Shown: positions 1-64,000, counted from the first letter of the stretch. The stretch: DNA of 64,000 nt from Octopus sinensis (GCF_006345805.1 NC_043001.1:50282001-50346000); one strand, 5' to 3'. Numbers and translations: made by a program. The notes: generated by a model from the sequence alone, not told the origin.

Positions 1-1407
1 TCCCTAGAACCTAACCAGCAACAATTACCTAACAATGAATATCTATGTAAATACGCATTGCCAGACAAATCAGAATGGATTAGTATACAACATAATATTT
101 ACAGTTTCTCTCATTTTTTATATTGGTTGTTTTGTTTTCATTATTCGACTTTGTGTGTTTCGAGACTAAGAAGAGGTATTCTTATTTTGCTTTCTCTCTC
201 AGTAATTCTTCTAGATCTTTTAATGTATTACTTATATTTATATGAAACGGTGACAATATTTTTACATGATCGCATTCCATTGGGTTATCGCTCGTTCATT
301 CTAGGAATCCAGAAAAGCTATGAACTTTCAGATTGTTCTGTTTGGGGTCACTTTTTGGGGATAATCAGCTACATAATTGTTAACTTTATCCTGTTTGTTC
401 TTCCCAGTCATGTAAGTGAGATTATCGCTGAAAGTATGATAGATACAAAACTCAAAGAAGATTCTTTTTCTACACTTCAGGGTTTTGATCGACTCCTTGC
501 AATAATTAAAGTTAAAGTTTTTATTGCTGCCGACCCATATTTCTGGAAATCTATATTTGTTAAGTGGATTACGCGTATACATAAAATGTGGACTATTTTC
601 TACAAGAGTAATATTTTTATAAAAATTATATTATGTTTGCTTCCTATTTTGGCTACAATTTTATTTGTTGTATTTTTTATCTGTGAATTACTTCTCCGCC
701 TCGTTTATTACGGAATCCCATTCATATATTTGATTCTAACTTTACCATTAAGTTATTTCAAAAAATATATTTTACCTCTAATGAAGAAAAATATATATCC
801 TTCCAAGTGTCCTGATAAAATTTTATCATTGCCGTCATTGCCGTTTTTTATATTATGGGCATTTGCTTCAAGCTATGTATTTCTTATGAGTTTTCAAATC
901 ATTTGCACTTATGTATTTTCAATAGCTATTGCAATGCTTGCTAAACCTGATATTGTCGGTGGTATATGGTTTGTTGCCATGTTTTTCGTTCACGCTTTTA
1001 CAGTTATGAACGCTCTTCAGGAACATTATAAAGGGATACTAGTTCAATCAATAAAGTTTACCAAAATTATAAAACCAAATTTAGTTCAGTTAAAATATGA
1101 AGAGGAATACATTGATGCCAAATTGTTTGAAGCAATCGTTAACGAGTATTTTCCTTTAAGTTACGAGATTGGTAAAGCCATTATAAAATTAATTCTAATC
1201 GTATCTTTTTTCTTTGCTTGCAATAACATAATAAATCGAAAGGATTTGCATCTATCAGCATTCGCACGGATTGCTTTGATATTGATGACTTCATTGATGC
1301 CAAAAATATTGTCGAAAATGAATGCTAAATTTCATTTTGATACGTCTCTGTCACACAAAGTTATTCACACAATTTATGAACTTCCAAAAGGAAATGAATC
1401 CAATTGA
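1..1407 (+). CDS. Paralog 1 of uncharacterised multi-pass membrane protein family (5'-partial, continues upstream of window)
   Basis: Frame is open from base 1 (SLEPNQQQLPNNEYLCKYALPDKSEWI), aligning with SRELNQQQLAHGESSFRIMYTLPHKLEWI of the 54162..56405 ORF. Shares IPLGYR, ICELLL-LVYYGIP, AKP--G--WFVAMF and IVSFFFACNNII motifs with both paralogs; many hydrophobic segments. Confidence 0.85.
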   Translation, partial: SLEPNQQQLPNNEYLCKYALPDKSEWISIQHNIYSFSHFLYWLFCFHYSTLCVSRLRRGILILLSLSVILLDLLMYYLYLYETVTIFLHDRIPLGYRSFILGIQKSYELSDCSVWGHFLGIISYIIVNFILFVLPSHVSEIIAESMIDTKLKEDSFSTLQGFDRLLAIIKVKVFIAADPYFWKSIFVKWITRIHKMWTIFYKSNIFIKIILCLLPILATILFVVFFICELLLRLVYYGIPFIYLILTLPLSYFKKYILPLMKKNIYPSKCPDKILSLPSLPFFILWAFASSYVFLMSFQIICTYVFSIAIAMLAKPDIVGGIWFVAMFFVHAFTVMNALQEHYKGILVQSIKFTKIIKPNLVQLKYEEEYIDAKLFEAIVNEYFPLSYEIGKAIIKLILIVSFFFACNNIINRKDLHLSAFARIALILMTSLMPKILSKMNAKFHFDTSLSHKVIHTIYELPKGNESN

Positions 1408-1569
1408 ATTTACGAAACTATTAACATTTTTCCAAAAATATAATTATTCCAATATTCCAGAAATTATTCTATCGCTTTTAACTACTTTGTATAGTAATCT
1501 GGTGGATTTCACCTGATTTCTACATCCTTCGATTCTCTTAGCATCATCACCGTTCACACCTTCCTTACT

Positions 1570-2190
1570 ACATTAATTTCGACTACTGACTCCAGTGGTA
1601 ATTGCATTGAGCCTCTTTTCGATAAAAAGCTGAGCTGTTCAATAACCGACGTACGCCGAACCACTTTCTAATGAATGCATTGCACTTTTTCTCAATGATT
1701 TGGACTCGTGATAGTGCCACCTCGTATATTAAAAGTGGCCACGAAAGTTGCGGATATAAGCCGAAATGTAAGCCCCTTAGCTTGCTTCCCTGGTAGCTTC
1801 GAACCAACTGTTAGTCCACTCCTGGCTTGTTTCATGATCTGCATCCCACGACTCCTATCTGACAATGTCCCAGCGTATATATGCCCCAAGCTCTTAAATG
1901 GTTCTTCTTAATCTCTTGGAATGCTTTCTCCAGCTATTCTAAATTTTACTTTTATCTTGCACTATTCTAATAAGTGTCAGACTACGCGACTCTTTTACTC
2001 TGAATCACATTCTTTATCACTACCAGCTCGTAGCTCCAAGAGGGACTCTGCATGATTTGCTTGTCTATCGACAGAAGTGGCAGGGCATACATGAAGGCCT
2101 TCTTAGGTGATTGTATATCGGGCATTTGTTCCGAAAAGTTTCTCACATTCAATTTATCATTTAAAATTAGCAACTTACTGCAAAACTTAA
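1570..2190 (-). mobile_element. Degenerate HERO/NeSL-type (R2-superfamily) non-LTR retrotransposon fragment
   Basis: Translated pieces (LPGKQ..., LHFGLYPQLSWPLLIYEVALSRVQIIEKKCNAFIRKWFGV) match the post-RT LPGKFK-W-YQ-G-LPR-WPLL-YE motif of HERO-like elements; frameshifted. Confidence 0.7.
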
Positions 2191-2603
2191 TATAATGTTT
2201 TGCTTCTGCTCCTTCTAAATCTTAATCTTTATCTTTCTTAATCTTCAAACTTTATAAACCCATTTTACTGCAGTCTCCTTTATAAGGCTGTTATATCTAC
2301 GTTACTAATTATTAATTTTCAATCTATACATCTTACCTACTTATTATATGACACGCTATTGTAATTATACTAGTGCTCTTGTACATACCGAAATTTTAAA
2401 TTTCAAATTTATTTTTCTAAATTTTCTATATTTTCTTTATTTTACATATCTTCAATGCACCCAAACCATATTCGTTGAAAAATAACATAGTTTATAAATT
2501 TTTAAATCACTTTTCTGAACTCCAGTTCTCTGCTTTTACCTATAAGTATTCTGGGAATCGTAGACCATTTTGAAAATCTTTAGTCCAGATACACCGACTT
2601 TTC

Positions 2604-2607
<4 letters not shown>

Positions 2608-2637
<30 letters not shown>

Positions 2638-2683
2638 CTTCTTCTTCTTCTTCTTCTTCTTCTTCTTCTTCTTCTTCTTCTTC
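2608..2683. repeat. (CTT)n microsatellite
   Basis: Perfect trinucleotide run. Confidence 0.95.
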
Positions 2684-2789
2684 CCTCACGATCTCTATAC
2701 TAATTATTCATCCCCTAACCATACTTCTGTCTATTTTTTGTTTTCTCCCATTATAAGCAAAAAAAAATTGTCTTCCTCGCATCTTTCTT

Positions 2790-2809
2790 GAGTGTGTGCG
2801 TGATTGACT

Positions 2810-2843
<34 letters not shown>

Positions 2844-3472
2844 GTGAGAGAGAGATGTGTTGTCGGAATGAGAGAGAGAGAAAGTGTATGTTACTGTGTG
2901 TATGAGACAGAGAGAGAGACAAACAGACAGAGAGAGATACCATCAATTTTATTTATTTTTCTCGCATCTTTTTTTGGTGTGTGAGAGAGAGGGGCGTTAC
3001 GCTATCATACACACACACACACATATCAGCACACGCCTTCTCTCTCTCTCTTTCTCTCTCTCTCTCATACACACACACTTTCTATCTTGCACCCCATCAT
3101 CAACATATACACATGTCCCTGTCATTTTCTCTCTTTTTCACTTTATGCTAACGTCAAATTAAATGTACATTTCCAGTTCAAAAAAACAAATAAAATTTTT
3201 TTACGGAATTTACCGAATGCTGTACCTTAACAGCTGATAGATCATTAACAACTCTGTGACTCAAAACAAAGGTTAGCCTTCACTGAAACTTATCTCCTGC
3301 CATAAAATCTTCAATGATATAATGATACCAGAAATAAGTCACTGCTTTAATCCCCCACTTGGGAAAACCTACCATCCAACGAATTGAACACTTCAAACGG
3401 CACGTTTTCACTCAAAACAACTACTCAAATGGAATAAAGACTACATGCATCACAACAACAATAACACCAAGT

Positions 3473-3530
<58 letters not shown>
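2790..3530. repeat. (AG)n/(ACAG)n/(CA)n/(GT)n microsatellite cluster
   Basis: Several visible di- and tetranucleotide runs. Confidence 0.9.
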
Positions 3531-3533
<3 letters not shown>

Positions 3534-3606
3534 CTTACAATATATCCTATTGTTAAGAAAATTTTATAGAACCATTCAATAAAACTCAAATGGGATAAGG
3601 AGTACA

Positions 3607-3979
3607 CGCTTTATCCGCCTAAACAGTGCAGCGGGACCCGCTTCGTAGTCAAGTCCCTGACGCCCCACTTTATTGAAGCCAACATTGTTACGGGGTACAG
3701 GAGCGGGGAAAATGTTTTCATTCCAAGGATGCACCTTTATCACTCGGGATGCCGTTTAACTTCCGCAGATCGCAGTTCCAAGTGAGGCCATGCTTTGCCA
3801 TGTCCATCAACAAATCCCAAGGCCAAACACTATCGGTAGCGGGCATCCATTTGGGAGAGCCGTGCTTTTCACATGGGCAACTTCATGTGGCCTGCTCCCG
3901 TGTGGGGAGTAGAAACGCTCTTTTTGTGTATGATCCTCAGGGCAGAACACGCAATGTTGTCTATAGTGAAGTTTTATAG
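3607..3979 (+). mobile_element. Helitron PIF1-like helicase C-terminal fragment
   Basis: PPKQCSGTRFVVKSL..FIEANIVTG..GENVFIPR, then (frameshift) FRRSQFQVRPCFAMSINKSQGQTL..AGIHL..PCFSHGQLHVACSRVG...TRNVVYSEVL: typical PIF1/Helitron helicase motifs V-VI and terminus. Confidence 0.9.
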
Positions 3980-4789
3980 ACGTAGAAAGAACAAGTCATC
4001 ATTGTAGCCTATGTGGTTATAAGCCGGAAGCATTGGTCGGACATATTCTCAAACGACGGCAAACATGACTCATGGACACTTCCTCTTCTTTACTGTACAA
4101 TGCTGACTTCTCCAACAACAATGCTCACTTGGCTGATATCAGCGCTTGGCCAAGTTGCTCATAGAGTTAGGCTAGAAGTGCCAGGCCCCTTATTTTTTTG
4201 TTAAGTCTGTTGGTAAGTTTTCCTAAGCTACTCCAATCCGGATCCCCAATGCAAGCCTTCGAATCAACCTTCTCCAATTCAGATCTCTAATGCTACCTTA
4301 TCCAATCCAAATCTTTGAGTCAACCTTCTTAACTGCAGATCTCTAATGCAAACCTTTGATCCATCCTTATTCAGTACAAACCTTCGATGCAACCATCTTC
4401 AATGCAGATCTTCGATGCAGATCTACGAGGCAACCTTTAGCTTCGATACAGCCTTGAACGATAGTACCCCTAGGAGGGGTTAGGATTAGTCGCTGGCTTT
4501 TAGAGGTTCCCGAGCCCCCTTTAGTTAGTTTAATTTAGGCTTCGGTTAAGGCTTAGTTGTGATCTGAACATAACCTCTTCTGACACAGAGGATCGAGAGC
4601 CCTTTTGGGCGTTCTATTTTCCTTGCCGGAAGGTTCCCAACCCATGGGCCAGGGTTAGATGATGGGGGAGGAGTTTCGAAACGGCTGGCATGTGAAACCT
4701 GATCACCTCTGCCGGTCACACTCCCAACCCAAGCGTACCCGTCATGACACTGATTCTGCAGAACTGGGTTGAGTGTGTAAACCAACTTT

Positions 4790-5290
4790 AAAGTATAAAT
4801 ATAGAGATTCTTTTTGAATCAGCAATGTTGTGTTCGGTTAAGTCCTATTTGGGGTGAAAAATCAATAAACTGATTCCTTATAGGGTTTTCCATTCAATCA
4901 GGATGTAAAAGCGATAAACCAATTCCTTATAGGATTTCCCACTAAAATTGGCTACTCCCCATTTTCAACTATAACTTTTCCCAATTTTGACGTATTTTGT
5001 TCAAACCTAATGCCGGTGTTACTTAGGACTCATGGGATTTTTGAATGCTTTAAGTTCTCAAAGAAAAACAAAAAAAAAACAATCGATGAGTGGAAAAATC
5101 GATAAACCGATTCCTTATGGGATTTCCCAATCAAGTTGTCTGCAACCCATTTTCGGCCAAACGTTTACCAATATCAATGGATCTCGCTCAAATTTAACGT
5201 CGGTGTAACTTAGTTTGGTTTGAAATAAATACTTTATTAGCTTGATAATCCTAACTTAATCTCGGGCAACGCCAGGCTCTACTGCCAGCA
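4790..5290 (+). mobile_element. Possible non-autonomous Helitron-like 3' region
   Basis: Internally repeated gataaacc(a/g)attccttat motif (about 4865, 4915, 5100) and end cgggcaacgccaggctctactgccag resembling a Helitron hairpin + CTAG terminus, followed by (AT)n. Confidence 0.4.
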
Positions 5291-5303
5291 TATATATATA
5301 TAC

Positions 5304-5394
<91 letters not shown>

Positions 5395-5398
<4 letters not shown>

Positions 5399-6000
5399 GA
5401 GCGGGATGGATAAGTTGCTGCCATTTTATATTTCTAATTTCGCGTAGGCGCATAGTTTGTTTTTGATTTTGTCGGCTATACGGTATAGTAGGGTCAGTTG
5501 CGCACCGACTGTGAGAAAAATAGCACCATGACGCAATTCACTCTCACAGAAATTTAAAAACAAACATGTACTGCTTGGCATTCACGCTGGAAGCTCCAAT
5601 ACGAACATTTCAGTGTTTGGGTGCCAATCTGAGGACAGTGCAATCTGAAGACATGTACCGAGAGTGATAAAAATTAAACATCCATTCAACATCATGGTGT
5701 TTGGAGTGATCATTAGTGATGACGTCCTTATGCCCCAATTCCTCTTTCCACACGGCCTCAGACTCAACACGGAGGCCTACATCAAATGTCTGGAGACGGT
5801 AGGGCTGCTCTGGGTGAAAAGGGTGGCTGCTGGAAGACCTTATGTCTGGCAACAAGACTCTGCACTATGCCACACAAGCAGGATAGACCATGCATGGCTG
5901 TCAGTCAATTTCTGCGACCACATCACCCTTAACATCTGGCCAAGTAACTCCCCAGACTGCAACCCCTTTGAGTATTATGTGTGGGGTGTACCGAAGATAA
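5395..6000 (+). mobile_element. Tc1/mariner transposase remnant, DD37D (maT-like)
   Basis: KHPFNIMVFGVI...GLRLNTEAYIKCLE...GRPYVWQQDSALCHTS...WPSNSPDCNPFEYYVWG catalytic-domain motifs. Confidence 0.8.
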
Positions 6001-6079
6001 AGGCAAGAACTATGCCAGCATTTCACCAACTTAAACAAGGAGTCCGTTCAGAATAGTTGTATGTTTGTATTGATGTATG

Positions 6080-6530
6080 TATTAGGTTGTCCGGAAAGTT
6101 CTGAGCATTTTTTATATGCAAAATGAGACATAAATAATTGACTTTTCAATAAGTTTTATTCCATGAAATAGTTTCCTTTATTATTAATGGTCTTTGTCCA
6201 TCTATCAGGCAATTCAAATATTCTATCAGCATAAAATTTGACCGGTTTTTAATCAAATATGTTATCTAGATGCATTTTGACTCCGTCTAATTCGTTAAAT
6301 GCTTTTTCTTGCAATGAGTTCTGTAGAGACAAAACTAAGTGGTAGTCGGGTGGTGCAATACCAGAAAAATATGGTGGATGGAGTAAGAGATCCCAGCCAA
6401 GATTATGTAACTTTGTTCGGATAGCCAAAGACACATGTGGTCGGGCATTGTCTTGTTGGAACACTACTCCATTCCAGTTGGCAATCTCCGGCCTCAATTC
6501 CTTGATTTTTTCTTTGTTCAAATTAGCTAG
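6080..6530 (-). mobile_element. mariner (DD34D) 3' fragment with TIR
   Basis: GVVFQQDNARPH...LGWDLLLHPPYFSGIAPPDYHL motifs; TA-ttaggttgtccggaaagtt mariner-like TIR at ~6080. Confidence 0.85.
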
Positions 6531-6599
6531 TTAATACCAGTGCACAGCAAAATAATGCTCAATAAATAATGCCTTTATGACCCTACCAAACACAAAGTA

Positions 6600-8035
<1,436 letters not shown>

Positions 8036-8038
8036 GAT

Positions 8039-10720
8039 AAGTTTCTTTATTGGCCACACAGGGCTGCACACAGATGGGACAAGTTACAAGGTAGAGCTTT
8101 TTGGGCGGGATGAAAAAAAAAGGGTGGCGTAGGTTTTCGATCAAAAGGGATCGTAAAAGGGAAAAAGAACAAAAAATAGGAAAAGAAAAAAGAAAAAAGG
8201 GAAAAGGAACAAAGGAAAAGAAAAATGAAAAAGAAGAAAAAAGAGGAAAAAAAGGGGAAGAGGAAAAGAAAACGATCAATAGGGATCGTGTATCACAGTG
8301 TCAATATGTATGGTGTAAAGGGGAAAGCAAGTAAGGTTTATCCGTGGGAAGAACCTTGGTCAATATTGTTATATGTTACCACATTTGTTTGCAAGTGGGT
8401 AACCCTCTGTTTTCAATTTCTGGGTTCATAGGATTATGCTCAAGGTGGCTTCGTCATTCATACGTGCCATCATTGCTACATTCACCCATCTTTTTTTAAA
8501 ATGTTCGCTAGACAAAACTTGCCTCTCTACTCTCACTTTCCTTTTCAAGTGGTACTTGAAGAAGTTGATGAGAGGTTGACCAGAGAGGAAAGTGTTTGTC
8601 TCCAATCCTTTCAGACGCGTCCACCAGATACATTCTTTCGCCATAGCCACAAGGATGATGAAAATAGCTCTTCCTTCCCGTTTGAAGGAAGGAGGCGTGA
8701 CAATATTGACAATAGACTCAGCTGATAAACCGACTCGTCCCACACGTGACAGCAGTTGTTCGACATAAGCCCACAGGTCGAAAATTGTTGGACACTGCAC
8801 GAGTGCGTGCAGAACGGTTTCGTCGCTCTGACCGCATCTCGGGCAGGTCGGCCCCGTGTTTCTCGAGCCGTGTCTGTAGAGCTTATCCCGAACAGGTAGC
8901 GCTTCACGGTAGCACTGCCAGGCCAGGGATCTCTGGAAGTTGTCCATTGGCCCTGGCCCGAAAGTCGTCCCGAACAGGCGGGTCAGGTATTCTCGTCGAC
9001 GTCCAAGTTCGCCCCGAGCTCGTCGTCGTACCTCCCCTCCACTAATCCCCTATAGAATGCTTTGGTTGTGATGGATCACTCAAGGTTGACCCAGGACGGC
9101 AGAGTTGCTTGAGAGCAACGCGACACTTGCGCTGCCATTCGACCTTCCTCGGCCTCTTTTTGATCCACGATTGCAGTTCGGTCATGGAGACGAGCTGCGG
9201 GAAAGCGTGCCTCGCAAACGGCGACCACACCTGTTCACCGTCGTCTACGAAGAGCCTGAGATGTCGCAGTCTCAGCGCGTGTCTGCGCATCATCAACCAC
9301 GGCATGCCCAGTCCTCCTTTTAACGGGTGTTGACAGCAAATGGATCGCCTGACCATCGGGACGCATCCTTTCCATAAGAAGCGAAAGAGAATGCGTTCTA
9401 GTTTGGTGATGGTAGGGTCGGGACAAGGCACGACGGTCAGGCGATAGTAGATGACGGACGCGATGTACGTGTTCTCCACCTCCGCCCGACCTTTTAGGGA
9501 CAGTTTCCTCTCGGCCCATTGCCGAGCGAGAGTGACCACCTTACTCGTTATCTCGTTCCAGTTCTTCTCCATTTGAAGGTCCGGACCGAACCAGACCCCG
9601 AGCAACTCGACCGGACCGTCGGTCCAGCGTCCCACAACGGAGGCGCTGGTGGACAGTATGGGCTTGCTTCTCCAGGTGCCTAGTCGCAAGCCCACTGACT
9701 TTTCCCGGTTGATTTTTGCTCCTGTCACCGTTTCGTAGTTTTTCAGTGTCTCGCCGACCTGCTCGATGTGCTCGTGGCTAGACACTATGACGGTGACGTC
9801 GTCCGCGTATGCAGACACGCTCGTCCCGCATCCCAGTTCTCGCGGGATGCCCCTCAGAGTTGCTAGCTTCCGCAATAGTGGCTCGAGAGTCAATACGTAT
9901 AGAAGCGTCGAGAGGGGGCATCCCTGACGAACCGAACGTGCGATGTCGAAAGGTCTCGATAGATGTCCATTTACGCGAATTACCGAACGGATGCCTCTGT
10001 ACAAAGCGGCTATCCAGCCGCGGAAGACGGGACCGTAACCAGCCGCTTTGAGGACTGCCTCCAAGTATCGATGGCCTACCCTATCGAAAGCTTTCGATTG
10101 ATCCAAATTGATCAGCGCCCCACCCATGCCAGGTTCGTTAACTACCCTGTCTATGATGTAGCGCATCAGGTTCAGGTTGTCATGGATGGTCCGGCCCGGC
10201 ACGGCGCACATTTGCGCCTTGTCGACCAGTTTCTCGATGACAAGCGCCAACCTCTTGGCTAACACCTTGGCCAAAATTTTCAAGTCTGCATTAAGCAGAG
10301 TGATGGGCCTAAAGTTATCTATTACATTTCCCTTGTTTAGATCTTTCTTCAGCAGTGTTACGGCTCCTCGGCTCACAAAACCTGGAATGCTCCCGTTTTG
10401 CTGCCAGTTGCAGTACACCGCTGCCAAGACGTCTCCAAACAAGTCTGGCATACAACTGTAAAGCTCGTAGGGTAGACCATCCAAACCCGGTGATTTGTCC
10501 CTCGAGCATTCTGCCATCGCGTCCTGCACTTCCGCCGCCGTGATGGCACCTTCGCAGCACCCTGCCTCTCTTGTCGAGAGTCGTGGTAGGCTGTGTAGGT
10601 AGGCACTGAAGTCCACCCTACGTTCTTGCCCGCCACTCGTCCCGAACAGTCGGGCAAAATGCTGTTGATAAGCCTCACACATTTTACTTGGCTCGAGCAA
10701 TTCGCGCCCCCGTTCATCTA
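8039..10720 (-). mobile_element. 5'-truncated Tx1/L1-clade LINE with intact RT domain and C-terminal zinc-binding region
   Basis: ORF 9042..10700: KSPGLDGLPYE, FRPITLLNADLKILAK, LDQSKAFDRV, QGCPLS, YADD. Frameshifted continuation 8426..8947 contains CPRC..ETVLHALVQC. 3' UTR ends aataaagaaact followed by a microsatellite tail. Confidence 0.9.
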
Positions 10721-10949
10721 CCAGAGACCGAATGGTGGTTTTGTTGCCCTAACAGTGTCGATTAGTTTGACTAAGCTTCTTCAAGGCGGTGGCCCAGCTT
10801 GGTCGCAGTCTGATTACTGAAAATGCTAAAAGAATCACTAAATTCCTTAGGAAAACTTTATTCTAAGGGAGGCAACTCTTCAAAAACTCACGTATCTCAG
10901 TCATTAAGGGAAAGTTTACGAAACTAAACAAAAGACGAAGGCAGGTGGA

Positions 10950-11200
10950 GTACAAACAAACAAATGTATAAGTATAGCGCTCAGGAATAGAAAAAGTCTT
11001 TTGCGTTTCGAGCCTACGCTCTTCGACAGAAAGATACACAGAAAAAAAAACAAGGAGAGAAACAAGGAAAGAAAAAAAATGTATGTAGTAGCTAACGATC
11101 TATCATGGAGTCCTGACTTACTCTGATATTGACATACATATACACCTACATTTCCGCCCCTTATATTAAGATTAACCTTCACCTCTCCTCTTCTTTCTGC
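10950..11200 (-). mobile_element. Penelope-like pseudo-LTR fragment
   Basis: Contains a minimal hammerhead-like core (next feature), as is typical of PLE terminal repeats. Confidence 0.5.
10997..11034 (-). ncRNA. Degenerate minimal type I hammerhead ribozyme
   Basis: Minus strand UCUUU-CUGUCGAA-GAGC guag GCUC-GAAA-CGCA-AAAGA: 5-bp stem I, 4-bp stem II and minimal stem III spacing, but A6>U and U16.1>C relative to consensus. Confidence 0.5.
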
Positions 11201-12237
11201 CCGTCTTCTTTCTGGAGTGGAATCCGCGAAACCCTCTCTACAGACTATTTTTGTTCCGTGAAAACATTCTGATCATTGTGCAAGGGTAATAACTCTTCAT
11301 TAAATTCCTCAACGAACTTCTCTCGTGGGTTTTTTTTAATCCGATTTTCACAACACTGAGCAATTTGATGTGACATCCCTAATCCCTCGCAGTAGACAGC
11401 CTTCACCATATTCTTCTACCATCACTTTTACTTAAGGTACTTCTCTATCTCGCATGCTTAAACAAATAGATAAAATACTGCTCGACTAGATCTCTGACAC
11501 TGTATTTTAAATATTAATACACTCAACATCATGACAAATACACGAATACGGTTCTGACGTATGGATTCGCAGGCAACCAGAGTCACACAGATGAACAGGG
11601 CTCAAGTGACAAAGCAATATCATATATGAAGCAAAAGATAACTCAAACGGAGCACATCAACAAAAAAATTGTCACATCAAATGCTACGAAAAGTACAAAC
11701 GATTCTGCTAAGAAAATAAACAATTCCAGGTAACAATCTAAATGATTTTACAGAAACATCAACAACAAAAAACTAACATAATATTGAAAACAGTATCAAA
11801 ACCACCTCAATAGCCATAAGAATTTTCGTTCGAAACTCGTTGATTCGCCCCTACTTTTTTGCATTTCTTTAATGCCTCCACTGAATCTATTGAGAGACAC
11901 CACCATCGTCAAAATATAAATCGTTTCTGTATGGATCACTTAAAAATATTTGCAAGGAATAGCAGCGAACTAGAAACTATCCGAAAATTGTCCATAGCGT
12001 CAGCAGCCATAAGGATCGATATGGGATTAGACAAATGATCCAAAGAGAATTTAAAACGAGGAAAATTAATTAACATTAAGAATATTACATGAGACAAACA
12101 TTGAGGTTAGAAAATTAGACCACTATCACCCATAAAAAATCACACAAGAAAAAATGAAACAGCTTACAAGGTAGGGTAACGAAAGAGAAAATTAGAAAAG
12201 AATGCTGCAGAAGAATTAGACTAATATTAATTTCAAA

Positions 12238-12425
12238 TTTTGGTACAAGACCAAGTATTGTTGGGGGGGGGGAGGGAGGTTAAGTCGATTAGATCGATCT
12301 CAGTGCTTAACTGGTACTTATTTTGTTTGACTCTGAAAGGATTAAAGGCAAAGTCGACCTCAGCGGAATTCGAACTCTGAACGTGAAGACGCGGCGTGCT
12401 AATGATTCTGCCAGCTCACCGCCTT
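12238..12425 (-). mobile_element. tRNA-derived SINE, family A (ggcggtgagctggcagaa head)
   Basis: Reverse complement of the copies at 22153 and 29051; head with B-box-like gagttcaaattcc. Confidence 0.8.
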
Positions 12426-12441
12426 AATAATAATAATAATA

Positions 12442-12496
<55 letters not shown>

Positions 12497-12560
12497 GCAG
12501 TATTATTATTATTATTATCATTATTATTATTATTATTATATTATTATTATTATTATTATT

Positions 12561-13065
12561 GAGTGAGAGAGCAGTTCATGCCATCAAAGTGACACTGGGG
12601 TAAAATATACGAAGCCCAATATACCCATCATGACTACCCGTCTGATAAAGGTACACCAGGCACATGCATCACAACCATATGTGCGCGACATGGTGATCTC
12701 ATATCAAGATAAACAGCACATGACCTTGCAGGTGGGGCCCAGTTAGAATTTTCTTCAGGTTGAGTAGCCCATCCCGCTCAAACGGTCCCTGAATAAGGGT
12801 TGTTTAAGGATGTTGAAAGAACCACCCATGTTTCCAGAGGTGAACTATTCAAACCCCAAAGAATCCCTCTCAACACATGGCTATGATGCTCCCCCACTAC
12901 TTCTGCTCGTGATCAGAGATGCACATATCGTCAACCACTAAGGGACATGCTCAACTGGTTAAGGTCAAACAACTGACAAGCAAATCTGTGGTATGGAGCA
13001 GAATATTTGCTGTAGCCCATCTTTTATACCAAGACAAAACAATGTACATGATAACACTTCCAATC
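12561..13065 (-). mobile_element. Non-coding (AAT)n-associated retroposon, 5'-truncated copy
   Basis: Reverse complement of 26411-26980; its 3' end ctctctcactc is followed by (AAT)n on the element strand. Confidence 0.75.
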
Positions 13066-13206
13066 ATATTATTATTATATTATTATTATTATTATTATTA
13101 TTATTGTTATTATTATTATTATTATTATTACCACTGCCTCTACTACTACTGCTGATAGTGATATTGCTGATGCCACTACAACTGCTGCTGCTGAATAATA
13201 ATAATA

Positions 13207-13302
<96 letters not shown>

Positions 13303-13323
13303 GCAGTATTATTATTATTATTA

Positions 13324-13367
<44 letters not shown>

Positions 13368-13872
13368 GAGTGAGAGAGCAGTTCATGCCATCAAAGTGAC
13401 ACTGGGGTAAAATATACGAAGCCCAATATACCCATCATGACTACCCGTCTGATAAAGGTACACCAGGCACATGCATCACAACCATATGTGCGCGACATGG
13501 TGATCTCATATCAAGATAAACAGCACATGACCTTGCAGGTGGGGCCCAGTTAGAATTTTCTTCAGGTTGAGTAGCCCATCCCGCTCAAACGGTCCCTGAA
13601 TAAGGGTTGTTTAAGGATGTTGAAAGAACCACCCATGTTTCCAGAGGTGAACTATTCAAACCCCAAAGAATCCCTCTCAACACATGGCTATGATGCTCCC
13701 CCACTACTTCTGCTCGTGATCAGAGATGCACATATCGTCAACCACTAAGGGACATGCTCAACTGGTTAAGGTCAAACAACTGACAAGCAAATCTGTGGTA
13801 TGGAGCAGAATATTTGCTGTAGCCCATCTTTTATACCAAGACAAAACAATGTACATGATAACACTTCCAATC
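13368..13872 (-). mobile_element. Same non-coding retroposon, part of an 807-bp tandem duplication
   Basis: Appears identical to 12561-13065, with duplicated flanks. Confidence 0.75.
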
Positions 13873-13873
13873 A

Positions 13874-13910
<37 letters not shown>

Positions 13911-13986
13911 GTTATTATTATTATTATTACCACTGCCTCTACTACTGCTGATAGTGATATTGCTGATGCCACTACAACTGCTGCTG

Positions 13987-14055
<69 letters not shown>

Positions 14056-14057
<2 letters not shown>

Positions 14058-14445
14058 GCTGAAGACTAAAACAATACCTGTTGTCATAGGTGCTCTGGGA
14101 ATGATAGCGAAAGGGACTAATTGCTACCTAACTCAGATACCGGGAAACCCCAAAATGGCAGAAATTCAAAAGATAGTGCTCATGGGAACTGCTCATATCC
14201 TACGCAAAATACTCTCTATGTAATCCCAAGGTTTAAAACAAACTTTTTTTTATTTATTTATTTTATTTTATTTTATTTTATTTTTTTTTTTATGTATTAG
14301 ACATTCACTAGTACAACACCAAAAAAAAAATAAATAAATAAACCCAAATATATAGCACAGAACTTCCAACCTGTTGTCTCTTGAGGTCTCTGGGTGAGAC
14401 TTGGAGCCAACTTGTACAGACATAAAGCAAAAGTCAAACATAAAA
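14056..14445 (+). mobile_element. R4/Dong-like family A, short 3' fragment
   Basis: KLKTKTIPVVIGALGMI...IQKIVLMGTAHILRKILSM* plus a 3' UTR matching 21540-21925; (AAT)n on both sides. Confidence 0.85.
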
Positions 14446-14466
14446 TAATAATAATAATAATAACAA

Positions 14467-16332
14467 TAAGCAAAGAAAACCAAACCTGGAGAAGTAAAAT
14501 TGAAAAAGAGATTGAATTTATGAGAGGGGAAATATCAATATTAAATGAACTAATATGTGGAAATGATGTAAGATCCAGAACAGGAAGAAAGATGAAGAGA
14601 AAATTTGGATCCTCACCAAGAGAAGAACTGATATCAATAAAAGAAATGCTGAAACAAAAAGTCCAAGAAAAAGCCCAAAGAATACGAAGATTTGAGAAGA
14701 GAAACAAGTTTTACAAGCAAAATAAGCTGTTCACATCCAATGCCAAAAAATTCTACAGAGAAATAGGGAAGGAGAAAGTAACCGTTAAAGACCCCCCTCC
14801 CATGGAAGAAGTTCAAAACTTTTGGAAAAGGATTTGGAGTGACAAGAAGACGTACAACATGCAGACTGGATTATACAAACTGAAGGATCCTACCAAAATT
14901 TACAACAACAAGCATGGGAAGCAGACCTAAGAAAGGCACTCACAAGGCCCATAATTGGAAATCTCCCGGTAAAGATAGGGTGCCGAATTTCTGGCTCGCA
15001 TCGCTCCCATGCGCACATGGTAAGCTCGTTCAGCTGCTCAATGGAATTATGAGAGACCCAAAGAAAACACCTGAATGGTTAGCAAGTGGTATTACTTACC
15101 TACTCCCAAAGAATAACGAAATCAACCTTCCAAAAAACTATCGGCCTATAACCTGTCTATCTACCACGTATAAAATCCTAACATCTATCCTGGCGGAGAA
15201 AACATGCATTCATGGAGAAGAACGATATTTTCCCCATTGAACAAAAAGGGTGCCGCCGAGGCTCATACGGATGCAAAGATCAACTGCTAATTAATCGTAT
15301 GATCCTCGAGAACTGTCACAACAAGCGCAGAAATCTCAGCTCCGCATGGATTGACTATAAAAAGGTCTTCGACAGTATACCGCATCCATGGATCTTGAGA
15401 TCGCTGGACATCTTCAAAATTTCCCCTGTGATTTCAAGCTTCCTGAAGCACAATATGTCGTTGTGGAATACGAATCTCCAATTATACCACTCTAATGGAG
15501 TACTTGCCTCAGAAAATATAAACATCAACTGTGGAATTTTTCAAGGTGACTCACTTTCACCTTTAATATTCTGCATAGCCCTAATACCCCTTACAAGTGA
15601 ATTAAACAGAACAGGGTATGGGTATAAAATTGCCAATAAAAAAATAAGCCATCTATTTTATATGGATGACTTAAAACTCTATAGTAAAGACAATAATGAA
15701 CTTGAAGGCCTATTGCGCACTGTGAAAGCATTCAGCGATGACATCGAGATGGAGTTTGGACTTGAGAAGTGTGCCAAGGCCACTTTCCAGAAAGGGAAAG
15801 TGAAGACCACAAATTCAGTCGTGTTAGATGTTGACACAGTCATAAGAGAGCTTGAGCAAGAACAAACATACAAATATTCAGGGATAAATGAAGGCTCTGA
15901 TCTTGAAATAGAAATCAGCAAAATGTGGAAGCTGAAGACTAAAACAATACCTGTTGTCATAGGTACCCTGGGAATGATAGCAAAAGGGGCTGATTGCTAC
16001 CTAACTCAGATACCAGGAAACCCCAAAATGGCAGAAATTCAAAAGAGAGTGCTCATGGGAACTGTTCATATCCTACGTAAAATACTTTCTCTGTAATCTC
16101 AAGTTTTAAAACAAACATAATTTTTGTATTTTTTTAGACATTCACTAGTAGAGCACTAAATACAAAACCAAATATATGGTACACTAGGCATAACAACAAC
16201 ATGAACTTCCAACCTGTTGTCTCTTGAGGTCTATGGGTGAGACTTGGAGCCACCTTGTACAAATATAAAGCAAAAGTCAAACATAGAATAATAATAATGA
16301 TAATGATGATAATAATAATAATAATAATAATG

Positions 16333-16403
<71 letters not shown>

Positions 16404-18085
16404 TTGAAGGCCTATTGCGCACCGTGAAAGCATTCAGCGATGACATCGGGATGGAGTTTGGACTTGAGAAGTGTGCCAAGGCCACTTTCCAGAAAGGGAA
16501 AGTGAAGACCACAAATTCAGTCGTGTTAGATGTTGACACAGTCATAAGAGAGCTTGAGCAAGAACAAACATACAAATATTTAGGGATAAATGAAGGCTCT
16601 GGTATTCAGCATGCAAGCATGAAAGAGAAAATCAGGAAGGAATGTTATAGGAGAATTCGTGCAGTCCTGAAATCTGAACTAAATGCACGTAACAAGGTGT
16701 TAGCTATAAATTCCTTAGCAGTTCCAGTTGTTACTTTAGAGCTACAATGTGTTGAACTGGAATATGAGTGAAGTAAAGAATATAGATAGGAAAATACGCA
16801 AGCTGCTGAGTTGTAATAGGATGCACCGCCCAAAGGCAGACGTAGATCGCCTTTACCTTCCCAGAGCCCAAGGAGGTCGAGGCCTGATCCAATTTGAACT
16901 AGCTTACAAAACAACCACAATTGGACTGGCCAAATATCTTGAAATAACGAATGACTGGATGCTAAAGCTCGTGGAAAATCACGAGAGACGAAAGAAGCTT
17001 CATTCTATCATAAAGGAAAGCAAAAAATTTGCTATTGATCTCGTGCAGGATACCCAAACTGAACAACCCGAGGGAAGTACGGCAACTATTGTTGCAAAGA
17101 AGGTGAAAATAATGACAACGAAAAAAGCGCACGAGCAATTGGCTTATAGGTGGGGGGAGAAACCTCTGCACGGCAAATATGTGGCCCGCAGCAAACAAGC
17201 TGATGTTGACCAGAAGCAAACCGATCAGTGGCTACGGAGCTCAGGGCTAAAAGCAGAGAGCGAAGGTTTCATCCTGGCTGCTCAAGATCAAAGCCTATTA
17301 ACCCGGAACTACCAGGCCAATGTGATGAAAAATGGAGCAGACCCAAAATGCCGATTCTGCAACGACATGATTGAAACAGTGGACCACCTAATCTCTGGAT
17401 GTGAAGTCTTAGCACCAGTGGAGTATAAATTAAGACATGACAGAGTTGGCCAATATCTACACTGGCTAATAAGTCGGCATTGCAATATCAAAACTGCCGA
17501 CAAGTAGTATAATCACCACCCTGAAGCTGTAACGGAAGGAGAAAATGTAACGATTCTGTGGGACTTTCCAGTACATACAGACCGAACCATCAAAGCCAAT
17601 AAACCAGATATTGTTGTGAAAGACCAAAACAATAAAGTTTGCTTATTGATCGACATGAGCATCCCCTGTGATCATAATATCTCAGCGAAAGAGTTTGACA
17701 AGCTCAGAAAATATAAAGACCTACTCATTGAAATTGAGAAAATGTGGCATCTCAAGGCGGTTACAATACCAGTGATCGTAGGAGCACTAGGAATGATCAA
17801 GAAGGGAACCGAAAATTATATGAGAATGATCCCTGGCTTACCATTCCTGCAAGAAGTGCAAAAGATTGTCTTAACTGGTACATCACACGTATTGAGAAGA
17901 GCATTGTCGATGTGAGGACTATTACTACCCATGTATTTTAATTTAACTTAAAAATTTTTTTTTTTAAATGAATGAACTATTGAGTTTAGTTTAATGGCCT
18001 ACCAATGTATACTATGAGTTTCTTTGCCCTAGGAGTCGGGAAGACACTCGGCAAGAAATGGAAGCAAATTTGAAAGAAAAAAAAA
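14467..18085 (+). mobile_element. R4/Dong-like family B non-LTR retrotransposon (RT + CCHC + restriction-like endonuclease), interrupted and frameshifted
   Basis: NYRPITCLSTTYK, WIDYKKVFDS, GIFQGDSLSPL, YMDDLKLY, CRFC..ETVDHLISGC, RHDRVG, KPDIVVKD, KYKDL; 3' UTR then (AAT)n. Confidence 0.9.
15901..16401 (+). mobile_element. R4/Dong-like family A 3' fragment nested in the family B element
   Basis: LEIEISKMWKLKTKTIPVVIG...RKILSL* with family A 3' UTR and (AAT)n tail; flanked by a ~200-bp direct duplication. Confidence 0.85.
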
Positions 18086-18100
18086 ATAATAATAATAAGG

Positions 18101-18193
<93 letters not shown>

Positions 18194-18194
18194 G

Positions 18195-19205
18195 TAATAA
18201 TTAGATGAAGAATCTGAAACTACTGCCACCAAACAAACAAAAACGGATCAAACAGACAACAAGAAAGAGCGGGCAGAAACAAACTGAGGAGCAGTGGAGC
18301 CAGAAGCCTCTGCATAGCCAGTATATACTTCGAAACCGAAATGCTGATGTAGACCAAGCAACAACCCATCAGTGACCGAGAAGCTCAGTACTGAAAGCAG
18401 AGATTGAAGGTTTCTTATTAGCGGCACAAAATCAAAGCTTGCTTACAAAAACTGCTAGGCTAACGTTCTTCAAAAACATTCTGACTCTAAATGCAGATTC
18501 TGCAATAAATTTGATGAAACAATAGACCGTCTCGTCTCGGGATGTCCTGTGCTGACACCAAACGAATACAAAAGTCGCCACGATAGGGTAGGATAGTATT
18601 TACATTGGAAAATATGTAAACACTACAAAATCATCACTCCTGCTTATTGATATGAACATCATCCTGAGCCAGACGTTGAAGGTAAAATTGTTACTATCCT
18701 CTGGGATTTACCAGTCAACACCGACAGAACGAGCCAGGCTAATCTACCAGACATAGTCATTAGAGATTGAGAAGAAAATATTTGTAGGCTGATAGATGAT
18801 AAAAATATATCTGTGAAGGAATTTGACAAATTAAGTAAATGTAAGGACCTGGAAATTGAAATACAAAAGATGTGACATCTTAAAGCGAGAACTGTTCCTG
18901 TTATTGTGGGTGCCCTAGGGATGATTAAAAAGAGATGTCGGAAAGATCTAGTCAATATCCCAGGAGAACCATATACCAGAAAAAAACTAAAAGATTGTGC
19001 TGACAAGTACTGCCCACATCCTTAGAAAAAAACCCTATTCATTTAAATGTCTGTGTTGTACTAAATGAAGATCTTTCGCTACTGTCCCTGCCACTTCCTC
19101 TCCCCAAACTTTCAGTCATACTGTAACATCTCTTATCCTTCACTCGCTCTAGGATGCTGGGAGTGTCTCAGTAAGTGACTGTAACAAGCATGCAGACTAA
19201 AAATA

Positions 19206-19210
<5 letters not shown>
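18195..19210 (+). mobile_element. Degenerate R4/Dong-like family C 3' portion
   Basis: Broken LKAEIEGFLLAAQ, CRFC..DETIDRLVSGC, RHDRVG and PDIVI motifs; distinct 3' UTR then (AAT)n. Confidence 0.8.
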
Positions 19211-19240
<30 letters not shown>

Positions 19241-19253
19241 CAACAACAACAAA

Positions 19254-19296
<43 letters not shown>

Positions 19297-19817
19297 GGCT
19301 TCTGATCTTAACTGATTGGAAGTGTTATCATGTACATTGTTTTGTCTTGGTATAAAAGATGGGCTACAGCAAATATTCTGCTCAATACCACAGATTTGCT
19401 TGTCAGTTGTTTGACCTTAACCAGTTGAGCATGTCCCTTAGTGGCTGACGATATGTGCATCTCTGATCACGAGCAGAAGTAGTGGGGGAGCATCATAGCC
19501 ATGTGTTGAGAGGGATTCTTTGGGGTTTGAATAGTTCACCTCTGGAAACATGGGTGGTTCTTTCAACATCCTTAAGCAACCCTTATTCAGGGACCGTTTG
19601 AGCGGGATGGCTACTCAACCTGAAGAAAATTCTAACTGGGCCCCACCTGCAAGGTCATGTGCTGTTTATCTTGATATGAGATCACCATGTCGCGCACATA
19701 TGGTTGTGATGCATGTGCCTGGTGTACCTTTATCAGACGGGTAGTCATGATGGGTATATTGGGCTTCGTATATTTTACCCCAGTGTCACTTTGATGGCAT
19801 GAACTGCTCTCTCACTC
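19297..19817 (+). mobile_element. Non-coding (AAT)n-associated retroposon copy
   Basis: Matches 26460-26980; preceded and followed by (AAT)n. Confidence 0.75.
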
Positions 19818-19825
19818 AATAATAA

Positions 19826-21925
19826 TAACAATAACGACACAAACTACACAAAAACTTATCAATAGCCTGGATAGACTATAAAAAGGCTGGATTAGGAAAT
19901 GCCTGGAAATGTATAAGATAGCACCTACTCTGCGAAACTTCTTGACTGTTAGTATGAGATCATGGAGAACCACACTAACTCTGAACAGTGACAATGAATC
20001 CCTAAATGCTGGTGATGTAAAAATTTCGTGCGGCATTTTCCAGGGTGACTCACTGTCACCACTCCTCTTTTGTTTATCCTTACTACCTCTCTCAAAGCTG
20101 CTCAATGACGCGCAGTACGGGTATAAAATGTTTGATAAAAATATAAATCATCTCATTTACATGGATGATTTAAAGCCTTTTGCAAAAAATGACCAACAAC
20201 TCAAGGGCTTACTAGCGATAGTCAAACAATTCAGTGACGACATCAGAATGCAATTCGGCCTCGATAAATGTGCAAAAGCTACCTTTATCAAAGGAAAAAT
20301 GACAGAAACATCTAACGTTAACCTTGACTAGCAGAATGTCATAAAAGAACTAGACCCAGCGGAGAGCTACAAGTACCTAGGGGTAATTGAAGGGAACGGA
20401 ATAAGGCATTCAGAGATGAAGGAAAGGATCAGGAGAGAATGCTATAGAAGAGTGAGAGCAATACTCAAGACAGAGCTGAATGCAAGAAACAGGATCGAAG
20501 CGATCAATGCATTAGCCATACCAGTCGTGACTTACAGTTTCAATAGTGTTAACTGGTCAATTACTGAAATATGTCAGCTCGACAGAAAAATAAGGAAACT
20601 GTTGACAATGCATAGAATGCACCACCCTAAGGCATATACAGAACGACTCTATCTGCCAAGAAAAGAGGGAGGCCGTGGTCTTTTGCAACTGGCAATAACA
20701 ATGAAGATTGCTACAATTGGCCTAGACACCTACCTGAAAAACTCTGAGGACTGGATGTTAAAACTTGTCTCAAAACATGAAAACAAGAAAGCATCATATT
20801 CAGTCACAAAACAGGCAAAGGAATATCTAAGTGAATTCCGAATACAGCCAATTTCGGAATTAGAGATAGACATACAAGAAACAAGCACAGAAAAAGCTAG
20901 GCGCATGAAAACCCGTGCCAAAACTGCGGCCTTAGATATGTCTGAATAATAAATGGCAAGAAAAACCTCTCTATGGCTAATACCTAAAGAGAGCGAATAA
21001 TGCAGATATCGACAAAGCCCTGACCCATCAATGGCTAATGGCCTCTGGCTTAAAATCTGAAACAGAGGGGTTTATCATAGCAGCTCAAGATCAATGCCTA
21101 CCAACAAGAAACTACCAGGCCAACATATTAAAGAACGGCAGTAGCCCAACATGTCGTGTATGCCGACAACAAAATGAAACCATTGATCATGTTGTCTCCA
21201 AATGCAGTCTTCTAGCGCCTACAGAGTATCTCAACAGGCATGATAGAGCTGCACAATATATTCACTGGGTAATTTGCAAAAACCTGGATTTGCCCCATGA
21301 AAAAAAACTGGTGGGAACACAATCCACCTCCAGTGCTTGAAAATGACCACATCTCACTCCTCTGGAACTTCACCATTCAAACTGACAGGAAGATAGATGC
21401 AAATAGGCCAGACATCATATTGAAAGACTTCAGACAAAGAACATGCCTCCTCATTGATATGACTGTCCCAATCGATATAAACGTATCTGTCAAGACCTAC
21501 CAAAAACTGAGCAAATCTTGAAATAGAAATCAGCAAAATGTGGAAGCTGAAGACTAAAACAATACCTGTTGTCATAGGTGCCCTGGGAATGATAGCAAAA
21601 GGGGCTGATAGCTACCTAACTCAGATACCAGGAAACCCCAAAATGGCAGAAATTCAAAAGATAGTGCTCATGGGAACTGCTCATATCCTACGCAAAATAC
21701 TCTCTATGTAATCCCAAGGTTTAAAACAAATTTTTTTTTTTTATTTTATTTTTTTATTTAAAAAAAATTTTTTTTATGTATTAGACATTCACTAGTACAA
21801 CCCCGCCCCCCAAAAAAACAAAAACCAAATATATGGCACAGAACTTCCAACCTGTTGTCTCTTGAGGTCTCTGGGTGAGACTTGGAGCCAACTTGTACAG
21901 ACATAAAGCAAAAGTCAAACATAGA
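19826..21925 (+). mobile_element. R4/Dong-like family A, 5'-truncated
   Basis: GIFQGDSLSPLL, YMDDLK, CRVC..ETIDHVVSKC, RHD and RPDIILKD motifs with stops; 3' UTR then (AAT)n. Confidence 0.9.
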
Positions 21926-21944
21926 ATAATAATAATAATAATAG

Positions 21945-24330
21945 GAAACTGATGACGAGCATCATATCAAACTGCCTCTATAAGTGCCTCAATGATAAGA
22001 CCTAATCGATAACACTGTCCAAGCTGACTGAAAGAAGAGACACAAAAATTTGGCGATGGCATGGATGGACTACATGGCATGAGTAGACATGGTCTCATCC
22101 TCGTGGATTATTGAAGGCCTTAAACTGCTTAAGGTCTTCCACAAGATCCTGAAGGCGGAGAGCTGGCAGAAACGTTAGCACACCGGGCGAAATGCTTAGC
22201 GGTATTTTGTCTGCCGTTACGTTCTGAGTTCAAATTCCACCGAGGTTGACTTTGCCTTTCATCCTTTCGGGGTCGATAAATTAAGTACCAGTTACACACG
22301 GGGTCGATGTAATCGACTTAATCCCCTTGTTTGTCCCTGTTTATCTCCTCTATGTTTATCCCCTTGTGGGCAATAAAGAAATAAGAATCGTTAGCACGCC
22401 GGACAAAACGATTAGCGATATTTCGCCTATCTTTACGTTCTGAGTTCAAATTCTGCCGAGGTCGAGTTTACCTTTCATCCTTTCGGGGTCGATAAATTAA
22501 GTACCAGTTGCGTACAGGGGTCGGTCTATTCGACCCCAAACTTTCGGGCTTTATGCCTAGAGTAGAAACGAATATCCTGAAGTTAATACAAAATTCAATG
22601 ACAATGTAGCGAACTGAACTCACAGCATGGGGAGATAAGCTGGGTGAGGTAAATATCAAAAGAGGAATCTCTCAAGGGGACACTTTGTCGCCTTTCCTAT
22701 TTGCTATCTGCATACTACCACTAACGAGCGTTTTAAGAAAGATGCCTGTGGGGTACATACTAGGCAGGATGAAAGTAAACAACCCGTGGTTTATGGATGA
22801 CCTAAAGCTATTCGCTAAGACCGAGAAAGAAATTGAGAGTTTGATGGCAACAGTGCAGATAAGTAGCAAAGATATTGGCATGGAATTTGGGTGCAATGAT
22901 TCTCAAAAGGAGAAATTCAGTAAAAGCCATGGGATCAAGCTGGTAAGTGGTGAAACTATAAATGAAGTCGGAGAAAAGGGGTATAAGCACTTGGGAATCA
23001 TTGAAAGAGATAAGATGAATGAATACAAGATGAAAGAAATGAACAGGAAAGAGTATTTGACGGGAACTCAGCTTGTGCCCCAATCAGAGCTAAATGGTTG
23101 CTATAAGATTACAGCTATTAATATGTGGGCGGTTGTTTTGATGAGATATGGGGCAGGAATAGTATCTTGGAAGAAGCATGGATTACAAGCGATAGACTGA
23201 ACACGCAAATTAATGGCAATGAACAAGGAACTACACTCCAAGAGTAATGTATCAAGATTGTATGTAAAGAGGAAAGAAGGAGAACGGGTATAGGTGTATT
23301 GTGAAGGTTGTGTAAGGGAAGAGGAGAATAGCCTGGCTTTGTATGTCAAGGGATGTAATGAAGAAATTATTGAAGCAGTGAAAATGCAGGGTATCTTAAA
23401 AGTGAACGAAGCCGTTATTCCAACACAATTTAAGAAAGATCAGAGAGAGTAGATGAAGAAAATTTGGCAGGAAAAGAAAATGCATAGTCAGTTCTTGAAG
23501 AATAAAGATGAGATTGACTGGAATAGAACCTGACAATGGCCGCGGAAAGGATACTGAAAAAAGCCTACGGAGGCATTAGTGCGCAGCGATCAAGAACAAG
23601 CTCTCAGAACAAACTACTCCAAATATCGCATTGATAAAAGAAGACTTGCTACAGTGCAGGATGTGCTCTGAGAAGGGAGAAAGTATAAGCCATATTGTTA
23701 GTGAGTGTTGTTAGCTCGCACAACGCGAATACAAAAGGAGACATGACAATGTGGCCAGATATGTCCACTGGCTGTTGTGCGGTAAAGCAAACCTCGAGAG
23801 AGTCGATCAATGGTATGAACACAAGCCAGAGGGAGTAATGGAAAATGAACATTACAAAATAATCTGGGATTTTAACATGCAGTGCGACCAAGTCATAGAG
23901 GCGAAACGACCAGATATCGTACTTATCCATAAAGACGAAAAAGAAGTAAAGATAATAGACGTTGTAATACCAGGCGATTCGAGGGTGAAATATTAGGAAA
24001 CAGAAAAGACTGAGAAATACTAGCCACTGCGGAACGAGATAGAAAAGGTATGGGGCATGAGGAAGGCGATGGTGATACCGGTGGTAAATGGAGCGTTAGG
24101 AACAGTTTCCAAGGGCTTTGAAAAACATATTAAGAATATTGGAGCTGCTGCCAGGCTCTAGGTGATTCATAAGACAGCATCGTTGGGTACAGCTCGCATT
24201 CTAAGGAGTGTATTTTGTCTTTGAGTCACAGGAGAAGGCACTACTTAAGACCTTTGGTGACTTGTTATTGCTTACTTTCAAGTAAAGAACAACCGGCAAT
24301 TAAGAACTATCCGTGAGTCTTCCAGAATAA
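21945..24330 (+). mobile_element. Degenerate R4/Dong-like family D, interrupted by SINEs
   Basis: MAWMDY, GISQGDTLSPFLF, FMDDLKLF, HIVSECC, RHDNVARYVHW and KRPDIVLIH pieces. Confidence 0.8.
22153..22565 (+). mobile_element. SINE family A, tandem two-unit copy
   Basis: Head aggcggagagctggcagaaacgttagcac; second unit begins ~22386 (gaatcgttagcacgccgg). Confidence 0.8.
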
Positions 24331-24479
24331 CATCATCATCAACAAAAACAACAAACCGCCGACAAAAGATCAGCCACTGGTTATTCATGGTTGACCTCAA
24401 ACTTTATGGTAAAGATGAATCCCAGGTCAGTTCTCTCGTTGATACGGGGTATACTTTCAGTTTTGAATGGAGTTCGGAC

Positions 24480-25880
24480 TGAAAAAGTTTGGTGTGTTGG
24501 TCTAGAAGAGAGGCAAAATTAAATGTACGGACAGTTAGCGATACCATCGGGGGAGGTTATGAAGCAAAGAGATATGGGCTATTAGTACTTGGGGATGTTA
24601 GGAATGGACAAATTGATGGAGAAAGATATGATAAAAAATATAAAGTTGAGTACTTGCGCAGACTGAGACTGGTTATTAAGCCGGAATTAAACGGACAGAA
24701 TAAGATTGAAGCTATCAACACCTGAGCGGTTTCACTCCTTTGATATGGAGATGGGGTAATCCGCATGGACAGTAGACGAACTAAGCAGAAAAACAAGGAA
24801 ATTGCTAGCTAGATATGGGATACTCCACCCAAAAAGTGACACAGACAGGCTGTATTTACCAAGAAAAAGAGGGGGAAGAGGACTTATTGAATGCGAACAC
24901 AGCATTAGAGCAGAAGAAAACAACATAGCATGGTATGTAAAAAATGCCACAGAACCGCAATTATTAGAAGGTTAGGCTTGTGTAGGATAGAAGATTGCAA
25001 AAATAAAGCACTGTACAAGCACTTGAGAATGAATGCAACTGAAAATAGGTGGGTAAAGAAAAGAATGCATGGTCAATGTCATACAGATGTTGAAGTAAAA
25101 CAGAGAAAAAAGATGGCTGTGGATGACTAAAAGTGATTTAAAACCGGAAACGGAGACACTAATCTGTGCTGCCCAAGAGCAAGCACTAAGAATAAACTGC
25201 ATATGATACAGAATAGACAACACACCAGAAAGTGATAAGTGCAGAATCTGTGAACAAAACGGCGAAACCGTATGGCATATACCAGCCAATGTACGCCACT
25301 AGCCCAGAAGGAATATAAGAGACGTCACGACAATATAGCCAGACTAGTCCATTGGACACTTTGACAGAGCAAAATAGTGGTACGATCACGAACCTGAAGG
25401 CATCGTCGAAAATAGAAATGAAAGACACTATGGGAGTTTATGATTCAATGCGACCATGAGGTAGAGAAGAGGAAGCCAGACATTGTCTTAATTGAGAAAG
25501 AAAACAAACTATGCTGGATCATAAGTATAGCATGCCCAGTTGACAACAAAGTATGCGATAAGAAAGAAAAGTTGAGATATATGACAGGTTAGCTTGGGTA
25601 GTTAAGCAGTTGTGATCGATGAAAAAGGTTGCAGTATTACCAATAATTGTCGGAGCCCTGGGATTAGTGAACAAAAATCTCGAGAAGTACGTGGAACAAA
25701 TAGGGGTTACAATACGGGTGGAGCACTTTCAGAAAATAGCAATGCTTGGAACTGCTTGAATACTCCGGAAGGTGCTCGAAAAATAAGGGGTGTTACCTTA
25801 GTTCACTGGTAGTGAACAGCTGACACTGTAGTACATCTCCAGCGTTAGAAGCTGGGCAAAGGCAATGATATAATAATAAT
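24480..25880 (+). mobile_element. Degenerate R4/Dong-like family E 3' portion
   Basis: ELNGQNKIEAINT, DRLYLPRKRGGRGL, LKPETETLICAAQEQAL, CRIC, RRHDNIA and KPDIVL pieces; 3' UTR then (AAT)n. Confidence 0.8.
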
Positions 25881-25890
25881 TAATAATAAC

Positions 25891-26326
25891 AAATTTTCTG
25901 ATGTAGTACCAGGCACTGGCTCTCATGGCTTCTGCTCTTAATCAGTTGAGAATGTCCCTTGATGGCTGACGATACGTGCATCTCTGACCACGAACAGAAG
26001 TAGTGGGGGAGCATCATAGCCATGCATTGAGAGGAATTATTTGGGATTTGAATAATTCACCTGTGGAAGCATAGGTGTTTCGTTCAACATCCTTGTACAC
26101 CCCTTATTCAAGGACCTTTTCAGTGGGATGGGCTACTCGACCTGAAATTCTAACAGGGTCCCACATGCGCTGTTTATCTTGATATGAACTCACCATGTCG
26201 CACACATATGGTTTTTATGCACGTGCCTGGTGTACCCATATCAAACAGGTAGTCATGATGGGTATATTGGGCTTCGTATATTTTACCCCAATGTCACTTT
26301 GATGGTATGCACAGCTCTATCAGTCA
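25891..26326 (+). mobile_element. Diverged copy of the non-coding retroposon
   Basis: Same 5' start (aaattttctgatgtagtaccaggcactgg) and 3' end as 26411-26980, with internal deletion and substitutions. Confidence 0.7.
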
Positions 26327-26390
<64 letters not shown>

Positions 26391-26410
26391 TGATTATAAT
26401 AATAATAATA

Positions 26411-26980
26411 AATGCCCTGATGCAGTACCAGGCAGTGGTTCTCATGGCTTCTGCTCATGGCTTCTGATCTTAACTGATTGGAAGTGTTATCATGTACATT
26501 GTTTTGTCTTGGTATAAAAGATGGGCTACAGCAAATATTCTGCTCAATACCACAGATTTGCTTGTCAGTTGTTTGACCTTAACCAGTTGAGCATGTCCCT
26601 TAGTGGTTGACGATATGTGCATCTCTGATCACGAGCAGAAGTAGTGGGGGAGCATCATAGCCATGTGTTGAGAGGGATTCTTTGGGGTTTGAATAATTCA
26701 CTTCTGGAAACATGGGTGGTTCTTTCAACATCCTTAAACAACCCTTATTCAGGGACCTTTTGAGCGGGATGGGCTACTCAACCCGAAGAAATTTCTAACT
26801 GGGCCCCACCTGCAAGATCATGTGCTGTTTATCTTGATATGAGATCACCATGTCGCGCACATATGGTTGTGATGCATGTGCCTGGTGTACCCTTATCAGA
26901 CGGGTAGTCATGATGGGTATATTGGGCTTCGTATATTTTACCCCAGTGTCACTTTGATGGCATGAACTGCTCTCTCACTC
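26411..26980 (+). mobile_element. Longest (~570 bp) copy of the non-coding (AAT)n-associated retroposon
   Basis: Starts aatgccctgatgcagtaccaggcagtgg and ends gaactgctctctcactc(AAT)n; no meaningful ORF. Confidence 0.75.
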
Positions 26981-27062
26981 AATAATAATAATTATAATAA
27001 TAATAATGATAATAATAATGATGATGATAATGATAATAATGATAATAATAATAATAATAATG

Positions 27063-27113
<51 letters not shown>

Positions 27114-27220
27114 GCATGTGCCTGGTGTACCTTTATCAGACGGGTAGTCATGATGGGTATATTGGGCTTCGTATATTTTACCCCAGTGTCACTTTGATGG
27201 CATGAACTGCTCTCTCACTC
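27114..27220 (+). mobile_element. 107-bp 3'-only copy of the non-coding retroposon
   Basis: Matches the terminal 107 bp of 26411-26980; embedded in (AAT)n. Confidence 0.75.
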
Positions 27221-27282
27221 AATGATAATAATAATAATAATAATAATAATGATTATAATAATAATAATGATAATAATAATAA

Positions 27283-27540
27283 CTCCAGAAAACTGCACCG
27301 CCTCTGTGAAAAAACTATAGCTTATACACGGACCTTGAAAAGGGGGTATCAAATATGTGACATCTAATTAAGAGAACTATACTTGTAACCTTAGGCACTT
27401 CAGTTAAAAATCAAATGGTTCTCTTAAATTCTATAATTAAATTCCAGAAAAGTATAAAGTGTCAGAACTTCAAAATATTGTTCTTATTCGTATAGTCCGC
27501 ATTCTAAGAAAAACACCATCGACCTGAGAATATTTGAATT
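27283..27540 (+). mobile_element. Degenerate R4-like 3' end fragment
   Basis: ELQNIVLIRIVRILRKT-like terminus resembling the other R4 3' ends; follows (AAT)n. Confidence 0.5.
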
Positions 27541-27611
27541 TCTTAAAATCTTTCAAAATCGCAAATATCACAACAAACATATAATGGCATCTAATCTTCA
27601 GTATCTCTCTC

Positions 27612-28017
27612 TTTACTCTTTTACTCTTTTACTTGTTTCAGTCATTTGACTGCGGCCATGCTGGAGCACCGCCTTTAGTCGAGCAACTCGACCCCGGGAC
27701 TTATTCTTTGTAAGTCCAGTACTTATTCTATCGGTCTCTTTTGCCGAACCGCTAAGTAATGGGGACGTAAACACACCAGCATCGGTTGTCAAGCAATGCT
27801 AGGGGGACAGACACAGACACACAAACACACATACATATATATACATATATACGACAGGCTTCTTTCAGTTTCCGTCTACCAAATCCACTCACAAGGCATT
27901 GGTCGGCCCGGGGCTATAGCAGAAGACACTTGCCCAAGATGCCACGCAGTAGGACTGAACCCGGAACCATGTGGCTGGTTAGCATGCTACTTACCACACA
28001 GCCACTCCTGCGCCTAT
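27612..28017 (-). mobile_element. tRNA-derived SINE, family B (ggcgcaggagtggctgtgtggtaag head, internal CA/TA tract)
   Basis: Reverse complement of 63593-64000; related copies at 40045 and 52130. Confidence 0.85.
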
Positions 28018-29050
28018 AGTTACCTTTGCCTGAAATTTATCCGTGTTACTTAAATAACACACAAATAACACAATGAAACGTCTAAATTATTGTTCTTTGA
28101 GATGTCTGAATGAGACTTAGAACAGTTCGTACAAAATAAATCAACAACAACAACGAAAAACAACAATAATAATAATCGTTATTTATTAACAATAAGAACT
28201 GAGAGAAATGCAACAAAATTCAAAGAAAATTCAAAAGATGGAAGATACAAAAATTACAATAATGTACTCATATAAAGTTTAAAAGTCTTCTTGTGTTAAT
28301 TAGGGTACGCCATGTTTCTGATGACGTATCTCCGCAACTAACTTCCTGTATTGTTTTTAGCTGAAGATTTCAGCATCTTCGGTGAGGGACTCTTGGGTTA
28401 TAGTAGACAATTCAGGTCGCACGTCTTGTGCTATCTAAAACCGATCCCATTTCTTTGTCTATATCTACTTTAAGCAGTATACTAAATCATTGTTAGCCTT
28501 ACGAAAGAATATGTATTTCATTTTGTTCAAGCTCATTAACTTTATCTATTTATATTGCATTGGGTCTTTCGAAGAAGTGTGCATGTGTCTTTTTGTCAGC
28601 TTCTCATCACTAGCTTCTTTAGTACATGATCATGTACTGCTGTGAAGGACTGCTTGTAGGTCACTTCTCTTCGCTATTGTTGTTGTTGTCATTGGGAGTG
28701 ATTCATTTTTGTTCACGTCAGGGCCAAAGAGTTTGATCGTGGCAGTGAGGATTATGTAATTTTGTTTGTCGAACCACGGATTATAGCTATTGTGGAGTTT
28801 TGACCAGCAACCCCTCCATGCTTTGCTCACTTATTTCTGGATTTTTCTTTTTTTTTTACTGCTAGCCTTGATTCCGTGATTTGAAAGAACAGTGTTGATA
28901 TCAAGGAAAAGCCCAGACAGACCATAGAGTGTGACCTATGAATCATCCCAGTGTGCCACCCTTCCTCAAACATTTTTGAGATATCACGAGCGATGGCCTT
29001 AGCTTCACTAGAAGAGTTAAATAAACGACTGAAATGTTTTGATATTACAA

Positions 29051-29345
29051 GGGCGGTGAGCTGGCAGAAACGTTAGCACGCTGGGTGAAATGCTTCGCGG
29101 TTTTTTCGTCTGCCGTTACGTTCTGAGTTCAAATTCCACCGAGGTCGACTTTGCCTTTCATCCTTTCGGGGTCGATAAATTAAGTACCAGTTACTCACTG
29201 GAGTCGATATAATCGACTTAATCCGTTTGTCTGTCCTTGTTTATCCCCTCTGTGTGTAGCCCCTTGTGGGCAGTAAAGAAATAAGAAACGTTAGCACGCC
29301 GGGCGAAATTCTTAGTAGTATTTCGTCTGTCTTTACGTTCTGAGT
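29051..29345 (+). mobile_element. SINE family A plus start of a second unit
   Basis: Matches the 22153 copy; second unit from ~29285 ends at a microsatellite. Confidence 0.85.
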
Positions 29346-29641
29346 ATGTATGTATGTATGCATGTATGTATGTATGTATGTATGTATGCATGCATGCATG
29401 CATGTATGCATGCATGCATGTATGTATGTATGCATGTATGCGTGCATGCGTGTATGCATGCATGCGTGTATGCGTGTATGTATGTATGTATGTATGTGCG
29501 TGCATGCGTGCGCGTATGTATGTTTGTGTGTGTGTGTGCGTGCGTGTGTGTGTGTATGTGTGTGTGTGTTTGTGTGTGTGTGTGTTGTGTGTGTGTGTGT
29601 GTGTGTGTTTGGTGTGTGTGTGTGGTGTGTGTGTGTGTGTG

Positions 29642-29676
<35 letters not shown>
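29346..29676. repeat. Compound microsatellite (TATG)n-(TGCA)n-(TG)n
   Basis: Visible graded repeat. Confidence 0.95.
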
Positions 29677-29759
29677 GGCAATCGTCATACATAACTGATG
29701 ATTGCCAACACGATTTCGAGTAGAGCTATTGCTTGATTTCTTTATTCCCATAGAATATC

Positions 29760-32375
29760 ATCAACGTGCTGCATGAATATGGCTTTTGAGGCCTGCCAAA
29801 GACTTGCATGCTTTTTGACAATTAGTACAAGACAACTTGGTGATTGTATAGTTTACAGCTCCACGAACTTTACTATGCCTTTTCAAGTCACTTTTTGATC
29901 TGCATACTTTATGATAGTGGATGCATTCGTCCAACTGTAATCAATGTACGGCAGTGCAATGTATGATTTCATATGGCTCTTTAACCCAGCCTTACTGAGA
30001 CAAACCTTTCCATATTCATCACATGTAAGATCATCACGTTCATTAATGCATGTTAGAACATCATTCCTGTCACTTTTTCTCATCTTCCTTTTGATCTTTG
30101 CATGCTCCATTCTTTTCCTTTCAAATTCATTTTTGCCTTCATACACAACTTTTTCCCATTTTTCTCAGCAATGCGCTAAATCTTCCCAGTTGTCAGTTGG
30201 AACATTTATCTTATTCAGTCCCAACTTCAGACAATCTTTGTACCTAATCTTTGGTTTGTTGGACGGACGCTTACCTGTCACCAATTCTCCGTAAAAAAGT
30301 TGTTTAGGCATTCCGTTGTCTGTCGTTCTAAGTGTCTACTTAATCTCAATCTGTACAGCAATAGCAAAGCTTCAATATTGAAGTATTTCATTCTTCCAAG
30401 CACCTCATCGTATCTCACAAATATTTTCCAGCTGATCCTCAAAATCCTTCTAAGACATTGTTGATGAAAACGTTCCATAAGTTTTAAGTGCTTACGATGC
30501 ACAGTTCAGGTTTCGCAAGCATAAAATAAAGAGGCTAAGATACATGTACTGTATATCTTAATCTTTGTCGCAATGGAAATACCATGTCTAGACCATAGGC
30601 GGTCTTCCAGTTTGCTAAAAGCAAAACTGGCTTTCTGAATGCGTAGTGACACTTCATCATCAAGATTCGCTGATGTGTTTAGAGTGCTTCCTAAATAAAC
30701 AAACTTAGAAACCACAGCAAGTTTTCTTCCATACACGAAGATACTAGGTTCTATGTATGGCATTCCTGGTGCTAGCTGAAACATGACAACAGTTTTGCTT
30801 ATATTTATGGTTCAGCCAAGTACCTCACATGCGATTGAAATTGTATTCATAAGATTTTACTTGTCATCCTCAGTATGAATGACAATATCACAATCTGCAT
30901 AGAGGAGGTATCTAATAAGAGTTGAGGACGTCCTTGACTTAGCTGACAGTCTTTTGATGTTAAAGATTTTTCCAGTTGTGCGATATCTGATATATATGCT
31001 TTCATAGGAACCTTTGAAAGCCAGTTGAAAAACTATAGTAAATTGGAGGGTGAAGAGAGTGGGTGCTAGTATGTCACCTTGTTTTACTCCATTCATGACA
31101 GAAATGGGCTCCGAGAGCTTTCCACCAATGTTGATCCTTACTTCCATGTCATCGAAACTGCTTCAAGACTTACCTCAAAGTCTCCACAAGATCTCCTCAA
31201 GATCTCCCACAAGGCAGTTCGATTGACAGAGTCAAAAGCCTTAGTAAGATTAATGAATACTTGATAAATTCCTGTTCCATACACTCTTCCTGTAATTGCC
31301 GTGCAGAGAAGATCTTGTCAACAGTACCCCTACCATTTCTGAATTCCCTCTGTGATTCAGAAAGAGTCTCATTTGCCACATACATCTGCAGCCTGTCCAA
31401 CATTATTTGTGATAAAACTTTGCCGGTTGTAGCAAGCAGGCAAATACCACGAAAGTTATGGCATTCATCTTTTTGTCCCTTACTCTTGAACACAACTTCC
31501 ATGACTGCACCCTTCCATTCTTTTAGCTTAACTTCATTTTTCCATATCTTCTGTATTACTGCTGTCAGCATTTCTAGCAAGTAGTACCCCCACTCCCAAA
31601 CTTAAATAGTTCTACATTCAGGCTATCAACTCCTGGTGCTTTGCCATTGTTCAGCTTTGGTACTGCTTGTACTGTTTCCTACTGCTTCCTCCATTGACGG
31701 AGTGTCATCTAAGCACCCAATAGGTGCATTCTGTGGAATCATATCAATACATTTTTCATCAACAACTGATGGTCGATTCAGAAGTTCATTGAAATGTTCC
31801 TCCCATCGTTTCAAGATGTCTTTGGGCTCCCTCAATAAAACACTATTCCTATTCTTCACATGAGCCAAAGTAGGACATGATGGCCCATACACATCAAAAG
31901 GAGAGTATATAATAACTTAGTGTCTTAGCATGCTTCGAATCTTTCATTGCACATCTGCTTTTATCTCTTTAAAAAAAGTTCTGTTTTGATCAGAATCATT
32001 TGCTGGTAATGAATACAATGCCTTTCTTTTTACTTCCAATAAATGTTGAATATTTCCATCACTTTCATCAAACCAATCTTGATTGTTCTTTCTTCCTAAA
32101 GCTTCTTTACGTAAATTGTATAGTTGTCCTCTGAAGTCCATCCACTCATTTGGCTAATCCGAATTTTCGATTTTCTGATGAAATTCTACTCTAACTGTTT
32201 CATCCTTAAGGAGATTCACATTCAGACGTTTAGGGATGCCAGCGCCACTTTGTCTAATTTTTGGTTTCACTTTAAACTTGATCTTCCCACGAACCAAGCG
32301 ATGATCTGTCCAATATTCTGCTCCCCGCATGACCCAGATTATACAGAAATATCTCTTATTTTGCTTTCTAGTTAT
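29760..32375 (-). mobile_element. Degenerate RTE-clade LINE
   Basis: TDHRLV, KNNQDWFDE, KGQKDECHNFRGICLL, FRNGRGTVD, NGVKQGDILAPTLF, LLYADCD, FHQQCLRRILRISW and KYKDCLK-like pieces with many disablements. Confidence 0.85.
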
Positions 32376-32428
32376 CATATTATTCATAAAAATTCATTAA
32401 AAAATACACACAAGAATACGCACACATA

Positions 32429-32479
<51 letters not shown>

Positions 32480-32738
32480 CACATAAAATACACCCACACA
32501 ACTTTACATACTTAATTGGATGGTCGTTGATTCTTCTGAGTTCTTCTACCCTTTGACGGGTTTTGTTTTTTTATACTGCAGGGTGTCCAACAGCCACTCT
32601 CCTCACCAAGTAAGCTTGGTGGGGTTGCCGGTTTAGTCACCGACGACTTGATCATGCAACAGGTTGTACTGGGTTACATGTTACCAGTAGCACATAAGAG
32701 CGACTTGACATACATACATACATACATACATACATACA

Positions 32739-32769
<31 letters not shown>

Positions 32770-32917
32770 GTGAGTGTTTGTGTGTACGTGTGTGTGCGTG
32801 CGTGTGTGTCCGTCCGGTGTCTGCACTAGTTTTACTTATTAAAATAGTTAAAGATTCTTATAAGGGATTATTTTTAGGCGAATGCTAAAAATTTTATAAA
32901 CTGCTCTTTGATATATT

Positions 32918-35128
32918 TCATTCTTCAAATACATTAATTGTCTCAATAATTTCACTTAACTGGAATATATCAAAATGAAATTTAGTATTAATTATCGACA
33001 ACAATTTTGGTATCATAGACGTCATCAACAATAATGCAATCTTTGTGGATGTTGATAGGTCCAATTCTTTTTGACTTATTATATTGTTACAAGCAAAGAA
33101 AAAAGATACGATCAGAAAAAATTTTACAATGGATTTACCAATCTCGTATCTCAAAGGATAATGATTGTTAATGATTACTTTGAACAGTTTGGTATTAATG
33201 AATTCCTCTCCATATTTTGACTGAACTAAACTTGGACGAACAATTTTGGTTAGCTTTATAGTTTCAAGTAGGATAAGGTGGTACTGTTTCAGCATAGCAT
33301 TCATAACAGCAGAACCGTAGACGATAAACATGGCAACAAACCATACATCACCAACAGCAAAAGGTTTAGCAAGCATTGCAATAGCTATTGTAAATATATA
33401 ATGACAAATGATTTGAAAACTCAATAGAAATACGTAGCTTGAAAAAAGTACCCATAATGTAAAAAATGGAAACGATATAAACGATAGAATTACAGCAATA
33501 ATCATTGAAGAATAATTATTTTTTACATACAGAGAGAAAATATATACTTTGAAGTAACTTAACGGTAATGTGAAAATCAAATAAACAGTTGGAATTCCGT
33601 AATAAACGAGGCACAGAAGTAGTTCACAGATAGAAAATACAGCAAATAAAATTGTAATCGCAATATAGATCCAAAGTAATATGAATTGGTTAAAAATATT
33701 TCTCTCGTAGTAATAAAACCAAATTTTTTGTAAACGTTTAATCCAAGTACATATTATTAAACGCCAGAAATTTGGATTTAAAGCAGTAGAAATGTTAGCC
33801 TTCATGATTGCATAAAGTAGATCATAATTTTGAAGTGTAGAAACATTTAAATTCCCATAGTTGTTTAATAATTTAATATTTTGAATGAGAAACGTACAAG
33901 TGGATCTTTGATGTAATGTACTATAAGCGACAGTCTCACTTAACCGACTGGGAAGAATGAAGACAATGCAGCTTAAAAATATGTATCCAATAAAAATAAC
34001 TAAGGGACCCCCGAAAAAACCATCTGTATTTTCATAGCTTTCTGAGATTCCTAGTATTAAGGCGCGATAACCCAATGGAATATGATCATATAAAAGTATT
34101 GTCACCGTTTCATATAAAAAAAAATAATGCATTAAAATATCCAAGAAAATAACTGAAAGAGAAAACAGAATAAGAATGAATCTTCTTAATCTTGAAGCAA
34201 AGAACGTGGATTGGTGAAAACAAAATAACCAAGATACAAAATGAGAGAAACTGTAAATGCTATGTTTTTCATTGATCCATTCTGATTTGTAAGGTAAGGT
34301 ATATTTAATTCTAAATAAAAATTCATCGTGAGCGAACTGAACTAGATTGAACTGACGGGAATATGATGGTATTTCAGCTTTTGATGTAAAACGAATAAAC
34401 AATGGGGAAAATGCCCACAACACTGCTCCGACGATATTTGCATAATTAGAAAACGAACTGTTTTCAATATTTCCAGAACAAATGGATTTCCCTTGATAAA
34501 CATAGCTTTCTTTTTTATGTACTTCACAGCAGTATTTCTTCAATATCTTTCGATTCATACCCAATCTTCTGTAAGCTAGAAGCGCATTAGGACTGTTCTT
34601 CTTCAAATCGTGTAACAAACTGATAAAAAAACACATGTATCCAGATTCTCCCATTTGCAATTCATCGGTAAATACAATTCTCTTCAGTCCCTCGAAAATC
34701 AAATGTATTACATCGTTTCTATGAATATTTTGTTTTGCACATTTTATATCGATATTGATGCTTGGAGTAGCGATATAAGCATCTAATAAATTAAGAGAGT
34801 AAACTGAAAAGTCATAGCCGACATTTTTATACGCTTTTAAACCGTCAGGTTTATTTGGAATCCACGAGAAATGCCTAGCATTTGCAAAATAATTCAATGG
34901 TACAGGCTTCAGAAGGCCATCAAGTCTTTTATCAGATATATGGACTTCAAAATTGAAAACCTTTCTGCCTGATTTTAATAAACGAGTTAATATGTTGCTG
35001 ACATTGGGAGAAATTGTAGTTGTACAATTATGTCCGAGTTCTTTCGCATCTACTTTTAGCGATGTCAGTGTGGTAATAAGGGTGATTGAAAGAATAAGAA
35101 GACTGGTTGCTGTTGTTGTTATCTGCAT
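32918..35128 (-). CDS. Paralog 2: ~736-aa signal peptide + Cys-containing ectodomain + ~9-10 TM protein, unknown function
   Basis: Uninterrupted ORF. The likely start is the ATG at 35128 (gccATG, aligns with paralog 3 start, followed by a hydrophobic signal-like stretch), not the ORF-track start at 35176, which lies in a polypyrimidine tract. Colinear with paralog 3 over the full length. Confidence 0.88.
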   Translation of the reverse strand: MQITTTATSLLILSITLITTLTSLKVDAKELGHNCTTTISPNVSNILTRLLKSGRKVFNFEVHISDKRLDGLLKPVPLNYFANARHFSWIPNKPDGLKAYKNVGYDFSVYSLNLLDAYIATPSINIDIKCAKQNIHRNDVIHLIFEGLKRIVFTDELQMGESGYMCFFISLLHDLKKNSPNALLAYRRLGMNRKILKKYCCEVHKKESYVYQGKSICSGNIENSSFSNYANIVGAVLWAFSPLFIRFTSKAEIPSYSRQFNLVQFAHDEFLFRIKYTLPYKSEWINEKHSIYSFSHFVSWLFCFHQSTFFASRLRRFILILFSLSVIFLDILMHYFFLYETVTILLYDHIPLGYRALILGISESYENTDGFFGGPLVIFIGYIFLSCIVFILPSRLSETVAYSTLHQRSTCTFLIQNIKLLNNYGNLNVSTLQNYDLLYAIMKANISTALNPNFWRLIICTWIKRLQKIWFYYYERNIFNQFILLWIYIAITILFAVFSICELLLCLVYYGIPTVYLIFTLPLSYFKVYIFSLYVKNNYSSMIIAVILSFISFPFFTLWVLFSSYVFLLSFQIICHYIFTIAIAMLAKPFAVGDVWFVAMFIVYGSAVMNAMLKQYHLILLETIKLTKIVRPSLVQSKYGEEFINTKLFKVIINNHYPLRYEIGKSIVKFFLIVSFFFACNNIISQKELDLSTSTKIALLLMTSMIPKLLSIINTKFHFDIFQLSEIIETINVFEE

Positions 35129-35146
35129 GGCAGCAATATTAAGTTG

Positions 35147-35165
35147 TCTGTAAATAAAAAAAAAT
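35147..35165 (-). promoter_or_regulatory. Putative splice acceptor upstream of paralog 2 start
   Basis: Minus strand tttttttatttacag|acaac; AG ends 19 nt before the ATG; same motif and spacing in paralog 3. Confidence 0.65.
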
Positions 35166-35339
35166 AGAACATACATAACAACAAGGTTTCATTTCAGTTT
35201 CATTTGAAATGAAGAATATTTCTATAGCCGATTTCTTGGAATTAGAAGGCTTTTTTAAGTAGAAAAAAATCTTTCAAATTGTGGTGATAACTTCGATAAA
35301 GACATATACACAATCCGATGATACTTAACAGCTCCACAT

Positions 35340-37740
35340 GAAATTCATTGACTGACGTCAGCAAAACTGCCATAACTATCGAAAATAAACACAACTCTAT
35401 CAACGTCTTGGACGTTAACCTCAATCTAGAAACAGGGATATATAAACCCTACCATAAACCGAATACCAACCTAAGATACACTAGCATAAATAGTAACCAT
35501 CCAAGAAGCATTACACAAGGACTAGTTGAAGATATATTAAAAAAGATTTTAAATCTCTCGACAAATGAGGACTTTTAAAAAATAGAATATGGACTATTAT
35601 GACATAGTACTAAATAAAGCAGGATACAAGCAAACATTAGAATGCCATGGACCAAAGGATAACTCTAACAATAGGAACTATATCCATGAAGTAAGATACA
35701 AGCAAAAATACTATTAACCAAACGTAAATTCTAATAAGAACTATGCACAAAACGATATTCACAATAATGAAATTAGAATAAAGGAAAATAAACATAAGGA
35801 ATAAATGAATACAGATGGAATTCTATATAAAATAGATGAGAATAATATAAGAATAAACATCAAGAAACAAATAGAAGGTATAAGTGAACCAAAAACAAAT
35901 AACAAGGATAGAAACGCTAAGGAACTAATAAAATTTAAAGATAATAGAAAGAAGGCTAAAAATAAAATATAATAATGAAAATTGTGACTATTTAAGTGAA
36001 AACCTAAATAGGATAAAATAACAAAAGGTAGTAATTGAAAACCTAAACGGTAATATGCATAGCAATTCTGTTAAACATTACACCCCATGTATAAAAGTAA
36101 TTAACTGCAGGAAATTTACTCTAAAAGGAATTACTTTGAAACTAATATACCGTAAATCCTCGAGTATAATCCGCATTATTTTCCCAAAATTTAATGGTCA
36201 AAATCCCTAGTGCGTACTATATACGAGATTTAAAATGAAAGTTATTTTCTAAGCAATGTCCGAGTCTCTATTTGCTGTCCGGCAATGTTTATTTAGACGC
36301 ATTTTGAAATGTCGGGCGCGAAAATACCTTAAGCTAAGTCTGAAAGCAATGAAGTCATAAAAGAATCATTCACAACTTGCAGTAAGCAACATTTATTAAA
36401 CGTTATTACTGTTATTACTGTTATTTCTTTATTTTCTGCAAACAAAATGCACAACAAAGTTACACGTTTGCATTATGTTATACGTACAATAATAATAAAG
36501 GACGTTACCGTATACATTTTTACAAACAAAGGACATTATATAGACCTCCTTGACTCAAGTTAGAGAAGGAGTGCGTATTATACACAAGGCTAAGGTTTTT
36601 CAGAAGTACGGCCCCTAAAAATCCCCTGCGTATTATACTCAAGGGTGGACTATACTCGAGGATTTACAGTAGTATAGTTCATAATACCATTTGCCGAACA
36701 AATTATAACCAATATAGGGAAATTATTTTACAAAGCCGTAGCCAAACATTTTCAAAGGAAAACAAATATCACAAAATAATAAACTCACACAAATTAAGGG
36801 CGAGTTTCTGCGTTTCAAAAAACATTGCACAAATTATGTCTACTCTAAATACTAAAAAATTAAATAATTTCTTCAATAATAGGAGTAAGGAAAATACAAA
36901 TGATTTACTTAACGGCCAGAATTACAAAGACCATAGCGATAGTAAGAAATACACAATAAACGAAGCAAGGGAAATAACCCTTAACATCTCCTCACTAAGA
37001 CCGAAAAATGTAAACTTGCAGCCTACAAAAAGGAGAGTAAAAATGTAATAATAATAACAAAAATTATAATAAAAACATCAATACAAATAATTGAAATATA
37101 TGCGCTGATACTTATAGTAGCAACAACGAGCATAGAATGAGCTACAATATAAATATTAAGATGAATAAGATAAGGAAAGAAGAAGATAATAAGTCTTTAG
37201 CTAAGACTCATAACACAAGAAATAAACATAAAGAAATTAACTCTGAAAACGGGAAAAATAGGCATAACATTAGTAGTAAGGAAACAGTGAAGTTCCTGAA
37301 AATAAAACCATCTGTGATTGTTCCAATAACAACAGATGGCCATTAAAAAATTTTTGTAGTGAAAAATGTATAATATATAGGTGTAAAGTAACGTCGGAGG
37401 GCCAGGGTTACTACTATATAGGTTCCACGGAAAAGTATATAAAAAGTATGATAGCCAACCATAAAAGCACCTTTAGGGATAAGAGGTAAGAATCTAGCAC
37501 TAGTTCAAGTAGATTAATTTGGGAAATTAAGGAAAAATATAAAGAATATACTCTGAAGTGGGAAGTAATTAGCAGGGCAAAATCTTAAAGTATTGGAAGC
37601 GAGAGATGTGACTTTTGCGTTGAGGAAATTTTCCAGATCATTACATCCAAGGACAAATTAAACAACAGCAAAAGAGACAGAGGTTTTTGTTGCTTACATA
37701 GAATTAAATATACGTATAATAAATTCAAATAAATAAAATT
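35340..37740 (+). mobile_element. Degenerate Penelope-like element (RT C-terminus + GIY-YIG)
   Basis: INVLDVNLNLETGIYKPYHKPNTNL...SNHP motif near 35400; IYRCKV..YYYIGSTE..NHKSTF..LKWEVI..CDFCVEE near 37370-37640. Confidence 0.8.
36150..36669. mobile_element. 520-bp pogo/Tigger-like MITE
   Basis: TIRs ccgtaaatcctcgagtata / tatactcgaggatttacag (1 mismatch), TA on both sides; inserted in the Penelope element. Confidence 0.85.
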
Positions 37741-37982
37741 AGATAGACATTATAGGAATAGACATACGTCTAGTAATTCCAAATAAATATAATTAAATCG
37801 ACATTAAGTAAATAAATATCTAGAACTAATAATACTATATTAATCAAATAGAGAATACACGTTGAAACCCTTACTATCAGCTGATGTATCAAAATAAATA
37901 ATTTAACTATTATATTAAATAAATGAGGGATAGAGAACTTGTTATATTCATAAGGGAAAAGAAATATATGTATATATATATA

Positions 37983-38853
37983 TGAGGTCTGATCAATAAG
38001 TATCCGGACTGTTATCATGGTAAAGAATCTAAAGTACACAGAGTAAAGCTGCTTGGTACAGATTGACCATGAACGCTGCTTTGCATGTGCACAAAGTTTT
38101 AACGATCTAGCTCACTTCTGCTGTTGCTTGGAAGGAAGGTATATAGCGTGCGATCGTCGCATTGACCATGACAGAAAAATGTTGAGCAGAGAATCGGCAT
38201 CAAATTTTGCCATAAGCTTGGTGATACCTGCTCAGAGACCTACGCAAAGTTTTCGATAAGTTTTCATCGTTCTCGACACAATCAAGATCTTTTGTAACCA
38301 ACCCGAGTGTCGTATAGGTCAGCTGAAAGCAGTGTTGGCACAAACTTGGCAGACACGCGTTTCATACCCAAATCTTCAGTGACAATGGACCGAATTGAAC
38401 GGTAACTAATCTGCACTAATCACGTAAATAATCACGGATAGTGGTGCGACGATTTCTCCTTACAACTGCAAACACTTTGATGTTTTTTTCAGTTCTGCTG
38501 GTTGCGGGTATCCCAGAATGTTCAATATCGACATCTTTTCGTCCATCTTAGAAACGTCTGAACCACTCGTACACTTGTGTGAGGCTCATACACTTCTCTC
38601 TCTCCGCTTTCTGCAACTTTGCGTAGGCCTCTGAGCAGGTATCGCCATGACAACTTTCTCTGTCACGGTCAATGCGGCGATCGCACACTACACACCTTCC
38701 TTCCATGCACTGCTGTAAACAACGGAATTGAGTTGGAACGTTAAAAAACTTAGTGCACATGCACAGCAGAGTTCAAGGTCAATCTTTGACAAGCGGATTT
38801 ACTTCAGCTTCGTTGCTATGGCAACAGTCCGGATACTTATTGATCAGACCTCG
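37983..38853. mobile_element. Non-autonomous mariner with long inverted arms
   Basis: ~31-bp TIRs (gaggtctgatcaataagtatccggactgtt) with TA flanks; both arms carry transposase 5' sequence. Confidence 0.85.
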
Positions 38854-38897
38854 TACATATAGATATGTAAACATACATACATGCATACATACAAACA

Positions 38898-38969
<72 letters not shown>

Positions 38970-38988
38970 GAATAAGTACTAGACTTAC

Positions 38989-39075
38989 AAAGAATAAGTC
39001 CCGGGGTGGATTTGTTCGACCAAAAGTGGTGCTTCAGCAGGGCCGCAGTCAAATGACTGAAACAAGTAAAAGAAT
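38989..39075 (+). mobile_element. SINE family B 3' fragment
   Basis: agaataagtactagacttacaaagaataagtcccgggg...gtcaaatgactgaaacaagtaaaaga matches the end of the 63593 copy. Confidence 0.75.
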
Positions 39076-39114
39076 AAATGAATATATATATATATTCTTT
39101 GACCCAATTATATA

Positions 39115-39174
<60 letters not shown>

Positions 39175-39589
39175 GTGTGTGTGTGTGTGTGTGTGTGTGT
39201 TGTGTGTGTGTGTGTGTGTGTAATTTGGTCAAACACTAAATGTGCTTGATCCAACAAAATGTTGGGTTGAGCTCAAACGAGACTTGACTCTAGTTGATTC
39301 CGTATTAGAAAAATCGATTTTTTCAATTCCGTAATTTCCATTAACTTTTTCAAATTACGTATACATTATGTTAAAATATTCATTGTATTATAACCTTTAT
39401 TTTCATATAAGTTTTATAGCATAATAATTAATAACTATAATAATAATAAAATATTTTTAGCATTTTGTTGTGTCTGGGGAGAGACATTTTCTTTTTGTGC
39501 CTTATAATTTAACACACTTACCGGTAAAATTTCCACTTGTTTCTTATTTTTGTTTTCCTACTCTCGGTCTCCTTTTTTCAGATATCAGT

Positions 39590-40015
39590 CTTTCGCAACT
39601 AGCAAAATCCTCTGGAATTTCCCAATCTAAACAGATCAGGTGCTAGAGTATAACAGACTAGTGATGGTAGAGAAGGTGTAACACATACGCTATATAGTTG
39701 ATGTTGCATGCCGATTTGATCCACGAATAGTCGAGAAGGAAGGCGAAAACATAGAGAGATACAACCCCCTAAGTACGAAATAGCTCCGCTATGGAAAATG
39801 AAGTGGAATACAGTGCTAATTATTGTTGGGGCTTTGGGAACAGCATCAGAAGGCATCAAAGGGAATATAAAGAACTGTTACAAAAGGTTTTCCTTGACAC
39901 GGCCAGAATAATCAGGAAATTATTAGATAGTTGAAAAGAATGGATAGCGTGGTACCGTAGGCTGCAGGTAGAAAGCCCGCTAAGAATGCAAGACACCAGG
40001 AGCGCCAACAAACCT
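39590..40015 (+). mobile_element. Degenerate R4-like 3' fragment
   Basis: EIAPLWKMKWNTVLIIVGALGT and LQKVFLDTARIIRKLL-like pieces. Confidence 0.6.
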
Positions 40016-40044
40016 GTTATATATCACGATTCCGTACTGCTACT

Positions 40045-40455
40045 TTATTCTTTTATTTGTTTCAGTCATTTAACTGCGGCCATGCTGGAGCATCGCTTTT
40101 AGTCGAACAGATCAACCCCAGGACTTATTCTTTGTAAGCCTACTACTTATTCTATTGGTCTCTTTTGCCGAACCACTAAGTTAGGAGGACGCAAACACAC
40201 CGACATCGGTTGTCAAGCGATGGTGATGGGGACAAACACAGAACACAAACACACACACACGCACATATATACACACATATATGTGTATACGACGGGCTTC
40301 TTTCAGTTTCCGTCTACCAAATCCACTCACATGGCTTTGCTCGGTCCGAGGCTACAGTAGAAGACACTTGCCCAAGGTGCCACGCAATGGGACTGAACTC
40401 AGAACCATATGGCTGGTAAGCAAGCTACTTACCACATAGCCACTCTTCCGCCTAT
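40045..40455 (-). mobile_element. SINE family B, diverged
   Basis: Similar to 27612-28017. Confidence 0.8.
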
Positions 40456-40699
40456 GTTCACATCTCGCTCAGAGATTTAATATAGCTTATTTCTCAGTGC
40501 ATAAGTTGAAGGCGAAGGAATGACGCAAAGGACCTTTGGCAATTTGATGTAGCTCGTTCTTTTGGTATAGTTTCAGGATAACATCTGTCAGACAGAAAGC
40601 ATCAATGAAAATAATAACAATAATGATAATTTCTTTTATTGACCAAAAGGGTCCAAGACATGGAGGACAGAGAATAGAACCGCTAGTCCTTGTAAACAA

Positions 40700-41000
40700 T
40701 GAAGTGAGCTTGTGAGACTTTTCTATAAAAAATTGAAAGAACAGAACAGAACCGAACCGAACACGATATCTTAGTCTTTGAAGAAACTAGGCATTGTAAT
40801 TAACGCTATATGCACATCTAACACGGAATTTTGAAAATATAGAATGTTACACCAACCTGAAGTGTGATATCCTAGAGTACTGCAGACAGATTATTATGAT
40901 ACCGGCGGTTTTTATTGGAGCCTTGGTAATAGTAACAAATACCTGGAATAAAGATGAAAAAACTAGATATTTTAACCTAAAAATGAGTGAAATGCAAAAA
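40700..41000 (+). mobile_element. Degenerate R4-like 3' fragment
   Basis: LWDFSI-like, RTEHDI-like and IIMIPAVFIGALG-like pieces. Confidence 0.4.
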
Positions 41001-41450
41001 ATGTCTTTTGGGTGTAGTAAAATTTTCTCATTGGAAATTAGTAATTGATAGCAAGAGCAGGTAATTTTTTATGCGGCTACCTTCCCTCTAAAGATTTAAT
41101 CTGCGTTTGTATTTCAGACGTTACGATGGTGTGCGCGCGTGCGTGTGTGTGAGTGTGTGCGTGTATGCTTCTATGTGTATGTGTGTGTGTATTTATTGCT
41201 GTTGATATGGTTGATGAGTAGCTCTACAAAAGATCTACTCGTCATCATCATCATAAACACAACAACAGCAACAACAATAAAATAAATAAAACAGTAACAC
41301 AAATGGGTACTCTGGCAAATAAGTTGAAAGAGGGAAGAAGGGAGGGAAGAAACAGTTTTTCATAAACGACAACATTTAGACGAAAATTTATATCCAGTAG
41401 AGAGTGAGAAGGATAGAGAGATGAATATATGGATGGATAAACAGTTTGAG

Positions 41451-41529
<79 letters not shown>

Positions 41530-41530
41530 G

Positions 41531-41920
41531 CGTGAGACAAATAGAAATAGGGTGATAGAATTAATGCATTCGAGCTTTGGTGTTGGAGAAGACTTTTGTG
41601 GATTCCATGGACAGCGAGGTTCACCAATGGAGAAGTTCTTAAGCAGATAAGGCCGAAAATGTCGCTAGAAGCTGGGATCACCAAGCGTAGATTGGCATAT
41701 TTCGGTCATATTATGCGGAGAAAATCCCCGGAGAAGGACATCATGCTCGGAATGGTCAGTGGCAATGGAGGAAGAGGCAGACCAAGAACCCGCTGGCTTG
41801 ACACCATCAGGAGTGATACCGGAATGAACATGGCCAGTCTGAAGGAAGCGGCCCAGGATAGAACTGACTGGAGGACACTGATCCAACGAGTGACCGAGAG
41901 TCGACTTCGACTGAGCGGAT
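41531..41920 (+). mobile_element. RTE/BovB-like LINE 3' fragment
   Basis: IPWTARFTNGEVL...RLAYFGHIMRR..EKDIMLG...RGRPRTRWLD...AQDRTDWR. Confidence 0.85.
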
Positions 41921-41959
41921 ATATATATATATATAAATATATATATATATATGATAAAG

Positions 41960-42435
41960 GCTAATGGGCCCGGTTTCCCAGTTTCAATGTCGTATGTGTT
42001 CCCCAGCTGGATGGGACGCCAGTCCATCGCAGCGTTACTCATTTTTGCCAGCTGAGTGGACTGGAACAGCGTGAAATGAAGTGTTTTGCTCAAAAACACA
42101 ACGCGTCGCCCGATCCAGGAATCGAAACCACAATCTTACGATCATGATGCTGACACCCTAACCACTAAGCCACGAGCCTCCACTAAATGTTCCTTCTCGA
42201 GCCATGCCAGGTTCATACGGGCCGGTTTCCTGGTTTCATTGGCGTAGAAATTCCTCACCTGGACGGGACGCCGGTCCGTCGCAGGATTACTCATTTTTGC
42301 CAGCTGAGTGGACTGGAGCAACGTAAAATGAAATGTTTTACTCAAGAACACAACGCATCGCCCGGTCCAGGAATCGAAACCACAACCTTACGATCATGAG
42401 TTCAACACTCTAACCACTAAGCCGCGCGCCTCCAT
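41960..42435 (-). mobile_element. Two tandem copies of tRNA-derived SINE family C
   Basis: Heads ggaggctcgtggcttagtggttaggg and ggaggcgcgcggcttagtggttagag with ggtttcgattcc B-box; shared body caaaacacttcatttcacg. Confidence 0.85.
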
Positions 42436-44164
42436 GCACACGCATATATGCAGAGAGATTGAGAGAGAGAAAGAGAAAGAGAGAAATGTATATAGATACA
42501 TAGAAAGATAGACAATGAGATAATTCTATGTGTGTCTGTGTGTGTGCCTATGCCTGTGAATGTCACATTCATTGGGTCATCCCAGAAATGACGCAGTTTT
42601 CCCAATTGCACGAACTAAAAGTCGGAGGGGGACGAAATAAACTGCCTGAATCAACTTGTTATAAAGGCAGGTAGTAATTGCCCCATCTGATTATCAATTA
42701 TTTCGTAGTCTTCAAAATCGTTCGAACGGAAAAAAATATGAATTCTGTAGTCGAGATCAGATCAGTACTGGAGAAGTAGTTTCGTTACTTCCAAGTGGAT
42801 TTTGGAAGAGGGGCCTGGCAAGTCTACCAGTTAGATGGAAGAGTGTTGTAGAAAATGAAAGAGAGTATATTTTAGATTAAAAAAGAAATTTGTTTATCTT
42901 AATTTTGAAAAATAAGAGAAGTATAAGAAAACCGGGATCGTTGTGGTTTTCGTCACTGTTTACAGTTATCTTAATTTTTGTTTTTATGTATCATATAGAT
43001 GTAACTTTTGACGCTTAATCCGAATTTATTGTTCATTTATTCTAGACAAAATTTTGCAAAAATATTACAGGTGTTCAAAGTTTGATAATTTTCAAAATTT
43101 TCAGCCAATCAGAAAACAGTGCGTTCGCTGCCTCTTCCATCATCAGGGAGGTGGTGTATCGGCATGTCAAAACATTGCTAGAAATAACAGTCAAAACGTT
43201 AATTTATACACGGATGAAGTTAACATTAAAACATTCGCGAGCAAATTAAATATTTAAAAGCTTTCACGCATACAAATATTCGCATACTTCCCCTTAAACA
43301 CTCACACACATAGACACATATGATCACAAAGAGTTGAAACGCTGTTTGATTTTTCTCTTCAGCGTTGAATGTTCACCATTCCACTTCCATTAAACATACA
43401 CACACGCACGCGTGCGCGCGCGCACACACACACATTCACATACCTCCCTTTTACTTACACACACACATACTCACACAGAGTTGAAACGTTCCCACTACCA
43501 GTTTGACATCACCCCTACCTTTGTTATTTATCTATCACCCGTTCTTTTCTCATTCATATGTTGTGACGGAGAAAAATACAAGAGAAATATTATGGTGGAT
43601 CATCTTTCTCATATCTACTCCTTGTGCGCATGCGCAGCGTCTTTGGTTTCTATGAAAACAGAGCTTTTTACCACGGCGATGTGCAAGATACTCGCTTCTG
43701 ACTGGCTTTAATACCCAAATTTTGCAAATTCTAAAGGCTAATAACTTTTTAGTTATGAATTTATAGGAAAAATGAATTTCATTTTCATAATAAGTATACG
43801 AAACTTAATCCATATACCAAATTTGAAAATAATTGGGACAAAGTTCTAAACAGTAACCCACAAAGAAACAAAAACCGCATTATTTATGAGGTGACCCAAT
43901 ACAATCGCATCAGCGACTTTTAAAAAGAAATCTTTTTAAAACTCGAGCTTAGACATGATAATATCGCATCCCTCCCGCCACTTGTTCAGAAAATACAAAG
44001 TTTACTTTGATGGTTAAGAGATCTTATTAATATTAATATTAATACGAAATTAGTTTAGGTTTTAGTTTTCTAGTATTCGTCTCATATAGTAACCGTCTGT
44101 CAAAGAGTACATCTTTTTGGGACACCTTGTATGTATGTATATATCTTTTTTTTTCTTTTTTTTT

Positions 44165-44462
44165 TGACCGGCCAGGCTATCAGATGTTGCTACACATCGC
44201 TGGTCACTACGCGCTTCGCATTGTTTTAGCCATCAAGTGTCTCCACCCCGCTGGCTAAGCGAGCAGGCCAACAGAAGAAAGAATGAGAGAATGTTGTGGC
44301 GACAGAGTACAGCAGGGATCGCCACCACCCCCTGCCGGAGCCTCGTGGAGATTTAGGTGTTTTCGTTCAATAAACACTCACAACGCCCGGTCTGGGAATC
44401 AAAACAGCAATCCTACGACCGCCAGTTCACTGTCCTAACGACTGTGCCATTGCGCCTCCATG
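44165..44462 (-). mobile_element. tRNA-headed SINE related to family C
   Basis: Minus strand ggaggcgcaatggcacagtcgttagg...gattcccagaccgggcgttgtgagtg. Confidence 0.7.
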
Positions 44463-44474
44463 TATGTGTGTGTG

Positions 44475-44536
<62 letters not shown>

Positions 44537-44670
44537 ATAAAAACTTAAAAACTTACTTGGAGAAATAAGAAAGTGACGCGACATATGGGCTTCTATCACC
44601 CTATTTCTATGTATGTATGTATGTATGTATGTATGTATGTATGTATGTATGTATGTATGTATGTATCTAT

Positions 44671-44754
<84 letters not shown>

Positions 44755-45299
44755 ATCTATCTATCTATTTATCTATCTCCCCATCTATCTATCCAACTGT
44801 TTATCTATCCATATATTCATCTCTCTATCCTTCTCACTCTCTACTTGATATAAATTTTCGTCTAAATGTTGTCGTTTATGAAAAGCTGTTTCTTCCCTCT
44901 CTTCTTCCCTCTTTCAACTTATTTGCCAGAGTACCCATTTGTGTTACTGTTTTATTTATTTTATTGTTGTTGCTGTTGTTGTGTTTATGATGATGATGAC
45001 GAGTAGACCTTTTGTAGAGCTACTCATCAACCATATCAGCAGCAATAAATACACACACAGACACACATACAAACACACACAGACACACACACACACACAC
45101 ACACACAATATGTTTATGTGTGTATATAACCTTCTGAGTGGATTTGATATGCTGGAACAGAAAGAAGACCGTCGCATATTTGTATGTATCTATGTGTGTT
45201 GGGGGGGGGGGGTTGTGAGATCTTTGAGGTTGTCCTTCGTCCACCGTTCAACAGCTGGTGTTGGAGTGGTGGGAATGACGAGACAGAGATAAAAGTAGA

Positions 45300-45830
45300 T
45301 ATAGAAATACAGAAACAAACTCACTTCACACGGAGAAATCCCAGAATTAAACAACAGCAAAAGCAATAATTGTCTTAACTTTCCTGACTCTGTAATATAT
45401 ATATCCTTGCTTTTGTATACATTCGGTGCTTTCTTCCAAGGAATCTAATGCTCTTAGCTTAATTTTTCCTTGGGGCTGGCCAGATTGGAGCAATCCCGAG
45501 TATAACCAGCCGAAATTGCAAAGATGATCTGGAACTCGACTGAGGAAAGAAAATTCCGAATGACCCGTCGTTGTTTTCTTTGTATTGTCTATCTGGACGT
45601 TTTGTTGTCCCTTTTTTGTATCAACTGTCTGGATGTTTTGCGTTCTTGTCCCAATTTGTATTATATATATAATACAGTCATCAAAATTGTAATGTTGTCT
45701 TGTTGTTGAGATAGGTTCTCTTTCTTTCCTGATGAGAAGATTGCAATATTTTACACAGTTTATTCCTTTGGAATAAAACGAATGTTGTATTCGAAACATA
45801 TGTCGAAAGTAAAAGAATTTGAATAACATC
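45300..45830. repeat. Probable interspersed repeat, unclassified
   Basis: GC-richer block (gctcttagcttaatttttccttggggctggccagattggagc) between low-complexity tracts; recalled as a common octopus repeat but not verifiable here. Confidence 0.3.
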
Positions 45831-45853
45831 TGCGTTCAACTCCATTTATTTAC

Positions 45854-45905
<52 letters not shown>

Positions 45906-47039
45906 TATATATATATAGCGGCGTACGTACACTTTGGTCTCTTATATGTAAGTATATAAACTGATAAACTGATAAATTAAGTACAATTTACGACAAAAAT
46001 TTATAATCTTAATTTGGTTAAAATAACAAGCGTTTTCAGAGCAAAGTATTTAAATTCAGCTGGCATGTTTTTAGCGTCTCTGACTGTCACCCACTCTCAC
46101 TCCGTTTGTTTTTCTCTTCTTTCCCCAGCGGAACTGATGAAACACATATTATGTTTTATTATATGTATGATATATCAGAATAATTGTTGTTATAATATTA
46201 TGTAAAAACAACAATATCTGTAACTATAATAACAATTTTAAGTACAGTAATAAAATAATATTAACATTCCTAATTGTAAATATATTAAAGATAATTGTAT
46301 TGATGTTCATAACTATTATAAGAATAATATCAGTAATAATAATTGTATTGGTATGTTTGATAGCAATAGTGATTAATATCGAGAACAATATGAACAATAG
46401 TAACAAAATTATTAGTGTTAATGGTAATTTTCCACATGATATAAATAAATGTAAATGTAGAATACTTAACAATCTGTCCTTGGGTGGTGATTGCATGCGA
46501 TGTAATGTCGAATATAGATGCGCTATATAAATTTTCTAAAATTACGCGCAAACCTTCCACTTCGTTTGTAAATCATATCCCTCATTTCAAGGAGAATAAC
46601 AATTTTTATATACTCCTGTCAATTATTAGACGATCTAACCGGTGAGTTCCTTGAAATATTATGTGAGAGTACGAACCTTATTAATAAACAGCAATGTAAA
46701 CATTCTGCGGAAATCAATCTTTCAAGATGTTTACTTTTCTCTACTAATCAATATGTCCTTATATGATTACAAAACTGTATTTCGATATAACATCCTCGTC
46801 CAAGCTTTTATATATCTTTCTTAGTTTATTTACATATATCAACTTGGCCTAGTTACGATGAGGATGTAACTTTATTCCTATGATACTTTAAATCTTTAGT
46901 AAATTCTGTTTGTGGTTTTATAATGATCAATTTTACATCCTCTCCTTATACATTTGCAACATTACATTTCGTTCTTTGTGTGTGTGTGTGCCATTGGACA
47001 GTAACGTAATGTATGTACCTTCCCAATGAGCAGAACTCA

Positions 47040-49000
47040 TCAACTCTTAACCACTTTAGGCTAAGTTCCCAACAAAATGTAAATGGGAAAATATTGCTTG
47101 TCGTTGTTGTTAGACGGGCTATGGTATTTTTGGTAGATAATGGCTATATTGATTGTGCAGTACAGAAAGCTGGAATCCTAGGTATACTAGGTTGCATAGA
47201 TCTGGGATACTGTGCAGACAGCGAAGAGACTGTAAAGCAACCTAGCATTTGTGTGACTTAATCTGGCAACCGATTTTGGATCAGTTCCACACAAACTGCT
47301 TGAGCATGACATGGAGCTGTTCTGGGTTTCACCAGAAGTCTGCAAATTAAAGATAGACTACTAAGGCAAGTTCTACATGCGATTTACCACAAAGGACTAT
47401 TCAACGACTTGGAAGAAACGAGGCAGAGTGGCCCACGACCATGGAAGGAAAGACCTACTTCTATAAAAAAAAGTTTTCAAGGATGATGTAGCTTTGTTAT
47501 CTTGAAGGAGAAGTCAGTGGCGAGAATCCCGAGAAGACTGGATGAGCTGAGAAGCTGAACAAGTCATTCTTGTTCAGCTTATCAGCTCATCCAGTATTCT
47601 CGGGATTTTAAAGCTCATTACTTTAAAACAAAGTTACGGAGTGCAACATTCATGAAGGAGAGACAGAAATAAGTGAAGGATGAGATTGCAGGAAAACTCA
47701 TGCTTACAATAACAGCGGAGCCTGTGGAGATCCTGAGGAGACATTATTGTGGACCGCTTAATGATAGGGGTTAAGGTATCCGAAATCCAGAAAATTACTG
47801 TGAATTATCGATAAAACATTGCTACCAAATAAGTTCAAACTCTGGTATTTGCAATTTGCTCTGTACCCCAGACTGCAGTGGTTACTGGTATTCTATCAAG
47901 TTGCACTGACACAGGATGCTACAACAAAACGAAACGTAACGTCTATATTTGCAAGTGGGCCTTTGCGAGCCCACTTGGAAATATGGGCTCTTGCAAGCAT
48001 GTATTTGTAAAGGAATAAAAGGAAATTAGAGACACACATTTCATCAATAGTTGAGCAGTACAAATGTGATAAGGTGCGGACGGTACTGATGCTGCACCAT
48101 TCAAATGACTTTGTCATCCAATCCTTTCTTCTAGAGAGAGATAAGAACTGGAAAAAAGTGGATAGCTTCGGATGCAACGGAGAAGTTTGTGGGCTCCTTA
48201 AAGTATAGGGATATAATGATCCACACACAGACAAATAGAGAAGGCCTCGAAAATCATACTATGAATGAGAAGCAGAGAAGGATTGCACTAGCCAACCAGG
48301 TAAAGAAAGAACAGTCAAAAAGCAGTTGCATGGAGTTGGTACAATGTAACCAACAGGAATAGTGTGTACCGCTTGGGCGAAAGGTAAGATGGAAAAGAAC
48401 TTTGGTCATGGGAACCAGCCAGAATCAGTTATCTGATTCGCCCTGTGTTCTGCATTCTTCCTAGTACTGCAAACTTGCGTTGGAAAATAAAAGTGGTCTG
48501 TGTAAATTTGGACAGATCGGAACGATGAATCGCTAACACTCCAACTGTCCACTAGAGCTGGAGCACAGTTGTACATGACGGCATGACTAAGCATTTAGAT
48601 TACTGGCTGACGAAGTATCGGAGGTGGGTAATGTGAATTAACAACGATGAAGACCAAAAGTAGAGAAGTATAGGAAGACAAAATGTTGAAGGGAAGGTGA
48701 ACGTTGCAAGTCAGCTACTGTAAGGAAGAAGAATGATCCCAAATGGAAGGATACTTGAAAGGTCTCTGTAGATTTTGTTGGTATATATCCCTTTCCACCT
48801 TTTGCCATCAACGAAATGAAAGTGGAAAAAATGTAGAACAGATAATTCTTTGAGAAGTGAACATTGAATACACTTTCCTTAGGAAAGACAGAAAATAAGT
48901 AAGTTAGTTGAACTCTGAGAAAACGAACTATTGGCGGCAATTTGTCTTCTGTAGACTTAGGTGTTAGAGGATTTGTTTCACTTGATACTCAAAAATCTTG
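47040..49000 (+). mobile_element. Degenerate HERO/NeSL-type retrotransposon
   Basis: LPNKFKLWYLQFALYPRLQWLLVFYQVAL, WEPARISYLIRPVFCILPSTANL and YT*RHD pieces; same clade as 1570-2190. Confidence 0.7.
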
Positions 49001-49399
49001 GATTATTCGCGAAGTAAAGAAAAGATGTCAGAAAATCGTCAGAAACCACTAAGAAAGCAAGTTTGGTTTAAGACCGAGGAGGAGTGGTGCAGTAAGAACG
49101 AGCAATGAGGACGATAGAAACATCTGGCCCAGATCCGTAATGTCTGATTCAACAAAGCACGTAGTGTTGTACGGGAGTTTTATCGCTTAAATCGGTGGGT
49201 GGACCTGAGCAAGTATGATTTCGCGATAAAAGAGACGAAAACACCTACGAAGCTACTTCACCGCCTGATGAGAAATATACTTCTGTTTTTGGAGACAGAG
49301 TACAGCAGCACTTGAAATCCATGTAATGCTCTTTTCTTTTTCTTTTTCCGTTCTTTTTCTTTTATTTGATGTCAAATAGACATAACACATCAACCGCAA

Positions 49400-51560
49400 T
49401 ACATCGTTTCTTTAGGTAAGTCTCATTACAACCTCATCCCATCCTTTCCAATTACGTATTTCTATTTTCTCATATTTCTGTTTCCCTAAAATAGTCATTT
49501 CTCTTTGCATGCAAAACCAAATCTCTTTCAAATATCTCAGTGGATGACTGCTGCAATCTTATAATGATTACCTTTTTTGAATTCTTTCTAAACCAACTGT
49601 AGATATTCCGATACAATATTAATTAAGATTTCATCTGGATCATCACACATTCTATATTTGTATGAGTATTCCTCTTAATCTCTCATTCTCGAGATCTAAA
49701 TATTCCTTTGGGTATATACCTACTCAATTGAAACCATACTCACGGTATCTTTCTTGAATACTTCTTTCTTTAACCTCATTAACCAGAGCCTGCTGTCTTT
49801 GTCTATTTGGATTTTTTGAATAATCATTGAACGAAGTCTCTTTGTTTTAAATTTTGTTTTCTCATTTTCTATATATTCCCGTTTTCCTTTTTCAGATTCT
49901 ACCTGCTTACTAGAACTTCTTTTCCTTCTTGATAGAAACCTTGACTTGTTTTCTCTAACTCTCTTTCTGTAACCGCTGCGCATCTGACTGGGGATGCCTG
50001 TTTCTGTACATTGTGAAATACTTATTCATTTTCTTGTTGATATCATACCTTTCTTCAACTCAATAGTTTTTACTCCATAATTTATTTGCAATACTGCGGG
50101 CATCTTTACTGCGGGCATCTTTCAATTTATATTTCTCATTTTATCAGTTTCCAATATTCTCACATATATGTATGTTATTTCAACATTTAGTCATTTTATA
50201 TTCTCCTCATTAGATAGATCTATTCCAGTATTTTTGTGAATTTTACCTACTTCATCTCCATCATAGAAAATGTTCGATTCAAATGCCAACCTAATGTCAC
50301 TTACTGTTTGCTCTAAGAAATCCTGTTGGATCTTGTTGCCATAAAGCTTTCAATCAACTTTAGATACTTGAATTACATTTCCGCTTTACTTTCCAGAGTG
50401 TCCTTCCTTAGCTTTGTTTAGATTTGCTTAATTTTTCTGCAACAAGTTTGTTCAATAGTCATTGCTTTTTATAGTGATGTTGGAATACCTATGTGTTTCT
50501 ACATAATTGGTATACATCTAATTGGCCGGTAATTTGAAACAGCGTTTACTTTGAATTTGTCTTTCAGTACTAGACAGGTTCTTCTTTTTGTTAGTCATAC
50601 TTTGATAAGTTCTTATTTAGTTGTATTGCAAAGTGTCATGGAAACTGACAAAATCTTTACGCCACTATCCAGAGATAAGAACGGAGCTGGCAGTTTCTCC
50701 ACCTTTCTGCTGGTTCTAATTACTTTCGAATATTAGCCTATATCATTTTTACTGTGCTTGAGCATTTTCATCGTAATTTTTCACTTGCTTTATCCACTTT
50801 TCTTCATCGTTGTGTTTAGCATTTCCCCCTATATTTCTCTCTCAAATAACTTTCTTCAACATTTGGTACTACTTTATTATGCTTCTTATCTCTTTCAATG
50901 ATATCCAATACACGTTTCAAGACTGTAAAACGCAATTATGCTCATACTGTTTGGTTCTTCCTTTATACTCCATAACTTTGGCAGCTTTTGACTCTACTCT
51001 CTGCTTTTGTTGTCTTATTTCCATTTTCTCTTACCTCTAATCTACCCTTCTCCTCTGTCTTTAATTTATCTGAATTCCACCGTCGATTGAGATCTTTATA
51101 TTTTTCCTAATATCTCAAAATTATTAGTATCCAAGTTTGTCACAAAGGTTTCTACAAAGGTTTCCACTAAAGTTCTTTTGTCTGTCCTTTCTTTTTCCAC
51201 TAGATTTCCTCAAATAAATTAACACCTGCTAATACTTATGTATCGGTATCTTTATTATTTCTGTAGATAATCTTATCAATACCATTGTTCAATTTTAATG
51301 TTATTTCAATATTGGTTCGATCTACTAATCACAAATTTTCTGACTCCAGGGCCTCAGTTTCCTTCAGTTTCTTCCTCAGTTTTTATGGATCTCCAGTTGA
51401 TCGTTAAGCATTTCCACATCAAATTCCCTTTCCTCTAGCATCCACCTTCTTGGCGAGCGTTGTATTCTCCTGGTTAGCTACAATATTTACGTTCTACTAA
51501 TTCATCCATTTGGGTTTGATTTGTTGGTTCTTGTGAATTCTTTAGTGATTTTACTCTGTC
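49400..51560 (-). mobile_element. Highly degenerate R4/Dong-like element
   Basis: YRMCDDPDEILINIVSE..KEFKK resembles CRMC-ETI-HIVSGC-KEYK; other RT-like remnants. Confidence 0.5.
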
Positions 51561-52129
51561 TTTTTTACAATTTTAAGCGAGGAAGAAGTTTTTCATTCTT
51601 GAAGCACAATACTTAGCATACTATTCTTCAAGCCTCAACATGGTGATGACTGAATCTAAGCCGTTTTACTGCAGAGCATCTACAGGACCAAAAACTTTCT
51701 CCAGAAGCTGCAATTTCATTCATGCGATTTAAAAAAAAATTTTAATTCTATATAATGCATTCACAAAGAGATAGCGATTTTAAGTTTATTATATTATTCG
51801 TGTTGTTTTTGTTTCGAGCCAAAATCGCCGAGAAGGTTGGCAACCATGGCTAAAATGTTCCTTCTCCCTTTGAAATAGATTTTACCCCGTTTATGATCAG
51901 CGGTTCATTGGGACACCATTTCAGACATGTTATCCGGAAGACAAGTCTACTTGTCGACTTTTAGCTGAGGCTGGTTGTAACTGCGTTGGTTGCCGTAACG
52001 GTACTTAATCCCTCTCAGATCAGAAGAATTCTCGACCATGGTCCAGTAATACAGTTAGTAGACCTTGTGTGACTGCTTTGAACATGTTAGTCACCTGAAA
52101 TACATTATTTTGTACAAGAAAATATAGAT

Positions 52130-52530
52130 ATAGGCGCAGACGTGGCTGACTGGTAAGAAGCTTGCTTCCCAACCACATGGTTCCGGGTTCTGTTCCACTG
52201 CTAGGCACCTTGGGCAAGTGTCTTCTACTATAGCCTGGAGCCGATCAAAGCTTTGTGAATGGATTTGGCTGACGGAAACTGAAAGAAGCCTGTCCTATAT
52301 ATTTATGCGTATGTTTGTGTGTGTTTGTGTTTGCCCCCTACCACCACCACCATCGCTTGACAACCAATGTTGGTGTGTTTACGTCCCTGTCACTTAGTGG
52401 TTTAGCAAAAGAGACCGATAGAATAAGTACTAGGCTTACAAAGAATAAATCTGGGGTCGATGTTTTCAACTAAAGGCGGTGCCCCGGCATGGCCGCAGTC
52501 AAATGACTGAAACAAGTAAATGAATAAAAG
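52130..52530 (+). mobile_element. SINE family B
   Basis: aggcgcagacgtggctgactggtaagaagcttgc...gcaccttgggcaagtgtcttctactatagcc...gtcaaatgactgaaacaagt. Confidence 0.85.
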
Positions 52531-53520
52531 AATTGAATTCGATGAGCCGTTGAATCCTTTAAGTTCATTCATCCACTGAAAGGTCTTATTTTTCTTTTTT
52601 CCTGCACGGGGTTCAAATGTAGGAACAAATTTACAATATCACCCTTCTCACCCAGCAACTTCGGTGGACTTGTCAATGTCCTCGCCAACAGCTCAATCAT
52701 TATCTTTTTGCTTCTAAAAAGATTTAAATAGGTAATGCAATTCACCCCTTTTAGTTAAAAACTAAAACTGCAGCCAACACAAAATATAACCTGATTATGA
52801 CACATAAACCCCTATAAACCACATAAACCTATAAAAGTTTGCTCTGCTACATTCGTGCTTGAGTGAAGTGAAACAATAGCAAACTTTATTTATTCAGCCA
52901 TAAGAAACTACCCCCATCATCCCTTTCTTTCGACCCACACTCAACAAACATATTTTCCTCCTGTCCTTCTTCATCCCCGCTTCCTATAGTCATTTCTCTT
53001 GTCTCGGTACGTTGTACTTAATTTCCATTTACTGCATGCCACCTACCAAAGAAACACTCTGCCACAAGCTATACATAAATGTAGAAAGATCATAGTAAAC
53101 CATACTCTGATAGCACCGAAGCTTTGAAGTCACTGTCAATTATTTTGTTGAAAATATTAATGCATTCGTACGCACGCACACACATACACACACATTCTCA
53201 AAATACCTTGCCTTACAGTTCAACTTTTGTTCAACCATGTCATATACTACTGCAATTGTTGCCACACTACATTATACTGATACTACATAATGAAACTAAC
53301 CACAACTGCGAATACAGTTCCTACAAAATGGTAATCATAGCAATGCTTTTCTTCATAACATACAAGAATGGTCAGTCGATAGCCACTCCTTTTCCTTCTT
53401 TTATTTGAAAAGTGGAAATTACTCCCTAAAATTTACAGGATCATTAAAAAATGTATGCAAGAAACTGCTATGCTCTTTCTGTTTTTAATTCTTAAAATAT
53501 CACCATGCATAAAGACAACG

Positions 53521-53735
53521 GACTGACAGAATCGTTAGCACGCCGGACAAAATGCTTAGTGGCATTTCATCCGTCTTCACGTGCTGAATTCAAATTCTGC
53601 TGCTGTCGACCTTGCTTTTCACCCTCTCGGAGTTGATATAATAAGTACCAACTGAACACTGGAGTTGATTTAAACAACTTACTTCCCTTCCTCCAAGCTT
53701 GCTGGACTTCTACCAAAATTTGAAACCAATATTAC
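53521..53735 (+). mobile_element. Diverged SINE family A
   Basis: gacagaatcgttagcacgccggacaaaatgcttag...gaattcaaattctgc. Confidence 0.7.
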
Positions 53736-54161
53736 CTTTCATATCTTGCTTAAATCCTCACCTGCATTTCTTGAAAGTTCTTTCTTTCAGGCATATATCT
53801 CATTTAAGCATATTGCACTGTTTTAAGTAAATTACAATAATCCTTTATGCACACACACACACACACACACCACACACACACACACACACACCACACACAC
53901 ACACACACACACATGCAAACACACACACACACACTCGCACGCAAACACACAGACACATACTACACACATTCACGCGCACACATATTCATATACGTATTAT
54001 TATGTACATACAGTCACACACATATACATACACACACACACATCTATAATGAGTGTGGGTCTGTGTGTTTTGTTTGATATTTTGTGCTTTCAGTGTGAAA
54101 GTAGTTAAAAACGATAGAATAATTTCTAGCATATATGAATAGTTTTATTTTTCAGAGAATA

Positions 54162-56405
54162 TTAACAAAGTGATAAACTTGTCTGTGAAATATTTACTTC
54201 TTCGAATATATTAATTGTTTTGATAATTCTATGTGACAGGGATAAATCAACACGAAATTTAGTATTAATTATTGACAATAATTTAGGTATCAGAGACGTC
54301 GTCAAAATCAACGTGATTTTTGTGAATGCTGATAAATCTAAATCATTTCGGTTTATTATGTTGTTGCAAGCAAAGAAAAAAGATACGATTAGGAACAGTT
54401 TTACAATGGATGTACTAATTTCGTATCTCAAAGGAAAATGTTCGTTAATAATTGTTTTAAACAATTTTGCACTTATGAATTTCTCTCCATATTTTGATTG
54501 AACTAATTCTGAGCGAACAGTTCTGGTTAACTTTATACTTTTAACTAGTATAGTGCGATACTTTTTATGAATAGCTTTCGTAACTGCAAAACCGTAAACG
54601 AAAAACATGGCGACAAACCATATATCACCAATAGTATCAGGTTTAGCAATTACAGCAATAGCTATTGAAAATGAATAGTTGCAAAGAACTTGGAAAGTTG
54701 TAAGAAAAATAAAAATCGAATCTAAATACCATAATACATAAAAGGGCAACGAAGCGAATGTTAAAATAAAAGCAGTGATCTTTAAAATTTGGTTGGGATT
54801 CAAATACATTGGTAAAATATAGACTTTGAAGTAACTTAAGGGTAAAGTTAGCATCAAATAAACGATTGGGATTCCGTAATAAACGAGGCACAGAAGTAAT
54901 TCGCAGATAGAAAATACAGCAAATAAAATCGTGATCGTAATAAATAACCAAAGAAATATGAATTGGCTAAAAATATTTCTCTCGTAGTAATAAAACCAAA
55001 TTTTCTTTATACGTTTAATCCAAGTATAAATAATTAAATACCAGAAATTTGGGTTTAAAGCAGTAGAAATATTGGCTTTCATTATTGCATAAAGTAGATC
55101 GTAATCTTCAAGTTCAAACCTATTTAAATTTCCATAGTTCTCTATTAATCTAATATTTTGAATAAGAAAAGTGCAAGTAGACCTTTGATGTAATGTACTA
55201 TAAGCGATAGTCTCACTTAAACGACTGGGAAAAACGAAGAGAATAAAGTTGAAAAATATATAGCTAATTATCCAAAAAAAGGGACCCCCGAAAAAACCAT
55301 CTGTATTTTCATAGCTTTCTGAGATTCCTAGAATCATGCCACGATAACCCAATGGAATACGATCATGTAAAAGTATTTTCATCGTTTCATATAAAAATAA
55401 ATAATGCATTAAAAGATCCAGGAAAATTATTGAAAGAGGAAACATAATAAAAATGAATCTTCTTAATTTTGAAGCAAAGAAAGTGGAATGGTGAAAACAA
55501 AATAACCAAGATAGAAAATGAGAGAAAGTGTAAATATTATGTTTTTCATTGATCCATTCTAATTTGTGTGGCAATGTGTACATAATTCTAAATGAGGATT
55601 CACCGTGAGCTAGTTGCTGTTGGTTAAGTTCGCGGGAATATGAAGGTAATTTAGCTTTTGATACAAACCTGATAATTAATGGCAATATAGCCCACAAAAC
55701 TGCTCCAACAATATTTTCATAATTGACATACATGCTATTGTCAATGGTATGTCCAGAACAAATGTATTGTGAATCATAAACATGGCTTTTATTTTTATGT
55801 AGCTCACAGCAATAGTTCTTCAATATCTCTCGATTCATACCCAGTCTTCTATAAGCTTCTAACGCGTATTTGTTCGTCTTATTCATGTCCTGGGATAAAT
55901 TTATAAGAAAACACATGTATCCGGAATCTCCCATTTGCAATTTATCGATAAATATGGCTCTCTTCAATTCCTTGAAAATTAAATTTATCACACCGAATCT
56001 CTGAATATTTTGTTTTCCACAATTTATATCGATATCAACACTTAGAGTAGCGATGTAGACATCTAATAAATTAAATGTGTGAAGTGAAAAGTCATAGAAG
56101 AAATTCTTATACGCTATGAGACCATCTTTTTCATCTGGAATCCACGTGAAACGCCGAGCATCTGCATAAAGATCTAATGGTACAGGATTCAGAAAACCAT
56201 CAAGATTTTTATCAGATATATGAACTTCAAAAATGAAAACCTTTTTGCCTGATTTTACTAAACGATTTAAACTCTTGCTGACATTGGGGCAAATTTTTAT
56301 TTCACAATTATTTCCGAGTTCTGTTGTATCTATATTTAGTGGTGTCAGTAATATAATAAATGTGATTGAAACAATAAGAGAATTGGTTGCTATTGTCATC
56401 TTCAT
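54162..56405 (-). CDS. Paralog 3: 747-aa signal peptide + Cys-containing ectodomain + ~9-10 TM protein, unknown function
   Basis: Uninterrupted 747-aa ORF in AT-rich DNA; gccATG start; signal-like N-terminus; ~200-aa region with 7 Cys and N-glycosylation sequons (NVS, NLS, NKT, NKS), then multiple hydrophobic segments; synonymous-biased differences from paralog 2. Confidence 0.9.
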   Translation of the reverse strand: MKMTIATNSLIVSITFIILLTPLNIDTTELGNNCEIKICPNVSKSLNRLVKSGKKVFIFEVHISDKNLDGFLNPVPLDLYADARRFTWIPDEKDGLIAYKNFFYDFSLHTFNLLDVYIATLSVDIDINCGKQNIQRFGVINLIFKELKRAIFIDKLQMGDSGYMCFLINLSQDMNKTNKYALEAYRRLGMNREILKNYCCELHKNKSHVYDSQYICSGHTIDNSMYVNYENIVGAVLWAILPLIIRFVSKAKLPSYSRELNQQQLAHGESSFRIMYTLPHKLEWINEKHNIYTFSHFLSWLFCFHHSTFFASKLRRFIFIMFPLSIIFLDLLMHYLFLYETMKILLHDRIPLGYRGMILGISESYENTDGFFGGPFFWIISYIFFNFILFVFPSRLSETIAYSTLHQRSTCTFLIQNIRLIENYGNLNRFELEDYDLLYAIMKANISTALNPNFWYLIIYTWIKRIKKIWFYYYERNIFSQFIFLWLFITITILFAVFSICELLLCLVYYGIPIVYLMLTLPLSYFKVYILPMYLNPNQILKITAFILTFASLPFYVLWYLDSIFIFLTTFQVLCNYSFSIAIAVIAKPDTIGDIWFVAMFFVYGFAVTKAIHKKYRTILVKSIKLTRTVRSELVQSKYGEKFISAKLFKTIINEHFPLRYEISTSIVKLFLIVSFFFACNNIINRNDLDLSAFTKITLILTTSLIPKLLSIINTKFRVDLSLSHRIIKTINIFEEVNISQTSLSLC

Positions 56406-56423
56406 GGCTGCCGTACTTCGTTG

Positions 56424-56440
56424 TCTGTAAATAAAAAGAA
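56424..56440 (-). promoter_or_regulatory. Putative splice acceptor upstream of paralog 3 start
   Basis: Minus strand ttctttttatttacag|acaac; AG ends 19 nt before the ATG; matches paralog 2. Confidence 0.65.
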
Positions 56441-56799
56441 CACAATTGAATACAGAATCATATGAGATTAGTTATTTTATAACTATTTGAAATGGGGGAT
56501 ATTTGTTTATAATTAAGTGTAAAACTATCATATCTTTCATTAAGTGTTAAACAAATATTTCTGCCAATGTAGACTAGAAAACATTATTGTATTTTGCTGT
56601 TCCCGTGTTTCTATCTAATTTTGTTTTAATATCTAGACACTTGAATTTTAATGAATTCTTAAGAATTTTATGGTTATAAGAAATTCCAGATTCTCTGATC
56701 CTAATTTATGATCCTAATTTATGAATCAGGCCATATTTGAACTGAAAACATACTTATATGAAACTGGATAATATAATTTTGAATTAATAAAGCCACTCA

Positions 56800-57600
56800 T
56801 ATATCATATATCCTTCTCCTTCCAGGTCGAGTTTGTCTGTATATGTAATATAACACCTGATCTACTATTAATCCCAATATTCCTGTCTTGAAATGATTCC
56901 TGCCATGTCAATTAGTGTCATCTGTCGATATGTCTTCCTTGAGTGACCCATGATTTCGACAATGTTGAAGTGTTCAAAGATGTCACTAATCAGCTTCTCG
57001 TTACTTATTACCTAATGTCCAACAAAGTGAACCATTCTTTCCCTATTACTGTCTGGTGCTTCAACTAAAAGTTTAATTTTTCTTGAATAGTTTGCTTCTT
57101 CCAGCACATATTTCAAATGCCGCAAAACACGCTGATGTAAATGATATCCAGCATAGTTTCGAGACTTTTGATTACTGTCCCGGTGAAAGAAACGTAAGGC
57201 ATCACAAATTCAACCATTATGTAGAAGAAAGTAAGTTTTTCTGAGAACTTTCATATTCATTTTATGCTGAAACTTCAGTACAAATTTTGCTGACACTTAG
57301 ATTAACAGCTGATTGCAGATGTTGTGTTATTCCTGTGGTACGTAGTTTTATCTAGATTCCAGATAATGGGACGTCTGTCCTTCCATATTGTACTGAATTA
57401 ATTCTTTCATTGCAGTGTGATCCTGTAGATCAATACTTGCAGCATCCACCTGGCTGTAAGTCAAGTCAGTTGCTAATGCAATAGTATCTCACATTTAGAC
57501 TAAATCATCAGCACAACCTGCATATGTTATTGACGATGTTATTAATACAGTTTTGATGGATGCATTGATTTCAGAAAGATAAATCTAAATTCCATGTTGC
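56800..57600 (-). mobile_element. Possible degenerate R2-superfamily C-terminal fragment
   Basis: Weak LHNG*ICDAL...HQRVLRHL resemblance to the zinc-knuckle/RHD region. Confidence 0.3.
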
Positions 57601-57828
57601 ATTCAACACACGTGTGGAAGACATATTCAAAACAGAATATCAACATTAAAATCTTTTAAGGGCGCTTTGTTATAAAACAACAGCAAGAATGCCTACATGA
57701 AAAGAGATATGTGACTGAATACTGGTGGACTTTGTCAATATTATAAACTTTAAGAGTTTCCGCTATCAGTATCTCCCACCACCACAATCTGAGCGTTCAG
57801 AATAACGTTTACAACACACATACAAATA

Positions 57829-57903
<75 letters not shown>

Positions 57904-57908
<5 letters not shown>

Positions 57909-59097
57909 AATAAAATAGAGTATATGCATATATATAAACATATATGTACGTACCTACCTCTACATGTACATATACACGCATATATGTGTACAGGACACCA
58001 AAAAGACGTCGAACACATAGAGAGACGAAACACATAGACACAAACCAAGGAACAAGACAAGCAAAAAAAAGGGAGAGATACAGGACAATAAGCACAACGA
58101 AAAATCCCCTTCTTCAGTCGCTAAGATTTCATCTACTAAACGTTTCGAAGGATAAAAGCGAGACGTATACTTCGAAGAAAAATTCCTTCCCGCGAAAAGC
58201 AAATCAATTAAAATTCTGAGATCTTTTCGCAGAGGGGTAAAAAAAGCAAGACGGTAACGACAATACAAACAAATAAACAGTAAAAAATATATATATAAAC
58301 AGTGGAAAAATAAATATATAACAGTGAGAGACAGGACAAGGAGAACAAGATAAGAAGGGCTGTTAACGCCAGACGAAAAAAGTATTGCAAACGCTGGATT
58401 ATCGTGGAAGACAGAGAGGGAAAATTTGTCGACCAGAAGCCTTACAAGGCGGGCGAGAAAGGACAGGAAGTAGTTACGACGGAAGTATCGTCGCAGATGG
58501 ATGACGGGAATGGGGGAGGAGGAGCAAGAGGAAGAGAGAGAAGAAGGGGAATGGTGCGAGGAGACCATGAAGAATGGTGAAAGGGAGAGAGAGAATGAAG
58601 AATGAGAGAGAGAGGAAGAGACAAGTTAAGTGAGGGAAAAAAAAAAGACGAAAAAGGGAATGGGAGAGAAAGAAAGAAAGATGCAGAGTCGCGTGAGAGT
58701 TAATATCAAGGCTAACTTGATAAACAGAACAATCTTACTTAGTAGGGTGCGTGCGTTTAGTCGTATAATATGTTAATAAAATAGAATATATGCATATATA
58801 TAAACATATATGTACGTACCTACCTCTACATGTACATATACACGCATATATGTGTACAGGACACCAAAAAGACGTCGAACACATAGAGAGACGAAACACA
58901 TAGACACAAACCAAGGAACAAGACAAGCAAAAAAAAGGGAGAGATACAGGACAATAAGCACAACGAAAAATCCCCTTCTTCAGTCGCTAAGATTTCATCT
59001 ACTAAACGTTTCGAAGGATAAAAGCGAGACGTATACTTCGAAGAAAAATTCCTTCCCGCGAAAAGCAAATCAATTAAAATTCTGAGATCTTTTCGCA
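57904..59097. mobile_element. Element with 328-bp direct terminal repeats (Penelope pseudo-LTR-like)
   Basis: 57904-58231 is nearly identical to 58770-59097 (offset 866); flanked by (TA)n; each repeat carries CUGAAGA and GAAAC motifs on the minus strand. Confidence 0.65.
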
Positions 59098-59144
<47 letters not shown>

Positions 59145-59386
59145 TGTGTGTGTGTATAATATAAATTAGAGATAAAACCACTATTATGCAATTCAAACAA
59201 TGATAGGCATAAACCGAAACATAAATAATAAATAAAATATATTTTTATAAAACATATAACTAAATTGCATAATAGTGGTTTTATCTCTAATTTATATTTT
59301 ATATATTTATATTGTGAAATTTGATTTAATACTAAATTGAATTTTTCCCTGTAAGTTTGAAGTTATAGTCCTTATTATTATTATTA

Positions 59387-60368
<982 letters not shown>

Positions 60369-60534
60369 TACATACATCCCCACACTTGATTTAAAGATTA
60401 TACCCTCACCCCGTCCCACTCTCTCTCCCTCTGAAATACACATTAACTTCCTACCCCCCTCCATCTACTTCCAAGTTGCAATCTAATAATGCAGGCAGTT
60501 ACTCTAATATCATGAAGGCACTTTGGTGCGAAGG

Positions 60535-61385
60535 TTATGACCCTTGATGAATCCCCATCTCAACTTTTCCCGAGGATTTTTCGTTCGCAAGGAGGTTTAG
60601 TTCTTCTGTGTCAAAACCACGAATCTCAACATCGCTCTCGCTGATCACCTCCACGCATTTCTCCACAGTAAAATCAACATCAAAGGATGGGTATAGGGAC
60701 ACTACGTCCATACTGACTATTATGCATCCAGTCAGGTCGCAGGCATGGTTGCGCTTATTGATTCTGCTGAGGAGGTCCTCCGTGCTATCACACACATCTG
60801 GAGACATTTTTATCAGAGGGCGTATGATCATTGAGAGGAAGTAGGAGATCCGATAGTTGTTGGCAGACCAGTCTCGTCGGTGGTCCTGTCATTGGGCCAG
60901 TGGTCATCTTATGGTCGTTGTGCATCCTATGCAGTGCCAGAGTCTCATTGTTGGTGGCCTGGAAGTTGTTGGCCGTGCATTACTTTGTCCCTAGATATTT
61001 GACCACATCATCATATTGAACATTGAAGAAATTCTCTCTCCTCAAACTCCCGTATAGTTGTTTCCCTCATATTGGTGATGTGAGTTTGCACCGCCTGGTT
61101 TGTAGTTCGACATACTTCCGGTCTTGTCCGTGGGAAAGAACACAACTTCCCTATTTCTTGTGCGCTGTTTGAGCTTGCGTAGGCCACCTGCGGACTTCTT
61201 GTCGAGTTGTTGTGCCGCTCTACCACTCCGTCTACTAGTATATTGTTCTAAAATTTGTCTAAGTTTATTTCTGGCTATGGTGACGCGTGCTTGTATTTTG
61301 TTATTTGTCTGTTGAGGGATGCAAACTCTTTTGTTGAAGGGTAAGGTTATCAGATAAATGCTGCTCATATCGTATATCTGCTTCA
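60535..61385 (-). mobile_element. Penelope-like RT fragment
   Basis: GLRKLKQR..EVVFFPTDKTG and IIVSMDVVSLYPSFDV motifs. Confidence 0.75.
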
Positions 61386-61450
61386 ACGCACGATATCACA
61401 TCAGAAATCTTGCAACGCAACTTAATAAATACACACACACACACACACAC

Positions 61451-61501
<51 letters not shown>

Positions 61502-61896
61502 GTAGTGGGTAGCGATTTTCTTCACTACTTCAGGGCTCCGGCTGACAGTACCCAGTATGGGCACCTATCCAGGGTTACGAAAAGGAGACGACCTTCAAAG
61601 AAATCCGGAGTGGAGCCCCGTAGGTGGTTTAGTGTTCGACTCGACACTCTTCCGGCAGCTCCTGCAACCAAGCTGCTGCCAAACGTAATGCTCTTCACTC
61701 CTTTTGGACTACGTCAGCAGGGTCGAGAGAGGAGTCCTCACGATTGGGCTACCCAGGATTTTCTTACATCTAGCCCAGGCCTGCGCAAGACTGGAGAGGA
61801 CATGAGATGTAAAAACCAGACTGGATTTGTTTATGCGCAACTCCATTGTCTATCGAGACAAAGGGATGCCAACAGCAACAACAACAACAACGATAT

Positions 61897-61935
<39 letters not shown>

Positions 61936-61938
<3 letters not shown>

Positions 61939-62215
61939 CGCATGACTTAGTGGTTTAGGTGTTGCGCTCCCGATTGCGAGATTGTGGGTTCAATTCCTAG
62001 ACCGGGCGTTGCCTTGTGTTCTTGTGTAAAACACTTCATTTCACGTTGCTCTGCGATCATTTCGACATCTGACATGTGGCACCCATTGCCCCTATACAGG
62101 CAATGTCGATCTGATGGAGGGAGTAAGCTTATGTCTACACAAATCATCTGTATGGTTGTTCGGTAAGAAAATTGTTGAACCCTCATACGTCGTCAAACGA
62201 CGGGAGACTCCGTCA
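61936..62215 (+). mobile_element. SINE family C-related copy
   Basis: ggcgcatgacttagtggtttagg...ggttcaattcctagaccggg...aaaacacttcatttcacgttgctc. Confidence 0.75.
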
Positions 62216-62222
62216 TATACAT

Positions 62223-62294
<72 letters not shown>

Positions 62295-62301
<7 letters not shown>

Positions 62302-63115
62302 AGGAATGTAATAATACATTACGAATGATATATAAACAATTAATAATTATTTATGAATATGTAATCATAAATTACATTAAAAGAAGTGTGTTTATAATTA
62401 TGAATAAATCACATATACAGTGGCTCTATAGTGCTTTTTGACTGCTATTTCTAAACATGTAAGGGTTTTTGCGACCCTTATTGTTATAATTGTGATTTAT
62501 TCATAATTATAAACATTCTTTTTTAATGTAATTTATGATTACATGTCTGGTCAATGATATAGAATTATTAACTATTTATGATATATCCTTCGTAATGTAT
62601 TATTACCTTAATTTTTAATTATTCAATTTTCCACTCATATCCGGTATTTTTTTGTGGTTCGAATTACCGGTCTTTTCTCATAAACGCTGCGCATGACGTT
62701 GGAATTCAGAATTTGAATGTGTAGATAGGAGTTGACACATTATCCTTGCCAGTCGGGAGACATGTAAGCCCCAAGGTATGATTTTGTATCAATTTGTATC
62801 TATAGGAATATTCTCCTGATGAGAGGAACGGGACCATTATGTTGATTTATATCCGTTATTTTACGATACAGTATATCATATGTTATAATAGGTTCCTAAC
62901 CTCAAAATTGCAATAGAGAATTAACCTTTTATTTTTAAATTATGCATTTTGTAAGTCATATCGCAGCAGACAGCTTTATTGTGGGGAGTTATGAGTGATA
63001 ATAGTGGCTTTATAGTGGTTTTTGACTGGTATTTCTATACATGTAAGGGTTTTGCGATTCTCTCCGTTATAATTGCCATTTATTCATAATTATAAACACG
63101 CTTCTTTCATATATA
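62295..63115 (-). mobile_element. Penelope-like 3' fragment with direct and inverted pseudo-LTR pieces
   Basis: 62420-62520 recurs at 63000-63110; 62295-62413 is inverted relative to 62491-62619; the interval has GIY-YIG C-terminal-like remnants. Confidence 0.55.
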
Positions 63116-63129
63116 TATATATTATATAT

Positions 63130-63168
<39 letters not shown>

Positions 63169-63402
63169 GGGAGTAAATCCAAACTTACAGGGAAAAATAG
63201 ATTTAGGATTAAATCTAATTTTATAGTATAAATATATATATTAAATTAGAGATAAGACCACTATTAAGCAAATCAAACAGTGAAAATCATAGACCAATAC
63301 ATAGAAATAAAATTAATTAATAAAAAATATATAAAATATAAAATTCAAAATTTAAATTTGAAAAAGTATTTAAATTAATAATTTAATAATTTATACTTAT
63401 AA

Positions 63403-63441
<39 letters not shown>

Positions 63442-63457
63442 ATTATTATTATTATTA

Positions 63458-63494
<37 letters not shown>

Positions 63495-63524
63495 ATTATT
63501 ATTATTATATTATTATTATTATTA

Positions 63525-63558
<34 letters not shown>

Positions 63559-63592
63559 TTATTATTATTATATTATTATTGTTATTTATATA

Positions 63593-64000
63593 TAAGCGCA
63601 GGAGTGGCTGTGTGGTAAGTAGCTTGCTAACCAACCACATGGTTCCGGGTTCAGTCCCACTGCGTGGCATCTTGGGCAAGTGTCTTCTGCTATAGCCCCG
63701 GGCCGACCAATGTCATGTGAGTGGATTTGGTAGACGGAAACTGAAAGAAGCCTGTCGTATATATGTATATATGCATATATGTGTGTGTGTGTGTGTTTGT
63801 GTGTCTGTGTCTGTCCCCCTAGCATTGCTTGACAACCGATGCTGGTGTGTTTACGACCCCGTCACCTAGCGGTTCGGCAAAAGAGACCGATAGAATAAGT
63901 ACTGGACTTACAAAGAATAAGTCCCGGGGTCGATTTGCTCGACTAAAGGCGGTGCTCCAGCATGGCCGCAGTCAAATGACTGAAACAAGTAAAAGAGTAA
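63593..64000 (+). mobile_element. SINE family B, near full length
   Basis: agcgcaggagtggctgtgtggtaagtagcttgctaaccaaccacatggttccgggttcagtccc head; ends aaagagtaa. Confidence 0.9.

What the first reader, a model, noticed from the sequence alone, without database searches (positions are those of the whole stretch)
32918..56405. Cluster of three paralogous genes for an unrecognised signal-peptide + Cys-ectodomain + ~10-TM protein family
Seen: three long intact ORFs (1..1407 +, 32918..35128 -, 54162..56405 -) in DNA where nearly everything else is decayed. The complete copies have a signal-like N-terminus, a ~200-aa ectodomain with 6 Cys shared by paralogs 2 and 3 (GxNC, xxC, YMC, YCC, xIC), one TM, a loop, and about 8-9 further hydrophobic segments with invariant motifs (IPLGYR, ICELLLxLVYYGIP, AKPxxxGxxWFVAMF, IVSFFFACNNII). 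Established: this does not fit Cys-loop receptors (4 TM) or 7-TM GPCRs. Inference: tandem, single-coding-exon, ectodomain-bearing paralogs are typical of sensory or immune receptor expansions, so this may be an undescribed receptor, channel or transporter family. From memory (unverified), the ectodomain motif W...YDFxxxSLxLL...C...YCC...C resembles an uncharacterised multi-TM family expanded in corals and other invertebrates.
Basis: partly seen in the sequence, partly recalled or inferred. Interest (0 to 1): 0.85.

Follow-up and report, generated by a model that had tools for sequence, protein, structure and literature searches.

The report
Uncharacterised mollusc membrane glycoprotein gene cluster
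Three neighbouring octopus genes encode intact, selectively maintained members of a mollusc-wide family of surface membrane proteins; no function, characterised relative or matching solved fold could be found, and the database label "retinol receptor STRA6" failed every test run here.

Summary
The window (Octopus sinensis/vulgaris) holds three paralogous single-coding-exon genes: c1 at 1-1407 (+), cut by the window start; c2 at 32918-35128 (-); c3 at 54162-56405 (-). Stop-free runs of 468, 756 and 769 codons compare with a maximum of 200 in simulated windows. The encoded protein has a signal peptide, a ~195-aa glycosylated ectodomain with six conserved Cys, and about nine TM helices.

The genes are under purifying selection: ortholog dN/dS is 0.49 and paralog dN/dS is 0.42-0.59.

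The family is not cephalopod-specific. 213 clusters at 50% identity were found. All named members are molluscs (octopods, bivalves, Haliotis), plus a weak hit in the annelid Owenia. No coral member was seen.

A sister mollusc family carrying Pfam PF28478 is homologous over its full length (hhalign 99.5%).

UniRef labels a few members "Receptor for retinol uptake STRA6". That label failed every test here:
- Pfam RBP_receptor gave no hit, with a working positive control.
- hhalign against STRA6 gave 0.4% probability.
- A confident AlphaFold model (pLDDT 86.9, pTM 0.84) had no Foldseek match in PDB or BFVD (best E about 1).

Best reading: an uncharacterised surface receptor with a transporter- or channel-like membrane module of unknown fold, expanded in tandem in octopods. 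The function is inferred, not shown.

The parts
1..1407 (+). c1: C-terminal 468 codons plus stop of paralog 1. The gene begins upstream of the window. The window starts inside the repeat-rich TM1-TM2 loop.
   Evidence: The frame is open from base 1. It is 57% identical to c2 and c3. O. sinensis P0018 is 98.8% identical over the aligned 161 residues (its C-terminal part); P0016 (841 aa, 89-94% identical) shows the missing N-terminal ectodomain and a tandem-repeat linker.
32918..35128 (-). c2: complete coding exon of paralog 2 (736 aa plus stop).
   Evidence: ORF. It is 90% identical to O. bimaculoides A0A0L8GRC4 (P0003). dN/dS against c3 is 0.42.
35129..35160 (-). c2 5' end of the coding exon: 19-nt leader preceded by a polypyrimidine tract and an AG acceptor (AG at 35149-35148).
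   Evidence: Sequence tttttatttacag|acaacttaatattgctgccATG. It has the same layout as c3.
54162..56405 (-). c3: complete coding exon of paralog 3 (747 aa plus stop). Signal peptide about 1-28, ectodomain about 29-223, TM helices between 224 and 714, C-terminal helix 721-746.
   Evidence: ORF. The exact protein is encoded in O. sinensis CM016863.1. It is 91% identical to O. bimaculoides LOC106875165, with ortholog dN/dS 0.49. AlphaFold model pLDDT 86.9, pTM 0.84.
56406..56440 (-). c3 5' leader (19 nt) and splice acceptor (AG at 56426-56425). This implies an upstream non-coding exon.
   Evidence: Sequence ttctttttatttacag|acaacgaagtacggcagccATG. The O. vulgaris gene model P0017 splices in at this point.

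Best explanation
The three ORFs are functional paralogous genes of a mollusc-wide (probably lophotrochozoan) family of polytopic membrane glycoproteins that has no characterised relative.

Architecture: a cleavable signal peptide; a ~195-aa alpha/beta ectodomain with about four N-glycosylation sequons and six conserved Cys (three likely disulfides); then, directly after it, about nine TM helices with the N-terminus outside and the C-terminus inside. There is a disordered, repeat-tolerant cytoplasmic TM1-TM2 loop, a structured positively charged cytoplasmic helical region between TM3 and TM4, and a C-terminal cytoplasmic helix.

Most likely mode of action (inferred): a cell-surface receptor. 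The faster-evolving ectodomain binds an extracellular ligand. The more conserved membrane module then moves an ion or small molecule across or into the membrane, or relays the binding event. That module has one nearly invariant intramembrane Glu (E502 in ICELLL), R465, Y604, Y616 and helix-breaking Pro/Gly hinges.

The octopod lineage expanded the family in tandem to at least 6-9 copies.

Shown: gene integrity, purifying selection, family distribution, domain architecture, a confident model, and absence of detectable similarity to any characterised family or solved structure. Inferred: plasma-membrane location, ligand binding, and transport or channel activity.
For: Intact genes:
- ORFs of 736 and 747 codons against a simulated maximum of 200.
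- Ortholog dN/dS is 0.49, from 36 synonymous and 70 non-synonymous changes, with dS 0.082 similar to flank divergence of 8-13%.
- Paralog dN/dS is 0.42-0.59. The ectodomain (0.64) evolves faster than the TM part (0.34).

Family:
- 213 clusters at 50% identity have E<=1e-3 and 125 have E<=1e-30. Most are full length.
- Named members are Octopus, Argonauta, Mytilus, Sinanodonta, Potamilus, Mercenaria, Ruditapes, Dreissena, Haliotis and Owenia.
- Several Mercenaria loci (LOCs) lie on one chromosome.
- The single coding exon is also seen in Mercenaria and in an unnamed assembly from ENA (European Nucleotide Archive).
- Octopod copies form one clade, with ortholog pairs c1/P0010, c2/P0003 and c3/P0001.

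Architecture:
- Hydropathy.
- Family-wide, the ectodomain averages 4.1 sequons and 6.8 Cys, and loop 3-4 has a net charge of +5.5.
- Conserved residues.
- AlphaFold pLDDT 86.9, pTM 0.84.

No known relative:
- Pfam gives nothing.
- PDB sequence and profile searches give nothing.
- Foldseek against PDB has a best E of 1.1 and against BFVD a best E of 0.96.
Against: - No expression, localisation or functional data were obtainable, so the receptor/transporter reading rests on architecture and evolutionary pattern only.
- dN/dS of about 0.5 is relaxed.
- The protein could reside in the ER or Golgi, with the 'ectodomain' luminal.
- No AlphaFold DB or other library of cellular predicted structures was available, so a fold match to an uncharacterised or unsolved family cannot be excluded.
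- Foldseek is less sensitive for all-helical membrane domains.
- UniRef's STRA6 label on three members implies some automated signature hit that I could not reproduce or inspect.
Confidence: 0.5

Rival explanations
1. Very remote STRA6-superfamily member. On this reading it is a receptor that docks an extracellular lipocalin-type carrier and passes a lipophilic cargo (retinoid or other) into the membrane. The mollusc-specific Cys-rich ectodomain would replace the short STRA6 N-terminus.
For: - UniRef names P0001, P0003 (the orthologs of c3 and c2) and Elysia P0219 of the sister family 'Receptor for retinol uptake STRA6'.
- A nine-TM topology with N-terminus out and C-terminus in is compatible with the model and with STRA6 (PMC8595884, PMC12953553).
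Against: - Pfam RBP_receptor PF14752 is not hit by any of 52 members even at E<=10. The control STRA6 sequences hit it at 3.4e-271.
- hhalign of the 101-sequence profile against zebrafish plus human STRA6 gives probability 0.4%. The sister family gives 0.5% and the sub-domains 0.1-0.2%.
- Profile hmmsearch against PDB, which includes 5SY1, finds nothing.
- Foldseek with a confident model does not list 5sy1 among the 50 matches shown, of 78 with E<=10.
- Helix spacing differs: there are 60-aa and 88-aa loops after TM1 and TM3, and turns of 1-3 residues between TM4 and TM7.
- Only 2 of 6 O. bimaculoides paralogs carry the label, which suggests a borderline automated hit.
- STRA6 is reported absent from the annelid Platynereis (PMC5821490).
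Confidence: 0.12
2. Intracellular (ER, Golgi or lysosomal) polytopic enzyme or housekeeping transporter. The N-terminal domain would be luminal and catalytic or substrate-binding, not a surface receptor.
For: - A signal peptide plus a glycosylated, disulfide-bonded domain is equally compatible with a luminal location.
- The nearly invariant E502, R465 and Tyr residues and the many conserved prolines could mark a catalytic or transport site.
- The family is old and present across molluscs.
Against: - Lineage-specific tandem expansions, intronless coding sequences, dN/dS of about 0.5 and a faster-evolving ectodomain are unusual for housekeeping enzymes or transporters.
- There is no match to any glycosyl- or acyltransferase or transporter family by Pfam, PDB or Foldseek.
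- No internal repeat typical of many transporters was detected.
Confidence: 0.2
3. Decaying or non-functional ORFs: retrogene relics, transposon or virus-derived genes, or chance ORFs.
For: - The intronless coding sequences sit in repeat-rich DNA with LINE reverse-transcriptase remnants.
- dN/dS is only moderately below 1.
- c1 carries a ~15-aa deletion in loop 3-4 and sits on a long branch.
Against: - The ORFs are 3.7 times longer than any simulated one.
- Orthologs are intact in O. bimaculoides, with non-synonymous changes depleted.
- Conserved splice acceptors lie upstream of the ATG.
- There are more than 200 family clusters across molluscs.
- There are no TE or viral Pfam domains and no BFVD fold match.
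Confidence: 0.03

Closest known systems
Sister mollusc family carrying Pfam PF28478 (about 950-1030 aa; Haliotis, Littorina, Patella, Elysia, Mercenaria, Ruditapes; all 'uncharacterized')
   Same: It is homologous over ectodomain plus TM body: hhalign probability 99.5%, E 6.7e-23, 645 aligned columns. The shared features include the Y-x-CC ectodomain motif and the YYG-x-P / FY-x-P TM motif.
   Different: - It is about 200-280 aa longer, with large insertions in cytoplasmic loops.
- E502 is not conserved in the alignment.
- Members of the octopus family do not carry the precomputed PF28478 hit.
- PF28478 is not in the local Pfam copy, so its name and description could not be read.
- It is itself functionally uncharacterised.
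STRA6 / RBP_receptor (PF14752; PDB 5SY1)
   Same: It is a polytopic plasma-membrane protein with nine TM helices, an extracellular N-terminus and a cytoplasmic C-terminal helical tail. UniRef applies the STRA6 name to three members.
   Different: - There is no sequence, profile or fold similarity in any test.
- STRA6 has no signal peptide or Cys-rich ectodomain.
- The spacing of its helices is different.
- Calmodulin binding and RBP4 binding are untestable here.
Ectodomain-bearing multi-pass receptor expansions in general (for example octopus chemotactile Cys-loop receptors and invertebrate chemoreceptor families)
   Same: They share tandem, few-exon, lineage-specific paralog clusters and an ectodomain that evolves faster than the membrane part.
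   Different: There is no homology. The family shows no Neur_chan or 7tm Pfam match, has about 9 TM helices rather than 4 or 7, and has no expression evidence for sensory tissue.

Membership tests
STRA6 / RBP_receptor (PF14752) | Significant match to the Pfam RBP_receptor model | tested here: not met
   There were 0 hits at E<=1 to 10 for 27 members of this family and 25 of the sister family. Positive control: zebrafish and human STRA6 hit PF14752 at E 3.4e-271.
STRA6 / RBP_receptor (PF14752) | Profile-level sequence similarity to bona fide STRA6 | tested here: not met
   hhalign of A2 (101 sequences) against STRA6 (2 sequences) gives probability 0.4%. A3 gives 0.5% and the sub-domains 0.1-0.2%. 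hmmsearch of the A1, A2 and A3 profiles against PDB, which includes 5sy1, gives no hit. Caveat: the STRA6 profile had only two sequences.
STRA6 / RBP_receptor (PF14752) | Fold of 5SY1 | tested here: not met
   Foldseek of the pLDDT 86.9 model against PDB gives no match with E<=1e-3 and a best E of 1.1. 5sy1 is not among the 50 matches shown (of 78 with E<=10). No pairwise TM-align could be run.
STRA6 / RBP_receptor (PF14752) | Nine TM helices, N-terminus outside, C-terminus inside | tested here: inconclusive
   Nine membrane-length helices fit if helix 539-587 is one long TM. Loop charges and sequon density favour N-out/C-in. A ten-TM reading is not excluded.
STRA6 / RBP_receptor (PF14752) | Calmodulin-bound dimer; binding of holo-RBP4 between TM6 and TM7 | not testable with these tools
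   These features are taken from PMC8595884 and PMC12953553. Testing them needs biochemistry or multimer modelling.
PF28478-bearing mollusc family | Match to the PF28478 model | tested here: not met
   The precomputed Pfam column is '-' for all octopus-family members, while all but one sister-family member carry PF28478.1. The two families are nevertheless homologous. The model itself is absent from the local Pfam copy.
Cys-loop ligand-gated channels | Neur_chan_LBD and Neur_chan_memb domains; 4 TM | tested here: not met
   There are no Pfam hits. There are 9-10 TM segments.
7-TM GPCRs | 7tm Pfam family match; seven TM helices | tested here: not met
   There are no Pfam hits. There are 9-10 TM segments. 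Foldseek against PDB listed no GPCR among the matches shown; the BFVD search listed only a swinepox GPCR at E 5.8.
Transposon- or virus-encoded proteins | TE or viral domain, or fold match | tested here: not met
   There are no Pfam TE domains in the three ORFs. The neighbouring RT ORFs are separate. The best BFVD Foldseek E is 0.96.

The most novel reading that the evidence does not exclude
A lophotrochozoan-specific class of cell-surface receptor with a previously unseen fold. In this reading a disulfide-bonded ligand-binding ectodomain is fused to a nine-helix membrane module that conducts ions or transfers a small molecule. It was independently amplified in tandem in octopods, in the cephalopod lineage of P0020-P0023, and in bivalves, as an environment-facing (chemosensory or immune) repertoire.
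Probability: 0.3. Interest if true: 0.8.

Novelty: categorically new. Interest (0 to 1): 0.55.

Why it matters
If the family is a surface receptor with a transport or channel module of a new fold, it would add a new class to the short list of animal receptor architectures. It would also give molluscs, and octopus in particular, a lineage-expanded repertoire to test for chemosensation, immunity or nutrient uptake.

The work also corrects a propagating annotation. The 'STRA6 retinol receptor' name on octopus and sea-slug proteins is unsupported. This matters for claims about retinoid transport in lophotrochozoans, which are otherwise reported to lack STRA6.

The confident AlphaFold model and the conserved E502, R465, Y604 and Y616 residues give immediate targets for mutagenesis.

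The family's existence is not new, since its members are in RefSeq and UniProt as uncharacterised proteins. What is new is the definition of the family, its range, its architecture and its lack of any known relative.

Tried and rejected
- First AlphaFold run with the shallow 17-sequence alignment gave pLDDT 55 and pTM 0.33. Its Foldseek hits (fucosyltransferase, thioredoxin-like, TRP channels, E>=1.1) were discarded as meaningless.
- The search for homologous proteins with the 101-sequence alignment returned essentially the same octopus set plus one bridge protein, P0196.
The second model was then lost on the server. The job was re-run and gave an identical result.
- STRA6 hypothesis: I recalled the human STRA6 sequence from memory and verified it as STRA6 by its hit to 5sy1_A at E 2.6e-169. 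I took the zebrafish sequence from that output and tested it with hhalign under several settings. All results were negative.
- Internal duplication of the TM body was tested by hhalign of the N half against the C half. None was found.
- Expression evidence: the Logan (assemblies of public SRA sequencing runs) contig L003 (2.8 kb, run SRR24189505) carrying homolog P0020 has no poly(A) tail and no clear splice signature. Whether it is a transcript or genomic DNA is undecided.
- A literature search for six LOC identifiers gave 0 papers. Searches for STRA6 with octopus, mollusc or oyster gave nothing on this family. PTHR21444 gave 0 papers. Chen et al. 2016 (PMC5114850) is not held.
- Rfam on the window gave 0 hits.
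- The exact c2 protein is not on record in the assembly collection, in either the 736-aa or the 752-aa form.
- The coral resemblance was rejected for lack of any cnidarian among the named members. However, only about 30 of 213 clusters could be named.


Full report
OBSERVATION

The window is octopus DNA. The c3 protein is encoded exactly in the Octopus sinensis assembly GCA_006345805.1 (CM016863.1). An O. vulgaris gene model also contains a 100% identical stretch of c3.

- c2: 32918-35128 (-), 736 aa.
- c3: 54162-56405 (-), 747 aa.
- c1: on the + strand, its frame is open from base 1 to the stop at 1405-1407. It is therefore the C-terminal 468 codons of a gene that begins outside the window.

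Stop-free runs of 468, 756 and 769 codons compare with a mean of 140 and a maximum of 200 in 100 first-order Markov simulations of the window. The remaining long ORFs are reverse-transcriptase remnants (RVT_1, zf-RVT). tblastn finds no additional copies or fragments.

c2 and c3 share the sequence tttttatttacag|acaac 19 nt upstream of the ATG. This is a splice acceptor. It implies one non-coding 5' exon and a single coding exon, and it shows that the 752-aa ORF version of c2 is an artefact of translating the polypyrimidine tract.

The six ectodomain Cys are 82-100% conserved across 101 family members.

ARE THE GENES MAINTAINED?

Orthologs: c3 against its O. bimaculoides ortholog (L001) gives dN 0.040, dS 0.082 and dN/dS 0.49. 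That rests on 36 synonymous and 70 non-synonymous changes, whereas roughly 1:3.6 would be expected under neutrality. dS is similar to the 8-13% divergence of the flanking non-coding DNA.

Paralogs: dN/dS is 0.42 for c2-c3 and 0.58-0.59 for c1 against the others. Within c2-c3 the ectodomain (0.64) evolves faster than the membrane part (0.34).

Selection is therefore purifying but relaxed.

A neighbour-joining tree puts all octopod copies in one clade, with Argonauta basal. It pairs c1 with P0010, c2 with P0003 and c3 with P0001. The three-gene cluster thus predates the split between O. bimaculoides and O. vulgaris/sinensis.

RefSeq and UniProt list at least nine loci in O. sinensis and six in O. 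bimaculoides. These lie on at least two chromosomes.

THE FAMILY

A profile search of 1.84 billion representatives found 213 clusters at 50% identity with E<=1e-3, and 125 with E<=1e-30. Most are full length, at 730-880 aa.

Every named member among 30 sampled clusters is lophotrochozoan:
- bivalves: Mytilus, Sinanodonta, Potamilus, Mercenaria, Ruditapes and Dreissena;
- a gastropod: Haliotis;
- an annelid: Owenia, as a weak hit.

All are called 'uncharacterized' or 'hypothetical'.

Several Mercenaria loci (LOCs) lie on one chromosome. The coding sequence is a single exon in O. sinensis, in Mercenaria and in an unnamed assembly from ENA (European Nucleotide Archive).

A weak bridge protein (P0196) led to a sister family of about 950-1030 aa in gastropods and bivalves, nearly all carrying the precomputed Pfam hit PF28478.1. 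The two families are homologous over ectodomain and membrane body: hhalign probability 99.5%, E 6.7e-23, 645 aligned columns. PF28478 is newer than the local Pfam copy, so I could not read its description.

ARCHITECTURE

Hydropathy gives a signal peptide and about ten hydrophobic segments.

With the 101-sequence alignment AlphaFold2 gives a confident model, reproduced in a second run: pLDDT 86.9, pTM 0.84. Its elements are:
- an alpha/beta ectodomain (residues about 29-223);
- TM1 (224-249);
- a low-confidence loop (250-308);
- TM2 (309-337);
- short helices including IPLGYR and the GGP motif;
- TM3 (375-391);
- a helical region (396-474) containing NPNFW and R465;
- tightly connected helices 480-511, 513-535, 539-587 and 589-630;
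- a beta-hairpin (635-645);
- helices 659-686 and 693-714;
- a C-terminal helix (721-746).

Family-wide, the ectodomain averages 4.1 N-glycosylation sequons and 6.8 Cys. The start of TM2 and loop 3-4 are positively charged, with loop 3-4 at net +5.5. The 613-658 segment has sequon density typical of the cytoplasmic loops. This favours nine TM helices with the N-terminus outside and the C-terminus inside, provided that helix 539-587 is one long TM.

The TM1-TM2 loop is poorly conserved. It tolerates tandem repeats in the c1 lineage (P0016) and in P0010.

The conserved polar residues within helices are R313, R316, R465, E502, Y604 and Y616. E502 is the only conserved acidic residue in the membrane helices, at 94%. 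Nearly invariant prolines are P242, P375, P513, P589 and P707. No internal sequence repeat is detectable.

COMPARISON WITH KNOWN FAMILIES

No Pfam family is hit at E<=1 to 10 by 27 members of this family or by 25 of the sister family. This excludes Cys-loop, 7-TM and transposon domains at that sensitivity. phmmer and profile hmmsearch against all PDB sequences find nothing.

UniRef names P0001, P0003 and Elysia P0219 'Receptor for retinol uptake STRA6', so I tested that specifically.
- I recalled the human STRA6 sequence from memory. It was validated by a hit to 5sy1_A at E 2.6e-169, and that output supplied the zebrafish sequence.
- Both sequences hit Pfam RBP_receptor at about 1e-271, so the library control works.
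- hhalign of the family profiles against STRA6 gives 0.4% and 0.5% probability, and 0.1-0.2% for sub-domains.
- Foldseek of the confident model against 350,542 PDB chains gives no match with E<=1e-3. The best E is 1.1, TM-scores normalised to the query are at most 0.10, and 5sy1 is not among the 50 matches shown (of 78 with E<=10).
- The BFVD viral library also gives nothing; its best E is 0.96.

Only two of six O. bimaculoides paralogs carry the STRA6 name, which looks like a borderline automated signature hit. Published surveys report stra6 absent from the annelid Platynereis (PMC5821490) and only Stra6-like genes in amphioxus (PMC3184775).

The STRA6 label is therefore not supported. Three caveats apply:
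- the STRA6 profile had only two sequences;
- Foldseek is weaker on all-helical membrane folds;
- no AlphaFold DB search was possible.

I keep about 12% for a very remote relationship.

MECHANISM

Shown: intact, selected, tandemly duplicated genes for a secretory-pathway polytopic glycoprotein with a confident but unmatched fold.

Inferred:
- the ectodomain faces the outside (or a lumen) and binds something;
- the conserved nine-helix body, with a buried Glu and helix-breaking prolines, carries out transport, conduction or signal relay.

The receptor reading rests on three evolutionary features:
- lineage-specific tandem expansions in octopods, in the cephalopod lineage of P0020-P0023 and in bivalves;
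- intronless coding sequences;
- dN/dS of about 0.5, with a faster-evolving ectodomain.

This pattern resembles environment-facing receptor repertoires more than housekeeping enzymes, which is why I rank the surface-receptor reading first. An intracellular enzyme or transporter role (about 20%) and a remote STRA6-like lipophilic-cargo receptor (about 12%) remain open. Pseudogene or transposon explanations are effectively excluded.

VERDICT

The interpretation as an undescribed receptor, channel or transporter family is reasonable but only partly supported.

The family is mollusc-wide rather than cephalopod-specific. It is already present in databases as uncharacterised proteins, is mislabelled STRA6 in a few entries, and has a sister family with a recent Pfam entry.

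By every test available here it has no characterised relative and no solved structural analogue. I therefore rate it as a new kind in function and fold, not in existence, with moderate interest (0.55), pending expression data and a search of predicted-structure libraries.

Noticed in passing
window 54471-56426 and 40490-40585 (-); locus L001 1-7460: The O. vulgaris gene model P0017 ('cytoplasmic-like', 1010 aa) is a chimera. It joins a gelsolin protein to the ectodomain and a piece of the TM region of c3, plus a 32-aa terminal exon at 40490-40585. In O. bimaculoides a separate gelsolin gene ends about 2.5 kb upstream of the c3 ortholog on the same strand. The fusion therefore looks like a read-through annotation artefact.
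   Followed up: partly
window 1-60 (+); proteins P0016, P0010: The c1 lineage has a tandem-repeat expansion in the TM1-TM2 loop, with about 24-aa units such as SLEPNHQQSTNEEVHLEILPSSPN in O. sinensis P0016. The window begins in the last unit. c1 also lacks about 15 residues of the otherwise conserved TFLIQ...YGNL segment of loop 3-4 and sits on a long branch.
   Followed up: partly
window 8426-10700 (-), 14394-17507 (+), 20416-23200 (+): There are non-LTR retrotransposon remnants. One is a 552-aa ORF with an RVT_1 domain followed by a zf-RVT ORF. Two more fragmented RT copies lie on the + strand.
   Followed up: partly
window 7302-7688, 29466-29675, 41970-42434: There are long microsatellites, (ATAG)x97 and (GT)x107, and a 252-bp unit present in 1.8 tandem copies. 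Several (AAT)n arrays lie at 13194, 16287, 18085 and 26981. The repeat-derived 'ORFs' at 7144-8279 and 29218-29751 are artefacts of these.
   Followed up: no
proteins P0001, P0003, P0219 (UniRef names): The automated name 'Receptor for retinol uptake STRA6' is attached to only some paralogs of this family and to one member of the sister family. No test here reproduces any similarity to STRA6, so the name is probably a propagating mis-annotation.
   Followed up: yes
proteins P0016, P0018, P0019 (O. sinensis and O. vulgaris models of c1-like genes): These gene models skip internal TM segments: TM4-TM7 are missing in P0016 and most of the TM body is missing in P0019. The window's c1 ORF is continuous through these regions, so the predicted introns inside the single coding exon look like annotation errors.
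   Followed up: no
locus L006 14719-20148 (-), Mercenaria mercenaria: A Sulfotransfer_2 gene lies next to one Mercenaria family member. A Tc3-type DDE transposase lies near the member from the unnamed ENA assembly (L004 22232-22931). No conserved neighbour is shared with the octopus cluster.
   Followed up: no
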